From Pirellulales bacterium (GTDB lineage Bacteria; Planctomycetota; Planctomycetia; Pirellulales; JANQPP01), in the NCBI GenBank assembly GCA_028289405.1, contig JANQPP010000026.1, positions 17,501-81,500 of the forward strand: a DNA stretch of 64,000 nt, written 5' to 3'. Under the pieces are notes generated by a model. That model did no database searches. It saw only the letters and a list, made by a program, of their open reading frames with translations, and was not told the origin of the DNA. Shown in pieces: positions 1 through 64,000 of this stretch (position 1 is its first letter; the number at the start of each line of letters is the position of its first letter). The translations under genes were made by a program, and so were the position numbers.

Positions 1-2
1 TG

Positions 3-1031
3 ACTTGTCCCGGAGACGGCAAAAACCTGGTGCTCTGTTTCAACCGCCAAGGGCAAGAGTTATGGCGTACCGAAGTGGGCGGGGAGGTGGCCGGCAAGCA
101 CCGCAAAGGAAGCGGCACGAATCCGTCCCCCACCACCGATGGCGAGCGGGTTTATGTCTATTTCAAGAGCGGCGACTTGGCCGCCTTGGACTTCCAGGGA
201 AAAACGGTCTGGCACCACAATCTGCAAGAGATGTACGGTGAGGACACGCTGTGGTGGGATTTGGGCACTTCGCCCGTGTTGACGCCCGAAGCGGTCGTGG
301 TGGCCTGCATGCAAAGCGGGCCCTCCTATCTGGCCGCGTTCGATAAGGAAACCGGTGACGTGCTGTGGAAAGTAGACCGCATGCTGCCCGCGCCGCGTGA
401 GTCCGCGCAAAGCTATTCCACGCCCGTGGTGCACGATACCCCGCAAGGCCCGATCCTCGTGGTGCTGGGGGCCGACCATGTCACGGGCCATGACGCGGCC
501 ACGGGCCATGAACTGTGGCGCGTGGGCGGGCTCAATCCTAACGGCGAGCAATTCTTCCGCTCCATCGCCTCGGCGGTCATTTGCCAGGATTTGGTGATCG
601 CGCCGTACGCGCGTGGCGATTCGCTGACCGCCATCCGCTTGGGCGGATCGGGCGACGTCACCGATTCACATGTCGAATGGGAACGCCATGACTACTCCGC
701 CGACGTGCCCACTCCCGCGGCTCTCGGCAGCCGCGTCTATATCTGCACGGATAAAGGCGAAGTTGCCTGCCTGGATGGACCGTCGGGCGACGTGGTATGG
801 GCGGACCAGGTGGAAAGGTCCCGCACGGCGTTCAGTTCCTCACCGGTCGTGGCCGGAGGGAACATTTACATCACCCGTGAAGACGGCACGACGTTTGTCC
901 TGGCCGGTGGCGATGAATTCCGCATGATCGGCAAAAACGCACTCGGCGAGGACACGTTGGCCACGCCGGTCTTTGTCGACGGCAAGATTCTGCTCCGCAC
1001 GTTCGAGCATCTCTACTGCATCGGCGAGTAA
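3..1031 (+). CDS. PQQ-like beta-propeller repeat protein (BamB-like family), 5'-truncated by the window edge
   Basis: Frame open from position 3. Repeated 'SP...G.vyv....G.l.Ald..tG..vW' propeller blades; typical planctomycete C-terminus 'ATP..VDGKILLRT..HLYCIG'. Confidence 0.85.
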   Translation, partial: TCPGDGKNLVLCFNRQGQELWRTEVGGEVAGKHRKGSGTNPSPTTDGERVYVYFKSGDLAALDFQGKTVWHHNLQEMYGEDTLWWDLGTSPVLTPEAVVVACMQSGPSYLAAFDKETGDVLWKVDRMLPAPRESAQSYSTPVVHDTPQGPILVVLGADHVTGHDAATGHELWRVGGLNPNGEQFFRSIASAVICQDLVIAPYARGDSLTAIRLGGSGDVTDSHVEWERHDYSADVPTPAALGSRVYICTDKGEVACLDGPSGDVVWADQVERSRTAFSSSPVVAGGNIYITREDGTTFVLAGGDEFRMIGKNALGEDTLATPVFVDGKILLRTFEHLYCIGE

Positions 1032-1111
1032 AGCAGCGCTCGCCTGGCCGAAATCACTCCACGGCGCGCGAGGCAGCCGTCCTCACGAGCCGCGGAATGA
1101 TGTAGTAGAGA

Positions 1112-2977
1112 TTATTTGCCATCACGCAGGATGATCTGCGGCATGGGAAGAGAGACGTTCTCTTGCTGGAGAATTTCAAGCTGCCGCAGCGCCGTCTTCA
1201 AGTGCCCTGCCGTGGCGGGGTCCAACTTTCGCAAGCGTGGCCAAGCCAGTTTGGCGAGCCAGTCCGAGCTTCCTTCCCCTAGGCCGGAGGGAGCGTTCAG
1301 CGAAAGGGGCTGGTCTTGGTCATCCTCGCCGGAGAGGCTTTCGGTTAACAGTTCGGCGAAATTTTTGGGACGCGGGACGGGCCGCACATCGTAGTCCTCC
1401 AAATCAGCCAGTTCCGCCGCGTGGGCCACCGCGTCCCGCAGTCCGCCAAGGCGGTCCACCAATCCCAAATCGAGGGCTTGCCGGCCCGTGTAGACCCGGC
1501 CCCCCGCCATGTCTTCCAGATCCTTGGTCAGGCGTTCCCGGCGGGCGTTCAGCACGTGCTGCTTGAACACGTCATAAATCTCGTCCATCCAGGACTGCAA
1601 CATTTCCCGCTGGGCTGGCGTGAAGGCGCGGTTCGAGGAAAGAATGCCCGACTGCGGACCCTGTTCGAATTCCTTGAAATTGACGCCGAATTTTTCCCAC
1701 ATATCGCGCGTGGCCAACTTGCCGGCCACCACGCCAATCGAAGCGGTGATCGTGGCGGGATCGGCGAAAATCGTGTCGGTCCCGCAGGCGACGTAGTAGC
1801 CGCCGCTGCCGGCCACGTCCCCCATGGAGACCACGAAAGGCTTCTTCTCCCTCAGATCGAGGGTCGCTTGCAGGATGACTTCGCTCCCCACGGCGGATCC
1901 GCCCGGCGAATTGACCCGCAGCACGACGGCCTTGATCGAATCATCGTCCGCCGCTTTGAGCAGGGCCTTGCGGATGGGGCCGCTATAGGCGATGCCGCCG
2001 GCGCCGAAGGGAAACCCGCCGGGAGCCGCTTCGCCCGCCATGATGGGGCCTTCCACATAGACGATGCCCACGGCGTCCTTCTTCGCTCCAGGACGAGAAG
2101 GGCCGCTGAGCAAATCGGCATAAAACTTCAACACGCCAAACGGGCTCGACAAGTCAATTTGCTTCGGCTTTTTCTTGCCATATTTCTTGTCGAACTTGAG
2201 ATCCTCGCCAAAGCGGGATTTCAACTCCGCGATGAATTCGTCCCGGTCCTCCACCGCGTCAATGATGCCCAGCTCCTGCGCCGCGTCGGGGCTGAACAGC
2301 CCCTTGTCCATCCACTGTTGGACCTGTTCCTCGCTGGTTTCGCGGCCTTCGGCGATCATCTCCACGTACATCGCGAAGAGGTCGTCAAGCAGCCACCGCA
2401 GATTCTCTTCCGCCTCGGGGCTCGGTTCTTTCCGCGTGTAGGTTTCCGCCGCGCTTTTGTAGTCGCCACAGGTCAAAAAGTCGGGCTCGACTTCCAGCTT
2501 GTCCAGCAGCCCGCGCACGTGCATCGAGGCGCCAAACAGTCCCGTGAGCCAGATGTCGCCGTTGGGCACGACGCTGAGCCGGTTGGCCACGGCATGCACG
2601 GCATGGGAACGGGTCGTGAGTGATTCGGCATGCGAATGGATCTCTTTGCCGGCTTCCTTGATCTCCTTCAAGATGGAAAGCGTTTCCTGAAGCTGGGCGT
2701 GCCCAAGGGCGGCTCCATTGCCTAGGAGGACGATGGCCTTCACTTTTTCGTCATCGCGAACTTTTCGGAGCCGGGCCGTCCACTGTTCAAACGATTCCAC
2801 AGCGCCGCCGCCGAAGAGCATCAGATCTTCGCCTACTGGGGCCTCGGCCAGGGGCCGGTCAACGCGAAACACGGGAACCACCGCCGGCGTGGAGCCTTCG
2901 GCAAAGACCGGCTGGGATGCCACGAGCGGCGCGAACGACACCGCGACCAACAGAATCAAACTACGCACAATTTTCAT
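1112..2977 (-). CDS. sppA: Signal peptide peptidase SppA (protease IV, S49, long form)
   Basis: Two S49 domains with 'GDYKSAAE', 'LRVNSPGGSA', 'SMGDVAGSGGYY', 'TITASIGV' and 'GRVYTGRQA..LGLVD.LGG'; N-terminal signal peptide. Confidence 0.92.
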   Translation of the reverse strand: MKIVRSLILLVAVSFAPLVASQPVFAEGSTPAVVPVFRVDRPLAEAPVGEDLMLFGGGAVESFEQWTARLRKVRDDEKVKAIVLLGNGAALGHAQLQETLSILKEIKEAGKEIHSHAESLTTRSHAVHAVANRLSVVPNGDIWLTGLFGASMHVRGLLDKLEVEPDFLTCGDYKSAAETYTRKEPSPEAEENLRWLLDDLFAMYVEMIAEGRETSEEQVQQWMDKGLFSPDAAQELGIIDAVEDRDEFIAELKSRFGEDLKFDKKYGKKKPKQIDLSSPFGVLKFYADLLSGPSRPGAKKDAVGIVYVEGPIMAGEAAPGGFPFGAGGIAYSGPIRKALLKAADDDSIKAVVLRVNSPGGSAVGSEVILQATLDLREKKPFVVSMGDVAGSGGYYVACGTDTIFADPATITASIGVVAGKLATRDMWEKFGVNFKEFEQGPQSGILSSNRAFTPAQREMLQSWMDEIYDVFKQHVLNARRERLTKDLEDMAGGRVYTGRQALDLGLVDRLGGLRDAVAHAAELADLEDYDVRPVPRPKNFAELLTESLSGEDDQDQPLSLNAPSGLGEGSSDWLAKLAWPRLRKLDPATAGHLKTALRQLEILQQENVSLPMPQIILRDGK

Positions 2978-3259
2978 GGCCCTGGCTCTCCTCGACGGGT
3001 GGAAATTTGGCTCGGCAAGATGCCGATGGTTGGGAAAAGATGGCGCCGCGGACCCATCGCGAGTATTGACGGGCGCGCGGAGGAACTCTCAGAATTCTGG
3101 CCCATAAAACCGGCGAACTCAAGCCACTCAACGAAGCAGCTCTCGCCGGTAAAAGCGGGACAAGACGGACAATCCACCATACTTCGCCACGAAGCGCCGC
3201 TTCTTGGCGGAATTCCGTTGCAATCCTTGAGAGGGCGACGATTCCGTCCGTGGCGCGGT

Positions 3260-3414
3260 TAGCAGGCTGTTGATTTACTCAACAGCCTGCGGCATCACAG
3301 GAGGTGATGTTCAAAATAGCGACGTAAGTCGTTATTTTGCGAGCTGGGAACAGCTTAGCGGTGACCCTGGCGAGGTTGAAAAACGCCACGATGGTGTTTT
3401 TCAACGGGTTGTTA
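3260..3414. mobile_element. 155-bp multi-hairpin palindromic element (MITE-like or structured ncRNA), TA at both ends
   Basis: Five stem-loops at 3262-3290, 3291-3311, 3312-3339, 3341-3356 and 3375-3405. Termini TAGCAGGCTGTTGA...TCAACGGGTTGTTA are imperfect inverted repeats. Mobile nature is inferred. Confidence 0.55.
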
Positions 3415-6366
3415 CTCCTCGCCTCGATTGCCGTTGCCTTCGGGCTTGCCTTCGCCTTCGTTCCCTTGCTCGCCCGGCTTCTTTTGGTCTTTGTTGGCTT
3501 GGGCCTGTGCTTCGCCTAGCAGACGGGCCAAAGCGGCCCGGGCGGAACTCCCCTTCAAAGCGGAATTGACCCGCACGACTTCAATGGTGGAAGAGGGCCG
3601 CGCCGCGCGGTCCAGTTCATGGACAATCGCCTTGACATGGACCATCACCACGGGAGCGGCGGAGACGACCAAGGAATTCGAGGTCTGATCGACGCCCATG
3701 GACAACAGACCTTTGAACCGGGGCTTCTTGGTCTGTTCGTCGTCGCCTTCGCCAAAATCGTAGATGATCCGCCGTTCGGGACGATCTTCCTTCTTGTTGT
3801 TCTGCAGCGCCTTGTCGTTGGAGCTGAGCAAGTCGCGGAAGACGTCCTTGACAACTTCGGCCACTTCCTCCGCTTTGGCAAACTTTAGATGAAAAAATTC
3901 CGTCTGATGGGCGGACTGGGAATCGTCCGTGGGCGGCTGATCGTAAAAATCGATCAGCTCACGCACGGTTTCCAGTTGCTCGGGCGTTCCGCCTTGGACC
4001 AGCAGGGTGTTAGTGTCGCTATCGGAAACGAATTTCAGTGGGCGGCGTCGCGACAGGGCACTGCTCGATTTCTTCGAAGAATTCGAGCGAGGGCGATAGC
4101 CCCAATACCAATAGTCAAAGTTGGATCCGGATTCCTCTTCTCCTTCCTCGAAGATCTCTTCCAGGTTGAGCTTCACCGAGTAGGCCCAGGCGTATTTGAG
4201 CCGGAAGACGATGAAGTCTCTGGGCCGTGGCGCGAAGTCATCAATCAATTGTTCCAGCCGGTCGAGCGCCTCGGTATCGTCCGAGGAAATCATCAACTCC
4301 CCCTGGGGACTGACTGAGATCCGGATAGGGGGCGGTTCGGAGGGTTCTTCAATTTCGGGCTGCATCGCTTCCCGCTCGGCAGCTCTCTGTTCCGCTTGCA
4401 GCTTTTCGAACAGCTTACGCAACTCTTCCTGGGAAGGCTCTTCGGAAGCTTCTTCCGATGTGAGCTGAACAAGCTGGATCCGGGGAGCGGCATGATGCGG
4501 CCTGGGCAGCGGCACCAGACGTGCTTGGCGTGGCTCTTCTTCCTCTTGGTCTTCTTTGTCCGTGGAAGTCGCCGTTGGAGGAAGGCCAATGATTTCCAAC
4601 GGGTTTTCACCCATATTGGGCCAAACTTCCCGCAGTTGTTCCAGGAATTCTCGTGTCTCCTCGCCTGGAGCAACCTCGAAGTAGCGGGTCTTCTGCGGTT
4701 TACCCCCCTCGGGCGGGATCTCTCCCAACTTCACCAGCAGGTTGCGAACTTCGGCATATTCAATTTCATTGGCCCACAGCAAAAGCTGATTATTGGCTAC
4801 ATCCGCGTCAACGCGGAACTCATCCTTCTTCTCATCTTCATCGTTGTTGCGTCTCCAACTATAGAAAGAGAAATAGCCACGCCGCTGATTTTGGCTGTCA
4901 TCCTCTTTCTTACCCCCCATCATCTTTTCGATCGTCCCCGCCACGTCGTCCGCGTAGAGCCGCCGCAAGGCGATCACTTCGAAAGAACGGCTGCTGCCGT
5001 CGAGCTTGGCGATCAGCTCGCTAATAACTAATTGGTCCGCGCGGCTGCCGGTGGCGATGAGCGCGTTATTCTTCTTATCGACTTGCAGCTTCGTGGAGGG
5101 TTCCAGGTTGCCGACCTCTTCCAGCGTCGTTTTGAACGCTTCGGGATCGAGAGAGGCCAAGCGGTGGATCTGCATGCGGGCCATGTTGAGCAGCAGTGAA
5201 TTCTGAGGATCGGGTGGCGTGTCGATGGTCTCCACGGCCAGCTTGATCAGAGCCATCTTGTTCGGCGGAGCGTTGGCCAAGATGCTGTTGTTCCGTACGT
5301 CCGCGACGAGATAAATTTTCGCCTCTTCCTTTTGTCCTCCCGGCTGCCCGCCTTGTTTTTGTTGCTGGCGCATCTGCTGCATCATCTGCTGTTGCTGACG
5401 CATTTGCTCGGGCGTCATCGGGCCTGCAGGCTTGGTCTCGACGCCCAGCAATTCCTTGAGATTGTCGATCACGTCCGCGGCACGCGTATATTGCAAGGGA
5501 ATGTTTTGTAACAGACGCTCTTGCCCGCGGTCCGACTGTTCGACGCTCAGCAGGGCATTCACGTCCCTCAGGTTTCTCGCCGTATCGACCACCTCCACGC
5601 GGTTGGTCGCCTTGAGCGGCGTGATCTTGTGATTGGCGCTGAGCATCGGCTTGATTTCCTCGACCGCTTCCTCGGCCATGAGCCAATCGAGCGGGAAGGA
5701 AACCTTCAAAAATTCGTGCGGGTGGCGTGCTTCAAGTTCTTCGGGCACCACGCGCGGCACGGCGCTGGGGTTCATCCCCTCGATCTTGACGACGGACATG
5801 ACCTCCTCATTGACGAGGATCGTGAAACCCCGCCGCAAGAGGTGCATGTTAATCAGGTCCCGCGTTTCGGGCACTGTATAGCTGCGGCGCGTGGTGAGAT
5901 TGAGATAATCGGAGGGGAGTTCCTGCCAGTCGAAGCTGAGCTGGGAGATATCGGCGAGCCACTCCAGCACCGCCTGCCAGGGTTGGCCGCGAAAATTGAA
6001 TTCGACCTTCCCGTCATCGCCGGGACGTACCTCCAATTCCGAGGGATCTGGAGGGGTATCCGGAGTATCAGAACGCTTGACGGTCTTCGATGCTTCATCC
6101 TTGTTTTCTTCGCCCTTCTTTTCCCCGCCTTGGCCGTCCTTGGGTTGTTCACCGTTTTGGTTCGGTTGCCCAGGTTTTTGCCCTGGTTGTTGTGGTTTCC
6201 CGCCCGGCTTGCCGGCTTTGGGCCCTCCTCGCGCGGGACGTGCTTGACCAGGCGGTTGAGCGTGAGCGCTTTGTTCGACAAGAACCAGCGCGGACAGTAG
6301 AGCGCCCGACAATACCGCCGTGAGGAGAACGAATGACCTTCGAACGGTCCGTAAGCGCATGTCCAT
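3412..6366 (-). CDS. Secretin N-terminal (NolW/N-domain) repeat protein lacking a recognisable C-terminal secretin barrel
   Basis: N0-like 'FNFRGQPWQAVLEWLA' plus about 7 N-domain repeats ('L.Y..A..V...L..l' ... 'D..tN.L.v.......i..Li..lD'). Start re-picked at ATG 6366 (MDMRLR..., followed by a signal peptide). Confidence 0.8.
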   Translation of the reverse strand: MDMRLRTVRRSFVLLTAVLSGALLSALVLVEQSAHAQPPGQARPARGGPKAGKPGGKPQQPGQKPGQPNQNGEQPKDGQGGEKKGEENKDEASKTVKRSDTPDTPPDPSELEVRPGDDGKVEFNFRGQPWQAVLEWLADISQLSFDWQELPSDYLNLTTRRSYTVPETRDLINMHLLRRGFTILVNEEVMSVVKIEGMNPSAVPRVVPEELEARHPHEFLKVSFPLDWLMAEEAVEEIKPMLSANHKITPLKATNRVEVVDTARNLRDVNALLSVEQSDRGQERLLQNIPLQYTRAADVIDNLKELLGVETKPAGPMTPEQMRQQQQMMQQMRQQQKQGGQPGGQKEEAKIYLVADVRNNSILANAPPNKMALIKLAVETIDTPPDPQNSLLLNMARMQIHRLASLDPEAFKTTLEEVGNLEPSTKLQVDKKNNALIATGSRADQLVISELIAKLDGSSRSFEVIALRRLYADDVAGTIEKMMGGKKEDDSQNQRRGYFSFYSWRRNNDEDEKKDEFRVDADVANNQLLLWANEIEYAEVRNLLVKLGEIPPEGGKPQKTRYFEVAPGEETREFLEQLREVWPNMGENPLEIIGLPPTATSTDKEDQEEEEPRQARLVPLPRPHHAAPRIQLVQLTSEEASEEPSQEELRKLFEKLQAEQRAAEREAMQPEIEEPSEPPPIRISVSPQGELMISSDDTEALDRLEQLIDDFAPRPRDFIVFRLKYAWAYSVKLNLEEIFEEGEEESGSNFDYWYWGYRPRSNSSKKSSSALSRRRPLKFVSDSDTNTLLVQGGTPEQLETVRELIDFYDQPPTDDSQSAHQTEFFHLKFAKAEEVAEVVKDVFRDLLSSNDKALQNNKKEDRPERRIIYDFGEGDDEQTKKPRFKGLLSMGVDQTSNSLVVSAAPVVMVHVKAIVHELDRAARPSSTIEVVRVNSALKGSSARAALARLLGEAQAQANKDQKKPGEQGNEGEGKPEGNGNRGEE

Positions 6367-6775
6367 AAGAGACCTCTTCTCTGTGAGTTGCCTGTCTTCG
6401 TCCACTAGCCGAATGGCTGGCCGCCGATTGATGGGCCTTGAGTCTGGCCTGGTTCTCTGCCGGTCCAGGCAGTGAAACAGCCGGTCGCCTAGGTTCTCCA
6501 TTCTGTCTTTTGTCGCCTTTCGGCGCGCTCAAATCAAGTGGAAAAGTGGAAATTTCTTGGAATTCGTTGAAGTCTCCGGATGCCGGCTCCTCGGAATTGG
6601 TTCGAATCAAACACCAAATTCTTGTACTTTTTCTTGGCGTCCTCCGCATAAATCCTCGCAATTCTCTCGCGAAACGTCACGCAAATCGTTGGCTTCGATT
6701 TCTCCGTGCCGCTAACCTGAGAGATTGTGAAGACCATAACTTCGTGCGCATCGGAGACTTTGGGAGGAGAGCGGA

Positions 6776-9595
6776 GTGAGACGGAGCGGGAAGAAACGGG
6801 GGCTGGGAAACATGGTGGTTCGCCGAGCGGGCATCTGTGAACGGCTGGAACCCCGAATGTTGTTGGCGGGAGATCCCGCGTTTGACGTGCTCGTGTTCAC
6901 GAAGACCGCTGGCTTTCGCCATGGTTCGATTGCCGCCGGCATCAACGCGGTGGAAAACCTGGCCGAAGAACATGGCTTCTCCACGCTGGCCGCGGAAGAT
7001 GCCAGGATCTTCAACGACCGAGATTTGGCCCCTTTCGAAGCGGTCATCTTTCTGAACACGACGGGCAACGTGCTCAACACCGCGCAAGAAGCCGCCTTCC
7101 AGCGATACATCCGCGCGGGAGGCGGGTTCGTGGGCATCCACGCCGCCGCCGACACCGAACATGACTGGGCTTGGTACGGAGATTTGGTGGGTGCCCGCTT
7201 CGCCTCGCATCCGGCCGTGCAGACGGGAACCGTGGTTGTCGCCGATCGTTTCCATGCTTCGACCGAGGGACTTCCGGAGCGGTGGGAAGTCACCGACGAG
7301 TGGTACAACTTCAACCTCAACCCACGCGGACAGGTGCATGTGTTGGCCACGCTGGACGAACGGACGTATACCGGCGGCCAGATGGGTTTCGACCATCCCG
7401 TCGCTTGGGCCCAAGAATTCGACGGTGGGCGCTCCTGGTACACCGGGCGGGGGCACACTTCGGGTTCATTCCGCGAACCGCTGTTCCAAGAGCATCTGCT
7501 GGGCGGGATTCAGTACGCAGCCGGTTTCGCGCCCGCCGATGTGGGTGCCACGCTGGACCGCAATTACGAAAAGGTCGAGTTGGAAACGCGAGTTTCCAAT
7601 CCGATGCAACTGGACGTGGCGCCCGACGGCACGGTCTATTTCATCGAGCGGGGAGGCACCATGAAGGCCCACCTTCCCGAGGAGTCCCGCACCGTGCGAG
7701 TGGGAGCCCTAGCGGTGACCACCGAGCATGAGGATGGCCTGCTGGGCATCGCGCTCGATCCTAACTTCGCGGAGAATGCGTGGGTCTATCTGTTCTACTC
7801 TCCCTCGGGGCCGGTGGCCGAGCAGCGGGTTTCCAGATTCACCATCGTGGACAACCGGCTCGACATGGGTTCCGAGGAGACCTTGCTGCGGATACCCGTG
7901 CAGCGCAGCAATTGCTGCCATTCGGCCGGCGCGCTGGGATTCGGACCGGACGGCGATTTGTATATCTCCACGGGGGACAACACGAATCCCTTTGCATCCA
8001 GCGGTTACGCGCCGATCGATGAACGGCCTGGACGTTCCGATTTCGACGCGCAGAAATCCTCCTCCAATACGGACGATTTGCGTGGCAAAATTCTGCGAAT
8101 CCATCCCGAGGCGAACGGAGCCTACAGCATTCCCGAGGGGAATCTGTTTCCCGCCGATGGTTCGCAAGGCCGTCCCGAGATTTTCGTGATGGGCAACCGC
8201 AACCCGTTCCGTTTTTCCGTCGACTCGGAGACGGGTTGGCTTTATTGGGGGGATGTGGGCCCGGACGCGGGAAGCAATTCAGACGCGCGCGGCCCACGCG
8301 GGCATGACGAAATCAATCAGGCGCGGGAAGCGGGGAATTACGGTTGGCCCTACTTCGTGGCGAACAACTTGCCCTACCGGGATTATGACTTCGCCCGGCA
8401 GCTGTCGGGGATCACTTTCGATCCCCTGGCTCCCGTCAATCGTTCTCTCAACAACACGGGGGCCGAACTCCTGCCGCCGGCCCAACCGGCTTGGATCTGG
8501 TACCCCGGCGGGCGAGGTACCGATTTTCCGGAATTGGGCACGGGAGGCCGCACCGCAATGGCCGGCCCGGTGCACCATTTCGATCCCGCAACTTCCGAGA
8601 CGCGCGGGTTGCCCGAATATTTCGATGACACGTTGTTCATCTACGAATGGTCCCGGGGTTGGATTCAGGAAGTGAAAATCGACTCCGAGGGAAATGTACT
8701 CAAGATCAACCCTTTCCTGCCGTCATTCGATTTTCGCCGTCCCATCGACATGAAGATCAGCCCCGACGGGGCGATGTACCTTTTGGAATGGGGCTCCAAT
8801 TTCGGAGGCGGCAACGCTGACGCGAAACTCGTGCGGATCGACTACACAAACCCGCTGCCGCTGCCGTCGACCCACGTGATGGTGGATCAGCAATCCGGCG
8901 AGGTACCATTGGAAGTCGGGTTCTCGGGTGAAATGTCCCGAGCGGCGGTGGACGGGCCACTAGAATTCGCTTGGGACTTCGAGTCGGACGGAGTGGTCGA
9001 CGCCACGGGTCCGGAAGTTTCCTTCACCTATGCCCGACCGGGCACTTTCACGGCCACTTTAACGGTGACCGACGCGGCGGGGGGCACTTCCTCGGATACC
9101 GTGGACATCGTGGTAACAGGCACACCGCCCGTCGCCGTCGATGACCTGTTTCAGGTCGCCGTGGGAGTGACGCTGGAAGTTGGCGCGGAAAGCGGCCTGC
9201 TCGCCAACGACGATGGCGTTGGTCTCTCCGCCATGTTGGGCGATCTGCCCACCCATGGCGATCTGACTCTGTTTGAAGATGGTTCCTTTCGTTACGTCCC
9301 TCGTGCCGGTTTCTTTGGCGTGGACACGTTCACGTACTCCGCCTTGGCTGGCCAACTCTCCTCCGAGCCGCGCACCGTCACAATCGAGGTCCGCGCGCCC
9401 GGGGATGCGAATCTGGACGGGCGGATCGATCTCAACGATTTCTCGCTGCTGAAAGCGAACTTCGGAATGAATGGCACGACATGGGGGCAGGGGGATTTCG
9501 ACGGGGACGGGGATGTCGACTTGGAGGACTTCACCGCGTTGAAGGATGGCTTTGGCCAAATTGCGTTGGAAGCCGCCTTCGCTATTTGGCAGTAG
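6776..9595 (+). CDS. ThuA-like + glucose/sorbosone dehydrogenase propeller + PKD + cadherin-like/Ig + dockerin-like secreted protein
   Basis: 'LVFTKTAGFRHGSI', 'GGGFVGIHAA', 'DEWYNF' (ThuA); 'CCHSAG', 'GDNTNP', 'GNRNPFRF' (GSDH); 'WDFESDG' (PKD); 'GDANLDGRIDLNDFSLLKANFG' (dockerin-like); planctomycete signal 'ERLEPRMLLA'. Start may instead be ATG 6812. Confidence 0.85.
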   Translation: MRRSGKKRGLGNMVVRRAGICERLEPRMLLAGDPAFDVLVFTKTAGFRHGSIAAGINAVENLAEEHGFSTLAAEDARIFNDRDLAPFEAVIFLNTTGNVLNTAQEAAFQRYIRAGGGFVGIHAAADTEHDWAWYGDLVGARFASHPAVQTGTVVVADRFHASTEGLPERWEVTDEWYNFNLNPRGQVHVLATLDERTYTGGQMGFDHPVAWAQEFDGGRSWYTGRGHTSGSFREPLFQEHLLGGIQYAAGFAPADVGATLDRNYEKVELETRVSNPMQLDVAPDGTVYFIERGGTMKAHLPEESRTVRVGALAVTTEHEDGLLGIALDPNFAENAWVYLFYSPSGPVAEQRVSRFTIVDNRLDMGSEETLLRIPVQRSNCCHSAGALGFGPDGDLYISTGDNTNPFASSGYAPIDERPGRSDFDAQKSSSNTDDLRGKILRIHPEANGAYSIPEGNLFPADGSQGRPEIFVMGNRNPFRFSVDSETGWLYWGDVGPDAGSNSDARGPRGHDEINQAREAGNYGWPYFVANNLPYRDYDFARQLSGITFDPLAPVNRSLNNTGAELLPPAQPAWIWYPGGRGTDFPELGTGGRTAMAGPVHHFDPATSETRGLPEYFDDTLFIYEWSRGWIQEVKIDSEGNVLKINPFLPSFDFRRPIDMKISPDGAMYLLEWGSNFGGGNADAKLVRIDYTNPLPLPSTHVMVDQQSGEVPLEVGFSGEMSRAAVDGPLEFAWDFESDGVVDATGPEVSFTYARPGTFTATLTVTDAAGGTSSDTVDIVVTGTPPVAVDDLFQVAVGVTLEVGAESGLLANDDGVGLSAMLGDLPTHGDLTLFEDGSFRYVPRAGFFGVDTFTYSALAGQLSSEPRTVTIEVRAPGDANLDGRIDLNDFSLLKANFGMNGTTWGQGDFDGDGDVDLEDFTALKDGFGQIALEAAFAIWQ

Positions 9596-9632
9596 ACCGG
9601 AAAAAGCTAATCGCCCGGTCGAGCATTCATGA

Positions 9633-10733
9633 TCAGACGCAATGTGCCGCGCCCGAACATCGCGGCGGCTCGCGACCGGAGATCAACACGCCGGGATCGG
9701 TGCATAGCGGGCGGAGGTGCGGCCAATCAAGCACGCCAAAGGGGGAAACCAATGGCTGCCACGGCACGCCGCGCTGTTCGATCTGTTCATCTCGGATGGG
9801 GCCCAATTTTCGCGCCGCCAATTCCAGGTACGGCACGCGCTCCGGCCGCAGCCCCATGATTCGGGCACATGTGGCGTCCACGGCGGTGGGATGAGTACCC
9901 ACGACGACCAGGCCCATGTGCTTGGGGCTCCCCATGATGGGGCCATCCCCCTCCATGCACTCGATACCATCGATCACGGAGATCGATTTGGGAATCGAGG
10001 CGTTGATATCGACCACCGTGGCGGGAATACCGGAATAGTGCAGCACGTTCTTGGGCCAGCCATAGATGATGCCGGGAATCGTGCCATACAGATTCTTCAT
10101 GGAGGCCGTGAAACCCACCCAGTGGTGAGTTTTGAGCTTCGGCAGGGAGACGATCAAATCCGCCGTCACCACATCCTGGGGGAAGTGGAACCCTGAGAGC
10201 CGAGAGACCTTGCCGCCGTTGGCTACCCAGGCGACGTCCTGATAGTTAAGGTCGGCGAAGGGAAGCCGGGATGATTTCAAGGCATCGCCGATGCCTGATT
10301 CGAACAGGGCGAATTGCGTGTCTCGCACGTGGCCAGGGGCTTCACCCACCGTCACTTGTGCGCCCCAGCGCCGGAAGACTTCCGCCGTAGCGAGCACCAT
10401 GCTGGGGTGCGTGGTCATGTGGGGGGCATCCCGCGATGGCTCCACCATGTTCGGTTTGAGCAGCACGCGGCGGCCCCGCAGACGCTCTGGCTGGAGGCCG
10501 GTCGCCAGTAGCCCGTCCCGAATGGTTTGTTCCAGTTTGGCGATGTCATAGCGCTGCCGGTCCGCGATGAACACGGGCGACTTCTTTTGCCACATCGCCT
10601 TGAGCGAGGTGTAGCCCAACAGTCCCGCCAGCGCGGCGCCGCCTCCCACGAGCAGCGCGCGGCGGTCGAGCCCTTGAGGCTCGCCGCTGATGTCATGCTC
10701 CACGGGAGGAAAGGCAGTGGATGAGTGGCTCAT
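9633..10733 (-). CDS. DUF362 family protein with twin-arginine-like signal
   Basis: 'VLLKPNMV', 'TTHP', 'SLPKLKTH', 'MKNLYG', 'DGIECMEGDGP', 'AVDATCARIMG'; N-terminal 'DRRALLVGG'. Confidence 0.85.
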   Translation of the reverse strand: MSHSSTAFPPVEHDISGEPQGLDRRALLVGGGAALAGLLGYTSLKAMWQKKSPVFIADRQRYDIAKLEQTIRDGLLATGLQPERLRGRRVLLKPNMVEPSRDAPHMTTHPSMVLATAEVFRRWGAQVTVGEAPGHVRDTQFALFESGIGDALKSSRLPFADLNYQDVAWVANGGKVSRLSGFHFPQDVVTADLIVSLPKLKTHHWVGFTASMKNLYGTIPGIIYGWPKNVLHYSGIPATVVDINASIPKSISVIDGIECMEGDGPIMGSPKHMGLVVVGTHPTAVDATCARIMGLRPERVPYLELAARKLGPIRDEQIEQRGVPWQPLVSPFGVLDWPHLRPLCTDPGVLISGREPPRCSGAAHCV

Positions 10734-11632
10734 AGGGCGATCTCCTCTCGGGGCATGGAGAGTAGGGGAGAATCATCTCCTAACAGCGTGAGCAGCACGA
10801 GCGCCCGTTCCAACGGGCCGCCGCTCTGGCTAACAGCTTGCAGCCGAGCGCTTTCGAGCAGCCGGTCCGCGTGCGGAGGCCAGGCATCGTGAGCGGCCAG
10901 GCCGAGCAATCCGTAACATAAGGAAAGAACCGGCGTGGCGGGCGCCAGGTTCCGCTGTAAATAGTCGAGCGAGCGTTGGATACGCCCCGATTCATCGAGT
11001 TCGTCCGCCAACGCCATCATGACCAAGCCCGTAGGTTGCAAGTGGGGCCGCAAGGTCTGGCCGAGAACGACGGTGTTCCCGTAATTGCAGCCGCCCTGAG
11101 GCAATAGTCGGTCGATCAGCAGCCGAACCGCTTCCCTCGTGCGAGCGTGTTCTCCATGGCCAGTCGATTTGAGAGCCAGAACGCATAGTGCCGTCGGCTC
11201 GCACCAGGAATGCGTCCCCTCGACCCAGGGCCAGCCCACGAGGGTGGTGTCGTGTTCGGTGTCGGCGCGGGGCGGAATCGTTTCCCCTTCCGTTTGCAAG
11301 ATCCAGTTCAATCCCCGCTCGCGGGCGGAAGCGTAGGGGCTAGCTTCTTCCGGTGATTCACGTAGGGCCTGCTCCCAAGCCAGGACCGCCAAGCTAGTGG
11401 GCCAGCGCGGACCCGCGTGACCAGGAAGTGTGCTGAGGCTCCCCTCGTCGCGCTGTGTGTCAGCCAGCCACTGGCAGGCGGCACGGGCTGGTTCCATCCG
11501 TCCATGGCCATGCAGAGCTAAAGCATTCAATGCTGTCGGCTCGGCGGCGGGAGCTTGCCCAGGGGCATATCCGTTTATCGGTGACTCGGAGATCGCGTCT
11601 AGCAGAGGTTTGGGATCGAAGGAAGAAAACAT
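10730..11632 (-). CDS. Prenyltransferase/squalene-cyclase (alpha-alpha toroid) repeat protein
   Basis: 'WLADTQRDEGS', 'GWPWVEGTHSWCEPT', 'LPQGGCNYGN' repeats; ATGA overlap with the DUF362 gene; start re-picked at MFSSFD. Confidence 0.75.
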   Translation of the reverse strand: MFSSFDPKPLLDAISESPINGYAPGQAPAAEPTALNALALHGHGRMEPARAACQWLADTQRDEGSLSTLPGHAGPRWPTSLAVLAWEQALRESPEEASPYASARERGLNWILQTEGETIPPRADTEHDTTLVGWPWVEGTHSWCEPTALCVLALKSTGHGEHARTREAVRLLIDRLLPQGGCNYGNTVVLGQTLRPHLQPTGLVMMALADELDESGRIQRSLDYLQRNLAPATPVLSLCYGLLGLAAHDAWPPHADRLLESARLQAVSQSGGPLERALVLLTLLGDDSPLLSMPREEIAL

Positions 11633-11916
11633 GGTTTTGCATGGCACTAGTGTATGGGAAGCGGAAATGAACCTTCCGCGTGCACGCGCAAACATAGCTT
11701 GGGAATGGTTTTCTCGCGGCGCACGGCTTGAACGTGGCGGAAAACCGCACCATTTATCCTTATCCGTTGGATTGTTTCGCGGTTTGGGTCCGGCATTCCT
11801 GCCCGCCACGTCCACTCCTCGGCCTGGCGAAACGGCTTGTGTGGTCTTTAACGCGGTTCCCGTGACGACTTGTACGGAGAACCTTGGAATTGGTGGAAAA
11901 AAATTAAACTCCGCAT

Positions 11917-11944
11917 TTGACTCCCGCCCGTGGTGACATAGGTT
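11917..11944 (+). promoter_or_regulatory. Candidate sigma-70 promoter for the riboswitch/flp leader
   Basis: TTGACT-N16-TAGGTT preceded by an A-rich tract (11897-11908). Confidence 0.3.
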
Positions 11945-12089
11945 TCCAATGTACAGGTCAAACGTGAGTGTTCACTCGCGAACCTGAGTGGGGCGTTCGC
12001 CCCATGTGTCGGATTCTTTCCTAGAGCGGAATGTCGCTAGTCGCGGCTTCCAGGAGGAGGACGACGAAGAAAAGGCCTGCGCCTCTTTG

Positions 12090-12176
12090 TCCTCGACAAA
12101 GGCAAACTGGTCGCGAGACCAGGACGCAAAACCATGGGCCAGGGCAAATGCCTTGGTCGCCTGGTTGCCGAAGGGA
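12090..12176 (+). ncRNA. Cyclic di-GMP-I (GEMM) riboswitch aptamer
   Basis: TCCTCG-ACAAA-GGCAAAC-TGGTC-GCGA-GACCA-GGACGCAAAA-CCATGGGCCAGGGC-AAAT-GCCTTGGTCGCCTGG-TTGCCGAAGGGA matches the Vibrio Vc2 architecture: P1, P2 with a GNRA loop, GGACGCAAA junction, P3, 3' GUURCCGA. Confidence 0.9.
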
Positions 12177-12456
12177 TGAAGCCGGCACATCCATGTCAAA
12201 TGGGATGTGCCAAACCGGGGCGCCGCGGAACATTCCGTCATGAACGGATCTCCGAGGCAACGCGAAGTTTTCATCACCAGAGGAATGAAGGATTGGAGAG
12301 GCATGTTTCATTACAGAATGGTGGCCGTTCGCTCATGCTCCGCAGGCCAGCGGTTCCTTGCGAACCGCGCGTGGAGACGGCCTCTTGATCTTAATGAAGA
12401 ACGGTTCGGCGCGGCTTCCTCGGGAAACCGTGTCCGAACCACCAACGGAGGAATGA

Positions 12457-12645
12457 ATGAAGAACTTCGCTGACAAAGTGCAACGTTTCCTCAAATCGGA
12501 AGATGGCCCCACGGCGGTTGAATATGCCGTGATGTTGGCCCTGATCGTGATTGTCTGCCTGGCGGCGATTACGAACATTGGTACCAACGCCAATACCACC
12601 TTCACGAATATCGCCGACTCGATCTCCGCTGGTAACGCCAGCTAG
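12457..12645 (+). CDS. flp: Flp family type IVb/c pilin, copy 1
   Basis: 'SEDG|PTAVEYAVMLALIVIVCLAAIT..G' Flp motif; 62 aa; GGAGG Shine-Dalgarno upstream. Confidence 0.95.
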   Translation: MKNFADKVQRFLKSEDGPTAVEYAVMLALIVIVCLAAITNIGTNANTTFTNIADSISAGNAS

Positions 12646-12719
12646 AGCATTTGGTTTGGTTGAGGCTTTCTGTTTTTTGATCTGACGAACGAAACTTATT
12701 TACATAATTGGAGATACTC

Positions 12720-12908
12720 ATGTCGAACTTCACGCAAAAAGTACGTCGTTTCCTGGAAAGCGAAGATGGCCCCACGGCGGTTGAGTATGCCGTGATGTTG
12801 GCCCTGATCGTGATTGTCTGCCTGGCGGCGATTACGAACATTGGTACCAACGCCAATACCACCTTCACGAATATCGCCGATTCGATCTCCGCCGGTAACG
12901 CGAGCTAG
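12720..12908 (+). CDS. flp: Flp family type IVb/c pilin, copy 2
   Basis: Same motif; mature peptide identical to copy 1; GGAG Shine-Dalgarno before ATG 12720. Confidence 0.95.
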   Translation: MSNFTQKVRRFLESEDGPTAVEYAVMLALIVIVCLAAITNIGTNANTTFTNIADSISAGNAS

Positions 12909-12960
12909 CGTTTCCCGCCGGGTTTCCGGTTGGACCGGATTGGAATCGTGGATGCAGAAC

Positions 12961-12995
12961 TCCCCCGGCAGCGGTCTCGTTGCCGGGGGATTTTT
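12961..12995 (+). terminator. Rho-independent terminator after the flp genes
   Basis: TCCCCCGGCAGCG-GTCT-CGTTGCCGGGGGA-TTTTT: 13-bp stem followed by a U-tract. Confidence 0.85.
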
Positions 12996-13260
12996 CACAT
13001 GCTGGCCGTCGTTGGGCCGCGAGGGGAAGGATGCCCTGGTTGGCCCGTTTCCAGCTCACACAAGGGTCAAGTTCGATGTATCCGGTCGTATCTGCCGACA
13101 TCATGTCCCACGCGGTACAAATCGTCGCCTGTTGTTTCACGTTGTTCGCGGCATTCGCGAGCTATCTTTTTGCAACGCGCATTTGATCCGCGGGTTGCCG
13201 CCGGTGATTTCCATCGACGGAGATTGAACTTCGAGACCGCAAACAAGGAGCCTGGGAAAG

Positions 13261-13827
13261 ATGAGTGACGCTAGCACATGGGGATCCGTTATCGCCGAGC
13301 ATTGGCCCATCTGGTTGGTCACGGTCGTGCTCATCGTGGCCGCGGTGATCGACGGATACCAACTCAGGGTGCCCAACTGGCTGACGTTTCCCTTTGTGAT
13401 CAGCGGATGGATCTATAGTGTCGCGTTCTACGGTGGCGAAGGGCTGGGCTGGACCCTAGTCGGAACCGCCGTGGGGCTGGGACTTCTCCTGCCCGCTTAT
13501 GCCATCGGCGGCATGGGAGCCGGCGATGTCAAGCTGATGGCTGGAGTTGGAGCCTGGGTCTGGGGTACGGCTACGTTTTACGCCTTTTGCTATTCCACGA
13601 TCATCGGCGCGGTGATTGCCGTGGGCATGGTCCTCTTCCGGAATAGCTGGCGGAAACACCGTGACCAGTTTTGGGGAATTCTCACCGAGATTCTCACGAT
13701 CCGCGATCCGAACGAGCTTTCGGCGATCGCGGCGGAACGCAAGAGTTCCATGTTGTTATTGCCCTATGGAATTCCGATCGCGATCGGAACTATTGCTTAC
13801 TTCGCGACTACGGGGATGTTGATATGA
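13261..13827 (+). CDS. cpaA: Flp prepilin peptidase (A24, CpaA/TadV)
   Basis: 'AAVIDG..LRVPNWLT', 'GMGAGDVKL', 'LPYGIPIAIG'; located in the Tad locus. Confidence 0.92.
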   Translation: MSDASTWGSVIAEHWPIWLVTVVLIVAAVIDGYQLRVPNWLTFPFVISGWIYSVAFYGGEGLGWTLVGTAVGLGLLLPAYAIGGMGAGDVKLMAGVGAWVWGTATFYAFCYSTIIGAVIAVGMVLFRNSWRKHRDQFWGILTEILTIRDPNELSAIAAERKSSMLLLPYGIPIAIGTIAYFATTGMLI

Positions 13828-14342
13828 GCCGACAGCGAAACTACTTCCAGATGTCCCGTCGTTACTTCGCGCATGATGCCCAAAACCGTCAAGACCCTTC
13901 GCTCCGTTCCCGGCGGAAAGACCGCCGCGACCGTGCGGGCACCACGGTCGTTGAATTCGCGATCATCGCGCCGCTCTTCTTGCTGCTGCTCTTCGGGATC
14001 TTGGAGTTTGGTCGGGTCGTGATGGTTCAACAGCTCATTACCAATGCATCGCGGGAAGGGGCGCGGATGGCCGTTGTAACCTCCCCGGATGACCCGGCCG
14101 CCTTGTCGGTCGTGCAAAGCGAGATCGCTTCGCGGTTGGCTGACGTGGCCGGCGTGCAGCCAGGTGATCTACAAGTGAATATTACTCGGCATGCTCCGGT
14201 CAACACCACTGTTGGCGGTCGTGTCGAAGTTGATGTGTCGGTTCCTTTCGATAAAGTCAGTTGGCTCAATGTGCCAATGTTCCCTATGACCCCGCAAACG
14301 CTGACCGCCAAGAGCGTCATGCGGCAAGAAGGGTTCCAATAA
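13824..14342 (+). CDS. tadE: TadE/TadG-like pseudopilin
   Basis: 'RAG|TTVVEFAIIAPLFLLLLFGILEFG...NASREGAR'; ATGA overlap with cpaA. Confidence 0.9.
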   Translation: MSRQRNYFQMSRRYFAHDAQNRQDPSLRSRRKDRRDRAGTTVVEFAIIAPLFLLLLFGILEFGRVVMVQQLITNASREGARMAVVTSPDDPAALSVVQSEIASRLADVAGVQPGDLQVNITRHAPVNTTVGGRVEVDVSVPFDKVSWLNVPMFPMTPQTLTAKSVMRQEGFQ

Positions 14343-14461
14343 GCTTACGAAGCGACGTTATTTCAGTGGAGAAAATGCTCGATGCCGTCCCCAAACGGAT
14401 TGTGGGACTCGTTTTTGGCGTCGTGGCGAATTGGAGGCACTCGCGGACAGCGGAGTAAATC

Positions 14462-15646
14462 ATGCGTGGAAAATCGTTAGTACTCCTGGCTCTAGCGCTC
14501 GGATGCGGATTAGTAGCGTCCGTGGGTATTAGCCAGGTGCTGGATCAAAAGCCCAAAGTGGAGCCGGAGTCCCTGGAAACCGACAGCGTGCTCGTCGCGC
14601 TGCAGGACGTGGAATACGGGACTCCATTAACCGCCCAACTGGTCAAGCTGGAAGCTTGGCCGAAAGACAAGATTCCCACCGGCGCCATCATGAATATCGA
14701 AAACATCGAAGGACGGCGGGCCCGTTCCAAGCTGTTTTCCGGCGAACCGATCCTCGAGGCGAAGCTCCTGGGAGTGGATGAGGTCGCGACCGCGTCCTTG
14801 CAAATTCCCAAAGGCTACCGCGCTTTCTCGGTAAAGGTGACCGCCAGCAGTACCGGCGGCAGCCTTATCCTTCCGGGCGATCGCGTGGATGTGCTGGTTT
14901 ATGTCCGTACTTCGAACAACGGCATCAACGAAGTGTCGACCCAGACGATCCTCCAGGACGTCAAAGTCTTCGCCGTGAATCAGATCTATAACAAGGACAA
15001 CATCGATACCGACGGAACCGCGATCACGGCCAAGACGGTCTCGTTGCTGGTAACGCCGGCACAAGCCGAAAAGATCGCGCTGGCGGAGGAACTGGGCAAA
15101 ATTCGGCTTTCCATCCGCAGTCCTGATGACGATCTGACCGCCGACGTATCCGGGGCGCAGCTCCAGAGCATCTTCGGTAATGGCGAAAAGAGCGATCGTG
15201 ACAACGAAGAGGAACGCCCGGAAGAGTTCGCCTCGAACTCCGGTGCCAGTTTTTTGGAGTGGGTCCGGGACAAAGCCTCTGATTTCGCCGCGGATCTGCC
15301 TGCCGCGACTGGCGGGGATGAGAATAGTTGGACGATGATCCTATTGGCTGGAAACGAAACCCAGGAAGTCCTGTTTCGCGAAGGCCAAGCGCTGCCGACC
15401 ATTGTGCGGCGGAGCCGCGCGGACTCGGGCGGTTCGGGTAGTTCGGGCGATTTCGGTAGTTCGCTCCTAGATGGCAACAGGTCTCGTCAACAGCAGCTAT
15501 TGGAGCAGTTGGAGGGGGATGGCGGTGACTTGTTGAATGGAGACGATGGCTCTCTCCAGGACCAGATTGACCGCCTGCGGGAAACGCTTGGGGATGACGT
15601 GCTCGATCCCCAGAGCTTGTTCCGAATCATGCGACGGAGAAGATAA
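14462..15646 (+). CDS. cpaB: Flp pilus assembly protein CpaB/RcpC
   Basis: SAF domain, 'IPKGYRAFSV', 'ILPGDRVDVL', 'TILQDVKVFAV', 'VSLLVTPAQAE'. Confidence 0.92.
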   Translation: MRGKSLVLLALALGCGLVASVGISQVLDQKPKVEPESLETDSVLVALQDVEYGTPLTAQLVKLEAWPKDKIPTGAIMNIENIEGRRARSKLFSGEPILEAKLLGVDEVATASLQIPKGYRAFSVKVTASSTGGSLILPGDRVDVLVYVRTSNNGINEVSTQTILQDVKVFAVNQIYNKDNIDTDGTAITAKTVSLLVTPAQAEKIALAEELGKIRLSIRSPDDDLTADVSGAQLQSIFGNGEKSDRDNEEERPEEFASNSGASFLEWVRDKASDFAADLPAATGGDENSWTMILLAGNETQEVLFREGQALPTIVRRSRADSGGSGSSGDFGSSLLDGNRSRQQQLLEQLEGDGGDLLNGDDGSLQDQIDRLRETLGDDVLDPQSLFRIMRRRR

Positions 15647-15790
15647 GAACGAGAAACGCAAACCGACTGGGGTCTCGCTGAGGCAATACAGGGGCAAAGC
15701 ACAACACCCATCGGCCTAGATACGGTTCATAAAGGCCCGACCACGGAAAAGGGCCATCACCACAAAACAGCAAAAACGGGAAGTACAGGG

Positions 15791-17497
15791 ATGTACTATA
15801 AAATACAAAACAAAACGGATTTGGCCACGGTTTGTTGGTTGTGCGGCCTGGTGGCTTGGTGTGCCCTCGCGAGCACCGCACAAGCTCAATACATCGACTC
15901 GTCTTCGATCGTCTACGACATCGAAAAGCCGAGCGACCGTATCGAGATGACGGCGAATTCCAGCCGCATCCTCAATCTGGAACAGCGAATTCCACGGGCG
16001 CAGGTCAATAACCAGGAGATCCTGGAACTGACCGCGCTCTCGCCCAATCAGATTCAGCTTTTCGCCAAAAAGCCGGGTGTGACCCAGGTCAACATTTGGG
16101 GCGAAGATGACGAAATTCGCAGCATCGACATCATCGTCTACGGCGATGTCCGTGAATTGGCGATGATCCTCCAGGCCCAATTCCCCGATGCCTCGCTTCA
16201 AGTTCGGGCGCTCTCCAACAGCGTGGTCATCTCGGGTTTCGTGGATAAGCCAGGCCATGTGACGCGCATCATCGAAATGGCCCAGGATTATTATCCGAAG
16301 GTAGTGAATCTGATTGAAGTGGGCGGCGTCCAGCAAGTGCTGCTGCATATTCGCGTGATGGAAGTGTCGCGGACAGGTTTGCGGCGAATGTCCACGGACT
16401 TCAATCTGGCGACTTCGAGCGGGTTTTTGATGACGAGTGCCAGCGGTTTGATCAACGCCGCCGCCGCCACCACTGCCAACATTGGAAGTGGAGCCGCAGC
16501 CGCAGCCGGAACAGCCGGCCTGAATGCCTCGGATACGGTCCGCTTTGGTATCCTCGGTGATAATCGTGCCTTTTTCGGGCTGATCGATGCCCTACGCCGG
16601 CGGGATCTGGTCAAGATCCTGGCCGAACCCACGCTGGTGACCGTCAGCGGCCGACCGGCCTTCTTCAACGAAGGGGGCGAGTTTCCCATTCTCGTGCCGC
16701 AAGCCTTGGGCACGGTTTCCATCGAATACAAGAAGTTTGGTACACAGGTCGACTTCGTGCCCATCGTGCTGGGGAACGGCAACATTCGCCTGGAAGTTCG
16801 CCCCCGCGTGAGCGAAATCGACCCCACGCGGAGCATCGTGGTCAACGGGACGACGGTCCCCGGCCTGCGGGTCCGCGAAGCGGATACGGGAGTGGAAATG
16901 AAGGCCGGACAAACCTTGGCCATGGCCGGTTTGATCCAGACGCGGGTTGAGTCGGAAAACTCAGGAATCCCGTATCTAGCCGATCTGCCCTACGTGGGGA
17001 CTCCTTTCCGCAAGGTGCAAGAGACGGTCCAAGAGATCGAGCTGTTGATTTTGGTGACACCGGAATTGGTGGACGCCTTGGATCCACATCAAGTGCCGCC
17101 TTGCGGTCCTGGCCAAGAGGCGACCATCCCCAGCGATGGCGAATTGTACTGGAGGGGTTATCTCGAAGTTCCTGTTTGCAGCGAAGATGGCAGTTCTGCG
17201 AAATACCAGGCGGGTGGAGCCGAAGCGATACAGGGCCATCCCCACCACAATTCGTCCTGGTCCGGCGAGAATCCGAATGCGATTCCCTCCGAGATGATCA
17301 TGCCCGGAACGCCGTTGCCCAGCACAAACGGTGCAGCCCTGCATGGGTTGCCGCCAACCACCAGCGACCGCTCCTGGTCCACGGGAATCCCCAACATTCA
17401 GCGCAAGGCTTCCACGCCCTCGCGAAAGCCGGCTTCGAAGGCCACGGAATCTGACGAACCGCCCGGGCTGATCGGTCCCGTGGGGTACGATTCCTAA
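15791..17497 (+). CDS. cpaC: Tad secretin CpaC/RcpA
   Basis: N-terminal T2SS/T3SS pilus domain, 'QVLLHIRVMEVSR', 'LAEPTLVTVSGRPAFFNEGGEFPI', 'IPYLADLPYVGTPFR'. Confidence 0.92.
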   Translation: MYYKIQNKTDLATVCWLCGLVAWCALASTAQAQYIDSSSIVYDIEKPSDRIEMTANSSRILNLEQRIPRAQVNNQEILELTALSPNQIQLFAKKPGVTQVNIWGEDDEIRSIDIIVYGDVRELAMILQAQFPDASLQVRALSNSVVISGFVDKPGHVTRIIEMAQDYYPKVVNLIEVGGVQQVLLHIRVMEVSRTGLRRMSTDFNLATSSGFLMTSASGLINAAAATTANIGSGAAAAAGTAGLNASDTVRFGILGDNRAFFGLIDALRRRDLVKILAEPTLVTVSGRPAFFNEGGEFPILVPQALGTVSIEYKKFGTQVDFVPIVLGNGNIRLEVRPRVSEIDPTRSIVVNGTTVPGLRVREADTGVEMKAGQTLAMAGLIQTRVESENSGIPYLADLPYVGTPFRKVQETVQEIELLILVTPELVDALDPHQVPPCGPGQEATIPSDGELYWRGYLEVPVCSEDGSSAKYQAGGAEAIQGHPHHNSSWSGENPNAIPSEMIMPGTPLPSTNGAALHGLPPTTSDRSWSTGIPNIQRKASTPSRKPASKATESDEPPGLIGPVGYDS

Positions 17498-17585
17498 GGA
17501 GGGGTATTCCGCTTCCGCCGGAGATTTTCGCAAGCATCGACATTGATACCCCTGGCCGCGTGGCCACATAACACCATGGTTTGGC

Positions 17586-18818
17586 ATGAATAGCGTCCTC
17601 AGAGTCACCATTGTTGATCCCAATGACGACACGAGGGAATCCCTCAAAGGGATGCTCCTCGGAATGGATCAGGTGTGGCTGGAAGCCGAGTGCTCTCGGT
17701 ACGAGTTTTTTGCCGACGTGGTGTCGCAGACTCAGCCGGACATCGGCGTGGTCATGATCGACCAGGACGTCGAACGGGGTATCAAGCTGATCAGCGAAGT
17801 GCGGGAGGCTTCCGCCAAATGTCAGATCCTCGTCGTCAGCAATTCCAACGACGGAAACTTGATCCTACGAGTGATGCGGGCGGGCGCGCGTGAGTTTCTC
17901 ACGCAGCCCATCCGTATCGAGGATCTCGTGGCCGCCCTGGAACGCATTGGCAGCCAATATCTGGGCCGCACCGGGTCCGGCACGCAGGGGGCCAAGGTCA
18001 TCTGCGTGGCGGGTGCCACCGGAGGCGTGGGCACGACGAGCGTCGCGGTCAACCTGGGCTGCTATTTGGCACGGGAAGAGAAGCGAAATGCCGTGCTCGT
18101 CGACTTGGATCTCTGTTTGGGGGACGCGGACGTCTTTCTGGACACGATCCCTGAATATACATTGGTCGATGTCGCGCAAAACGTAACCAGATTGGACTTC
18201 ACACTGCTGAAGCGGTCGTTGACGAAACACTCTTCCAAGCTGTTTTTGCTGCCCCGCCCCGTGCAACTGGAAGACGTGGACCTGATCACCGCCGAAGACA
18301 TCAGTCGCGTGATTGGGCTGCTCAAAGCCACGTTTTCCCACCTGATCGTCGACATCTCGAAGAGCTACAACGCTATCGACCTCACCGCATTGCGGATGGC
18401 GGATGACATTCTCCTCGTGACGCAACTCGACCTGCCCTGCCTTCGAAACGTGGTCCGGCTCGTGACCTCCTTCGGAGACATGGAGGGCATGCTCGATAAG
18501 GTGAGAATCGTCGTCAACCGCGTCGGTTTGGATCAGGGGCATATCAGCCTCAAAAAGGCGCAAGATACGATCGGTCGGGATATCTTCTGGCAGTTGCCAA
18601 ACGACTATCGCGTGATGGTCCAGTCCAGGAACAACGGGATTCCGCTGATCGAACAGGCCCCCAAAGCGGCGATTGCCCAATCGATGCAGCTCCTAGCCGA
18701 CGCGGTTTCCGGTGATGAAGCTGCCGCGACTGCCGCCATCGCCGCCAATGAAAAGCTCTCTTTCGGCAAGCTGCTGAACTTCTTGCCAATCAAGGCGGGC
18801 AAGAAAGAAGGGGGCTGA
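17586..18818 (+). CDS. cpaE: CpaE/TadZ (receiver-like domain + MinD/ParA ATPase)
   Basis: 'MRAGAREFL'; deviant Walker A 'GATGGVGTTSVAVNL'; 'LVDLDL', 'IVVNR', 'LPND'. Confidence 0.92.
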   Translation: MNSVLRVTIVDPNDDTRESLKGMLLGMDQVWLEAECSRYEFFADVVSQTQPDIGVVMIDQDVERGIKLISEVREASAKCQILVVSNSNDGNLILRVMRAGAREFLTQPIRIEDLVAALERIGSQYLGRTGSGTQGAKVICVAGATGGVGTTSVAVNLGCYLAREEKRNAVLVDLDLCLGDADVFLDTIPEYTLVDVAQNVTRLDFTLLKRSLTKHSSKLFLLPRPVQLEDVDLITAEDISRVIGLLKATFSHLIVDISKSYNAIDLTALRMADDILLVTQLDLPCLRNVVRLVTSFGDMEGMLDKVRIVVNRVGLDQGHISLKKAQDTIGRDIFWQLPNDYRVMVQSRNNGIPLIEQAPKAAIAQSMQLLADAVSGDEAAATAAIAANEKLSFGKLLNFLPIKAGKKEGG

Positions 18819-19046
18819 GCCCGCGGCCATGGTCCTGAGGGACCTGAAACGCCCGCCGCGCGATCCTCTGGCCCATTCAACGGTCGCGAATCGCTTCTCC
18901 TCGTCGCATGGCGTACGCTTTCTTGGAGTGTTCCGGGAACTTTTCGTATCTCCGGCACGTCTCAAGTTAGCGAGCCGTGATCCCCACTCACTCGCGTGAC
19001 GCTGAAGATTTGTCCCCTCATGAATGGAACACAGGAGAACCGCCCC

Positions 19047-21152
19047 ATGCGCTGGGAACCAACACACATCATCAAATTGGCCATGACTTGCTGGCCGGCC
19101 CTGCTGGGTGTGGCCTTGGCCGCCACCACCACTCGAGCCAACGAGGAATCCGAAAAGGCTGCCGCCGTGCCGCTAAAACGGCTCGTTCTCTTCAATTCGG
19201 GCGTCGGCTATTTCGAACATGCCGGCTCCGTGGCGGGCTCGGCTGAAGTGGAATTCCGCTTTCAAACCGAAGACATCAACGATCTGCTCAAAAGCCTCGT
19301 AGTACGGGATCTGGACGGTGGTTCTATCTCCACGGTCAGCTACGCGTCCCGGGACCCCTTAGCCAAGACGTTGAAAGCATTCGCGATTGATTTGACGACC
19401 AATCCTTCGTTGGCCGACCTGTTGGCACAAATTCGGGGAGAACGGGTCGAAGTGGATGCCCCGGAGCGGATCCGTGGCCTGATCATCGGCCTCGAGAAGC
19501 GGACCGTGCAGATTGGCGAGGACCGTTATCAAGAACGAAATATTCTCAACCTGTTGACCGAAGAAGGTTTGCGCGCCATCGCACTGGAGAGCGTGGGAAG
19601 AATTCGCTTGGCCAATCCACGGCTGGACGCGGAATTGCGCCAGGCTTTGGCCACGCTCGCTCTCGGTCATGACAACGAGAAAAAGAGCGTGAAATTGAAC
19701 TTTGCTGGCGAGGGCGAACGTCGAGTGCGGGTCGGTTATGTTCAAGAAACTCCAGTCTGGAAAACCAGCTACCGCTTGGCGCTCGATGAGGATGGCCAGG
19801 CGTGGCTGCAGGGCTGGGCCATCGTGGAGAACACCACGGATCAAGATTGGGAAAACGTCTCCTTGACGCTGATGAGCGGCAGGCCCATCTCCTTCCGCAT
19901 GGACTTGTATCAGCCCTTGTACCTACCTCGTCCTGAAGCGGAGCTGGAGCTTTTCGCCTCCCTCGGGCCGCAAGTCTACAGCGACGATCTCATGATGGAT
20001 CGCGCGGAATTGGTGCTGGAATCACGAGAGGCCTTGCGACGTGGTCGTGAAGAACCCACGGCGGAAGCGGCCGGACGCGGGATACGGGCTTTCGCGGCGC
20101 CTCCCGCTGCCACGGCGGACAGCTTTGCGGGGAAAAACGCAGCGGCTGCCGAATACTTCTCTCAAAGCGTGCGTTCGCTCGCCGAAACGGGGCAAGTGGG
20201 AGAGCTGTTCCAGTATGTCATCCAAACGCCGGTTTCCCTCGCACGTCAAACTTCGGCCATGCTGTCGATCGTCAACGAACCGGTCGAGGTGGAGAAAATT
20301 TCCATTTACAACTCGACGGTACATGCGAAACATCCCCTCAATGGTCTGCGGTTGAAGAATTCCACCACGACCTATCTGATGCAGGGCCCCCTTACCATTT
20401 ACGATTCAGGGGCCTACGCGGGAGACGCGCAGATTCGCGACCTGCCGCCAGGTTCGGATCGGCTGCTCAGTTATGCCATGGATCTCAACATGGAAGTGGC
20501 TCCCACTTCGACAGGCCGCCCGGAACACTTGGTGAGCGTGCGGATCGCCAAGGGAACTCTCCTTACCAAACGCAAATTCACCCGCACGCAAACCTATGCC
20601 GTGAAGAATTCCGGAACCGAATCACGCAAGGTTCTAGTGGAACATCCGTGGGACCGTGCTTGGACGTTGGTCAAGCCCGAGGAACCGAAAGAGCGTACTC
20701 GGGACGTGTACCGATTCTTGGTAGAGGCTTCACCGGATGCCACGGAGGAATTGAAAATCGAGGAAGAGCGCGTGGTCCAGGAGTCGATCGTTCTGACGAA
20801 CCTGGATGATCGACGCATCGCATTTTATTTACAACACGCTTCCGTGGGTGGAGCGATTAAGGCAACCTTAAAACACATCGTGCAGAAGAAGCGGGCAATC
20901 GAGGAAGTGGTGGTTTCGAAGCGAGAACTAGAGAAGCAACTCAAAGAAATTACCGCCGAACAGAACCGCATCCGCGAGAATATGGGCCAACTTGCCCGCG
21001 ATAGCAGCCTCTACCAACGCTACGTGAGCAAATTCGCCGATCAGGAAGATCAAATCGAAGAGCATCGCGCGGAGATCCGCCGCCTCGCGGAACGCGAGCG
21101 AGAACTACGCCGAGACCTGGAAAGCTACCTGATGAATCTCGATATTTCTTGA
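19047..21152 (+). CDS. DUF4139-family secreted protein
   Basis: 'LFNSGVGYFEH', 'INDLLKSL', 'PVWKTSYRL', 'LQGWAIVENTT..DW'; C-terminal coiled coil; start uncertain (18996-19083). Confidence 0.78.
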   Translation: MRWEPTHIIKLAMTCWPALLGVALAATTTRANEESEKAAAVPLKRLVLFNSGVGYFEHAGSVAGSAEVEFRFQTEDINDLLKSLVVRDLDGGSISTVSYASRDPLAKTLKAFAIDLTTNPSLADLLAQIRGERVEVDAPERIRGLIIGLEKRTVQIGEDRYQERNILNLLTEEGLRAIALESVGRIRLANPRLDAELRQALATLALGHDNEKKSVKLNFAGEGERRVRVGYVQETPVWKTSYRLALDEDGQAWLQGWAIVENTTDQDWENVSLTLMSGRPISFRMDLYQPLYLPRPEAELELFASLGPQVYSDDLMMDRAELVLESREALRRGREEPTAEAAGRGIRAFAAPPAATADSFAGKNAAAAEYFSQSVRSLAETGQVGELFQYVIQTPVSLARQTSAMLSIVNEPVEVEKISIYNSTVHAKHPLNGLRLKNSTTTYLMQGPLTIYDSGAYAGDAQIRDLPPGSDRLLSYAMDLNMEVAPTSTGRPEHLVSVRIAKGTLLTKRKFTRTQTYAVKNSGTESRKVLVEHPWDRAWTLVKPEEPKERTRDVYRFLVEASPDATEELKIEEERVVQESIVLTNLDDRRIAFYLQHASVGGAIKATLKHIVQKKRAIEEVVVSKRELEKQLKEITAEQNRIRENMGQLARDSSLYQRYVSKFADQEDQIEEHRAEIRRLAERERELRRDLESYLMNLDIS

Positions 21153-21257
21153 TCGAGGGAGGAATGCCTCGCTCAACATGGATTGGGCTGGCTTCGCGCA
21201 CCTCGCGCGGAGCCAGCCCGGTTTTGTTTCCGCTCGAAGAACAAGACCCAATGCCGG

Positions 21258-22085
21258 TCAGTTTTGATTGGCTTGTGCATCAAGTTTCCGGACTTGGCGG
21301 AATTCGGTGTATTCCACCTGGCGGAAAGTTCCCAAGCATTCGTGGGTCCGGTTGAGGACCTGTTTGTCGACATCCAGAAGCCGCCAGCGGAGTATGTGCC
21401 GGCTACGGACGGTCAAGTCTTCCCCTCCCAGCCACTGCTGGGCGGGAATGTTTAGTTCGACTTCCGTGGGAATGAAATTGTGCTCGCGGAGTGCCGCGTT
21501 AAGTTCCAAGCGAGGGAAGGGCGGGATCGTGCCCGGACGCGTGAAGGCATTCAGCCGGGCATACCAATCCATGAATTGCTGGTAGGCTCCCCAATCGCGG
21601 TCCCGTGGCGCCACTTCTCCCCATGCGGTGTACTTCAACAAAGGGTCCGCAAGCGTAAGAGTCCCTTCATCGTCGTTAAAGGAGACGTCCAAGGTTGGAG
21701 CCGCTGTGAATCGGAGAAATTCATCCTTGGATGCCAGCACGCGCCGGCGGAGAGCTTCGCAGAAGCGTGCGATCTCCTCCATCTTAATGTCCGCGCGTAT
21801 TTCACGCTTGGTATCGAGCAGCACGAAGCGGCGTCGAGCCGGATCGAAGACTGTGATTTCGTGATCGGCCAGCAAATGATCGTAAGTCACGCCCGCCCTG
21901 AAGATGGTCAACGAACGGCTTACTGGTTCCGTCGCTTCGCCCACATAGATCGAACTTTCCACACGGAAGTCTTCTGCTCGCGCTGTCCATGATCCAAGGC
22001 TCAAGAGGAGCGACCCGCCATACAGGAAGTACGGAAGAATTTTTCCCGGAAGACCGGTTCCTGCGTGTTGTCTCATTGCATCCAT
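21258..22085 (-). CDS. Hypothetical secreted protein
   Basis: 275-aa ORF with a signal peptide ending 'TARA|EDF'; fills the gap without overlaps. Confidence 0.7.
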   Translation of the reverse strand: MDAMRQHAGTGLPGKILPYFLYGGSLLLSLGSWTARAEDFRVESSIYVGEATEPVSRSLTIFRAGVTYDHLLADHEITVFDPARRRFVLLDTKREIRADIKMEEIARFCEALRRRVLASKDEFLRFTAAPTLDVSFNDDEGTLTLADPLLKYTAWGEVAPRDRDWGAYQQFMDWYARLNAFTRPGTIPPFPRLELNAALREHNFIPTEVELNIPAQQWLGGEDLTVRSRHILRWRLLDVDKQVLNRTHECLGTFRQVEYTEFRQVRKLDAQANQN

Positions 22086-22218
22086 GCTAGAAAAGCGGTG
22101 AAGGTAGGGTGCTGTTCATCCGTGAGCAGTCGTCCGTGGCGGCAGAATAGGAAGTCCGGGACTGGTTGTAAACTCCGTTTTGGCTGAAATATTTCCCTCG
22201 TGGCCACTTCTTGCCATT

Positions 22219-22250
22219 AAAAAAACCCGCCCTGGAGAAACCAGGGCGGG
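22219..22250 (-). terminator. Rho-independent terminator after the DUF1559 gene
   Basis: Minus strand CCCGCCCTGG-TTTCT-CCAGGGCGGG-TTTTTTT: perfect 10-bp stem plus U7. Confidence 0.88.
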
Positions 22251-22284
22251 CAGGAAGTTCAAACCTTCTGATGTCGAGGAGCAA

Positions 22285-23433
22285 CTACTGCTCAGACACC
22301 GCCTCACGACCGGAGCGAGTCGCCATGGCGTGCCAGACCGGGATATCGATCCCATCCTGGACGAACCGTACGGAGGCGTCGGCCATCGCGGCGACGACAC
22401 CACCCTTGTGGCGGCTACGAGCCAAAGCATAGCTATTGGAATCGTCGCCAGTCCCGCGAGGATTCTCGCACCGCATCACATTGTTCTGCGGAATTGTGGC
22501 AAAACATGCCGACAGATTGTCCAACACTAAAGAGGAATTGGGTGATCCTCGGGCGACGAATGCGGACGCGCCCATCATACCCACCGTCCAGGCACCGCGG
22601 ATGTCCGTGCGGTTGTCCCATCCGAGGATTTCGCTGACAAACAGTGTGTTGGACGTACCGTCGTTCTGCATGTCGCCAATCCGAGTCCCCTTGCCGGAGC
22701 CGGCTTTCCAACGGCCATTGAGCGTGGCATGGCCGTCCGATTGCTGGACATTCCGCCATTTGTCAAGGGTCACGACACCGAAGGCACCTGCGGGACGCTC
22801 ACAGGAGAATTGGCCCGTACCAAAACGCTCCTGAGCACTACGATCCTTGACCTGCAGATAGTTGCTGCAACCCCAATTCGCGGCGTAATTGCCCTTCGCG
22901 ATTCCGATATTGTTCGCGAAACGGAATCCAGTCGCCGGGGCATTGAGACGCTCTTGTTCGCTCATCTGCCGGGCACTGGGACAGATGTAGAAGCTGGGAG
23001 TGGTCAAACCGATTTCCCACTGCCGACCGTTATTATTCGGATTGAGAGCAGCACAATCCTCGGCGGCATTGCTCACGTTGTCCAAACAATCCATCAGGCC
23101 GTCGTACATGGCGGTTTGTTCCAGTTCGGCGAGAATGCCGGCCGCCCAGTTGGGACCTTGGCAGAAGCCACCTTTGCTGCTTCCCGCGCCCGCGACGGCG
23201 AGGTTTTGGGGGTCGATGCAGCTCGGCAGACCGGGGGGAAAGCTCTGGTTGGCATCATGATGCGTGTGCAACGCCAACGCGATCTGCTTCAGATTGTTCG
23301 TACATTGAATACGACGGGCCGACTCGCGCGCCGCCTGCACCGCAGGCAATAGCAGCGCTACCAAAATGCCGATGATGGCAATCACCACCAACAGCTCGAC
23401 GAGGGTAAAACCCTCACGTCTGTGCTTCCTCAT
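22285..23433 (-). CDS. DUF1559 prepilin-type protein (H-X9-DG family)
   Basis: '[43 protein letters not shown]', 'DGTSNT', '[18 protein letters not shown]'; AGGAGG Shine-Dalgarno before ATG 23433. Confidence 0.95.
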
Positions 23434-23785
23434 GGACACGCCTCCTGAAATAAAGAAAAAATAAAAATGAGAGCCTGCTGGCACTACGCCACAGGAAAAA
23501 GCCGAAAGAAGACCCCGATCAAAGGAAATTCCCGGGGAAAATCGCCCGTGAAAATTGGCGCAAGATTGTCCCCCCTTGCTCGCGGCAGTGTAACAGGCAA
23601 CACATTTCTCGTCAAGTAAAAATGTCGTGGGTTCGGATAACAAGTCTCCCGGTTATATCCGAATTGCAAGCGAGTTCAACCAATTTGCCGCAATTTAGGA
23701 AATTTTTCGTATTTTGCTTTAGGGCTTGCCAGTAAGGCAGTTCTCGCCGGATCGCAGCCGCCCCGTGGCACTTACCACGAGATGC

Positions 23786-24748
23786 CTAAACGGTCCGTCG
23801 CGGGAATCCCAACCGCTTGTCGACCAAGTTTCTTAGCGGTTGGCCTGACAAATAGCGGAGCAAATTGTCGCGAAAAAACTCCGTCATCTGGTCGATGCGA
23901 CGCGCGCTCTGGCCCGCCACATGCGGAGTAATCAGGACTTGCGGCAGGTCCCACAGTGGATGGTCCGGCGGTAAGGGTTCAGGATCGGTCACGTCCAGCA
24001 ATGCCCCTCCGAGGTGGCCATCTCGCAGCACTTGCATCAAGTGCTCCGTCACCACCAAGGGGCCTCGGGCCACGTTGACCAGCAGGGCGCCGGAATTGAG
24101 CTTGGAGAATCTATCGAGGTTCAGCATGCCCCGAGTCTCCGGTGTTAGCGGCGCGGCCAGAATCAGCACATCCAATTCGCCCAACACCTCTTCGAAAGCC
24201 TCCGGCGGAAGCAAATGCTCGACATAGGCGGGTCGGTCAAGTGGGAACAAATCGCAGGCCAGGATGCGCGTTTTGAAGGCTTGCAACACCTCCGCCAAAC
24301 GCCGTCCGACCCCGCCAAACCCCCAAATGCCGATCGTCAAGTGATGCAAATCGCGTGTGGGACGTCGTACGAAGTCGTGTTCCTGCTGCGCTTGCAAAAA
24401 ACGGGGCAGACTCCGTAGCCACGTCGTCAACATGGCCACGGTATGTTCGGCGACCTGGTCGGCCAGAACTCCGGAAGCGCTTGTCACCGCGATTTCCGAT
24501 TTCACCACCGACGGCACAAGGAAATGATCGAGGCCCGCCGCGGAAGACTGGATCCACTTCAGCCGCCCACCTGCGACGACGCGCTCCCAATCCATGGGGA
24601 CTTTGGGATGGCCACAGAAAATATCCGTGTCGTGAATTTCCCTAGCAATTTCTTCCTGTCCGACGGAAACGATCTCCGCCTGGGGCACGGTTTCACTCAA
24701 AAGAGCCACGTGCCGCGCTTCAACCGGATAGCAAAGTACGATACGCAT
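23786..24748 (-). CDS. D-2-hydroxyacid dehydrogenase family protein
   Basis: 'GFGGVG', 'APLTPETRGM', 'NVARG', 'LDVTDPEPLP', 'TPHVAG'. Confidence 0.92.
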   Translation of the reverse strand: MRIVLCYPVEARHVALLSETVPQAEIVSVGQEEIAREIHDTDIFCGHPKVPMDWERVVAGGRLKWIQSSAAGLDHFLVPSVVKSEIAVTSASGVLADQVAEHTVAMLTTWLRSLPRFLQAQQEHDFVRRPTRDLHHLTIGIWGFGGVGRRLAEVLQAFKTRILACDLFPLDRPAYVEHLLPPEAFEEVLGELDVLILAAPLTPETRGMLNLDRFSKLNSGALLVNVARGPLVVTEHLMQVLRDGHLGGALLDVTDPEPLPPDHPLWDLPQVLITPHVAGQSARRIDQMTEFFRDNLLRYLSGQPLRNLVDKRLGFPRRTV

Positions 24749-25081
24749 GGAGGAGTAGATCTTCTCGAAAAAAATTCCAACGGTGGTGTTTCGGCACCTG
24801 CAACTGGAGCCACTTTCGCCGCACGCCTCACGCGCACGGCGTCATGTCCACGGCTTATTTCGCGGCGACGTATGGGCTGGCAAATTGCGGGAGGAATGTG
24901 ACACGCTCGTGCGACACTTTCCGTCCGGCCTTCGAGTTCAAAGCCACGTTACGCTTAGACACGACACGTCGCCCTTGGGTGCAAAAAAATCGGCGCCCAT
25001 TTTCGGCGAGAGGGTCCAAGGCTGGCAAGCGGCGCTTGAGAAGACGATCGGAAGGATAGGCGAAAAGGCCCGCTGCGGGAA

Positions 25082-25732
25082 TTAGTTCGGAGGGACCAAG
25101 CGGCAATAGATTTGGGCCAACATCTGCTGTTCCAGGTGCTCGTCACGACCACGTGGAATCCAACCTCGGCTCGCATTCAGCTCGAGCAGAGGATCGGAGT
25201 AACGGTTCAAGGAATTATCATTGCGGAAGATGGCCGCGCCAGCCGTGGCATGTTCTGGTCGAGGCCGGTCTTCCAGTTCTTTGTTGACCACCACCTGGAC
25301 CCAAAAGCCGCCCTGTCCGGGGACGACGCTTACCGTCGCGGAGCGGCGAATGGTTTGCAGCGTGCTTTCCAATTTTTCGTAGCTGGTCGTGGAGTCACGC
25401 CGCCACGGTTCGAAAAAAGTAGAGCCGAGACTGGGATAGGTATAGAGCACGCCTTCCTCGACGTAGTCTTCGATTCTACGGACTGGCTCTTCCCGCTCGA
25501 TGCGAAAGTAATCGTCCACCACGTCGGCCACATTTTCCCAAACCCATTCATGATCAACCTCCGGCACCCACTGCGGGTTGGCCAAAGGGGGAGCCGGTTT
25601 CTCGAAGATTTTCAGAGATGGCGGCGTGTAATCGACCCACCAATGCTCGCTGGTGCAGCCGCTGGAAAGTAGGGCCAGTACCAGCAGCGTTAGGCTTGGC
25701 TGGGAAATGGATCGAGATGAATGAGGAGACAT
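25082..25732 (-). CDS. Hypothetical lipoprotein
   Basis: Lipobox 'LALLSSG|C'; start re-picked at MSPHSS. Confidence 0.7.
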   Translation of the reverse strand: MSPHSSRSISQPSLTLLVLALLSSGCTSEHWWVDYTPPSLKIFEKPAPPLANPQWVPEVDHEWVWENVADVVDDYFRIEREEPVRRIEDYVEEGVLYTYPSLGSTFFEPWRRDSTTSYEKLESTLQTIRRSATVSVVPGQGGFWVQVVVNKELEDRPRPEHATAGAAIFRNDNSLNRYSDPLLELNASRGWIPRGRDEHLEQQMLAQIYCRLVPPN

Positions 25733-26130
25733 TTCCGCTGCCGTTTGTGGAGAAAGCGGTTTGCGTGCTGCGAATCGTGTCACCACCGCATCGCATGACG
25801 CGGTGGGTCCGCGGCAGGGCGGCAAAAAAACCGGGGCAGTCTCGCGATTCCCGGTCGAAACTGCAAGGCCAGTTAAGACAGCGGATGGGGTAAGCCGTTT
25901 TCCAGGGGACGTCGAGAATATTCGACGACCAACGGTGATGTCAGGTCCGATCTTGACGTGGCGCTTCTAAATCAAGAAAATCCCCGCCCCAATCGAATTT
26001 CGAACACCGCCTCACAGCGTTTTCGTCGCCGCGAGATCGGCCATGTGCCGCTGCTCCAGGCCGAAGCCTTGAACAGGTTCGGTATTTCGCTCTGTGGGCA
26101 ATCATCCTTCTTCCGGGAAAGGGAAACGAC

Positions 26131-27033
26131 GTGCCTCATCGACGATTTCCATTGCGATCGCTTTTGCTTTTCGCCGGTTTCCTGTCCCTACCCCACTGGG
26201 TATCCGCGGAGGATTCCTGTCGATTCCATTATCAGCCCCCGGCGGTGGGAGATCGGGCCGAGCAAGTGCAGCAGTTTCGGCTGAACTTGAACCTCACCAT
26301 CCAGCAGGATGGGCGTGTGCTCGAGGAAGTCCGAGGCAACGTCGAGAATGTGCAAAAAAAACAGGTGGAGTTGATCGGCGTGATGAACGGCGTCACCCGG
26401 CGTGCTCGCGTTCGGTTCGAACAGGCGGAGCGTCGCAGCTTCGAAGAGGGGAAGCAGCCCAACATCCAGCGGTTACCGGTGGAAGGGAAGTCCTATGTGG
26501 CGGCGCGGGAGAATGAACGCCTGTTAATCACCGACGAAAAGGGGCAAGTTCCTCCTCTGGCGGAATATGAAATCGTGGCCCAAAGCATGCAAACGCTGGG
26601 CAAACCCAATCCGCTGTCGTCGTTTTTTCACGGACGGACTGTCAAAGTAGGGCAGACACTGGAGATGCCCACGGAGATGGCCCGCGAACTCTTCGGTTCG
26701 GGAGATTCCGTACACGATGTGGCGGCCTTCGCCCTCACTTTGAAGCGCATCGAAGGCTCGCCGGCGCAGCGGGTCGCGGTCTTCTCCGCGCGGATGCAGG
26801 CCAGCTCACGGTTGGCTGCGGGGATGAAAATGGAAATCTTGGGAGAATTCCGCATGGATCCCACGACGTGCCGCGCGTTGGGGGCGAAGCTTAGCGGGCC
26901 GGTATCCTTTACGCAGCAAGCCGCGGCGACGGGACCGGCGATCGAGATGGAGGGGAAGGGCAACCTCAACGTGGAGATCCAAGCCGCTTATCAGCCGGCT
27001 CGGTTGGCGACGCGGACCGTCCGCCAACGATAG
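26131..27033 (+). CDS. Hypothetical secreted protein
   Basis: 300-aa ORF; signal peptide; beta-rich mature part; GTG start. Confidence 0.7.
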   Translation: MPHRRFPLRSLLLFAGFLSLPHWVSAEDSCRFHYQPPAVGDRAEQVQQFRLNLNLTIQQDGRVLEEVRGNVENVQKKQVELIGVMNGVTRRARVRFEQAERRSFEEGKQPNIQRLPVEGKSYVAARENERLLITDEKGQVPPLAEYEIVAQSMQTLGKPNPLSSFFHGRTVKVGQTLEMPTEMARELFGSGDSVHDVAAFALTLKRIEGSPAQRVAVFSARMQASSRLAAGMKMEILGEFRMDPTTCRALGAKLSGPVSFTQQAAATGPAIEMEGKGNLNVEIQAAYQPARLATRTVRQR

Positions 27034-27043
27034 GCTTGATTAC

Positions 27044-29065
27044 CTACTTGCGCGGGCGTTCTGGAGCCAGTTCGTAACGTCGAATCTTACGGTCGAGCGT
27101 GGAGCGTTCGATCCCCAAAATGCCGGCGGATTGGCTTTTATTCCAGCCAGTCGAGCGAAGCGTCGCCAAAATGTGCATCCGCTCGACTTCCTCCAGGGAC
27201 ATGGGGCGGTATTCGCGTTGCGCCATTGTCCCTTCCGCCGTGTCGCCGGCAGTGCTTAAAGTCGAAAGCGTCAAGTCTTCGACATCAACGTATTCCCCCC
27301 GCGTCAGCACCACGGCTCTTTCCACGACGTTCTTAAGCTCCCTAACATTTCCTGGCCAACGATAGCGGCGCATCTGGTCCATGGCACGGGGAGTAAAGCC
27401 CCGAATCTTCCGGCCGGTTTCCGAATTGAATTTGCGCAGGAAATGGTTCGCCAGTAGGGGAATGTCTTCCGGGCGTTTGCGGAGCGCGGGCACCACGATT
27501 TCCAGCACGTGGAGCCGAAAGTAGAGGTCGCGGCGAAACTTGCCGTTGGTGACGTCTTTCTCCAAATCACGATTCGTGGCGGCGATGACCCGGACGTCGA
27601 CTTTGATCGGCTCACTGCCCCCGACGCGCTCGAAGGCATGCCCTTCGAGGACGCGAAGGAATTTGGCCTGAATGGAGGGGCTCATTTCCCCAATCTCGTC
27701 GAGCATCAGCGTGCCGGTGTGGGCGGCCTCGAATTTGCCGATTTTGCGCTCCGTGGCGCCGGTGAAAGCCCCTTTCTCGTGGCCAAACAGTTCGCTCTCC
27801 AACAGGCTTTCCGAGAGCGCGGCACAGTTGAGACATACAAACGGCTTTTTGGCCCGGGGGCTGGCATAGTGCACGGCACGGGCCACGAGCTCTTTTCCGA
27901 CGCCACTTTCCCCGCGAATGAGCACCGTCGCCCGGCTGGGCGCGGCCCGGGCGATCGCCTGGGAAGCCTGGACCATGAGCGGGCTTTCCCCCACGATTTC
28001 GCTTTGCGCGCCGAGCAATTCGCGGAGTTGGAGATTTTCATCGCGAATTTGATTCAGATTGTCCGCGAGTTCTTGGCGGCGGCTGAAGTTTCTGAGGGCC
28101 ACGGCCAAGGTATCCGCCACCGCGAGGGTAAATTCCAGATCGTCCGGGTCGGGCACGCGATCTTCGCGGGTGGAATAAAGGTGAATCAGGCCGAATGCCT
28201 TACTGGTGCCTTGCCGCACGGGCGCGCAAATCACCGTGGTGGCAGTGATTTCCCCTTTGCTGTCACGGCTGCCCAGGTTGCTATCCCCCATGACGTTGCG
28301 CGCCAGGACCGCTTCTCCTTCACGCAATACCATGTCCGCCAGGAACGTGGAAACGCGATGATACTTGGATTCCGTGTCCGTCCGCGACGCGACGACTTCC
28401 AGCACGGGGCCGTTTTGCTCGGGATTCTTTTGGCGAACCAGCAGCAAAACGGCGCCGGCGTCGATCTGCGTCCCTTCGAACAGCCCGGCCAAAGCCATTT
28501 GAGCCATGGCCATTTCATCGGTGGCTTGGGCCAACTCGAAGGCCAAGCGGCATAAGTTGGCCGCCGCCTTGCCCACGCGAGGTGTTCCCGCCTCTTCGTC
28601 TCCCGCGTTGCGCAAGAACCGTGTATGCCCCCGACGGTGGGTGATCGTGGGCGGGTCCAGAATTTCGGAATCTCCGCCGATGCTGTCCGAAGTCGCGGCG
28701 GATGAGGAACCGTCCTCCGGTTCGGCTTCCTGCGTCCTTGGGGCGCCGGTGTCCACGAACGCCTTCGAGAGATCATGCACGAAGGCTAGCTGGGACTGGC
28801 CGATGCGAATGACGTCGCCCGGCTTGAGTACATAATCTCCACGGACCAGCTTTCCGCCCACTAACGTCCCGTTGCGGCTGTCCAGATCGCGGAGGGTCCA
28901 TTGCCGCCGGGAAAAGAAGATCTCGGCGTGGGTCCGACTGCAACGCTCATCCTTGACGACCAGTTGGTTGGTGGGTGCCCGACCGACCGTGACCGCTTGT
29001 CCGGGGATCAAACGAAAAACATCGGTCCATTTGGATCCTTCGCGGATGACGAGATAGGCTAACAT
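27044..29065 (-). CDS. Sigma-54-dependent enhancer-binding protein, FHA-GAF-AAA+-HTH
   Basis: FHA 'VGR...SRTHA...DLDSRNGT', GAF, '[11 protein letters not shown]', '[15 protein letters not shown]', 'WPGNVREL', Fis HTH. Confidence 0.95.
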
Positions 29066-29250
29066 TCGGTGCCTGACGATACGAAACGCCCAGTCGGAAA
29101 GGCGTTAAAGTTCACGAAGCTGCTCTCCTAGGATCGGCCAACTGCCTCTACTTTATCTGCCCCGGGGAGCCGCTCGCAAGACGGGCCGGTCACCGCTAGG
29201 GCGTGCGCCGCCTCGTCCGCCTCGCCTGGCGCAGCGAACCTTTGGACCCG

Positions 29251-30570
29251 TTATTCCCATGCAATTTGCTCCGGATCGAGCAGGGATTGCAAATAATGCA
29301 CCGCCTTCTCGAGTTGGGCATCGGCCTCGAATATGTAAGAGGCGGAAACATCTTCAGGCAAGCGATGGTTGGGCAGCAAATCGCGTTGCCGCCGCAATTC
29401 TCCGAGTTGCCTAAGTCTGTCTTCGTCGAGCGGTACATCAAACCCAGGATCAGGGTGGACTCCCCAAATATCGTCCAACTCCGCGTCATTTACCCGATGA
29501 ATATTGGCGCCGCTCGGACGCCAGTAAGCGGCCGTGGTGAGCCGGAGGAGCGCTTGTCCTCCCTCGATTTCCAGCACCTGTTGGACGGTGCCTTTGCCCC
29601 ATGTCCGTTCCCCCACGACCACGGCCCGGCCATGATCCTGCAAGCACGCCGCGACGATTTCACTGGCGCTGGCACTGGTCGAGTTGACGAGAACGGCCAT
29701 CGGGAGATTGGAAAACGTATCCTTGGGGCCAGCCTCGAAGGACTCCAAGATCTCTCCGGCTCGATTGCGCGTGGTGACGATCGTACCCGATTCCAGGAAT
29801 AGGTCACACGTTTCCACGCCCGCTTCGAGCAGACCTCCGGCATTTCCTCGCAGATCCAAAATCAGCGATCGCGCGTCATGTTCCACCAAGGATTTCAGCG
29901 CATCGCGCAGTTCATCCACGGTATGGCCGCCAAAGAGATGAACCCTTACGTATCCGATGCGGGGATCCGATTCGAGGCGGAAGTCCCAGGAGCCATCGGC
30001 ACGCCGCTGATCTCCCATGACCGAGTCGACCTTGATCATGGTCCGCTGGATCGTCACCTCGCGAGGATCCGGCTCCCCTTCACGGTCGATCGTCAGGACC
30101 ACGGTTTCCCCTTGTTTGCCCCGCATGGCCCGGACGGCGTCGTCAGTGCTCTGAAAATCGCCGGTCGCCTCCCCATCAATCGCCTTGATTACATCTCCTG
30201 GCTCGATCCCCGCGCGATGGGCCGGCGTGCCGACGATCGGGCTGATGACCACGAGGCTGCGAGTGTCGGGGTCGAATCGCATGCGAATTCCCACTCCCGC
30301 GAATTCTTGATCCAAATCTTCATGGAACTGCTGAGCGTTCTGTGGGCTGATGTATCCCGAATACTCGTCCAATTCGCCGAGGACACCCTCCACCGCCGCT
30401 TCATATAGCTTGCGAGAAGAGACCGGGTCCAAGGCGCGTTGTTCGACCAGATCGAGAACTTCCTCGAAGTAGCGCGCGTAAGGGTTCTGAATCGCGCGTT
30501 GGTAGCAAACGAGCGAAATCAGCAAAAATCCCGCGATAAAGAGGCGACTTCGCCGTGGCATGCGGCCCAC
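29251..30570 (-). CDS. S41 family C-terminal processing peptidase (PDZ)
   Basis: 'GVGI' PDZ, 'LDLRGNAGGLL', 'SASASEIVA', 'GERTWGKGTVQ', 'GVHPD'. Confidence 0.93.
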   Translation of the reverse strand: MGRMPRRSRLFIAGFLLISLVCYQRAIQNPYARYFEEVLDLVEQRALDPVSSRKLYEAAVEGVLGELDEYSGYISPQNAQQFHEDLDQEFAGVGIRMRFDPDTRSLVVISPIVGTPAHRAGIEPGDVIKAIDGEATGDFQSTDDAVRAMRGKQGETVVLTIDREGEPDPREVTIQRTMIKVDSVMGDQRRADGSWDFRLESDPRIGYVRVHLFGGHTVDELRDALKSLVEHDARSLILDLRGNAGGLLEAGVETCDLFLESGTIVTTRNRAGEILESFEAGPKDTFSNLPMAVLVNSTSASASEIVAACLQDHGRAVVVGERTWGKGTVQQVLEIEGGQALLRLTTAAYWRPSGANIHRVNDAELDDIWGVHPDPGFDVPLDEDRLRQLGELRRQRDLLPNHRLPEDVSASYIFEADAQLEKAVHYLQSLLDPEQIAWE

Positions 30571-30849
30571 CAGCCCATGTGGAAATTCTCAACCAGCCCT
30601 TATTCCATATTATCCTAGGCGGGAAGCGGCAGCCAGCGGATGCCGCCATCAGAGGCATGTGTCCAAAATAGGCGTTCCGTTCAAATCACAAAGCCGGTTA
30701 GACCACCCTAGGACTGGCAAGCAAATAGATCTATTCGCAAGCGGGAGTCGCTAAATGTCACCGGGACATGTCTCCCTCGGATTTCCGGCTCAGGTTAGCG
30801 GTATTTTGACTATTTGGAGACATGGCTAGCGTAGTGCCTACGACATGCA

Positions 30850-31482
30850 CTAATCCCAGAATTGCCACCAATGCCGCTGCAACGGCTGTTTACCGCTGGA
30901 GAAGTCGGCCAGCTTGCGGCCATGCGCGTCGATGGCTCCGTTGCACCGTGCTCCCCGCATTTCCGCGATGGTCACGCGGGCTCCTTTCATGTTCGAACAC
31001 CGCAAGTCGGCCCCGGAAAGATTGGCGCCCGTGAGATCGGCGGCACGCAAGTCCGCGTTATACAAGACGGCGCGATGCAAATTCGCGCGCAACACGCACA
31101 TGGAAAGGTCCGCCTTGGTGAAATTGCAGTCGGTGAGATTCGCCCCCGTGACATCTCCATAGCGGAGAATCGCTTCGGCGAAATTGGCACGGGGCAGGTT
31201 CGCGTTGATCAACTTGGCGTCGGTGAGGTTCGCATGGCGAAAATCGACCTCATCGCAGAAGGCGCCATTGAAATAGCAGGCCTGCAAGTTGGCATCGGCG
31301 AGGCAAGTGCCACGGAGGTCGGCATGCCGCAGGTCGCTATTGGAGAGGTCAACCCCCTCGAGATTCAAACCCGCCATATCGGCACCGGCCAATTGCGAGC
31401 CCTGGAGTCTCGCGCCGTCGTTCGACTCAAAATCGACGACCACCAAGACGGCTTTGGTCTCTCGATGCTTGATTTTGAACAT
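30850..31482 (-). CDS. Pentapeptide repeat protein
   Basis: Long A(D/N)LxX pentapeptide run; C-terminal RHWWQFWD; start re-picked at MFKIKH. Confidence 0.9.
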   Translation of the reverse strand: MFKIKHRETKAVLVVVDFESNDGARLQGSQLAGADMAGLNLEGVDLSNSDLRHADLRGTCLADANLQACYFNGAFCDEVDFRHANLTDAKLINANLPRANFAEAILRYGDVTGANLTDCNFTKADLSMCVLRANLHRAVLYNADLRAADLTGANLSGADLRCSNMKGARVTIAEMRGARCNGAIDAHGRKLADFSSGKQPLQRHWWQFWD

Positions 31483-31973
31483 CCGCCACCACCTTCTTTG
31501 GGGCACCTGGCCCTTTCGGTCGCCTCCGGAGATGTGTGCCGCAGTTGGCGTTTCCGCCCGATTTGCATCTTGCGGAGCGATTCAGCGCGCCGCAAATTGC
31601 CATCGGGCGTATGGACCTGGCCAACGACTATTCGCCACACAGGACGGTTTATTTTCCGGAAACCGCCTCTGCCTCTCCTCGAACCGGTGGTTTGCTCTCC
31701 ATGCGGTTGCTCTGTTTGCGAAGCCCTCCTCTACGTGATCTGTTGACAGACCTTTACCGTAAGACTCCCCCCCGCCCTGGAGACGTCGTCTTTTCCGACG
31801 TCTGCCAAAGCGTCCCTCATTATAGCCATCCGCTGGATACCACGAACATAGATTTTGATGGAAAATTCTCCAGCAAATTGAGAGGACTTCCATGACCCGC
31901 GGGCGGTGCACATCGTGCGGCCGTAAAACCGGCGTGAAGTCCGCGGATCTCTCGACGCGGTCCAACCTCCACC

Positions 31974-32180
31974 TTACTGGTATTGATAGTTCGCGGGGCC
32001 AGGCATGACCGTGGGAGCATCATAGGGATTGGAGTACGTCGTGACCGGCGCGGGACCGACCGGTGGAGCGTTACAGGACGAAGCAGGCCCCCACGAGCAG
32101 CCTCCGGGCAGCCACCGACAGCCAGCCAGTCCTGTCGTAAGTACCACAATCCCCACAATCGCAAGTATTCGTCGCATCAT
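31974..32180 (-). CDS. Small Pro/Cys-rich lipoprotein (68 aa)
   Basis: 'MMRRILAIVGIVVLTTGLAG|C' lipobox; GAGGA Shine-Dalgarno upstream. Confidence 0.7.
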   Translation of the reverse strand: MMRRILAIVGIVVLTTGLAGCRWLPGGCSWGPASSCNAPPVGPAPVTTYSNPYDAPTVMPGPANYQYQ

Positions 32181-32505
32181 TGCATCCTCTCTTTGTTCCC
32201 GGGGTAGTGAGCGGGCTGCGAGAAGCACATGCACACGCCAGCCGGGCACCCAGCTTGAAACCGGTGTGCCCGAAAAACGTCGCGCGTGTTCCAACTTCTC
32301 GGACCGCTCGGAAAACATCGTCGCCGAGGATTGCATGTTCTCGGCAAGCAACTCTACCTCGCGGTCAATGATGTGCAAACGCGACGCGTCGCTTTTTTGG
32401 CACGGAATTTCCACTCCTTCCGACGCAAGCCGTGGAGGGCATGCTACACTTACCCTAAAAGCTGTTGTCAATTCACATCGTCACGTGTCGTTGAGATTCC
32501 GATTA

Positions 32506-33684
32506 ATGGGTACGACCCGCGAGACATGCGACGGAGCGGGGCGCCGTGTCGCAAGGCGCATAGGAGGTCAAGGATGGCTGTATTTCTTCATTTTCGGCCT
32601 CGGGTTGAGTATTTGTCTCCCGTATGTCTCGTTTGCCGCGCCGGTGGCGATTGAAAAATCTTCATCCGACCCGGCCGTCACGGCGAGCCAACCCCAGGAT
32701 CTTCCGGTTTTCCCCGAAATGGAAGAAACGGTGGAAGCGGTCACGCTGCCTACGTCCGTGGAAATCCCCGACGACGAAATCGACTTTTCCCTCATTGAAG
32801 ACCCTACTTGTCTGGATGAAGTCTGGCTGGTCAGCACGCGAGGAGTCGGCTGCCCGTCCTCCGTGGAAGAAGTGCTCCACCGGCTCCGTTGGTGGCGATA
32901 CCGCCAGGGCCACGGCTGGCGCAAAGCGAGCTGGGAAGAATTCCAAACGACGGCTGCCCCGGCTTCGTTTCCTTTGACGACCTCTTTTTTTGTTCACGGA
33001 AACCGCATCTCTTCCGGAGCGGCGAAATCGGGCGGACTCGCCACCTACCGTAGGCTTACCGGTTGTTCGCGGCCACTCCCCGTGCGATTCGTGATTTGGT
33101 CTTGGCCCAGCGACCAGCAAGGTGGTCCGATCCGAGATGCTCGCGCCAAGGCCAGCCGTTCGGACGTGGATGCCTATCTCATGGCCTGCTGCCTTTCGCG
33201 AATGGCCTCGCCGGAGGAAATTTCCCTCAGCGGCTATAGCTTCGGAGGCCGGATTATCACGGGCGCGCTGCACTTGCTGGGCGGAGGGAGCTTGTGCGGA
33301 CGCCACGTGGAGTATATTGGCCCCGCTGGTTACCAGGTTGTGCTTCTCGCGCCGGCATTAAATAACGACTGGCTGCTGCCGGGCCGCCGTCACGGGCAAG
33401 CCGCCCAAATGACACAGAGGCTTCTGGTCATGTTCAACCCGCGCGATTGGGTGCTCAAACGCTACCACGTTCTTTCGCGGGGCGGACGGCCACGGGCACT
33501 CGGTTTCACCGGACTTGCGGGCCGAAGTCGCTTGGAATCAGCGGGCGTGGAGGTGCGACAGGTGAATACGAGCGGTGTCGTGGGAAAACAGCACGATCTC
33601 CAGCGCTACCTGTCCTCTTCGAGACTCGTCGGCATGTGGCGGGATTTCTCCTTCCCACGCATTATGGTGGAGACCGCGCCCTAG
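32506..33684 (+). CDS. Alpha/beta hydrolase (DUF900-like)
   Basis: 'FFVHGNR', 'WSWPS', nucleophile elbow 'GYSFG', 'LLAPA', 'RDWVL', C-terminal His 'QHDL'; start re-picked. Confidence 0.78.
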   Translation: MGTTRETCDGAGRRVARRIGGQGWLYFFIFGLGLSICLPYVSFAAPVAIEKSSSDPAVTASQPQDLPVFPEMEETVEAVTLPTSVEIPDDEIDFSLIEDPTCLDEVWLVSTRGVGCPSSVEEVLHRLRWWRYRQGHGWRKASWEEFQTTAAPASFPLTTSFFVHGNRISSGAAKSGGLATYRRLTGCSRPLPVRFVIWSWPSDQQGGPIRDARAKASRSDVDAYLMACCLSRMASPEEISLSGYSFGGRIITGALHLLGGGSLCGRHVEYIGPAGYQVVLLAPALNNDWLLPGRRHGQAAQMTQRLLVMFNPRDWVLKRYHVLSRGGRPRALGFTGLAGRSRLESAGVEVRQVNTSGVVGKQHDLQRYLSSSRLVGMWRDFSFPRIMVETAP

Positions 33685-33731
33685 CCATAACCTTGGCGAA
33701 CCGGGCCTTTCGCGATGACTTGGCATTTGTG

Positions 33732-34658
33732 ATGGCCACCATGCAGCCTTGTGCCTGGCGAAACGGAGAGTTCATTCCCTCCGCCGAGCGACTGTCCATT
33801 CCCGTGTATGACGCGGGTTTCATATTGGGCGTCACCGTCACCGAGCAAGTTCGCACCTTTCGCGGCGAACCGTACCGGCTGGAAGAGCGCCTGGCGCGGC
33901 TCAGGAACGGCTTGCGAATCGTCGGCCTGGAGATCCCCTTTACGGAGACGGACTTGGCGGAAGCGGCCCGCGAATTGGCGCGACGGAACCACGCACTGCT
34001 CGATCCGGACGACGATTTGGGGCTGGCGATCTTCGTCACGCCGGGCGCGTATGCCACGCTGGCTCCGCATGCGGTGGATGTGAATCCGCTGGTGGCGATG
34101 CATACGTATCCTCTGCCGTTCGGGCTGTGGCACAAAACCTACACGCAGGGGCAGACGCTAGTGACCACGAGCGTGCAGCAAGTGCCCGAGTTGTGCTGGC
34201 CCCGGCATCTCAAGTGCCGTAGCCGCATGCACTACTATCTGGCCGACCGCCAAGCCCGCGAAACCGATCCCCGCGCCCGGGCGCTGCTGCTCGATGCGGA
34301 TGGCTGCGTCACGGAGACCTCCACGTCCAACATCCTGGTCTACAGTGAAGAGATCGGTTTTCGTGTGCCACCTTCCGAACGCGTGCTGCCGGGTGTCAGC
34401 CAGCAGGCTTTGCGGGAAATTATCGAGGAACTCGGGCACCAAGTGACAGAGCACGATTTGACGCCCGCCGACGTCGCCGCGTCGGACGAAGTACTCCTCA
34501 CGAGTACGCCAAGCTGTTTGCTCCCTGTCACGCGACTGAATGACTCAACGATCGGCGCTGGCCAACCCGGGCCCCTTTTTCAGCGGTTGCTGACCGCCTG
34601 GAGCGAGAAAGTCGACGTCGATATTCGCGGTCAAGCGGAGCGGTTCGCGGCACGCTGA
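33732..34658 (+). CDS. Class IV PLP aminotransferase (branched-chain/ADC-lyase family)
   Basis: 'WRNGEF', 'D.GF..G..V.E..RT', PLP lysine 'HLKCRS', 'TETSTSN', 'VLPGVS', 'DEVLLTST'. Confidence 0.88.
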   Translation: MATMQPCAWRNGEFIPSAERLSIPVYDAGFILGVTVTEQVRTFRGEPYRLEERLARLRNGLRIVGLEIPFTETDLAEAARELARRNHALLDPDDDLGLAIFVTPGAYATLAPHAVDVNPLVAMHTYPLPFGLWHKTYTQGQTLVTTSVQQVPELCWPRHLKCRSRMHYYLADRQARETDPRARALLLDADGCVTETSTSNILVYSEEIGFRVPPSERVLPGVSQQALREIIEELGHQVTEHDLTPADVAASDEVLLTSTPSCLLPVTRLNDSTIGAGQPGPLFQRLLTAWSEKVDVDIRGQAERFAAR

Positions 34659-34707
34659 ACAGCAAGCCGGGACCAGCCTGGTCACGCCAATCACCGCCGG
34701 CCCCACA

Positions 34708-35421
34708 TCAGCAGGTCACGGACCGCCGGCTGCGCATGGCCGCAAGCGCCAGCAGTCCCATTCCCGCGAGCACAAAGGTCCCCGGCTCCGGCACGGCAAC
34801 GTTGTGGAGGAAAACGTGATCCAGCACCAATTCGCCAGCGAAGGCAAAAAAGGGCAAGTCCACTTCATTGCCATCGGCGATGGTGCCTTGCAGCCTAACC
34901 CCAAACTGGTCAGAGCCTTCAAACAGAGGAATTTTTTGCAGAATCAAGTCCTGACCAAAGACATGCAACGTGACGTTAAGTCCATCTTGCAGGGAAAACT
35001 TTAGTCCATCAGCGAAAGTGCCTCCCGAGAGAACGATCGTGCCGCCGTTATTAGGCGGAATGTCTCGAGTGAAATGCCCGCCGGAAATGTTGAATCTACC
35101 GCCGCTTCTGAAAGGGCTGATCGGTTCTGATGGGCCAAATCCAAAGTCACCAATGATGCCTCCTTGAATATCCACAATGCCGAAATCGGTGATACCAATA
35201 GCGCCAACTTCGGCGCCGTCTACTACGGTTAAGCGGGGGGGATCCAAGAATGATACCCCACCGTCCAAGATGAATCTGTCTTCGGGCGCGGAGTTGGTAC
35301 CATCGAGTATGAGGCGGTCGCCATCAACCAACGTAATGGTCTCGGCCTTGGCATTTGACATGGTACAGCCAATCACAATCATCGCGAATATTCTTCCAAT
35401 ACGGCATTTCATACGGCACAT
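34708..35421 (-). CDS. PEP-CTERM sorting-domain protein
   Basis: C-terminal 'VPEPGTFVLAGMGLLALAAMRSRR'; signal peptide ending 'NAKA|E'; Gly-rich beta repeats. Confidence 0.88.
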   Translation of the reverse strand: MCRMKCRIGRIFAMIVIGCTMSNAKAETITLVDGDRLILDGTNSAPEDRFILDGGVSFLDPPRLTVVDGAEVGAIGITDFGIVDIQGGIIGDFGFGPSEPISPFRSGGRFNISGGHFTRDIPPNNGGTIVLSGGTFADGLKFSLQDGLNVTLHVFGQDLILQKIPLFEGSDQFGVRLQGTIADGNEVDLPFFAFAGELVLDHVFLHNVAVPEPGTFVLAGMGLLALAAMRSRRSVTC

Positions 35422-35520
35422 GGTTGAACCCTTTCTGTATCGACAAAATAGGGCGCGTCGCGAGTCTGCCAACACAGGCCCACAACACGCCCCAGAAATG
35501 GAATGTGAAGAAAATGGTCG

Positions 35521-36495
35521 CTACTGGTAGATCACTTGCATGCTCTCTTGCCCGCCAGTGATCGTGGCGATCGCCTGCTGAATGTCGCTGATGTACATGA
35601 AGACCGTCGCATCGAACGTAGAAGCTTTCAAAGAACTGACGCCGGTGACGGGGTCATTGTTGCAGTCTTGGCCCGTCCCCAGAGTATGCACACCAACGAG
35701 TGCGAGCACATTTCCTCCAGGCGTGGCAACGGTGGCAAACGATGGACCTCCAGAGTCTCCTTCTTTTACTACGCATTCGTCGTCCCGGATGCTCTGGGAA
35801 AAAGTCGGATGGTCCTTGCGCATCACGTATGACATCTTAGGCTTTATGCCGAATCCGTCGTTGTCGAAACGAGCCATTCGATTACGTCCCAAACGCATAC
35901 TCTTTCGCCAGTCCTGATCAGGAGCCGCGAAGTCGTGGTTGCCCCACATGAAAATCGGACGGCCAAAATAACGGTCAGGGTCGGGATTCACGCCGCCGCT
36001 GTCGGTGAGTACCAGCACCGGATACGTGGGAATCCCCTGCGGAGTCACTGGCGCATCGAGTTGGACCAGAGCCAAGTCGGAACCGGCTGCACCGATCTCG
36101 TGAGCCAGGCCGTAGGGATCGGGCGGGAAATTTTCCCCCCCACCAGTTCGGATAATTCACATGGAAAGGCCCGACCTGCGTGGCGTTGGGGCCGTGCCCT
36201 GTGTGAAACCAGACTTCCTTGCCTGGATCGGGTCTCTGGTGATTGGCCGTGATGCCAATCGTGGGCGTCAGCATCGTGACCCAAAACCTGTGGTCGTGTG
36301 CACGTCCCACGCCGGACCAGTCCCAGCCGGCGCCAATGAATTGGCTACAAGCGGTGCCGCCACCGCAGTCATGAAAGCGGTAGTGTTTGGCGGGATCGTA
36401 TTTCTCCGCGCGTCTGTCGTGAACAGCAAACCCGCGCCTACACACACAGAAAATACGGCCTGCGACGGGAATCGGGACAACAAGGAACGTTTCAT
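35521..36495 (-). pseudogene. Trypsin-like (S1) secreted serine protease, disrupted by two frameshifts (real or assembly error); paralog of 43577-44527
   Basis: Shine-Dalgarno plus ATG 36495 signal peptide (frame A); middle 'YDPAKHYRF...ITANH' (frame B); C-part 'SDLALVQL...GDSGGP' (frame A). All segments align with the intact paralog. Confidence 0.8.
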
Positions 36496-36655
36496 CGTAC
36501 TCTCCTCCTAGATAGAGCAAGACGAAAACCAGCGGAGGCGTCTCCGGTGGCATACGTGCCTCCACCCCTCACGCTAGTAAGACGTGAGCGCTCTGTCCAG
36601 CAGTTTGCGCGGATTTCCCGCGCGGATGTCTGAGGCAACGGTACTGGGGGTCCAA

Positions 36656-36684
36656 GCACTGCTGGGCAAGCCAGCAGTGGCACC
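36656..36684. repeat. REP-like palindrome GCACTGCTGG-GCAAG-CCAGCAGTGGCACC
   Basis: Perfect 9-bp stem CACTGCTGG/CCAGCAGTG in intergenic DNA. Resembles palindromes I recall from planctomycete genomes (unverified); single copy in this window. Confidence 0.5.
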
Positions 36685-36769
36685 GAGCGTGGGGTTCTGC
36701 AAGCCAACGGTTCCACGGTCGTGGGGGTGAAAAACAACACGAAAGTGCTGGTTCACAAATCGATCGATT

Positions 36770-38980
36770 TCACTCAGACGCAGCGGGCAGCGTAAGCCGC
36801 CAGCAGCGATGCACGCGGCGATTGCGAAAATCGTCGGGCACGGTCTGCCGGCTGATTTCTCGGGCCTGATAGATTTCCTCCACGGCTGGATCCAAACGAA
36901 AGCGGCGAAAGTTGGAGGAGAAGAACACAATCGCGTCCGGCGCGAGATGGGGCCGTAGTCGCCGCAACAGTTCCGCGTGGTCCCGTTGCACGTCCCAATC
37001 GGTGGCGCGGTCCTTGCTGTTGGAATAGGTCGGCGGATCGACCACGGCCAGACCAAACTTCTGGCCGGCGGGCGGCTGGTGCAGGAAATCCCAGACGTCG
37101 TCTCTCACGAATTGATGCCGCGAGCCCTGGATGCCGTTCAACTCCAGGTTTTCGCGTGCCCAGTCGAGATACGTGGCCGAAGCATCGACGGAGGTCGTGG
37201 AGAGCGCTCCGCCGTTTGCTGCGTAGACAGTAAAGGCTCCCGTGTAGCAGAACAGGTTGAGAACATGCCGCCCGGCGGCCTGCTGGCGGACCATGTCCCG
37301 CGTAATGCGGTGATCGAGAAAGAGTCCCGTGTCGATGTAGTCGGAGAGGTTAACGCGGAATCGCAGCCCACCTTCCGACACTGTGAACATCTTCTTCGCC
37401 TGATCCAATTGCGCGTGCTGCCGGTTGCCGCGTTGCCGCTCACGGCTTTTGACGAAGACGTGTTCGGGCTGAATGCCGAGCACCTGGCCCGCCGTGTCCG
37501 CCATCAGGTCGAGCCAATCCGCGTGCTGGGCCGCCGTGTGTTCGTGCGGCCGCTCGTACTCCGTGATGTGCAGACAGTCTTCATATCGATCCACGACCAG
37601 CGGAACCTCGGGGATATCCCGGTCATACAGCCGGTAACAGGTGATGCCGAACTTGGTGGGCCAGCGCCGCAGGTGCTTCGCTCGTTTTTGAAGCCGCCGC
37701 TGAAAGAGCTCGGCCTGCTCCCGGGATCGCCTCACCAATCCGCCGAAGGCCGGTGTCCGCTCGCGTTTCGCGGGCATGGCTTCCGTGGTGGCGTTTTGAT
37801 GATTCTCGTTTGGCTCGTCGCTTTGATCTTTCGTGGCTTCGGCTCGTGAAGAAGGAGGCGGCCCGAAGAATTGATAATAAGTACAAGGAATCCTGCCGTT
37901 GTAGAGTTTTCTCCTGCGGTCGGCGGGCTGCCCGGCCAAGGTTTCAAAATCGGGATGGGAGGTAAGGATATAGTGCGACCAGGTGGGAAAACGTCGCAAG
38001 ACCTGCGGGATGGAGCGATACAAAGCGCCCACGTCGGAGGCGGTTCCTAGTCGCTCGCCGTACGGTGGGTTGCCGATCAGACATCCCCATTCCTGTTCCG
38101 GCTCGGAATCGGCGAAAGCTCGGCGACGGAAGCGGACCAACTTCGTTACCCCTGCCCGCTCGGCATGCTGGCGGGCCATCCGCAGGCCGCGCTCATCGAT
38201 GTCGCAGCCTTCGATGGATGTTGCCTCATCCTTTCGCAGCAGGTCCCACGCTTCCGCGCGGGCCTCCTTCCAGATCGCCCCAGGGCAGGTCGGCCACTGT
38301 TCGGCGGTGAACTCGCGTTTCAATCCCGGCGCGCGGCTTGCCGCGATCAAAGCCGCTTCGATGGGAATCGTGCCGGTTCCACAAAACGGATCCAGCAGGG
38401 GGCGCTCGGGCTGCCAATAACTGAGCAGCACCAAACCCGCAGCCAGCGTCTCCCGCAAGGGAGCGGGACCGGTCAATGGGCGGTAGCCTCGCTTGTGCAA
38501 ACCGGCGCCGGTCGTATCAAGTGTCAAAGTAGCTTGATCCTTGAGCAGCGCCACTTCCACGCGAAAGTGCGGACCGTCCTCGGGCAACGTCTCCACGTGG
38601 TGCGCGGCGAGCAGCCTTTCCACGATCGCTTTTTTCACGATCCGCTGGCAGGCGGGCACGCTCGAGAGCTGCGAGCGGACCGATCTTCCCTGCACGGGAA
38701 AACTGGCATCGGCTGGCAACCAGTCTTCCCAGGGGAGCGCCCTCACGCCATCGAAAAGCTGCCCGAAATCGTTGGCCGCGAACGTGTCCAAGTGAATCAG
38801 TACCCGTTCGGCGGTGCGGAGCCACAGATTCGCGCGGGCAATCGCCGAGAAGTCGCCCATGAAGGCGACTTTCCCCGGTTGGAATTGTTGGGGCGCGTAG
38901 CCCAACTCCTTCAATTCACGCGCCACCACCGACTCCAGGCCAAACATGGCCGTGGCCAGCAGCCGGATCGGTTCTTCCAT
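36770..38980 (-). CDS. rlmKL: Bifunctional 23S rRNA m2G2445/m7G2069 methyltransferase RlmKL
   Basis: THUMP, 'LHKRGYR', 'APLRETLAA', 'DPFCGTGT', 'NPPYGER'; second domain 'YRLYDRDIPE', 'DTGLFLDHR', 'LNLFCYTG', 'DPPTYSNSK'. Confidence 0.95.
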   Translation of the reverse strand: MEEPIRLLATAMFGLESVVARELKELGYAPQQFQPGKVAFMGDFSAIARANLWLRTAERVLIHLDTFAANDFGQLFDGVRALPWEDWLPADASFPVQGRSVRSQLSSVPACQRIVKKAIVERLLAAHHVETLPEDGPHFRVEVALLKDQATLTLDTTGAGLHKRGYRPLTGPAPLRETLAAGLVLLSYWQPERPLLDPFCGTGTIPIEAALIAASRAPGLKREFTAEQWPTCPGAIWKEARAEAWDLLRKDEATSIEGCDIDERGLRMARQHAERAGVTKLVRFRRRAFADSEPEQEWGCLIGNPPYGERLGTASDVGALYRSIPQVLRRFPTWSHYILTSHPDFETLAGQPADRRRKLYNGRIPCTYYQFFGPPPSSRAEATKDQSDEPNENHQNATTEAMPAKRERTPAFGGLVRRSREQAELFQRRLQKRAKHLRRWPTKFGITCYRLYDRDIPEVPLVVDRYEDCLHITEYERPHEHTAAQHADWLDLMADTAGQVLGIQPEHVFVKSRERQRGNRQHAQLDQAKKMFTVSEGGLRFRVNLSDYIDTGLFLDHRITRDMVRQQAAGRHVLNLFCYTGAFTVYAANGGALSTTSVDASATYLDWARENLELNGIQGSRHQFVRDDVWDFLHQPPAGQKFGLAVVDPPTYSNSKDRATDWDVQRDHAELLRRLRPHLAPDAIVFFSSNFRRFRLDPAVEEIYQAREISRQTVPDDFRNRRVHRCWRLTLPAASE

Positions 38981-39192
38981 CAAAGCTCCTCAAGACCGCG
39001 CGCGAAACACTGGGGCCGCACACCTTACTACCCAATCGGACAAGGTGAACTCTTCTCAGCGGCTATTTTCCATCGTACGATAGTTGACGCGCCGATGAAT
39101 GTGGAGCCGTCCTGTGCTTTCACACGAAAATCGCGCGCATGAACTTTCGCCCGCTTTCATTTCCCAACCATCGAATGATGGAGGTTTCCCCC

Positions 39193-40869
39193 ATGTCCCG
39201 CCCCGCCATCTGGTGCTGCCTTCTTTCTTTCGCTTGGCTCACCTGCCCAGAAGCTTCCACCACTGCCCGAGAGAGCGACCGGCCCGCCGCGAATTCCGAG
39301 CAATCCACGGTCTTCACTTGGGATCTACGTACGACCGAAGAGGTCGCCCCGGAGTCGGGACGTTTTCACCAGGTCGAGCGGACGGAGATCTGGCTCCCCT
39401 CGAAAACGGCGTTCATCGTGTGCGACATGTGGGACCTACATCATTGCCTCAACGCCACACGTCGCGTGGGCGAGTTGGCCCCGCGCATGAACCGCGTGTT
39501 GAATGAAGCCCGCCGCCGCGGCGCGACAATCATTCATTCCCCCAGCAGTTGCATGGACGCCTACGCCGATCATCCTGCCCGTCGGCATGCGCAAGAAACA
39601 CCCCGGGTGGACAACTTGCCACCGGAAATCGGAAGTTGGTGCCACTCGATTCCCGCTGAGGAGCAGGGAGTCTACCCGATCGACCAATCAGATGGCGGCG
39701 AAGATGATGACTTGCGAGAACACGAGCAATGGGCCAAGCAACTCACAGCCATGGGGCGAAATCCTGGCGCGCCGTGGAAAACACAGACGTCGCTGTTGGA
39801 TATTCATGATGAGGACTTCATCAGTGACGACGGCGAGGAAGTCTGGAGCATCCTCGAGCAGCGCGGCATCAACAATGTCGTGCTGGTGGGCGTGCACACG
39901 AACATGTGCGTGCTAGGCCGCCCGTTTGGCTTGCGGCAAATGGCACGCAACGGAAAGAATGTGGTGCTGATGCGGGACATGACGGACACGATGTACAACC
40001 CGGCCATGCCCCCCTTCGTGAGCCACTTTACCGGCACCGACTTGATCGTAGAGCACATCGAGAAATATGTCTGCCCCACGGTGACCAGCGACCAAATTCT
40101 GGGGGGGGAGCCCTTCCGCTTCCGGAATGATACACGGCCCCACCTGGTGATCGTGATGGCGGAAAAGGAATACCACACGGCAGAGACGCTTCCCGCCTTC
40201 GCGAAGGCAAGATTGGGGAAGGAATTCCGCGTGAGTTATGTGTACGAGGATCCGGACAACCGCAATACACTACCCGGCATCGAGGTCCTGGACGAAGCGG
40301 ACGTGGCGCTGATCAGCGTCCGTCGCCGCCACTTGCCGCCGGAGCAGATGGAAGTGGTCCGCCAGTTCGTACATGCGGGGAAGCCGGTGGTTGGCATCCG
40401 CACGGCCAATCATGCCTTCTGCCTGCGGAACTCAGGACCTGAAGCGGGTCTAACGGATTGGCGGGACTGGGATCCTTATGTCTTTGGCGGCCACTACACG
40501 AACCATCACGGTGATGGCCCGGATGTGGACGTGCGAGTTTCCCCGGAAGCGGCTGAGCATCCGATTTTGACGGGAGTGGACGTCGAGTCGCTCCGAGGCA
40601 AGGGTTCACTCTATCAAGTGAATCCCCTCTCCTCCTCGACCTTCACATTGCTCACGGGCACCATTCCGGGAAAGCCGACCGAGCCGCTCGCTTGGACGAA
40701 CATCACTCCCGATGGTGGGCCTAGCTTCTATACTTCCTTGGGACACGTCGGCGATTTTGAACAGCCGGAGTTTCAAGACCTGTTGCACAACGCTCTGCGT
40801 TGGGCGGCGGGAATTCCGATTTCAGCGCGGCAGGCCGACGAAGGAGAGGAACTGGCCGCCGCTCCCTAG
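39193..40869 (+). CDS. Secreted isochorismatase-family hydrolase fused to a ThuA-like domain
   Basis: 'VCDMWD', 'GVHTNMCV' (catalytic Cys); ThuA-like 'GKPVVGIRTANHAF', 'FYTSLGH'; signal peptide. Confidence 0.85.
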   Translation: MSRPAIWCCLLSFAWLTCPEASTTARESDRPAANSEQSTVFTWDLRTTEEVAPESGRFHQVERTEIWLPSKTAFIVCDMWDLHHCLNATRRVGELAPRMNRVLNEARRRGATIIHSPSSCMDAYADHPARRHAQETPRVDNLPPEIGSWCHSIPAEEQGVYPIDQSDGGEDDDLREHEQWAKQLTAMGRNPGAPWKTQTSLLDIHDEDFISDDGEEVWSILEQRGINNVVLVGVHTNMCVLGRPFGLRQMARNGKNVVLMRDMTDTMYNPAMPPFVSHFTGTDLIVEHIEKYVCPTVTSDQILGGEPFRFRNDTRPHLVIVMAEKEYHTAETLPAFAKARLGKEFRVSYVYEDPDNRNTLPGIEVLDEADVALISVRRRHLPPEQMEVVRQFVHAGKPVVGIRTANHAFCLRNSGPEAGLTDWRDWDPYVFGGHYTNHHGDGPDVDVRVSPEAAEHPILTGVDVESLRGKGSLYQVNPLSSSTFTLLTGTIPGKPTEPLAWTNITPDGGPSFYTSLGHVGDFEQPEFQDLLHNALRWAAGIPISARQADEGEELAAAP

Positions 40870-40885
40870 CCAGCTTCAGGAGATC

Positions 40886-42730
40886 ATGGGCTACCGTTCA
40901 CTGCGCGAGTGCGTACAGGATCTTCGGCAGCGCGGTGAACTCATCGACGTGGACGCGGAGGTCGATCCCTATCTAGAAGTCGCCGCGATCCAGCGGCGGG
41001 TGTATGCCGCGCACGGGCCGGCTCTCTACTTCCCTCGGATCAAGGGTTGCCAATTCCCCCTGGTGAGCAACCTGTTCGGTACGCTGGAGCGGGCCCGATA
41101 CATCTTTCGTGACGCGCTCGCCGGTGTGCGGCAAATCATTGAACTCAAAGGGGATCCCGGGCAGCTTGCCCGCCACCCATGGCAGGCCCGGCAATCCGTC
41201 GCCGCCGCCGCGCACATGTTGCCGAAACGCGTACGTGGCGGACCCGTTTTGGAGGCGGAGACGCGCGTCAGCGAACTTCCTCCGATCCATAGCTGGCCCC
41301 TGGACGGCGGGGCATTCGTGACGTTGCCGCTGGTCCATACGGAAGATCCGAACGCGCCCGGCTGGCGGAATTCCAACCTGGGCATGTACCGCATCCAACT
41401 TTCCGGGAACGAATACCGTACCGACGAGGAAATCGGCCTGCACTATCAGATCCACCGGGGCATCGGCGTCCATCACGCCGCCGCACTCGCCAAAGGTGAA
41501 CCGTTGCAGGTCCACATCTACGTCGGAGGACCGCCGGCGCTGACCGTCGCCGCGGTGATGCCGCTGCCGGAAGGTTTGCCTGAACTGCTCTTCGCGGGTG
41601 CCTTGGGACGTCGCCGCGTGCGGCTGGTGACGGGACGCCACCCGCTGCCCGTGTTGGCCGAGGCGGATTTTTGTATCGTGGGAACCGTGGACCCGGAGCG
41701 CAAGCTGCCCGAGGGACCGTTCGGCGACCATCTCGGCTATTACAGTTTGAAGCACGATTACCCCGTGATGAAGGTGGAGAAGGTTTACCATCGCCGGGAC
41801 GCCATCTGGCCCTTCACCGTAGTGGGACGGCCTCCGCAAGAGGACACGGTATTCGGCGAACTGATTCACGAGTTGACCGGTCCGGCCATCCCGCAGGTGA
41901 TTCCCGGCGTCCAGGGCGTGCACGCGGTCGACGCGGCGGGCGTGCATCCCCTGCTGCTGGCGATTGGCAGCGAACGCTACCAGCCTTTTGAATCCACCGA
42001 TCAGCCGCAAGAAATCCTGACTCAGGCCCACGCCATTTTGGGCCAGGGACAGCTTTCGCTGGCCAAGTATTTGTGGATTGCCGCTGGAGGAGATGATCCC
42101 TCGCTCGATGTACATGACGTGGAAGCCTTCTTGCAGCATATGCTCAGCCGTGTGGACTGGCGGCGGGACCTGCATTTTCACACTTGCACCACGATCGATA
42201 CGCTCGACTATTCCGGCACCGGCGTGAACCAGGGTTCCAAGGTCGTGATCGCCGCGCGCGGGCCGCGCCGCCGGCCACTGCCACGAGAAATCTTGGGGGA
42301 TCTAAGATTGCCCGAAGGATTTGCACAGCCCCGCGTCGCCTTGCCGGGCGTCCTCGTTGCGCAAGGACCTCGCGTGTGGGACGCTCCGGCGGGAGAAGTG
42401 GCGCGGACCTTCCAGGCGTTTCATGCTGGCCTGGGACGGCACGATGCAATCAATGCCTTCCCTTTAGTCGTGGTGGTGGACGACAGCGAATTCACGGCCG
42501 CCTCGCTTCGCAACTTTTTGTGGGTCACCTTTACCCGCAGCGATCCGGCAAGGGACATCGAGGGCATCGAATCGTTCATGGAGCACAAGCACTGGGGTTG
42601 CCACGGCTCGCTGGTGATCGATGCCCGCCGCAAGCCGCACCATGCCCCGCCGCTGGAAGAGGATCCGGACATCACCCGCCGCGTGGACCAATTGGGCGCA
42701 CCCGGCGGTCCGTTACACGGCGTGATCTGA
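40886..42730 (+). CDS. UbiD-family prFMN-dependent decarboxylase
   Basis: 'WPLDGGAFVTLP', 'NLGMYRIQ', 'PEGPFGDHLGYY', 'VGRPPQED', 'DTLDYSG'; AGGAG Shine-Dalgarno. Confidence 0.93.
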   Translation: MGYRSLRECVQDLRQRGELIDVDAEVDPYLEVAAIQRRVYAAHGPALYFPRIKGCQFPLVSNLFGTLERARYIFRDALAGVRQIIELKGDPGQLARHPWQARQSVAAAAHMLPKRVRGGPVLEAETRVSELPPIHSWPLDGGAFVTLPLVHTEDPNAPGWRNSNLGMYRIQLSGNEYRTDEEIGLHYQIHRGIGVHHAAALAKGEPLQVHIYVGGPPALTVAAVMPLPEGLPELLFAGALGRRRVRLVTGRHPLPVLAEADFCIVGTVDPERKLPEGPFGDHLGYYSLKHDYPVMKVEKVYHRRDAIWPFTVVGRPPQEDTVFGELIHELTGPAIPQVIPGVQGVHAVDAAGVHPLLLAIGSERYQPFESTDQPQEILTQAHAILGQGQLSLAKYLWIAAGGDDPSLDVHDVEAFLQHMLSRVDWRRDLHFHTCTTIDTLDYSGTGVNQGSKVVIAARGPRRRPLPREILGDLRLPEGFAQPRVALPGVLVAQGPRVWDAPAGEVARTFQAFHAGLGRHDAINAFPLVVVVDDSEFTAASLRNFLWVTFTRSDPARDIEGIESFMEHKHWGCHGSLVIDARRKPHHAPPLEEDPDITRRVDQLGAPGGPLHGVI

Positions 42731-42739
42731 TGCGTGACG

Positions 42740-43405
42740 TCATTGCAGAACTGTCGACAATTCCTCGCGCCAGCTTGTCGCCAACAAAGGACAGCTCACC
42801 AGTTCACGCACCGCGTCGATATGTTCGCTGGGAGCACGGCGGATTTCGAGCAGCCGCGCGATGGTCCATTGGGGAAATGGTCGTTCCCGCAAGGCAAATA
42901 CGTCTCCTGCCTCCACGTTCCCCTCTCGCAACACGCGCAGATACCAGCCGAGCCGGCCATTTTGCCAAGCCTGTTTGGTCAGCTCCTTACGCCTCCAGCG
43001 GCGGGACAACTTCCAACAGGGCTGCCTTGGCTGCGAAACCTGTACGAGGGCCTGATCTGTTTCGTAGATGTCACCCAAACACACGTCGCTTTCTTGTGTG
43101 CCCGCGATGGTGAAGTTTTCTCCGAACGCGCCGTACGGCAGGTCCGTTTGAGCCAGTTCCTCGCGCCAAAAGGGATAGTGTTCTTCGGCGTAGGCTAGCA
43201 CCGCCTTGTCTGGCCCGCCATGGGCGCTCAAATCTGCTTGGCCGTCCCCGGCCAAATTCGTGGCGCCCAGCCAAACGGCTCCTTGCACGGGGGATTTGAA
43301 AAAGCCCGTCGTCCAGGGGCGGTCCAGCGGATCCGCTGCTTCTTCCTGCCCATGCGTTTGGGGCAGACCGACTTGGATGCTCACAATATGAGGCTCGGAA
43401 AACAT
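42740..43405 (-). CDS. MOSC domain protein (YiiM-like)
   Basis: 'GDGQADL..HGGPDKAV', 'GAFGENFT', 'SQPRQPCWKL', 'GWYLRVL.EG'. Confidence 0.92.
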   Translation of the reverse strand: MFSEPHIVSIQVGLPQTHGQEEAADPLDRPWTTGFFKSPVQGAVWLGATNLAGDGQADLSAHGGPDKAVLAYAEEHYPFWREELAQTDLPYGAFGENFTIAGTQESDVCLGDIYETDQALVQVSQPRQPCWKLSRRWRRKELTKQAWQNGRLGWYLRVLREGNVEAGDVFALRERPFPQWTIARLLEIRRAPSEHIDAVRELVSCPLLATSWREELSTVLQ

Positions 43406-43576
43406 GTGATTCACCACAAGGAAAAGGGCGTGGAATCCAGGGTTCCAGGATAAGGCATGGGGACTGGTCTCGAAACGGGCGGGTAGCCCATCGATGCTGG
43501 GCTGCTATGCTGGAAAAGAGGTTCCTACCTTTCGGCGATATGTGACGAACCCTGGGCACTGGAGCACGGCAACGTG

Positions 43577-44527
43577 ATGAGCGCACCCTATCGAACGCTT
43601 TTCTGGCTCATCTGGGCAACGTGGCTGGTCCATGCCTGGCCGGCGGGCGCGGCGGGCCAACTCTGCCTGCAAAATTACCAGCCGGAGCGGCATTATCGGT
43701 TTCACAATTGCCGTGGCCGACTCTGCGATGCCTTTATCGGCAAGGACCAGGATTGGTCCGGCATCGGGCGGTTCACCAACAACGTCAAATGGATCACGAT
43801 GATCTCGCCGACCATCGGTATCACGGCGCATCACCAAAGGCCCACGTTGAATTCCGAAGCCTACTTCTTCGTCGGCAACGGGCCGACCGCCAAACGCGTG
43901 GGGCCGTTCCGCGTGATTTACAGGACGGGAGACGCCAATGACCGATTCCGCTTGGGCCACGAGGTCGGCGGAGCTGGCTCCGATCTGGCCCTGGTCCAAC
44001 TGCATGTTCCCGTGACCGACTATCGCGTGACCACTTACCCGATTCTCGTGCTGGAGGACCAAGCCGGACAGCTTGATTTGAAACGCTACCGGGGACGCGA
44101 GATCCTAGTTTGGGGCCGGGACCAGGCGAATAGCGCCCGCTTCTCGGACGTGTTGCGGCAGATGAGCATGCGAGTGGGTCGCAATCGCGTGCTGGCCGTT
44201 TTCACCGGTGCCCGGCCTGGCATCCAGCGGATCACGTATACCCACGATGCCCCAGGACAGCGGGACAGCGTGGGAGCGGACGAGGCTTTGCTAAAATTTG
44301 GAGATTCCGGCGGCCCCACATTCATGGAGATCGGCCAGCAGCAGGCCGCGCTGATCGGCCTGCACTACGGAGCCACGGCGGGACGGCAACCGTGCGGACA
44401 GGAACCCCGCCCCTCCGCGCCACACCGTTCGGAAGACTCCGCGGTCTTCCCGCATGTCGAAGCGCTTCAGAAAGCCATCTCCACCATCACCAGCGGCGAC
44501 GAAAAGCTGGCGGTCATCAAAAAGTAG
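43577..44527 (+). CDS. Secreted trypsin-like (S1) serine protease
   Basis: Signal peptide; catalytic triad motifs 'ITAHH', 'SDLALVQL', 'GDSGGP'. Confidence 0.82.
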   Translation: MSAPYRTLFWLIWATWLVHAWPAGAAGQLCLQNYQPERHYRFHNCRGRLCDAFIGKDQDWSGIGRFTNNVKWITMISPTIGITAHHQRPTLNSEAYFFVGNGPTAKRVGPFRVIYRTGDANDRFRLGHEVGGAGSDLALVQLHVPVTDYRVTTYPILVLEDQAGQLDLKRYRGREILVWGRDQANSARFSDVLRQMSMRVGRNRVLAVFTGARPGIQRITYTHDAPGQRDSVGADEALLKFGDSGGPTFMEIGQQQAALIGLHYGATAGRQPCGQEPRPSAPHRSEDSAVFPHVEALQKAISTITSGDEKLAVIKK

Positions 44528-44545
44528 CGCGCGGTCGGCGCGGAT

Positions 44546-44800
44546 TTATTGCGGCGGATTGTCGGAGCGGTCCTCGGCTCTCCGCTCGGTCTCGCGGCGG
44601 TCCGTGCCCGAGCGGCGGTCGTCTGATTGGCAATCTCCAGTGCAGGGACTGCATGGTACGGGACTTGTGTGGCATGAACCTTTTGTGAGTTCCGGCACGC
44701 TGTCCCGGCGTTCGGCGATTTTCCGCCGCTCCTCGTTTTCCCGTTTCTCGATCAAATGGAGCAATTCGTCGGGAACCGGCAGAATCGTGTCATGATGCAT
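44546..44800 (-). CDS. Small (84 aa) protein with (D/E)RR repeats and a four-Cys cluster
   Basis: Starts 30 nt after the secretin stop on the same strand; 'PDELLHLIEKR..EERR...ERR', 'DRRSGTDRRETERR'. Confidence 0.65.
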   Translation of the reverse strand: MHHDTILPVPDELLHLIEKRENEERRKIAERRDSVPELTKGSCHTSPVPCSPCTGDCQSDDRRSGTDRRETERRAEDRSDNPPQ

Positions 44801-44830
44801 CGAATCGACTTTCGGATGTGATCAGATGGT

Positions 44831-46579
44831 TCAGTTTGCCACCGGTGGCGGGCCGGACGCCGGAAATGGTGGAAGCCCTTCCTGATATCCGGGCGGCGGC
44901 GACCAGGGAGCCGTGTAGCTCGCTGGCACCGCTCCCCCGAGGGAGAAGGGACGCCGGCCCTGGACCATCACGCGGTCTTGCTCAAACATAGCGTCCATTA
45001 CGGGCGGAAGGCGTACGGGACGGTGGTGTCGATGAATCGGGTGCTGACTCCAAGGGAGCGGATATTGTTTCAGTTGCTCATGCACGAGCGGAGGGTGGCT
45101 CGTCGCCGCCGGCAGGCCGGTCGCGCAGTCCACGTCACAGGGGCAATTCACCACGTGCGGCACCAGGACGATCACAACTTCGCTGCGTGTCTGTTCGTAG
45201 CGCGTCCTTTGAAACAGTTTGCCGACGAGCCATAAATCCCCCAAAATCGGCACTTTCGTCAGATCATCGGTCTGCTTCTCCTGAATCAGGCCGCCAATCA
45301 CGACGCCCTTGCCATCGGCTAACAGGACATCCGTCTCCACCTCCGTGGTGCTCTCCTCAGGCAGTTGCGTATCCGGATTGATTTCCCCTTGCGAAACTTG
45401 AGGTTTGACCCGCATGAGCACAGTGCCGTCGCGGCTAATGCGGGGCGTCACGGTGAGGATCACGCCGACGTCGAGAAAATTCACGCTCTCCAAGGAGCTC
45501 GTCTCCGTGGTCGTGGTGACGCGGAAGCCGAGCTGTTGACCGACTTGAAAACGGGCCTGCTGCCCGTTGACTACCAAGACCTTGGGAGAGGCGAGGGTTT
45601 TGGTGTCGCCATAAGATTGGAGTGCCTCCAATAAGCCATCGAATTCACTGCCATCAATCTCGGCAAAGAAGGCTTGCGGCGCCAAGGGATTCGCCAGGCC
45701 ATTGACGCTCAGGTCAACGGCGGTGCCTGATAGGTTAAAGGCCTCTTGAATATTCACGCCATGCCTGGTTTCTTCGCTCAAGGTAATTTCCAAGATGCTG
45801 GCCTCGATGAGGACTTGCCGTGGCGGGCGGTCCACCTGCGCCACGTACTGGCGGATCGGGTCCAGGAACGCCGGCAGGTCCTCGACCATGATGACCTCGC
45901 GCGAACGCAGGTTGCTGGACCGGTCGCTGGTCATGATCGTGGAGAGGCCCACCGGCGAAAGCAGTCCCTTGATGCCTTGGTCGATATCCGATGCGGCTGC
46001 GTAATCGAGTTCGAACACGGTAACTTCCCGCCCCTGAACTCCCGGCGGCAAACCGATGGATGAGGCGATGCTGGTGACGTGGATGATCCCGCCCCGGTCG
46101 TACCAGGTATATCCGCCCACGGCGAGGATGGCGTTCAGCGCCTGATCCAACGTGACGTGATGCAAGGTGATTGTCACCGATCCGGCCACATCATCGGCGC
46201 AGACGATATTCAGCCGTAGTTTTTGTGCCAGCATGGTCATCAATTCCTTGACCGGCGTATTCCGCACGGCCAGGGAGATGCGTCCGCCGTGGTCTTGGAT
46301 TTGCAAGTCCTGGTCGGACCGCGTGCCAGACAGAGGAATCCGGTGAGCCCCGGAAGGAGTCAGAATCGGCTCTCGGCCAGGTGGCGGGAGGGAACCGGCT
46401 TGGCGCAGCGCGACGCGCGGCCCGCGTGAAGCAGGAGGCGCGTTCCTGGGTGCCGCTTCTTGAGCGGCCATACGTGCTGTTAGCACCAGAAACATCGTGG
46501 CCAGCAACACTCCCCGCGACAGCAAGGCGCGGCGAATACTGCAGGACTGTTTTTCCCTCGGCGTGGAGTCACGCATCAT
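44831..46579 (-). CDS. Secretin (PilQ/GspD-like; STN + N-domain + barrel)
   Basis: 'DRPPRQVLIEASILEI', 'LASPKVLVVNGQQARFQVG', 'DVGVILTVTPRI', 'KVPILGDLWLVGKLF'. Confidence 0.93.
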   Translation of the reverse strand: MMRDSTPREKQSCSIRRALLSRGVLLATMFLVLTARMAAQEAAPRNAPPASRGPRVALRQAGSLPPPGREPILTPSGAHRIPLSGTRSDQDLQIQDHGGRISLAVRNTPVKELMTMLAQKLRLNIVCADDVAGSVTITLHHVTLDQALNAILAVGGYTWYDRGGIIHVTSIASSIGLPPGVQGREVTVFELDYAAASDIDQGIKGLLSPVGLSTIMTSDRSSNLRSREVIMVEDLPAFLDPIRQYVAQVDRPPRQVLIEASILEITLSEETRHGVNIQEAFNLSGTAVDLSVNGLANPLAPQAFFAEIDGSEFDGLLEALQSYGDTKTLASPKVLVVNGQQARFQVGQQLGFRVTTTTETSSLESVNFLDVGVILTVTPRISRDGTVLMRVKPQVSQGEINPDTQLPEESTTEVETDVLLADGKGVVIGGLIQEKQTDDLTKVPILGDLWLVGKLFQRTRYEQTRSEVVIVLVPHVVNCPCDVDCATGLPAATSHPPLVHEQLKQYPLPWSQHPIHRHHRPVRLPPVMDAMFEQDRVMVQGRRPFSLGGAVPASYTAPWSPPPGYQEGLPPFPASGPPPVAN

Positions 46580-46591
46580 GAGGATCCTTCT

Positions 46592-47161
46592 CTATTCCGT
46601 GGATGATTCCAATTCAACCAGGGTCACGCCGTCCAAAGAAATTTGCGTGACACGAAGTCCGCCAAACACATCCCCCACGCGGACTTCCCGATTGCCGATC
46701 GCCGCGACTGCTTCCTCGCGTGAGACGACGACCCAGCGGACGCCTTGTTCCCGAATTTCTTTTAAGATTCTATCTCGGGCCGCCTTGGCCGCGGCGGCAG
46801 CTTCCTCCGCCGGATCGGGACCTTCTTCCGTGGCCGTGATCTGGTTCGCGGGAGTGGCATCGTGCCACGGAGGAGCCATGCGAAAGGGATCATGTTGGCG
46901 GACATGGGCCACCTCCATGACGGGCCAAGGGCTTGTCGTTTTCTCCATCTCGGCTCCCAATCCAGGCTTTTGGGCTAGCTTCTTGGGCTGGCTTCTTTCC
47001 TTGGTGGCAGCCGTGTCATTCTCCGGGACGGTCGCCGTCTCGCTCCTCAAATCTCCAAACTGAATTACGCACGTCATCACGAGGATCACGGACAGGATGC
47101 CGACCAATGCCAGTCTTCCCGGGGTCGCTCCAATTTTTTCCTGCCACGTTAATTCATGCAT
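46592..47161 (-). CDS. PilP/GspC-like membrane-anchored alignment protein
   Basis: N-terminal TM, 'HDPF', C-terminal 'AAIGNREVRVGD..GG.RVTQI..DGV' beta domain; sits between PilO and the secretin. Confidence 0.6.
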   Translation of the reverse strand: MHELTWQEKIGATPGRLALVGILSVILVMTCVIQFGDLRSETATVPENDTAATKERSQPKKLAQKPGLGAEMEKTTSPWPVMEVAHVRQHDPFRMAPPWHDATPANQITATEEGPDPAEEAAAAAKAARDRILKEIREQGVRWVVVSREEAVAAIGNREVRVGDVFGGLRVTQISLDGVTLVELESSTE

Positions 47162-47741
47162 GGCGCGACGGTCCTTCCGAACTGCCCGGCTGGAGGCGAA
47201 AGTAGAGCATCAGTCGCAACTCGAACGGATAGACATCCTCACCCCTAGACGGCTCAATTTTCAACTCGCGTGCCGTAGTGAGGCGAGGCAGTTCATGCAA
47301 GCGCGCGAAAAATTCGCAAATCGCATGGTAGGTTCCCTCGCATTTCAAATAAGCCTCAAACTGGGCATGCCGCTCATGCGATTCGACTTCCCCGGGCGTG
47401 TATTCGCGCAACCTGACTCCCGTTGCGTCCGCGATTTCGGTAATCATCCGCAGGAATTCCGCTTCACGAGGCTCTTCGGGAACGCGCTGGCGGATCGCTT
47501 CGGCAGGTTGAAGCATGCCCATCAGCGTACGCTGCAATTCGGCGTGTTTGGAACGCAAACCGGGCCCCGCCAGGAACTGATCCCGGAGCCATTTCACGTG
47601 TTCTCGGTCCCGCTCATATGCCCGAGCCAGGGGGAAGGCCACGAGTTGGCCATACGCGAACAGGCTGCCGACCAGGAGCGTGAACCCCGTGGCGTGCAGC
47701 CACCAACCGAGCCTCGTATGAAAGTTCCCTAAGATCTTCAT
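47154..47741 (-). CDS. pilO: PilO-like protein
   Basis: TM + coiled coil + 'RVPEEP.EAEFL..I...A...GV' and 'GTYHAICEFFARL..LPRL'. Confidence 0.82.
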   Translation of the reverse strand: MKILGNFHTRLGWWLHATGFTLLVGSLFAYGQLVAFPLARAYERDREHVKWLRDQFLAGPGLRSKHAELQRTLMGMLQPAEAIRQRVPEEPREAEFLRMITEIADATGVRLREYTPGEVESHERHAQFEAYLKCEGTYHAICEFFARLHELPRLTTARELKIEPSRGEDVYPFELRLMLYFRLQPGSSEGPSRHA

Positions 47742-47761
47742 GGAGTGAAAATGTCTCGCGC

Positions 47762-48334
47762 TCAAAAATAGCAATGCACGTGGTAGTCATGCACTTCTTT
47801 GCCATGCAGTTGTCCGACGCCCGTGGAAACCAGCGAGATCTCACGGAATCTGCCACTTTCCCTCAGCAAGGCAACGAACCGCGCGATGGACACTTGGTCC
47901 ACGCTCCAGCCCTGTAACTCGATGCGCCGCGGGCGGGCCGTGTTCTGGTGGTCTCGCGTAAAGTGCAACTTCTTCACGGCGACCTTTCCTTCGCACCCGT
48001 GTGCGGCCTGGCTCACCAAACCTAGCAAAGTGATCAAGGGCTGCTCAGTGGCCAATTCTCGAACCAGGGATTGCCGCTGGCGCGTGTCGAGGATTTGCCT
48101 TTGCACTTGTTGGATCCGCCGTTGTAGGCGGTTTAGCGGTTCATATTCGGCTTCCCAGTTCGCCGCCAAATCATGCGTGGATTCATACCGCCGCCAACTC
48201 CACGCGGCGTGACACGACAAGCCCGCCACGGCGATGGCGTAAACCGTGAGCCAAAACCGGAGGCATTGCCGTAGCGATTCCGACCGCTTGTAGGGCTCGG
48301 GTAATAGGTTCATGAAGGACTTCATCCGGGCCAC
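47762..48334 (-). CDS. pilN: PilN-like protein
   Basis: 'MNLLP' PilM-binding motif, TM, coiled coil, 'IELQGWS...IARFVALLRESGRF'. Confidence 0.85.
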   Translation of the reverse strand: MARMKSFMNLLPEPYKRSESLRQCLRFWLTVYAIAVAGLSCHAAWSWRRYESTHDLAANWEAEYEPLNRLQRRIQQVQRQILDTRQRQSLVRELATEQPLITLLGLVSQAAHGCEGKVAVKKLHFTRDHQNTARPRRIELQGWSVDQVSIARFVALLRESGRFREISLVSTGVGQLHGKEVHDYHVHCYF

Positions 48335-49401
48335 CTCGGCAATAGGGAGAGCGAAATCGCCGAGGCCAGCAGTTCCATTGGAAACCGCGAGTCGGCCCCA
48401 TCTTCCAACTCAGGCCAATGCCAGCGCCGCACGGGCAGGCGGCACCTTTGGTCGAGATAATGGTCGATATGCCGGACCGTCGCCCCGCCTCCGGTCAAAT
48501 ACAGTTGGCGGGGACTCCAAGAAGAATGCTGCGTGCGGAGGTACAGCAAGGTCCGTTGCAACTCTTCCAGAAAACCTTGCATGAAATCGTGCAAACATTC
48601 CTCAATCGCGGTTTGAATGCGGGCCTCTTCCAGGTCCGTCTCGCCGGCGGGGAAGCCGTGATTTTGCAGCAGCTTCCGTGCTTCGTCCCGCGTCGCGTGC
48701 AATTGCTGGCAGAGCGTGGCGACCGCCAGATCAAACTGGCAATCACGCAGCACGCGAACATAGCAAGGCGTGGCGTCCTGGACGACACAGAACGTGACCC
48801 GCGAGCATCCCCAGTCAATCACTGCCACGGGGCGCGACGTGGACCCCATGAGGCTTGCCGCGCGGCTGAGCGTGAAGGGGAGCCCGTCGAGGACTCGGCC
48901 CGACAATCCCGCCGCCCGCAGGTCCTCGCCCATTTGCTCCGCCCAGGCCGCGCGGATGGCGAGCACATTCTTTCGGTGGTGTTCCGATTCCTCCTCCATG
49001 GCAGGCAACAAGCGTGAAACGGGAACGTCCCAAGCCGCCATTTCCCAAGGCCCCAAGCCGCCCAATCCACACTGTTGAAGCTGCTGCTGGGCCTGCTGTC
49101 GCCATTCGCGCTCATCGCGAGTTTGCACCTCGATGGTGCGGTGGTCGCAGAGGGCCATGGGCAGCAGACACGCGGCGGGGCGTCCACGAAACCGTGGACC
49201 GAGTTGCAGACCAGCGGTGATTTCCTGGGAGGACGTTTCGGGAGCGCGCGTCAGCCAGTCTTCGGCGGTCCAGGGTGGAGAGCGCAGGATCACCTTGGCC
49301 TCCGAGAGACGCCATTGGCCTCCCTTGCGGTGAAGCTGGGCCAGCTTCACCGCGTGGCTGCCCACGTCGATGCCGATCCATCCGTTGCGTTTACTCCACA
49401 C
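48322..49401 (-). CDS. pilM: PilM-like actin-fold protein
   Basis: 'IGIDVGSHAVKLAQL', 'VIDWG', 'ELQRTL.Y', 'LYLTGGGA'. Confidence 0.87.
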   Translation of the reverse strand: MWSKRNGWIGIDVGSHAVKLAQLHRKGGQWRLSEAKVILRSPPWTAEDWLTRAPETSSQEITAGLQLGPRFRGRPAACLLPMALCDHRTIEVQTRDEREWRQQAQQQLQQCGLGGLGPWEMAAWDVPVSRLLPAMEEESEHHRKNVLAIRAAWAEQMGEDLRAAGLSGRVLDGLPFTLSRAASLMGSTSRPVAVIDWGCSRVTFCVVQDATPCYVRVLRDCQFDLAVATLCQQLHATRDEARKLLQNHGFPAGETDLEEARIQTAIEECLHDFMQGFLEELQRTLLYLRTQHSSWSPRQLYLTGGGATVRHIDHYLDQRCRLPVRRWHWPELEDGADSRFPMELLASAISLSLLPRWPG

Positions 49402-49473
49402 GCCCTCTGCTCCTGTTCCCTTCCTGCATTCGGGTCCCGGTCATTCACCATTTGAGTGGCTCGCCGAGCGGAT

Positions 49474-49752
49474 CTAGTGAGCTGGTTCTGCTTGCGAAAC
49501 CACGTGCTTTTCCAGTCGTTCCAACCGCTGGTCAATCCGCTGCAGCACCGCGAGCATCTCCTTCAGCACGATTTCGGAGCGGGCTCCCCCACTTTGAAAC
49601 GCGCGACGCGGTGGGGTTTCCCGTACGTCGGCGTCTGAAGGGGAACCGGTCCAAGCCCAGGCGGCGGCAATCAATAGGAGGCCCAGCAAAGGGCCGCGCA
49701 AGCCATTCAGCAAGGCTTCTTGCAGCACGCGGTGCAATCTAGAAATACACAT
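49474..49752 (-). CDS. Small membrane protein with C-terminal coiled coil (92 aa), function unknown
   Basis: AGGGAG Shine-Dalgarno just after the pilC stop; TM 'PLLGLLLIAAAWAW'; 'VLKEMLAVLQRIDQRLERLEK'. Confidence 0.7.
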   Translation of the reverse strand: MCISRLHRVLQEALLNGLRGPLLGLLLIAAAWAWTGSPSDADVRETPPRRAFQSGGARSEIVLKEMLAVLQRIDQRLERLEKHVVSQAEPAH

Positions 49753-49765
49753 AAAAAAGGACTCC

Positions 49766-50989
49766 CTAATACGTTTGTTGTGCGAAGGTCGTAAGGTCGA
49801 AGATGGGAAACAACACCGCCATGACCACCACCGCCACGGCCAATCCCATGGCAATGGTGAGGGTCGGTTCCAAGATCGTGATCAGCTCGCGTAGCCGCGT
49901 TTCCCCCTCTTCCTCGAAGTGCTCTCCAATGAGCTGGGTCACCATGCCTAGCGTTCCCGTTTGCTCGGCGGTGATCATCATTTCAGCGGCGGTGTCCGGC
50001 ACGAAACCGGATTCCAACAGAGCCGTTCCCAGCCCTCTACCATTCAGCACGTCCTGCTCCATCTTGACGAAGAGTTCGTGATAATACGCGTTCGAGACGG
50101 TGGTTTTCGCTAGGCGTAGACTTTCGAGCAGAGGCACGCCGCTGTCGATCATGATTCCCAGCAAGCGGCAAATGCGCCCGATCAGTAGCGCCCGCGTGAC
50201 GTCCCGCACGAGGACGACTTGGAGCAGCAAGCGGTCGGTCAAGCGACGGAGGTGGCCACTCTTTCGCCACCACCAAGCCGCCACGACGATGAGACTGATC
50301 ATGGGTAACCATAACCACGCGCGTGCCCGCACTTCAGCGGCGACCGCCACGAGGCACCTTGTGAGGATCGGTAGCGGCGTTTCGAATTGAGCAAAGACCT
50401 CGGCAAAGCGAGGCAAAACCAGCAGCACCAAACCGCACAAGACGAAGCTGGAAACCACGGTGAGCACCAGCGGATAGGCCAGTAGGCCCCGCAGCGTGCT
50501 ATCGCGGCGGAGCTCGCTACGTTGCAGTTGGGCGAGTTGGCTCAGTACGTCGGTCATTTTCCCCGAGGCTTCCCCCGCCGTGATGCTGGCGATGTACGTG
50601 GGTCCGAAGATCGCCACATATTCGGAAAGGGCCTCGGAAAAAGAATTACCCGCCACGACGGAACGGTGGATCCCCAGCAGGATTTGCCGCATGGCTGGCT
50701 GCCGGCTCTGGCGGGCCAGGGTTTGCAAGGCGGTGGAAATATCGACGCCGGCACGCGTCATCACGGCCAGTTGCGCCGTGAGATGTGCCAAATCTCTTTT
50801 CGGTACGCGATTTCCACGTGGCAAACCGGCCAGGCTGGTTCGAGATGTTTTTCTCCCGATTTTAGGGAGATCTTCCGTGCCGTCCCACACGCCTTCCATG
50901 CCGCGCAAGGGTACGGTTCGCCCGCCGGACAGTTCCGTTGTCCGCGAGGATTCGTTTGGAAATACGCGTTTTTGTTCGGTGACTTTCAT
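49766..50989 (-). CDS. pilC: PilC/GspF inner-membrane platform protein
   Basis: 'QLAVMTRAGV', 'AGEASGKM', 'LAYP', 'SGVPL', 'AEQTGTL', 'LEP'. Confidence 0.93.
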   Translation of the reverse strand: MKVTEQKRVFPNESSRTTELSGGRTVPLRGMEGVWDGTEDLPKIGRKTSRTSLAGLPRGNRVPKRDLAHLTAQLAVMTRAGVDISTALQTLARQSRQPAMRQILLGIHRSVVAGNSFSEALSEYVAIFGPTYIASITAGEASGKMTDVLSQLAQLQRSELRRDSTLRGLLAYPLVLTVVSSFVLCGLVLLVLPRFAEVFAQFETPLPILTRCLVAVAAEVRARAWLWLPMISLIVVAAWWWRKSGHLRRLTDRLLLQVVLVRDVTRALLIGRICRLLGIMIDSGVPLLESLRLAKTTVSNAYYHELFVKMEQDVLNGRGLGTALLESGFVPDTAAEMMITAEQTGTLGMVTQLIGEHFEEEGETRLRELITILEPTLTIAMGLAVAVVVMAVLFPIFDLTTFAQQTY

Positions 50990-51040
50990 GGCTTCTTAAG
51001 GGATGCGATGGAAACACGCGATGGCCTTTCCGTTTGAGCA

Positions 51041-52825
51041 TCAAGCGAACGCCGCGACCCTTGCCACCTCCTCCAAGCTCGTAATCTCTTGTTCGGCGAG
51101 CCGAAATCCCTCTTCCAGCAGGCCGTGTCCTCCACGGGAGAGAAACCAATTGCGTATTGACTCCAAGCTGGCGTTCTGGGTGACCATTTCCCGCAATTCC
51201 TGGTCGAACTCCAAAATCTCATAGATGCCGGTTCTTCCGCGAAATCCCGTGTCCAGGCAGTCCCGGCAGCCCTCGCCTCGGGCGAAGGTGCGGCGCTTGT
51301 CGCCCGGATAGTGCAACGCCTCCAGGAAGTCGGAGGAGGGGTAATACACCGTGCGGCATTTTGGGCAGATCGTGCGAACCAGCCGCTGTGCCACGACCCC
51401 AATGACCGACGCACTGACCTTGTAGGACTCCACGCCCATATCCATCAGCCGCGTGATGGCGCCGGCGCTGTCGTTGGTGTGCAGCGTGCTCAGCACCAAG
51501 TGCCCGGTGAGTGCGGACTGCACGGCGACTTGGGCGGTCTCCGCGTCTCGAATTTCTCCCACCAGGATGACATCGGGGTCTTGCCGCAAAATGGAACGGA
51601 GCGCCGTGGCGAAGGTTAGCGAACGGGTTTTGTCGACTTGCACTTGATTGACCATCTCAAGCTGGTATTCCACTGGATCCTCGACGGTCACGATGTTGCT
51701 ATGCACGCTCTTGATCAGTTCGATGGCCGAGTACAGCGTCGTCGTTTTGCCGCTGCCGGTAGGTCCCGTGACCAAGAGCAACCCGTGCGGGCGTTTCAAA
51801 AGCCGTTTGAGTAGCACCAAGTGGTCCGGCGGAATGCCCAAAGCGTCGAGATTGAAGGTGAGCCGTTTTCGGTCGAGCACCCGCACCACGACCTTCTCCC
51901 CCAGAACCGTGGGCAGCGTGGAGATGCGTAGATCGACCTCCTTGTGTTCCACCGCGACTTGGCACCGCCCGTCTTGCGGTACGCGGTGCTCGGCAATGTC
52001 CATCCGGCCCATGACCTTGATCCGGGAGACGATCGCGGGATGGATGTCACGACGGGGCCTGAGCACTTCCAGCAGTTGCCCGTCGATGCGGAAGCGGACC
52101 TTGGTGGACTTTCGGCCCGGTTCGATGTGAATATCGCTGGCGCCACGGCGAAGCGCTTGCAGAATCAGATAGTTGACCAAGTTGATGACGGGGCTGCCTT
52201 CCACCAACGATTCGACCGAAGCGACGTTCAGGTCGAGCGTATCGGCTTGCAGTTCCACCGCCTGTTCATCCAGGTCGGCGGTGACTTCATCGACTTCGAA
52301 ATTCTCTTCGTAGCAGCGGGGCAACATCCTCTCGAGGTTGCTGCGAAACGCGAACACGGGCCGGACCCGCTTCCGCGTGATTTCCTCGAGTTCATCGAGG
52401 TATTCCAGCTTTTGCGGTTCCGACATGGCCACGGTCAATTCGTCGTGGACACGGAACATGGCGATGGCGCCCAACCTTTCCGCGACGGACCGCGGCAAGG
52501 ACCGCACGACCGCGGGATCGACCAACCCTTCTCGCAAGCGGACCGCAGGCAGTCCCAATTGCCGTTCGATGAGCGGCAGCAATTGCTCCTCCGTCACCAC
52601 GCCCATGGCGACCAAGGCTTCCCCCAGCCGTTGGCCTTCCTCGGCTTGCAGCCGCAGCGCGCCTTGGAGCTCATCAGACGTGATGAGCCGCAGGTCCACG
52701 AGCATTTCTCCCAAAGGGAGGCTGCTCGTGGGGGCATGGTCCAAAGAGGCATGCAGCGCGCGGCGGGAATGTCGCGTCTCCGGCACTAGGGAGGCGAGCG
52801 GGCTGGACTGGTCAATGATACTCAT
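51041..52825 (-). CDS. pilB: PilB/GspE extension ATPase with N-terminal MshEN-type domain
   Basis: 'ASDIHIEP', 'PQDGR', Walker A 'GPTGSGKTT', 'LRQDPDVILVGEIRD', 'TLHTN', CPKC...CRDC Zn motif; tandem MshEN-like repeats. Confidence 0.95.
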   Translation of the reverse strand: MSIIDQSSPLASLVPETRHSRRALHASLDHAPTSSLPLGEMLVDLRLITSDELQGALRLQAEEGQRLGEALVAMGVVTEEQLLPLIERQLGLPAVRLREGLVDPAVVRSLPRSVAERLGAIAMFRVHDELTVAMSEPQKLEYLDELEEITRKRVRPVFAFRSNLERMLPRCYEENFEVDEVTADLDEQAVELQADTLDLNVASVESLVEGSPVINLVNYLILQALRRGASDIHIEPGRKSTKVRFRIDGQLLEVLRPRRDIHPAIVSRIKVMGRMDIAEHRVPQDGRCQVAVEHKEVDLRISTLPTVLGEKVVVRVLDRKRLTFNLDALGIPPDHLVLLKRLLKRPHGLLLVTGPTGSGKTTTLYSAIELIKSVHSNIVTVEDPVEYQLEMVNQVQVDKTRSLTFATALRSILRQDPDVILVGEIRDAETAQVAVQSALTGHLVLSTLHTNDSAGAITRLMDMGVESYKVSASVIGVVAQRLVRTICPKCRTVYYPSSDFLEALHYPGDKRRTFARGEGCRDCLDTGFRGRTGIYEILEFDQELREMVTQNASLESIRNWFLSRGGHGLLEEGFRLAEQEITSLEEVARVAAFA

Positions 52826-53157
52826 TGCAGGAAGCTCCCCACGGCGGACTTCACATCCTCGAAGACTTCGAACCGCTCCCCCACGCCCGTCGCTCGTAGA
52901 ATGTCTTGGCAGAGAGGATTTGGCGCCGCCAGTTTCAGCACCCCACCTCGATGTAGGCTGCGTTCCCGGGCATCCAGCAGGAATTCCATCCCCCGGCTAT
53001 CGAGCAGCGGCGTCGCCTGCAAATCGAATACGATTCGCGGCGGAGCGCGTTCGAGACAGGGAGCCAGGGTTTCCATCAACGTGTCCAGAGTGGACAAGTG
53101 GATCGGTTCTTGTCCCCGAATCACGTCCACGGTACCTTGCCGGCTGCAGTGAAACAT
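52822..53157 (-). CDS. STAS domain (anti-sigma-factor antagonist-like) protein
   Basis: 'IVFDLQATPLLDSRGMEFL', 'GG.LKLA...ILRATG'; phosphorylatable Ser in 'DS'; ATGA overlap with the ATPase gene. Confidence 0.9.
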   Translation of the reverse strand: MFHCSRQGTVDVIRGQEPIHLSTLDTLMETLAPCLERAPPRIVFDLQATPLLDSRGMEFLLDARERSLHRGGVLKLAAPNPLCQDILRATGVGERFEVFEDVKSAVGSFLQ

Positions 53158-53168
53158 CCTTGTCGCTC

Positions 53169-54989
53169 CTACGCCACGGGCAGAGATACGGTAAACGTGC
53201 TTCCCTTGTCCCATTCGCTCTGAACGGTCAATTTGCCGCCATGCAACTGCACGACCTCGCGCGCCAGGGAAAGCCCGAGCCCCGTGCCGGATTCATGTTG
53301 GACGCGTTGGTCTTGGCCTCGAAAGAACTTATCGAAGACATGCGGCAGGTCTTCTTCGGCGATGCCGATGCCCGTATCCGCGATGTCGACCAATAATTGG
53401 TCCTGTTCGATGCGGATCCGCATCGTGACACGGCCTTCTGCCGGTGTGTACTTCGCGGCATTCCCCAGCAGGTTGATGAGCGTGGCGGATATCTTGTCCT
53501 TGTCGATATGCATGGACGGGAACTTGGCGGGCAAGTGGCACTCGAACGTGATGTGCTTTTGCTCCATCTGGGGACGTACTTTGGTGATCACTTCCTTGAG
53601 CAGCCGTTCCAGATCCACGTTTTGGCGAGTGAGTGTCAGCGAACCCACTTCGATGCTGCTGATGCTCAGCAAATCATCGATCAGCCGGGCCAGCCGCGTG
53701 GCTTCGGCATTGATCGTGTTGCAAAAATCCTTTTGTTGCTCGACGTCCGCCATGTCACTCAAGACGAGCGTCTCGGCGTAGGCCTTGATGTTCGCCAGCG
53801 GGGTGCGTAGTTCGTGCGTCGCGGAATCTAGGAATTGGTCCCGCATCTTGTTGGCCAACTTTTGTTGAGTGACATCCCGGACGGTCCAGACGTGCCCTAC
53901 CCCTGTCTCGCTGTCGCTGGATCGCAGGGGCTGCCGGGAAATTCGCAGGACCCGCCGGTCTTCCCCTTCACCGCTGGGGATTTCTTGAATGCAGGTCCTT
54001 TGTGACGGTTCGTTGAACAACTCCTGGGCCGTGCGGGGCATATCGGCCAACTTCCAGCACTCGTGGATGTTCCTGCCCTCCAGAGCGTTTTCTCCGTCGG
54101 GAGCCACGAGGGCGCGGAGGACGTCGTTGGCAAACAGAATGCGTCCTTCCAAGTCGGTGGCGGCGATTCCGTCGGGCAGGCTCTGGAGAATAGCCTCGAC
54201 TTTTTGGGCCTGACGGTTTTCCAGCGCTTCCCTTAGGCGTTTTCTCCATTCATGCGATTCAGCTTGCGCACGCAGATGTTCCACGACGCGGTTCCAGCCC
54301 CGCAGCACGGCGAGATTGCCCGGCAGCGTGGGAGGCGCGAAATCCGAGAGCACGGGCTGAATGGCGGCCTCACGAAGCTGATGTTCCAACTTGCGAAAAG
54401 GAGCCACCAAGCGATTCAGCGCGACCGCTCCAGCCGCTAGCAGAAACAAGGAACCACATACCACCCAAGGCCCCAGGCCCTTCCCCCAGATCCACGCCGA
54501 GGAAAGATCCGGCTCCGCGATGGCGACCACGAGCGTACCCACTTTTTCTTGTTGGGCTTTCAACGGAATACGGAATTGCCAAGAAGCGGGCCTGTCGCCG
54601 TGGGAAATGTGCCGTCCCGACAATCCGTTCCAGCGGATTCGCCAGGAGTTTTCCTCCAAGGGTAAACCGGCTTTCCATTTCTCCGGCCATTCCGCGATCT
54701 GTTGCCCATTCTCGTCGAGGGCCGCGCAAGCTAAGAGTTCCCGTGTTTCGCCGAACTCGCGCAGAAGTTCTTTGGCCCGTCCTTGGTCGTTTCGCAACAG
54801 GGACAGCACTAAGGAAGACTCGATTTTTTCCAGCCCTTCCAAATGGCGCCGTGCCGTGCCGTGCAGGATGGCCCGGCGGCTGGCCCATGCTCCGCCCACC
54901 AATACACAGACGAGTGCCGTCAGGCTGAACAGCAGATAGTAGCTGATCACCTTTTGCGGCAGCGCAAGTTGGCGGGACTTTTGTAACAT
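53169..54989 (-). CDS. Membrane PAS sensor histidine kinase
   Basis: Two TMs, PAS 'ILQSLPDGI..TD..GRILFAN', H-box 'HELRTPL', 'NLLGNAAKYT', 'DTGIGI', 'GTGLGL'. Confidence 0.95.
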   Translation of the reverse strand: MLQKSRQLALPQKVISYYLLFSLTALVCVLVGGAWASRRAILHGTARRHLEGLEKIESSLVLSLLRNDQGRAKELLREFGETRELLACAALDENGQQIAEWPEKWKAGLPLEENSWRIRWNGLSGRHISHGDRPASWQFRIPLKAQQEKVGTLVVAIAEPDLSSAWIWGKGLGPWVVCGSLFLLAAGAVALNRLVAPFRKLEHQLREAAIQPVLSDFAPPTLPGNLAVLRGWNRVVEHLRAQAESHEWRKRLREALENRQAQKVEAILQSLPDGIAATDLEGRILFANDVLRALVAPDGENALEGRNIHECWKLADMPRTAQELFNEPSQRTCIQEIPSGEGEDRRVLRISRQPLRSSDSETGVGHVWTVRDVTQQKLANKMRDQFLDSATHELRTPLANIKAYAETLVLSDMADVEQQKDFCNTINAEATRLARLIDDLLSISSIEVGSLTLTRQNVDLERLLKEVITKVRPQMEQKHITFECHLPAKFPSMHIDKDKISATLINLLGNAAKYTPAEGRVTMRIRIEQDQLLVDIADTGIGIAEEDLPHVFDKFFRGQDQRVQHESGTGLGLSLAREVVQLHGGKLTVQSEWDKGSTFTVSLPVA

Positions 54990-55082
54990 GGCGAATCGGG
55001 CGCGCTCGATTGGAATTGGCGGCTAATTCTCAGTAGGCCGTGACGGAAAGCAGGGCGGATGCCGTATCTCGAGCAGCGCTGG

Positions 55083-55499
55083 TTAAACACCGGCTTGCTT
55101 GGGCTCGTTTTCGTCCAGGCGTTCCAAGCTGGCCTGAAGCTCGCGAACCAACTCCTGCGGGCTGAACGGTTTGGCGAATATCGCCGTGATTTGTAGCTCG
55201 TCGCGGAGCAGCCCGAGGTTCAGTTCCAATCCTTTGGCCGTGAGCAGGATGATGGGCAAATGCTCATATTTGGGTTGCTGCCGCAAACGACGGCAAAGTT
55301 CCGTTCCCGTCAGGCCAGGCATTTGGTAGTCGGTGATGACGGCATCAAAGTTTCTGTTCTGCAATACTTCCCAGGCTTCACGGCCATCGTTGACGGTCGT
55401 GGTCTGACACCCTGCTTCTCCTAAGTTGAACTCAATCACTCTCGCCAGCGTGGCATTATCGTCGGCAATCAGCACGTGCGGTTTCGTGTGAGGTGTCAT
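55083..55499 (-). CDS. Single-domain response regulator (CheY-like)
   Basis: 'LIADD', 'ITDYQMPGLTG', 'LLTAKG', 'KPFS'. Confidence 0.95.
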   Translation of the reverse strand: MTPHTKPHVLIADDNATLARVIEFNLGEAGCQTTTVNDGREAWEVLQNRNFDAVITDYQMPGLTGTELCRRLRQQPKYEHLPIILLTAKGLELNLGLLRDELQITAIFAKPFSPQELVRELQASLERLDENEPKQAGV

Positions 55500-55844
55500 T
55501 CAATTGGTCCTTCATTGGCTGGAGCCGCTTCTCGAATTTACATGATCGCGCATATCACGGAATCCGCTACGAATCATCGACGCGAGAAAGGCGGCGGCTT
55601 CGTTAAACTTCGCAAAAGCAGAAAAAATTTCCTAAAACCCCCATGCCAACGCCCTGGAGGCAACCAGATTTCGTTTAACTCGAACTGCCGCCATAGGATC
55701 TGTTTCCAGACATCGATGGCTGGGACGATATCCGCGCGTCGCGGGCTTGATACGTGAAATGTCCCCTCGCAGAACGCGATGGTCACGCTTATGTGAAAGG
55801 CTTGATTGGGCAGCCCCGACGAAACTCTGGTGAATATGCCTTGC

Positions 55845-55876
55845 TAAAAAAGGCAGCGAGCTCGCCTCCGGAGCTG
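55845..55876 (-). terminator. Possible terminator after the pilin gene
   Basis: Minus strand GCAGCTC-CGGAGGC-GAGCTCGCTGCC-TTTTTT: imperfect stem plus U6. Confidence 0.45.
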
Positions 55877-55888
55877 CAAAACGGCTTC

Positions 55889-56329
55889 TTAGAGTTGGTT
55901 GTACGTGATGGCGTTATCGCTTGCGAGTGTGTCCGTCGAGTTGACAATGAAGTCGCCGGTTTGGTTGTTGTACTGCCATCCTTCCGACGGGGATGCGTCC
56001 GCTACGGGTCCAGCCGCATCGGTCGAGATTTTGATATTCGCATTTTTTGCCCCTACAGGGCACCTTGGGAACGTGCCACGAAGATACGGGTCAAGATCGG
56101 CAAGAAAGCCCGCTTGCGTCGCGTCCGTAGTCGCTGGCAACGAACCGGCGTTTTCCGCGGCGTACAGCTCGATCGCATTACGGACCACCGCGAGGGTTTG
56201 GCGAATACCGTTGTCGGTCGCCCTGGCGGAAGTATTGAGAAACTTTGGCGCGGCCACAGCGGCCAAAACTCCCAAGATCATCACCACGACGACCAGCTCC
56301 ACCAGGGTAAATCCACGTTTGCGTTTCAT
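55889..56329 (-). CDS. Type IV pilin / GspG-like major (pseudo)pilin
   Basis: 'MKRKRG|FTLVELVVVVMILGVLAAVAAPKF', 'AIELY....G.LP'; 146 aa. Confidence 0.92.
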   Translation of the reverse strand: MKRKRGFTLVELVVVVMILGVLAAVAAPKFLNTSARATDNGIRQTLAVVRNAIELYAAENAGSLPATTDATQAGFLADLDPYLRGTFPRCPVGAKNANIKISTDAAGPVADASPSEGWQYNNQTGDFIVNSTDTLASDNAITYNQL

Positions 56330-56708
56330 CGCAGCGTTTCTCCAGACTTCGAGCATGTTTTTTTCGCTTCCTGCACCACTTTGATGCACTGCCTGATGCG
56401 TGTGGAGTCCCTTGCTAAAAGAATTTAGGTCATGGAAAGCGGGCAAAACGGCATGTAGCCAAGAGATGCCGTCGCTGACTCAAGGGTGGTAGTATCCGAT
56501 AGGGAAGATACGGAGGTTTCCGATTATGCCGGTCGAGTAGAGGAATTCGTGGATAAATTCGTCACCAGTCCCATCAGTGTTCTAGATTTGTCTTAGACCA
56601 AATTTATTCGCGGCGCTCCTGGCATCATTGCTCAAGGCCAATCTCCTTCCTTCCACTGGTCTCGCGAGCCGTGCCGGGCAGCCGCATTGCAGGGAGAATA
56701 GGCGGCTC

Positions 56709-58388
56709 ATGATTCTCAATCGGGCTCTCTTGAAAGGCACGGACCCGCGCGTGGCCGCTTCTCTCGTGGAGTGGACCCGGGAAGTGCAGGGAGAGCTGAG
56801 GAATCTTCTCGATGAGGATCCGGCCCTGTGGTTTCCCTCCTCATCTCCAGAGCCCTTCGTGGCGCCGCGTTGGGCACCTTTGGATCTGGAACGTGGCCTG
56901 GTCTTTCCGCTCGCCGAAGACGTGATGCGAGCGACACTCGGGCAATGGGAAATGGATGGCTACGAAACCCTGTTCGTGGAACAAGACGGAAAGAGTGGCT
57001 GGATCGTCGCGCCGTTCCTGTTCAATGAAAACCTGGCCCTGGTGGCCACTTGTGAAACCTCCTCGGAGGAAGCACCTTCGCGGCTCAGGTTGATGCGGCT
57101 GTTTCAGAAAGAGTGGGAACAACGGAAACAGTTGGCCCGCCTGCAACGTGAAAACGAAGCCTTCGCCATGCAAGTCACCGAAGACTTCGAACAACTCACC
57201 TTCTTGCGCCGCATGGCCGAGCAATTGGAAACGACGAATCTATCGCTCGATCTGCTGGAGATGGCCGAGAACATCTTGCCGGTGTTGCTGGACTTGATCC
57301 ATGCCGAAAGTCTCGTGCTGATCCTCGAACCAGCAGAAGGAGACGCGGATCAGCGGAGCCTATTCACCTACTGGACAGGACCGGTATTGTTTTCCGACGC
57401 GATCTGTAACCGGATCGTATCCGAATATCGGAACACCGCGCTACGGCGGCCCGTGGTCCACAACCATTACCAGGAAAGGCCCGAGGCTTACCGCTTTCCA
57501 GAGGTGCGAGAATTGATGCTCGTGCCCGTGAACAAATCGACCATGCTCATGGGCTGGCTGATGGCCTTTAATCATCGGCCTGCCACGGGCGACACGGGGC
57601 ATCAAGCAATTTGGCAACATGCCCCCCAGGAATTTGGCACCTGTGAAGCCACGTTGCTGTCTTCCGCCGGATCGATTCTCGCGTCGCATGCCTACAACGT
57701 GGAGCTGTTCCGGGAAAAGGAACAACTGCTGGTCAGCATGGTACGATCCTTGGTTTCGGCCATCGAGGCCAAGGATGAATACACCAGCGGGCACAGCGAA
57801 CGCGTGGCCCTGTACTCTAAATGCCTCGGCGCGGCCTGCGGTCTCGACGAGAAGGCATGTGATCGGCTCTACCTCACCGGTCTGCTGCATGACATCGGTA
57901 AAATCGGCGTCAGCGACGCGACGCTGAAAAAGCCGGGTTCATTAACCGACGAAGAATTCGAAGAAGTCCGCCGCCACCCGGAAAAAGGCTGGTACATTCT
58001 GCAAGATCTCACGCAGTTGAGGTACGTGATGCCCGGCGTCGTGCACCACCATGAGCGCTTCGATGGAAAAGGGTATCCCGACGGGTTACAAGGAGCGCAA
58101 ATTCCACTCGATGGCCGGATCTTAGGAGTTTGCGACGCCTTCGACGCCATGACCAGCGACCGCCCCTATCGGCCAGGGATGTCACTGGAAAAGGCGACCG
58201 CGATCCTCCAAAAAGGCGCGGGAACCCAATGGGATCCCGAGATCGCGGAGACATTCTTGGAGATCATGCCCACGATCCTCCACATTCGAGAGACCCACAA
58301 AACTCAGCCTCGCTTGCCGCGCGCGAAACGACCGGTGGCGGCCGAGTTGGACCCGTCATCTCCCGCCGTCCCCGTGCACGTGCCTTGA
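56709..58388 (+). CDS. HD-GYP phosphodiesterase with N-terminal GAF-like region
   Basis: 'KDEYTSGHSERV', 'LLHDIGKIG', 'HHHERFDGKGYPDGL', 'DAFDAMTSDRPYR', 'GTQWDP'; start uncertain (56628 or 56709). Confidence 0.93.
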   Translation: MILNRALLKGTDPRVAASLVEWTREVQGELRNLLDEDPALWFPSSSPEPFVAPRWAPLDLERGLVFPLAEDVMRATLGQWEMDGYETLFVEQDGKSGWIVAPFLFNENLALVATCETSSEEAPSRLRLMRLFQKEWEQRKQLARLQRENEAFAMQVTEDFEQLTFLRRMAEQLETTNLSLDLLEMAENILPVLLDLIHAESLVLILEPAEGDADQRSLFTYWTGPVLFSDAICNRIVSEYRNTALRRPVVHNHYQERPEAYRFPEVRELMLVPVNKSTMLMGWLMAFNHRPATGDTGHQAIWQHAPQEFGTCEATLLSSAGSILASHAYNVELFREKEQLLVSMVRSLVSAIEAKDEYTSGHSERVALYSKCLGAACGLDEKACDRLYLTGLLHDIGKIGVSDATLKKPGSLTDEEFEEVRRHPEKGWYILQDLTQLRYVMPGVVHHHERFDGKGYPDGLQGAQIPLDGRILGVCDAFDAMTSDRPYRPGMSLEKATAILQKGAGTQWDPEIAETFLEIMPTILHIRETHKTQPRLPRAKRPVAAELDPSSPAVPVHVP

Positions 58389-58621
58389 ATGGCGCGGTGT
58401 CACATTGCTCGCTGGCCGCCGGATTGCGTGCCTGATTGATCGCCGCGTTTTCATTCCTGGGACTCCCGAATCCCTGCGGATAAAGCGACATCCCCCCGCG
58501 GCACGCACTAGCGTTTTTACCGCGATTGGCTAACCATGGAACTTTCCGACGCGAAGTTCTCGGCGCTTGGTCCACGAAGAAGATTCACCGAACGCCTGTT
58601 GATCATTGATGGAGGTTTGCG

Positions 58622-59500
58622 GTGGCAACCGTGCACGTGCCCGTGCTAGCCGAACAAGTTGTTGAGCTGCTCGACGTCCAGCTGGGACAAACCGTGGTGG
58701 ACGGCACACTTGGGGGAGGCGGGCACACGCGGTTATTGGCCCAAGCCGTGGGCGGCAAGGGGTTGGTGCTGGCACTGGACCGCGACCCTCACGCTATCGA
58801 GGCCGGGCAAGCCGCGTTGGCCGGTTTGCCCGTACGATTGCGGCAGAGTAATTTCGCCGCCCTACCGGTGATTCTGGCCGACGAAGGGCTGGCTGCCGTA
58901 GACGCGATCCTCCTGGATTTAGGTCTCTCCAGCGACCAACTCGCCGACGACGCGCGTGGTTTCAGTTTTCAATCGGCCGGGCCGCTCGATTTGCGATTCG
59001 ATCCGCGCGAGGGCCGGCCCGCATGGCAATGGATCGATGAGCTTTCGGAGAAAGATTTGGCCAATCGAATTTACGAGTACGGTGAAGAACGCTTCAGTCG
59101 GCGAATCGCTCGAGCCATTAAAAGCGAGACACCTGCTGGAGGCGAGTGGACCGCGAGCGGATTGGCCGCACTAATCGCCCGCGTGTTGCCCAAGGGAAAA
59201 GCACGCTCACGCATTCATCCCGCGACGCGGACTTTTCAGGCGTTGCGGATTTTGGCCAATGAGGAACTCGACTCGCTAGAACGGGCATTGCAAGCTTTCC
59301 CCGATTGCCTTGATCCTGGTGGCAAGTTGGCGGTGATCTCTTTCCATTCCCTGGAAGACCGCCTGGTGAAGTGGGCGTTCCGCGACAGTCCCCGCTGGCA
59401 GGTCCTAACCAAGAGACCCCTACGCCCCAGCGAAGAGGAAGTTTCACGGAATCCCCGCAGCCGCAGCGCGAAGTTGCGAGTCGCCTCCGCCATTGGCTGA
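58622..59500 (+). CDS. rsmH: 16S rRNA m4C1402 methyltransferase RsmH (MraW)
   Basis: 'HVPVL', 'DGTLGGGGHT', 'DLGLSS.QL...RGFSF', 'HPATRTFQALRI..N.EL', 'ISFHSLEDR', 'NPRSRSAKLR'. Confidence 0.97.
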   Translation: MATVHVPVLAEQVVELLDVQLGQTVVDGTLGGGGHTRLLAQAVGGKGLVLALDRDPHAIEAGQAALAGLPVRLRQSNFAALPVILADEGLAAVDAILLDLGLSSDQLADDARGFSFQSAGPLDLRFDPREGRPAWQWIDELSEKDLANRIYEYGEERFSRRIARAIKSETPAGGEWTASGLAALIARVLPKGKARSRIHPATRTFQALRILANEELDSLERALQAFPDCLDPGGKLAVISFHSLEDRLVKWAFRDSPRWQVLTKRPLRPSEEEVSRNPRSRSAKLRVASAIG

Positions 59501-59503
59501 CGA

Positions 59504-60598
59504 CTATTGAACGGGCGCGTGGCGTTTGCGTCTCGCCCATGCCCAGCCGATCTGGCACGCACTCCCCCCCAGCAAAAACAACCAAATCGCGGCAGGCTCT
59601 GGCACGGCGACGGCCACCGGTTCGGCCAAGCTACCGAAATTCTCCTTGAAGATACGAAAGTCATTGAGGTCGACGTCATTGTCCAAATCGACATCCCCTT
59701 CGGAAAGCGAAGCGGGGCTGTTGGAGAAATGATCCCTCAGCTCGATGAAATCGCTGAGGTCGACATCCAAATCATGGTTGATGTCTCCTGGCCTAGCCGA
59801 AGTGTAATGCTTCTGAATTTGCTGAGTCGTTAGCGCTCTTGGGTAGATCGCTAGCTCGTCAAGCGCGCCATGGAACGAGGTGAGACCGTCACGAAGCCCG
59901 ACGGTCAGCTCGCGGTTCAGACCGGCGCTGACCGGCGTGAGCGGCGCGCCCGGATCAAACGCTTCCCACAGCTCGCCATTGCGGTAAAAGCTGAGTGAGT
60001 TGTCGGCCCCCATCACCACGGCCACGTGGTGCCAAGATGGCGATTGAAAAAAAGGCTGTTCGCGCGCGGTCCGCAAATTGGAGACCCCAAACTTGCGGAA
60101 GGAGAGATTCCCGCCATTTTGGAAGATACCGAACCCGCCGCTGGCTTGATTTGCCGGATCACCGTTTCCTAGCAAAAACCGATTGCCTTCCGTACCGGCG
60201 GGCATGACCCAAAATTCCACCGTGAAATTATTCGTTCGTCCGTTGAGGGCCGCATTCGATCCGAACGAAATCTGCCCGGGTTCATCAATGCTGAAAAACT
60301 TGGCACTATCGGGTTCGCCGGTTGGGGCGCCGGGGAAATCGAAGACTCGCTGACGGTAGGCGCCGTCTCGCGCGCCGCCTGAAAAATCCTCCACGATTTG
60401 TTGTGCCGCAACCCCCTTGAAGCGGGCTTCACCCAATCGCCAATAGCCCTCGGGTTGGTCGGAAAGTACCGCCGCGGAGTAAGGAAACGCCTGGCCAATT
60501 TGAGGGCAGAACGTGAGCAGCATTCCCCACAGCAATCCGGCTTGCCAAATGCCCGAGAGTCCGGCTGACTTTTCCAATGGCCGTGGGATGCAAATCAT
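59504..60598 (-). CDS. LamG-like jellyroll + dockerin-like + PEP-CTERM surface protein
   Basis: 'YWRLGE', 'FTVEFWV', 'WHHVAVV', 'GALDELAIYPRALT'; 'GDINHDLDVDLSDF', 'GDVDLDNDVDLNDF'; 'VPEPAAIWL...RRKR'. Confidence 0.88.
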   Translation of the reverse strand: MICIPRPLEKSAGLSGIWQAGLLWGMLLTFCPQIGQAFPYSAAVLSDQPEGYWRLGEARFKGVAAQQIVEDFSGGARDGAYRQRVFDFPGAPTGEPDSAKFFSIDEPGQISFGSNAALNGRTNNFTVEFWVMPAGTEGNRFLLGNGDPANQASGGFGIFQNGGNLSFRKFGVSNLRTAREQPFFQSPSWHHVAVVMGADNSLSFYRNGELWEAFDPGAPLTPVSAGLNRELTVGLRDGLTSFHGALDELAIYPRALTTQQIQKHYTSARPGDINHDLDVDLSDFIELRDHFSNSPASLSEGDVDLDNDVDLNDFRIFKENFGSLAEPVAVAVPEPAAIWLFLLGGSACQIGWAWARRKRHAPVQ

Positions 60599-60945
60599 GC
60601 GTTACTCCATCTTTGCCAGGCGGTTCCATCATTTGTCCGAAAGGCGATAAAGCAGACGTGCGCCTGGCGGCACAGGCCAGTCCAAAATCCTCTCTCGGAA
60701 ACAAATAGGAAAACTATGAAATCTTTACCTGTTAGTCAAGAAAACTGCTTGGCTTGAGACAAAATGACATGAAATGACTTGAAGTGAACCGACGTCCATC
60801 GTGTCCGGTTTACCGGAGTGGGCAGAGTTGAGCGGGATGAGGCCTTTAGATATGTTTGGCGTTGAGTTGCGGCAAAGCCAAGATTTCGTACTCACCTTTG
60901 CCCGGTAGCCTCCACATCAAAATCGAGAGCGACCAGGAGCCAAGC

Positions 60946-61776
60946 ATGGGCTTGTTTGACGGTAAGAAAGGGCTCATTCTCGGAGTGGCCAATGACTATT
61001 CCATTGCTTGGGCGATCGCGCGATATGTGATGTCCGAGGGTGCGGAATGTGGGTTTTCGCATCTGCCCGATCGTCCCGATGATGAGCGGCAGCGAAATCG
61101 GCGGCGCGTGGCCCAACTCACGGACAAGGAACCTCAAGCAAAGTTTCTATTGCCCTTGGACGTGACCCGCGATGAATACATGGCGGCGATCGCGGAGAAA
61201 TCCCGCGAAGAGTTCGGGAAGCTCGATTTCGTGCTCCATTCGATGGCCTTTGCTTCGCTGAACGACCTGAAGAACGATACCATCGCCACGAGCCGCGAGG
61301 GATTCAAAACCGCGATGGAAATCAGCGCGTACAGCCTGCTGCATGTAGCCCACGCCGTGCAGGATTGCATGTCGGACAGCGGTTCCATTCTCGCCATGAC
61401 CTATTTTGGGGGTGAGAAAGTCGTGCCCGGCTACAACGTAATGGGGATTTGTAAGGCCGCGCTGGATGCGGCGGTGAAATACGCCGCATTCGATTTGGGG
61501 CCTCGAGGGATTCGCGTCAACGCAATCAGTGCCGGGCCGTTGAGAACTCTGGCTGGGCGTGGAGCGGGTGTTGAGGAGATGCTCCTGTTTTACGAGCGCG
61601 TCGCCCCTTTGGGACGCAATATCACACATGAGGAAGTGGGGCGAGCAGGCGGCTTCTTGCTGTCACCCCACTCCGCAGGCATCACCGGCGAAATCCTGCA
61701 CGTGGACGCCGGCTACAATATCATGGGGACGCCCGGGCGTCTGCTGGAGGATCTCAAGCAGAACGCCAATTCTTGA
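60946..61776 (+). CDS. fabI: Enoyl-ACP reductase FabI
   Basis: 'GVANDYSIAWAIA', 'ISAYSL', Y-X6-K 'YNVMGICKAAL', 'IRVNAISAGPLRTLA', 'ITGEILHVDAG'; AGGAG Shine-Dalgarno. Confidence 0.95.
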   Translation: MGLFDGKKGLILGVANDYSIAWAIARYVMSEGAECGFSHLPDRPDDERQRNRRRVAQLTDKEPQAKFLLPLDVTRDEYMAAIAEKSREEFGKLDFVLHSMAFASLNDLKNDTIATSREGFKTAMEISAYSLLHVAHAVQDCMSDSGSILAMTYFGGEKVVPGYNVMGICKAALDAAVKYAAFDLGPRGIRVNAISAGPLRTLAGRGAGVEEMLLFYERVAPLGRNITHEEVGRAGGFLLSPHSAGITGEILHVDAGYNIMGTPGRLLEDLKQNANS

Positions 61777-61874
61777 TCGTGACCACCGCCTCAATGAGTT
61801 AGGTCCACGAAGAAGACCCGACGGATTCGCCGGGTCTTCATGCGTTGCCAGGCGATATTTTCTACCGTCCGCGA

Positions 61875-62324
61875 TTACTTCTTGGCGGGAGGCAATTCAA
61901 AGTCGAACGTGTTATCGGAATCGGGGCCCACTTCCACTTCGAGGGGAGTTGTCTCAGCTTTCTCGTATTCGTTCGCGATCACTCCTCCCTTGCGGTTGCG
62001 GGGAGGCGGATACGTAGAAATCGTAAATGAGACCTTGTATTTGCCGGCAAATGCACCATCACCCGGCTTCACCGTCGTCAAGGTGTAGCTACCATCTTCT
62101 TGAATCGTGCCGCTGGCCCCTTTGGCCAAACGGCTATCCCCTCGTAGCCGCCTCTCCGGGTTGAAGGTGATCGTGTTAATCCCGTTGGGCACCAGCGGCA
62201 CCGTGCCATCTTCCATTTTTACATTGCCCGAAACGGGATACATTTCCTGGGGAGCATTGCTGCCGCACCCCGTTGCCAGCAGGCAAATTCCCGCTATGGC
62301 CGTCTGCATCAACCATCGTTTCAA
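61875..62324 (-). CDS. Lipoprotein with carboxypeptidase-regulatory-like fold (usual DUF1559 partner)
   Basis: Lipobox 'LLATG|C'; 'PVSG.V..DG', 'G.I..DG.YTL.T....DGA..G.YKV', 'TTPL.VEV....NTFDFEL'; TTG start behind an AAGGAGG Shine-Dalgarno. Confidence 0.85.
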   Translation of the reverse strand: MKRWLMQTAIAGICLLATGCGSNAPQEMYPVSGNVKMEDGTVPLVPNGINTITFNPERRLRGDSRLAKGASGTIQEDGSYTLTTVKPGDGAFAGKYKVSFTISTYPPPRNRKGGVIANEYEKAETTPLEVEVGPDSDNTFDFELPPAKK

Positions 62325-62501
62325 CGTATCATCCCTCCTTCCGAGAGTGTTTTCAGTTTTTTTTCTAGACGTGCCCGCATTGTGCGGTACGCCGCGTTCG
62401 AACGCTAGAGGCTTTTTCACAAAAAACGAGGACGCGCCAACTCTGTACGTGGCGCGTCCTCGCATGAAGTTTATCAGTGGCCTACGACAACTGGCCAAAG
62501 A

Positions 62502-63542
62502 TTATTGCAGGATTCTCGACATGTCGACAGCGATCCCATCCACGGGAGAGCAGAAACGGTCCCAAGGCGCGAAGAAGTCGCCATATTCGCCGGAAGTCTC
62601 TACAAAGTTGCTGATGAAATGGACGCTGGCATCGGCGGTCGCCGCGTGAACACCGCCTGGATGCAAGCTACGGGGCGCGGCTTGCCAACTCACGTTGCAA
62701 TCCCGCCAGCAACTCATGCAGGCAGCGTCGAGGACGGACTCACCCACGTTACTTGGGTTAACGAGCCACGGACAGTCCTCGATATCGTCCGATCGCTGAT
62801 TACAGGGATTTGGGCCGTTGGCATCCCCATTAAGGCCATGTTTGAATAGCCCGCTCGCTCCAGCGGTCCCCATGGCCCACACGCCTCGCCGGTCGCGTGC
62901 ATGGATCTGGCCGCCGTTACGGACTTCCGACAGCAACATAGTGTTGGATGTGCCGTCGCTAATCTCGGCGATGGAGAGGGAACGATTGTGCGACATGACC
63001 CCCATCCGTTCCGGATCGGACGTCCAGCTACCGAGAGAGTCGCTAGAGAATTCAAGCGAACCGTTGCAGGCATAATTGCCCCGGGCCCAGTTATCCCCTT
63101 CCTGACGTTGGCGTCCTTCACCAAATTTGACGTTGTGGCCAGCGTCTGACGGGCAGACGAAGCTGGAAACCACGACGCCCCTCGCCTCCCGGTTGTTAGC
63201 GTGGCTGATGAACTGCGTGAGGTCGAAAGAGTCCTGGAGGGCCTGCTGTTCCATGAAGGGGAGAATGTTGATGATCCAGTTTGGTTGAAACTGATCGCTG
63301 GTGGCGGGGTTTTCTCCCTCGGGAAACACGATTCCTGGGGGAAACGCCTTGTGTTGATCGTGATAATTGTGAAGAGCCAAGGCCGCTTGCTTCAGGTTAT
63401 TTACGCACTGCATGCGGCGGGCCGCTTCCCGAGCCGACTGGACGGCGGGCAGCAACAGCGCCACCAAGATCCCGATAATTGCAATTACCACCAACAGTTC
63501 CACCAAGGTGAAACCATTCGCTGAACGTCCTCTGTTTGCCAT
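62502..63542 (-). CDS. DUF1559 prepilin-type protein (H-X9-DG family)
   Basis: '[37 protein letters not shown]', 'ISDGTSNT', 'SLHPGGVHAATADASVHFI'; GGAGGAGG Shine-Dalgarno. Confidence 0.95.
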   Translation of the reverse strand: MANRGRSANGFTLVELLVVIAIIGILVALLLPAVQSAREAARRMQCVNNLKQAALALHNYHDQHKAFPPGIVFPEGENPATSDQFQPNWIINILPFMEQQALQDSFDLTQFISHANNREARGVVVSSFVCPSDAGHNVKFGEGRQRQEGDNWARGNYACNGSLEFSSDSLGSWTSDPERMGVMSHNRSLSIAEISDGTSNTMLLSEVRNGGQIHARDRRGVWAMGTAGASGLFKHGLNGDANGPNPCNQRSDDIEDCPWLVNPSNVGESVLDAACMSCWRDCNVSWQAAPRSLHPGGVHAATADASVHFISNFVETSGEYGDFFAPWDRFCSPVDGIAVDMSRILQ

Positions 63543-64000
63543 GTTTGGCGACCTCCTCCGAATAGGAAAGAAATGTTTAAAAGCTCAATGAATTTGGCAC
63601 CTTACGACACCGCACCCTGCGGTGGCTCCGTGTGCCGTGGCGACCACCCGCACGACAGCAACAGATGGCCTGCCTCTCTAAACCTGGTGTCCAAGAAACT
63701 GATCACTCGGCACAGGAAGAATTCGTACCAAGGCCCACAACTTGCTGAACCGGCAGGATCTGTCCATACAAGCTGATGCATTTTAGCTTACGTGGATCGT
63801 AGTTGGTTGCCCAAGTTTTGTCAAACAAGATAAACGGGAATTCTCATTGAAAATCGGTTTTATCGAGGAAAATGGCCCGATTCAGTGTGAATTCACACCA
63901 TCGAGCATCCTTTTTTGGGGTAAATACTGCATGTCATGCCCCAAGACATTTTTAGTGCGAACTCACCAGCCGGCATGGCTACTCAGGCAAGCGGCCGATG

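Follow-up and report, generated by a model that had tools for sequence, protein, structure and literature searches.

A planctomycete type IV filament cluster encoding a putative STAS cofactor of its extension motor

Two described assemblies can be set beside the one considered here, in which a STAS protein would serve as a cofactor of a pilus motor: PilZ on PilB's N-terminal domain in Xanthomonas, and MlaB on MlaF. Both are functional analogues of the proposed cofactor. The MlaFEDB entry 7ch8 contains a STAS chain, which we take to be MlaB bound to the ATPase MlaF. The rest of the machinery can be compared with the type IVa pilus (T4aP), which, like the present cluster, has a gene each for PilM, PilN and PilO. 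Our literature searches, which included a 2024 review of PilB cofactors (PMC11656802), returned no description of a system of this kind.

The cluster lies at 44546-58388 of the window, by which we mean the whole 64,000-nucleotide stretch of Pirellulales DNA that was analysed. According to ORF calls, Pfam and NCBIfam, its minus strand runs from the pilin through the regulator, kinase, STAS protein, ATPase, PilC, a small membrane protein, PilM, PilN, PilO and a familyless protein to the secretin and a doubtful ORF (Table 1). This is the order and domain content that a sequence-only reading of the same DNA had given, and the GAF-like HD-GYP gene that it placed divergently was also recovered, with an HD_5 match and two GAF-like modules in the structural model. 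The signalling genes, which that reading took to be embedded in a type IV filament cluster, proved to be syntenic in relatives, the opposite of what would count against it. From the kinase on, junctions had been described as mostly overlapping or very short; the overlaps span 4-13 nt and the other junctions 11-72 nt. The STAS and ATPase genes share 4 nt, PilM/PilN and PilN/PilO overlap by 13 nt each, and PilO overlaps the gene of the 189-aa protein by 8 nt. The kinase-STAS gap is 11 nt if STAS begins at M20, as in its homologues, the remaining junctions measure 12-72 nt, and 389 nt separate pilin and regulator. The STAS and pilin genes probably start later than their longest ORFs, at 53157 and 56329, and the small membrane protein probably starts at an internal Met near 49752.

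The bounds of the cluster hold, since the flanking genes (MOSC, a familyless ORF and RsmH/MraW) are unrelated to it. The hairpin beyond the last ORF is suggestive by position alone, as terminator-like sites in the region number 15 against a shuffled expectation of 15.2. The adjoining 84-aa ORF is doubtful as a gene, because tblastn matched it after the secretin in one relative only, L039. In many loci whose genes are ordered as in the window, the same type of search found the 189-aa protein at the same place; the small membrane/coiled-coil protein was matched between PilC and PilM in L025, L027, L039 and L110. Atlas neighbours of the 189-aa protein are planctomycete hypothetical proteins, with T2SSB on 14% of one cluster's members. 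Pfam reports no AMIN domain in the secretin. PilT, prepilin peptidase and minor pilins are missing from the cluster, as the earlier reading had noted. Outside it the genome does encode such parts, with PilT-family ATPases (three above the cut-off), a Peptidase_A24 match both on contig C93 and at window 13315-13623, and genes of prepilin type within two further filament clusters. There is also a DUF1559 prepilin-like gene at window 62502-63542, of the kind that the earlier reading thought might supply minor subunits.

Table 1. Features of the filament cluster and its border, in window coordinates
Feature	Coordinates	Strand	Evidence or remark
Possible bidirectional terminator: GC-rich hairpin, T-runs on both strands	44528..44542		Between last cluster ORF and convergent neighbour
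84-aa ERR/DRR-rich ORF (doubtful gene)	44546..44800	-	No Pfam or NCBIfam family
Secretin, PilQ-like; STN/N0-like domain, one Secretin_N, Pro-rich C-terminal tail	44831..46579	-	PF00263 2e-42
189-aa protein in PilP position	46592..47161	-	No Pfam or NCBIfam family
PilO-like alignment-complex protein	47154..47774	-	PF04350 1.9e-9; syntenic in relatives
PilN-like alignment-complex protein	47762..48334	-	PF05137 2.6e-4, below gathering score; syntenic in relatives
PilM-like actin-fold cytoplasmic platform protein	48322..49401	-	PF11104 3.8e-9; TIGR01175 3.8e-20, 72 bits vs cut-off 133
Small protein, one membrane helix and C-terminal coiled coil	49474..49854	-	No Pfam or NCBIfam family
PilC/GspF inner-membrane platform protein	49766..50989	-	PF00482 5.1e-47, two repeats; best NCBIfam GspF, 268 bits vs cut-off 424
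PilB/GspE/MshE-type extension ATPase	51041..52825	-	T2SSE 4e-138; MshEN 2e-17; NF053729 58.9 bits vs cut-off 38
Single-domain STAS protein, 111 aa from M20	52822..53157 (longest ORF to 53214)	-	PF01740 3.6e-12
PAS-HisKA-HATPase_c sensor histidine kinase	53169..54989	-	Pfam, NCBIfam; syntenic in relatives
Receiver-only (CheY-like) response regulator	55083..55499	-	PF00072 1.8e-22; syntenic in relatives
Major prepilin, KRGFTLVEL leader/N-terminus	55889..56329 (longest ORF to 56446)	-	N_methyl 3.3e-9
Tandem GAF-like and HD-GYP protein, divergent from pilin	56628..58388	+	HD_5 1.5e-40

Judged by its sequence, the ATPase is a member of a subfamily, spread across Planctomycetota, whose gene always follows directly on that of a dedicated STAS protein of 108-111 aa; the stop and start codons of the two usually overlap. 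At its N-terminal end, aa 37-89 form a c-di-GMP-type double motif. Next come a second N-terminal domain (aa 90-173), where STAS is predicted to dock, and a core with a four-Cys zinc site, whose cysteines (487, 490, 520 and 523) are invariant. STAS-linked ATPases form one clade of 44 among 104 rows (43 linked rows and one cut contig), with an SH-like support of 95, and the clade has a support of 93 in IQ-TREE. The genome's own PilB/GspE paralogues (two on contig C72, another on C136) fall outside this clade and are without STAS, and E. coli GspE is split from it by a branch with 97% SH-aLRT. When loci were found through STAS, the ATPase lay directly downstream in 18/20 from genomes of the same order; across the phylum it was downstream in all 14 fetched loci with a STAS-profile E value of <=7e-26 and in none of six at 1e-23 to 4e-20. 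A set of 80 loci was fetched through the ATPase, independently of STAS. Here, a STAS-profile match sits directly upstream in 17/17 loci at >=60% identity, in six of seven Phycisphaerae loci (the remaining one breaks off within the ATPase) and in the one Desulfobacterales-labelled locus, and the other 55 have no upstream STAS, bar weak matches (E 3e-3 to 3e-6) in four Comamonadaceae loci. The 4-nt overlap of the window recurs in 17 of 24 ATPase-found loci. Upstream of the ATPase, Pirellulales have kinase, receiver and STAS, Phycisphaerae have kinase and STAS, and other Planctomycetota show the order HK-RR-HD-GYP-STAS-ATPase. A second arrangement (secretin...HK-RR-STAS-ATPase-PilC) was seen in 14 loci; it has a GspD N0 domain in its secretin, and a weak T2SSB match.

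Structure prediction suggests that STAS binds the motor ATPase, with its serine loop on the ATPase N-terminal domain. Models of the complex, for which our own unpaired alignments were the input, gave ipSAE values of 0.77, 0.74 and 0.77, against 0.00 for the best of three controls; the ipSAE mark is reached by 116/157 solved complexes and 2/215 mismatched pairs, counts that are a rough calibration here because of those alignments. The runs share at least 90% of their contacts, with a partner pLDDT of at least 86. The predicted interface joins ATPase residues 93-133, 155-157 and 178-184 to STAS residues 50-58 (including S54) and 80-92. Within the STAS-linked clade D103 is found in 43/43 sequences, F124 in 42/43 and G100 in 29/43, compared with 5/48, 2/48 and 0/48 outside it. 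Interface conservation against the rest of the domain is 0.67 vs 0.55 within the clade and 0.36 vs 0.45 outside, a check that is not independent of the model, which was fed the same sequences. Neither the STAS profile nor the ATPase, when used for sequence searches of the PDB, listed a STAS-PilB/GspE complex, making it unlikely that the model reproduces a memorised structure.

The kinase is a membrane protein in which two helices flank ~135 periplasmic aa, followed by PAS, HisKA (H-box HELRTPL) and HATPase_c, and Pfam finds no output domain in the receiver. In the HD-GYP protein, the HD and HHExxDGxGYP motifs are intact, and in a model with a mean pLDDT of 75 two GAF-like modules make up the N-terminal 370 aa. 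Its best Foldseek match, 4mcw (390 alignment columns), reaches beyond the HD-GYP domain; 4r8z and 9rbz are further matches, and tandem-GAF phosphodiesterases and phytochromes come after 4mcw. Among the testable loci that share the window's order, 11 of 13 retain the divergent gene, and other lineages have HD-GYP within the operon, directly before STAS (L112, L119 and L127-L129). It occurs in none of the 14 loci of the second arrangement and is thus not an obligate part. On the ATPase, the c-di-GMP motif model NF053729 passes its cut-off. Motif II of MshEN conforms to the 24-residue motif given in the literature, and the spacer has its 5 residues. In motif I, two conserved positions differ, the first Arg being replaced by Pro, which is common to most window-order ATPases, and the turn Gly by Arg. 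According to the sections of PMC5013675 used here, an Arg9 change shifts affinity up to fivefold and the motif Gly is required for the helix turn. Given these roles, the changes in motif I leave c-di-GMP binding by this ATPase uncertain.

With moderate confidence, we read this operon-like cluster as encoding a type IVa/MSHA-like pilus. A STAS protein of its own would act as cofactor of the extension motor, and inputs would come from kinase/receiver and from c-di-GMP (HD-GYP, MshEN). These controls, STAS included, could instead gate protein export through a type II secretion system (T2SS) or a short endopilus secretion device, which we regard as less likely than a pilus and, on balance, unlikely. 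Pointing towards secretion are the top NCBIfam models, GspE for the ATPase (563.7, a near-tie with PilB at 559.4), GspF for PilC and GspG for the pilin, none of which reaches its cut-off, along with the lack of PilT in the cluster and the GspD N0 secretin and weak T2SSB match of the related second arrangement. MshEN-type ATPases, moreover, serve T2SS and type IV pili alike in the systems covered by the cited sections of PMC5013675. Solved structures, however, favour pilus proteins: the nearest relatives of the ATPase are T4aP PilB (5zfr, 462 bits; 3jc8, 457) ahead of GspE (392), the secretin scores ~106 bits with T4aP PilQ and 88 with GspD (its best NCBIfam model is PilQ, at 205 bits vs a cut-off of 284), and the best PDB match of the pilin is Vibrio cholerae MshA (9lab, 2.2e-11, aa 1-93). 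Pfam and NCBIfam give no GspC, GspL, GspM or minor pseudopilin (GspH-K) match in the cluster, and contig C136 of this genome carries a T2SS-like cluster of its own, with T2SSJ and T2SSK. The T4aP-like separation of PilM, PilN and PilO and the position of E. coli GspE outside the STAS-linked clade also speak against a secretion machine.

The part played by STAS can be read in other ways. The sequence-only reading had proposed STAS partner-switching. In its classical form, STAS would be an anti-sigma-factor antagonist whose conserved serine is phosphorylated by a kinase of the RsbW type, while a PP2C phosphatase encoded elsewhere removes the phosphate; its target would be a sigma factor or something else, and adjacency to the ATPase would reflect co-expression, not motor binding. 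Among solved structures, the STAS profile is indeed closest to the anti-sigma antagonists TM1442 (1.4e-13), TM1081 and SpoIIAA, the DS.G-loop serine is kept in at least 90% of 34 aligned sequences, and the genome has four HATPase_c_2 and four SpoIIE/PP2C proteins over cut-offs. Yet neither the cluster nor the examined loci of relatives contain such a kinase or phosphatase, Gly takes the place of the serine in four of the 24 ATPase-found loci (L034, L035, L038 and L050), and strict adjacency, the 4-nt overlap and a single ATPase clade are unexpected for a general sigma regulator. REC-HATPase_c_2 genes adjoin a PilT paralogue in this genome, but not PilT in five relatives checked. With the model seating STAS on the motor, its serine loop on clade-specific ATPase residues, the earlier proposal is not supported in the form given, and we consider partner switching quite improbable. 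Least credible of all is that the signalling genes lie beside an ordinary paralogous pilus cluster by chance, with no functional tie. Two-component and STAS genes are abundant in planctomycetes (a STAS-profile match of <=1e-12 occurs in 215 of 301 sampled genomes), and six such fetched STAS genes have no ATPase nearby. Against chance, STAS, kinase and receiver stay with the ATPase clade across families, orders and classes despite changed gene order, the paralogous clusters of the same genome are without these three, and the loci are not near-copies of one lineage, with ATPase identities of 42% to 70% and different named families.

For the pilus that we favour, STAS would be a stoichiometric cofactor of the motor. 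Its conserved serine loop and the helix that follows would dock on the second N-terminal domain of the ATPase (docking over aa 93-184), which adjoins the four-helix c-di-GMP-type double motif, and docked STAS would either permit or prevent the motor's engagement with the PilM/PilC platform. Environmental input may pass from the membrane PAS kinase to the receiver-only regulator, and a second input may come from the GAF-like HD-GYP phosphodiesterase, which would reduce c-di-GMP in the motor's vicinity. Other parts of the genome would supply the retraction ATPase, the prepilin peptidase and the minor pilins. We infer the direction of control, the binding of c-di-GMP and the receiver's site of action, as well as the gating by phosphorelay and local c-di-GMP degradation that the earlier reading had put forward. 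If this scheme is true, STAS would represent a type of pilus-motor regulator for which the literature searched has no description.

The gene order that a sequence-only reading had proposed for this cluster was borne out by the ORF list together with Pfam and NCBIfam scans, as outlined in the table below. The STAS and ATPase genes overlap by 4 nt, PilM/PilN and PilN/PilO by 13 nt each and PilO and the next gene by 8 nt (ORF coordinates), and the remaining junctions from the kinase onward measure 11 to 72 nt when the STAS gene is started at Met20 like its homologues. The last ORF is doubtful as a gene, because no family matches it and tblastn gave a similar ORF in one relative only. Unrelated genes flank the cluster, MOSC and an unassigned ORF on one side and RsmH on the other. 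A promoter scan gave no sigma-70-like sites, and the number of terminator-like sites equals chance expectation. The window belongs to contig C82 of a 6.4-Mb, 219-contig genome (94.6% complete), and the nearest named relatives of its ATPase are found in Pirellulales genomes (Lacipirellulaceae, Thermoguttaceae and Pirellulaceae).

Genes of the filament cluster, with their place or window position, strand and basis of assignment
Feature	Place or position	Strand	Basis
Minus-strand series, prepilin first and 84-aa ORF last	56446 down to 44546	-	ORF list, Pfam, NCBIfam
Prepilin	1st of minus-strand series	-	G/FTLxE N-terminus
Receiver-only response regulator	2nd	-	Pfam/NCBIfam scans
Membrane PAS-HisKA-HATPase_c kinase	3rd	-	Pfam/NCBIfam scans
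Single-domain STAS protein	4th, 52822-53157	-	PF01740 3.6e-12
PilB/GspE-type ATPase with MshEN domain and MshE-related c-di-GMP motif	5th, 51041-52825	-	T2SSE 4e-138; NF053729 58.9 bits
PilC/GspF	6th	-	T2SSF 5e-47
Small membrane/coiled-coil ORF	7th, between PilC and PilM	-	ORF list
PilM, PilN and PilO as separate genes	8th to 10th	-	Pfam/NCBIfam
189-aa protein at the place of PilP	11th	-	No family matched
Secretin	12th	-	Secretin 2e-42
84-aa Arg/Asp/Glu-rich ORF	13th, last	-	No family matched
HD-GYP gene, divergent from the pilin	56628-58388	+	HD_5 1.5e-40

Synteny across Planctomycetota, followed in three samples, indicates that the signalling genes, already read from the sequence as embedded in the cluster, are conserved there as well. 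The first sample started from the STAS protein: matches to it occur in 26 of 40 genomes of the same order, and the best-hit locus was fetched for 20 of these. An ATPase (42-68% identity) with a STAS ORF directly upstream is present in 18 of the 20 loci; tblastn missed the STAS ORF in seven loci, where it was identified by direct reading of the ORF between receiver and ATPase. Kinase and PilC accompany the ATPase in all 18, and the receiver in 17, the contig of the remaining one ending early. For the second sample the ATPase served as the single query, so that loci were chosen independently of STAS, and 80 loci were obtained from 185,579 species genomes. A STAS-profile match lies directly upstream in 17/17 loci at an identity of at least 60%, and these loci show the window's full order wherever the contig permits. 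HK-STAS-ATPase-PilC (HK, PAS histidine kinase) is found in six of seven Phycisphaerae loci (48-49% identity), the seventh beginning inside the ATPase, and one contig labelled Desulfobacterales reads RR/HD-GYP-STAS-ATPase-PilC (RR, receiver-only regulator). The other 55 loci, from other Planctomycetota, Bacillota, Pseudomonadota and more, gave no STAS-profile match except four weak ones in Comamonadaceae. The 4-nt overlap of STAS stop and ATPase start recurs in 17 of the 24 ATPase-found loci. In the third sample, 301 Planctomycetota genomes were searched with the STAS profile and the top locus of 20 genomes was fetched. All 14 loci with a STAS match at E <=7e-26 precede an ATPase, and none of the six weaker loci (E 1e-23 to 4e-20) does so; the profile also matches generic STAS genes at 1e-12 to about 1e-23, and only matches at <=7e-26 are validated (14/14). 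By our own row count, which is a rough lower bound, 28 of the 301 sampled genomes have a STAS match at <=1e-25.

Two arrangements can be told apart in the first sample. The window's arrangement (pilin-RR-HK-STAS-ATPase-PilC-PilM-N-O-(P)-secretin) is seen in four loci, and a second one (secretin...HK-RR-STAS-ATPase-PilC), with no PilMNO nearby, in fourteen. In the third sample the window's arrangement turns up again in a different order within its class (loci L108 and L110), and there are also operons reading HK-RR-HD-GYP-STAS-ATPase-PilC (L112 and L119), with L127-L129 reading likewise. A divergent HD-GYP gene is present in 11 of the 13 window-arrangement loci whose contig reaches that far, and an HD-GYP gene in none of the 14 second-arrangement loci. 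Locus L003, from a relative with the window's order, carries a prepilin gene with a GspH domain (13861-14436, +) where the divergent HD-GYP gene would be expected; the next gene encodes a 551-aa protein without a family match. Long frames round some STAS matches had also suggested HD-GYP-STAS fusion proteins; Pfam finds STAS alone in the long frame and the HD-GYP match lies in another reading frame, which makes the two adjacent genes.

The same linkage can be followed in the ATPase trees. FastTree on 104 ATPases gathers the STAS-linked planctomycete ATPases into one clade of 44 rows (43 linked and one cut contig) with SH-like support of 95, and leaves the PilB and GspE-like paralogues of the window's own genome outside it. 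One branch of this clade, with 14 rows and support of 100, is the second arrangement; the other, with 30 rows and support of 99, unites the window's arrangement with Phycisphaerae and the Desulfobacterales-labelled row. A quick IQ-TREE run (LG+C20) on 34 rows recovers the same clade with SH-aLRT of 93 and places E. coli GspE across a 97% branch; the placement of E. coli HofB in this tree is unsure because of its long branch. Genome G020, of the same order, has both arrangements, the window's order on contig C119 and secretin...HK-RR-STAS-ATPase on C330, so the two arrangements are paralogous systems. The window's genome has the window's arrangement only. The ATPase on C330 is 67% identical to that of locus L005. 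At locus L040, which carries the uncultured Desulfobacterales label, the ATPase nests within the planctomycete STAS-linked clade, and the locus could reflect gene transfer or a mis-binned contig. The weak Comamonadaceae matches (L071, L074, L077 and L078, from Giesbergeria and Simplicispira; E 3e-3 to 3e-6) are to an ORF of ~105 aa with a DT/DS loop, separated by 100-120 nt from a downstream PilB-like ATPase with a shorter N-terminus, after which come PilC, a pilin and a distant secretin.

What the STAS protein might do for this ATPase can be approached through its family and through complex prediction. Its family members are 108-111 aa long, count TM1442, SpoIIAA and other anti-sigma antagonists among their relatives, and share a conserved DS.G loop and an AV.SF C-terminus. 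The loop serine (S54), corresponding to the residue phosphorylated in SpoIIAA and RsbV, is conserved in 90% or more of the 34 STAS sequences aligned; it is Gly in 4 of the 24 ATPase-found loci, four related Lacipirellula-like ones. When the full-length ATPase and STAS were modelled together, each entered as its own 34-row alignment, the complex reached ipSAE values of 0.77, 0.74 and 0.77, whereas the best of three controls gave 0.00. Of 157 solved complexes 116 reach the tool's mark, as do 2 of 215 mismatched pairs; since the alignments were our own, these counts apply only roughly here. At least 90% of the contacts are common to the runs, and the pLDDT of the partner is 86 or more. In the predicted interface, STAS residues 50-58 (the serine loop) and 80-92 face ATPase residues 93-133, 155-157 and 178-184, which belong to the second N-terminal domain (Pfam MshEN hit, aa 90-173), just after the c-di-GMP-type double motif. 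The modelling supports binding of STAS to the ATPase. Several ATPase residues at this surface are also particular to the STAS-linked clade, namely D103 (43/43 inside, 5/48 outside), F124 (42/43 and 2/48) and G100 (29/43 and 0/48), a check that is not independent of the model's input alignment. PDB sequence searches with the ATPase and with the STAS profile returned no solved STAS-PilB/GspE complex.

Classical partner switching, in which the sequence-only reading had placed this protein, is an alternative to direct action on the motor. The single-domain STAS of the anti-sigma-antagonist family, its loop serine and the adjacent two-component genes are all reminiscent of SpoIIAA-SpoIIAB and RsbV-RsbW, and a receiver-coupled form of partner switching exists in HsbR-HsbA of Pseudomonas. 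No GHKL serine kinase of the RsbW/SpoIIAB type and no PP2C phosphatase was found, however, in the cluster, its flanks or the scanned relatives' loci; genes for an RsbW-type kinase and PP2C are present elsewhere in the window's genome. Together with the glycine at the serine position in four loci, the lack of these enzymes in the cluster disfavours an obligatory phospho-switch. The predicted partner, moreover, is the pilus motor and not an anti-sigma kinase. With neither a cognate kinase or phosphatase in the cluster nor a universal serine, the partner-switching interpretation was not upheld, and STAS is better read, on the strength of the predicted complex, as a direct cofactor of the motor.

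Cofactors of this general kind are known from other systems. The closest functional analogue is PilZ of Xanthomonas, which sits on PilB residues 12-163 and bridges to FimX; according to the available part of PMC8389850, the likeness extends to a small protein of ~110-120 aa on the N-terminal domain of an extension ATPase, together with a c-di-GMP-related protein, the STAS side of this comparison being predicted. By analogy, STAS may work like PilZ. It differs in fold and family and is not a PilZ family member, and the c-di-GMP protein of the window is, as judged from its motifs, an apparently active HD-GYP and not a degenerate GGDEF-EAL receptor. MlaB, the MlaF-binding subunit of the MlaFEDB lipid transporter, is likewise a small STAS partner dedicated to an ATPase, a partnership that is predicted in our case. 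The ATPase there is of the ABC type, unlike the PilB/GspE hexameric motor, and the match to the MlaFEDB entry 7ch8 is weak (E 0.0028).

The predicted STAS site lies beside a candidate c-di-GMP receptor. Model NF053729 matches ATPase residues 37-89, above its cut-off of 38 bits. The published MshEN motif, as described in the available part of PMC5013675, consists of two 24-residue units with a 5-residue spacer. The ATPase agrees with this in its 5-residue spacer and, apart from a single L-to-I exchange, in motif II; in motif I, the first Arg is replaced by Pro and the turn Gly by Arg. Most window-arrangement ATPases share this Pro, and Arg or Lys stands at the position in those of the second arrangement and of Phycisphaerae. 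Both HD-GYP motifs, LLHDIGK and HHHERFDGKGYP, are intact in the divergent protein, whose Foldseek matches include 4mcw, 4r8z and 9rbz. Pfam finds no match in its N-terminal 370 residues, where the AlphaFold model (mean pLDDT 75) has two helix-plus-sheet modules joined by long helices. The best Foldseek match is 4mcw, whose 390 alignment columns extend past the HD-GYP domain; tandem-GAF phosphodiesterases and phytochromes come next, and the description "GAF-like" that had been given to this protein is therefore justified. With motif II and the spacer fitting and the HD-GYP motifs intact, c-di-GMP control of the machine is plausible, although the deviating motif I makes binding by this ATPase uncertain.

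As for the kind of machine, a PilB-type ATPase and PilC are present by Pfam, and the best solved sequence matches of the ATPase are the type IVa pilus (T4aP) PilB proteins of Geobacter and Myxococcus, ahead of GspE. PilQ is both the best NCBIfam model, below its subfamily cut-off, and the best solved match of the secretin, ahead of GspD, and MshA is the best solved match of the pilin. PilO exceeds its Pfam cut-off, PilM exceeds the Pfam but not the NCBIfam cut-off, and PilN stays under the Pfam gathering score. A secretion role is the rival explanation: the GspE, GspF and GspG NCBIfam models score equal to or above the pilus models, with no curated equivalog cut-off reached. Separate PilM, PilN and PilO genes, however, fit a T4aP, and the solved-structure matches favour PilB, PilQ and MshA. 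GspC, GspL, GspM and the minor pseudopilins GspH-K have no Pfam or NCBIfam match in the cluster, in contrast to a type II secretion system (T2SS), and E. coli GspE falls outside the ATPase clade. The machine is thus filed, from homology of its parts, as T4aP/MSHA-like, in no curated subtype.

Compared with T4aP machines (e.g., M. xanthus 3jc8, Pseudomonas and Geobacter PilB 5zfr/5tsg), the cluster shares a PilB-type ATPase with N-terminal domains and a zinc site, PilC, separate PilM/PilN/PilO, a PilQ-like secretin and the prepilin G/FTLxE N-terminus. It differs in having no PilT, PilD or minor pilins, no family for the protein at the PilP position and no Pfam match for an AMIN domain in the secretin, in missing all NCBIfam equivalog cut-offs, and in placing STAS, kinase and receiver between pilin and ATPase, a feature absent from the available part of the 2024 review of PilB cofactors (PMC11656802). 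The MSHA machine of Vibrio cholerae is alike in the MshE-related c-di-GMP motif model above cut-off, in MshA as the pilin match and in having no retraction ATPase of its own in the cluster; MSHA relies on PilT, according to the available part of PMC9815625. Unlike MSHA, the cluster comes with genes for STAS, kinase, receiver and HD-GYP, and its MshEN motif I is off at two conserved positions. Its gene order presumably also differs from the msh order.

PilT, a prepilin peptidase and minor pilins had been noted as missing from the cluster, and by Pfam and NCBIfam this is so; counterparts lie elsewhere in the genome, which has 12 T2SSE-family ATPases over the Pfam cut-off. Three PilT-family ATPases are found outside the cluster, along with a PilD-like peptidase on contig C93 and prepilin-type genes on C72 and C136. 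Contig C72 has a PilB-PilT-PilB-PilC cluster with two prepilin genes, and C136 a separate T2SS-like cluster of ATPase, GspF, three prepilin genes, T2SSJ and T2SSK; neither filament cluster has a STAS gene. The window itself has a Peptidase_A24 match (67 bits) at 13315-13623 (+), ~31 kb away from the cluster; its open frame, of 199 aa, does not reach the length of the PilD-like one on C93. At 62502-63542 (-) the window encodes a DUF1559 (SBP_bac_10) protein bearing an N-terminal prepilin methylation motif, of the kind that had been proposed as a source of minor subunits. Another STAS gene of this genome (119 aa, PF01740 3.7e-15), on contig C106 (locus L023, 4257-5848), shares 4 nt with the gene of a short T2SSE ATPase (411 aa) that lacks N-terminal domains. 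Downstream come an unassigned ORF and an ABC ATPase, PilC is not found nearby, and STAS-T2SSE pairing may for this reason reach beyond pilus clusters. Contig C217 (locus L134, 4757-8153) has REC-HATPase_c_2 genes, for RsbW-like serine kinases, on both sides of a PilT-family ATPase. They were considered as STAS kinases, but no claim is based on them, since in the five relatives checked the kinase is either absent (at E 1e-20 or lower) or not adjacent to the PilT orthologue.

Of the gating scheme first read from the sequence, the embedded signalling cascade stands, through its conserved synteny, and classical STAS partner switching is not supported. In the working model that we prefer, the motor would be made together with its STAS cofactor, and STAS on the N-terminal domain of the motor would set whether the motor can engage the PilM/PilC platform. 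The state of motor and STAS could be adjusted by the membrane kinase, via the receiver-only regulator, and by the GAF-like HD-GYP enzyme, via c-di-GMP. As the receiver has no DNA-binding output, we infer that the kinase and HD-GYP inputs act after translation. A bolder proposal, offered tentatively and in our view rather unlikely, is that STAS proteins form a hitherto unnoticed class of pilus-motor cofactors and work in a partner-switching circuit whose anti-sigma factor has been replaced by the extension ATPase. The serine loop of STAS would then dock on the invariant Asp103/Phe124 patch beside the c-di-GMP site, and serine phosphorylation, or competition by the phosphorylated receiver, would free the motor; STAS may also recruit the HD-GYP protein, giving local c-di-GMP degradation at its receptor. 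If this bolder proposal were true, such logic would operate across Planctomycetota, and it might extend to the STAS-T2SSE pair on C106 and to the weak Comamonadaceae cases.

The on-off control of type IV pilus extension motors is under active study. Their known protein effectors are few (PilZ/FimX, CpiA and phage peptides), and neither "STAS" nor "anti-sigma" occurs in the available part of the 2024 review that lists them (PMC11656802). Searches of the openly available full-text literature gave no paper on a STAS partner of PilB/GspE, nor on this planctomycete cluster. A STAS protein genetically welded to a whole motor clade across a phylum would add an effector class and link the partner-switching fold to filament assembly. 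The pili and secretion machines of Planctomycetota have barely been studied, and the predicted D103/F124/S54 interface, with the kinase, receiver and HD-GYP protein as inputs, would provide a testable handle on the attachment and life cycle of these bacteria.
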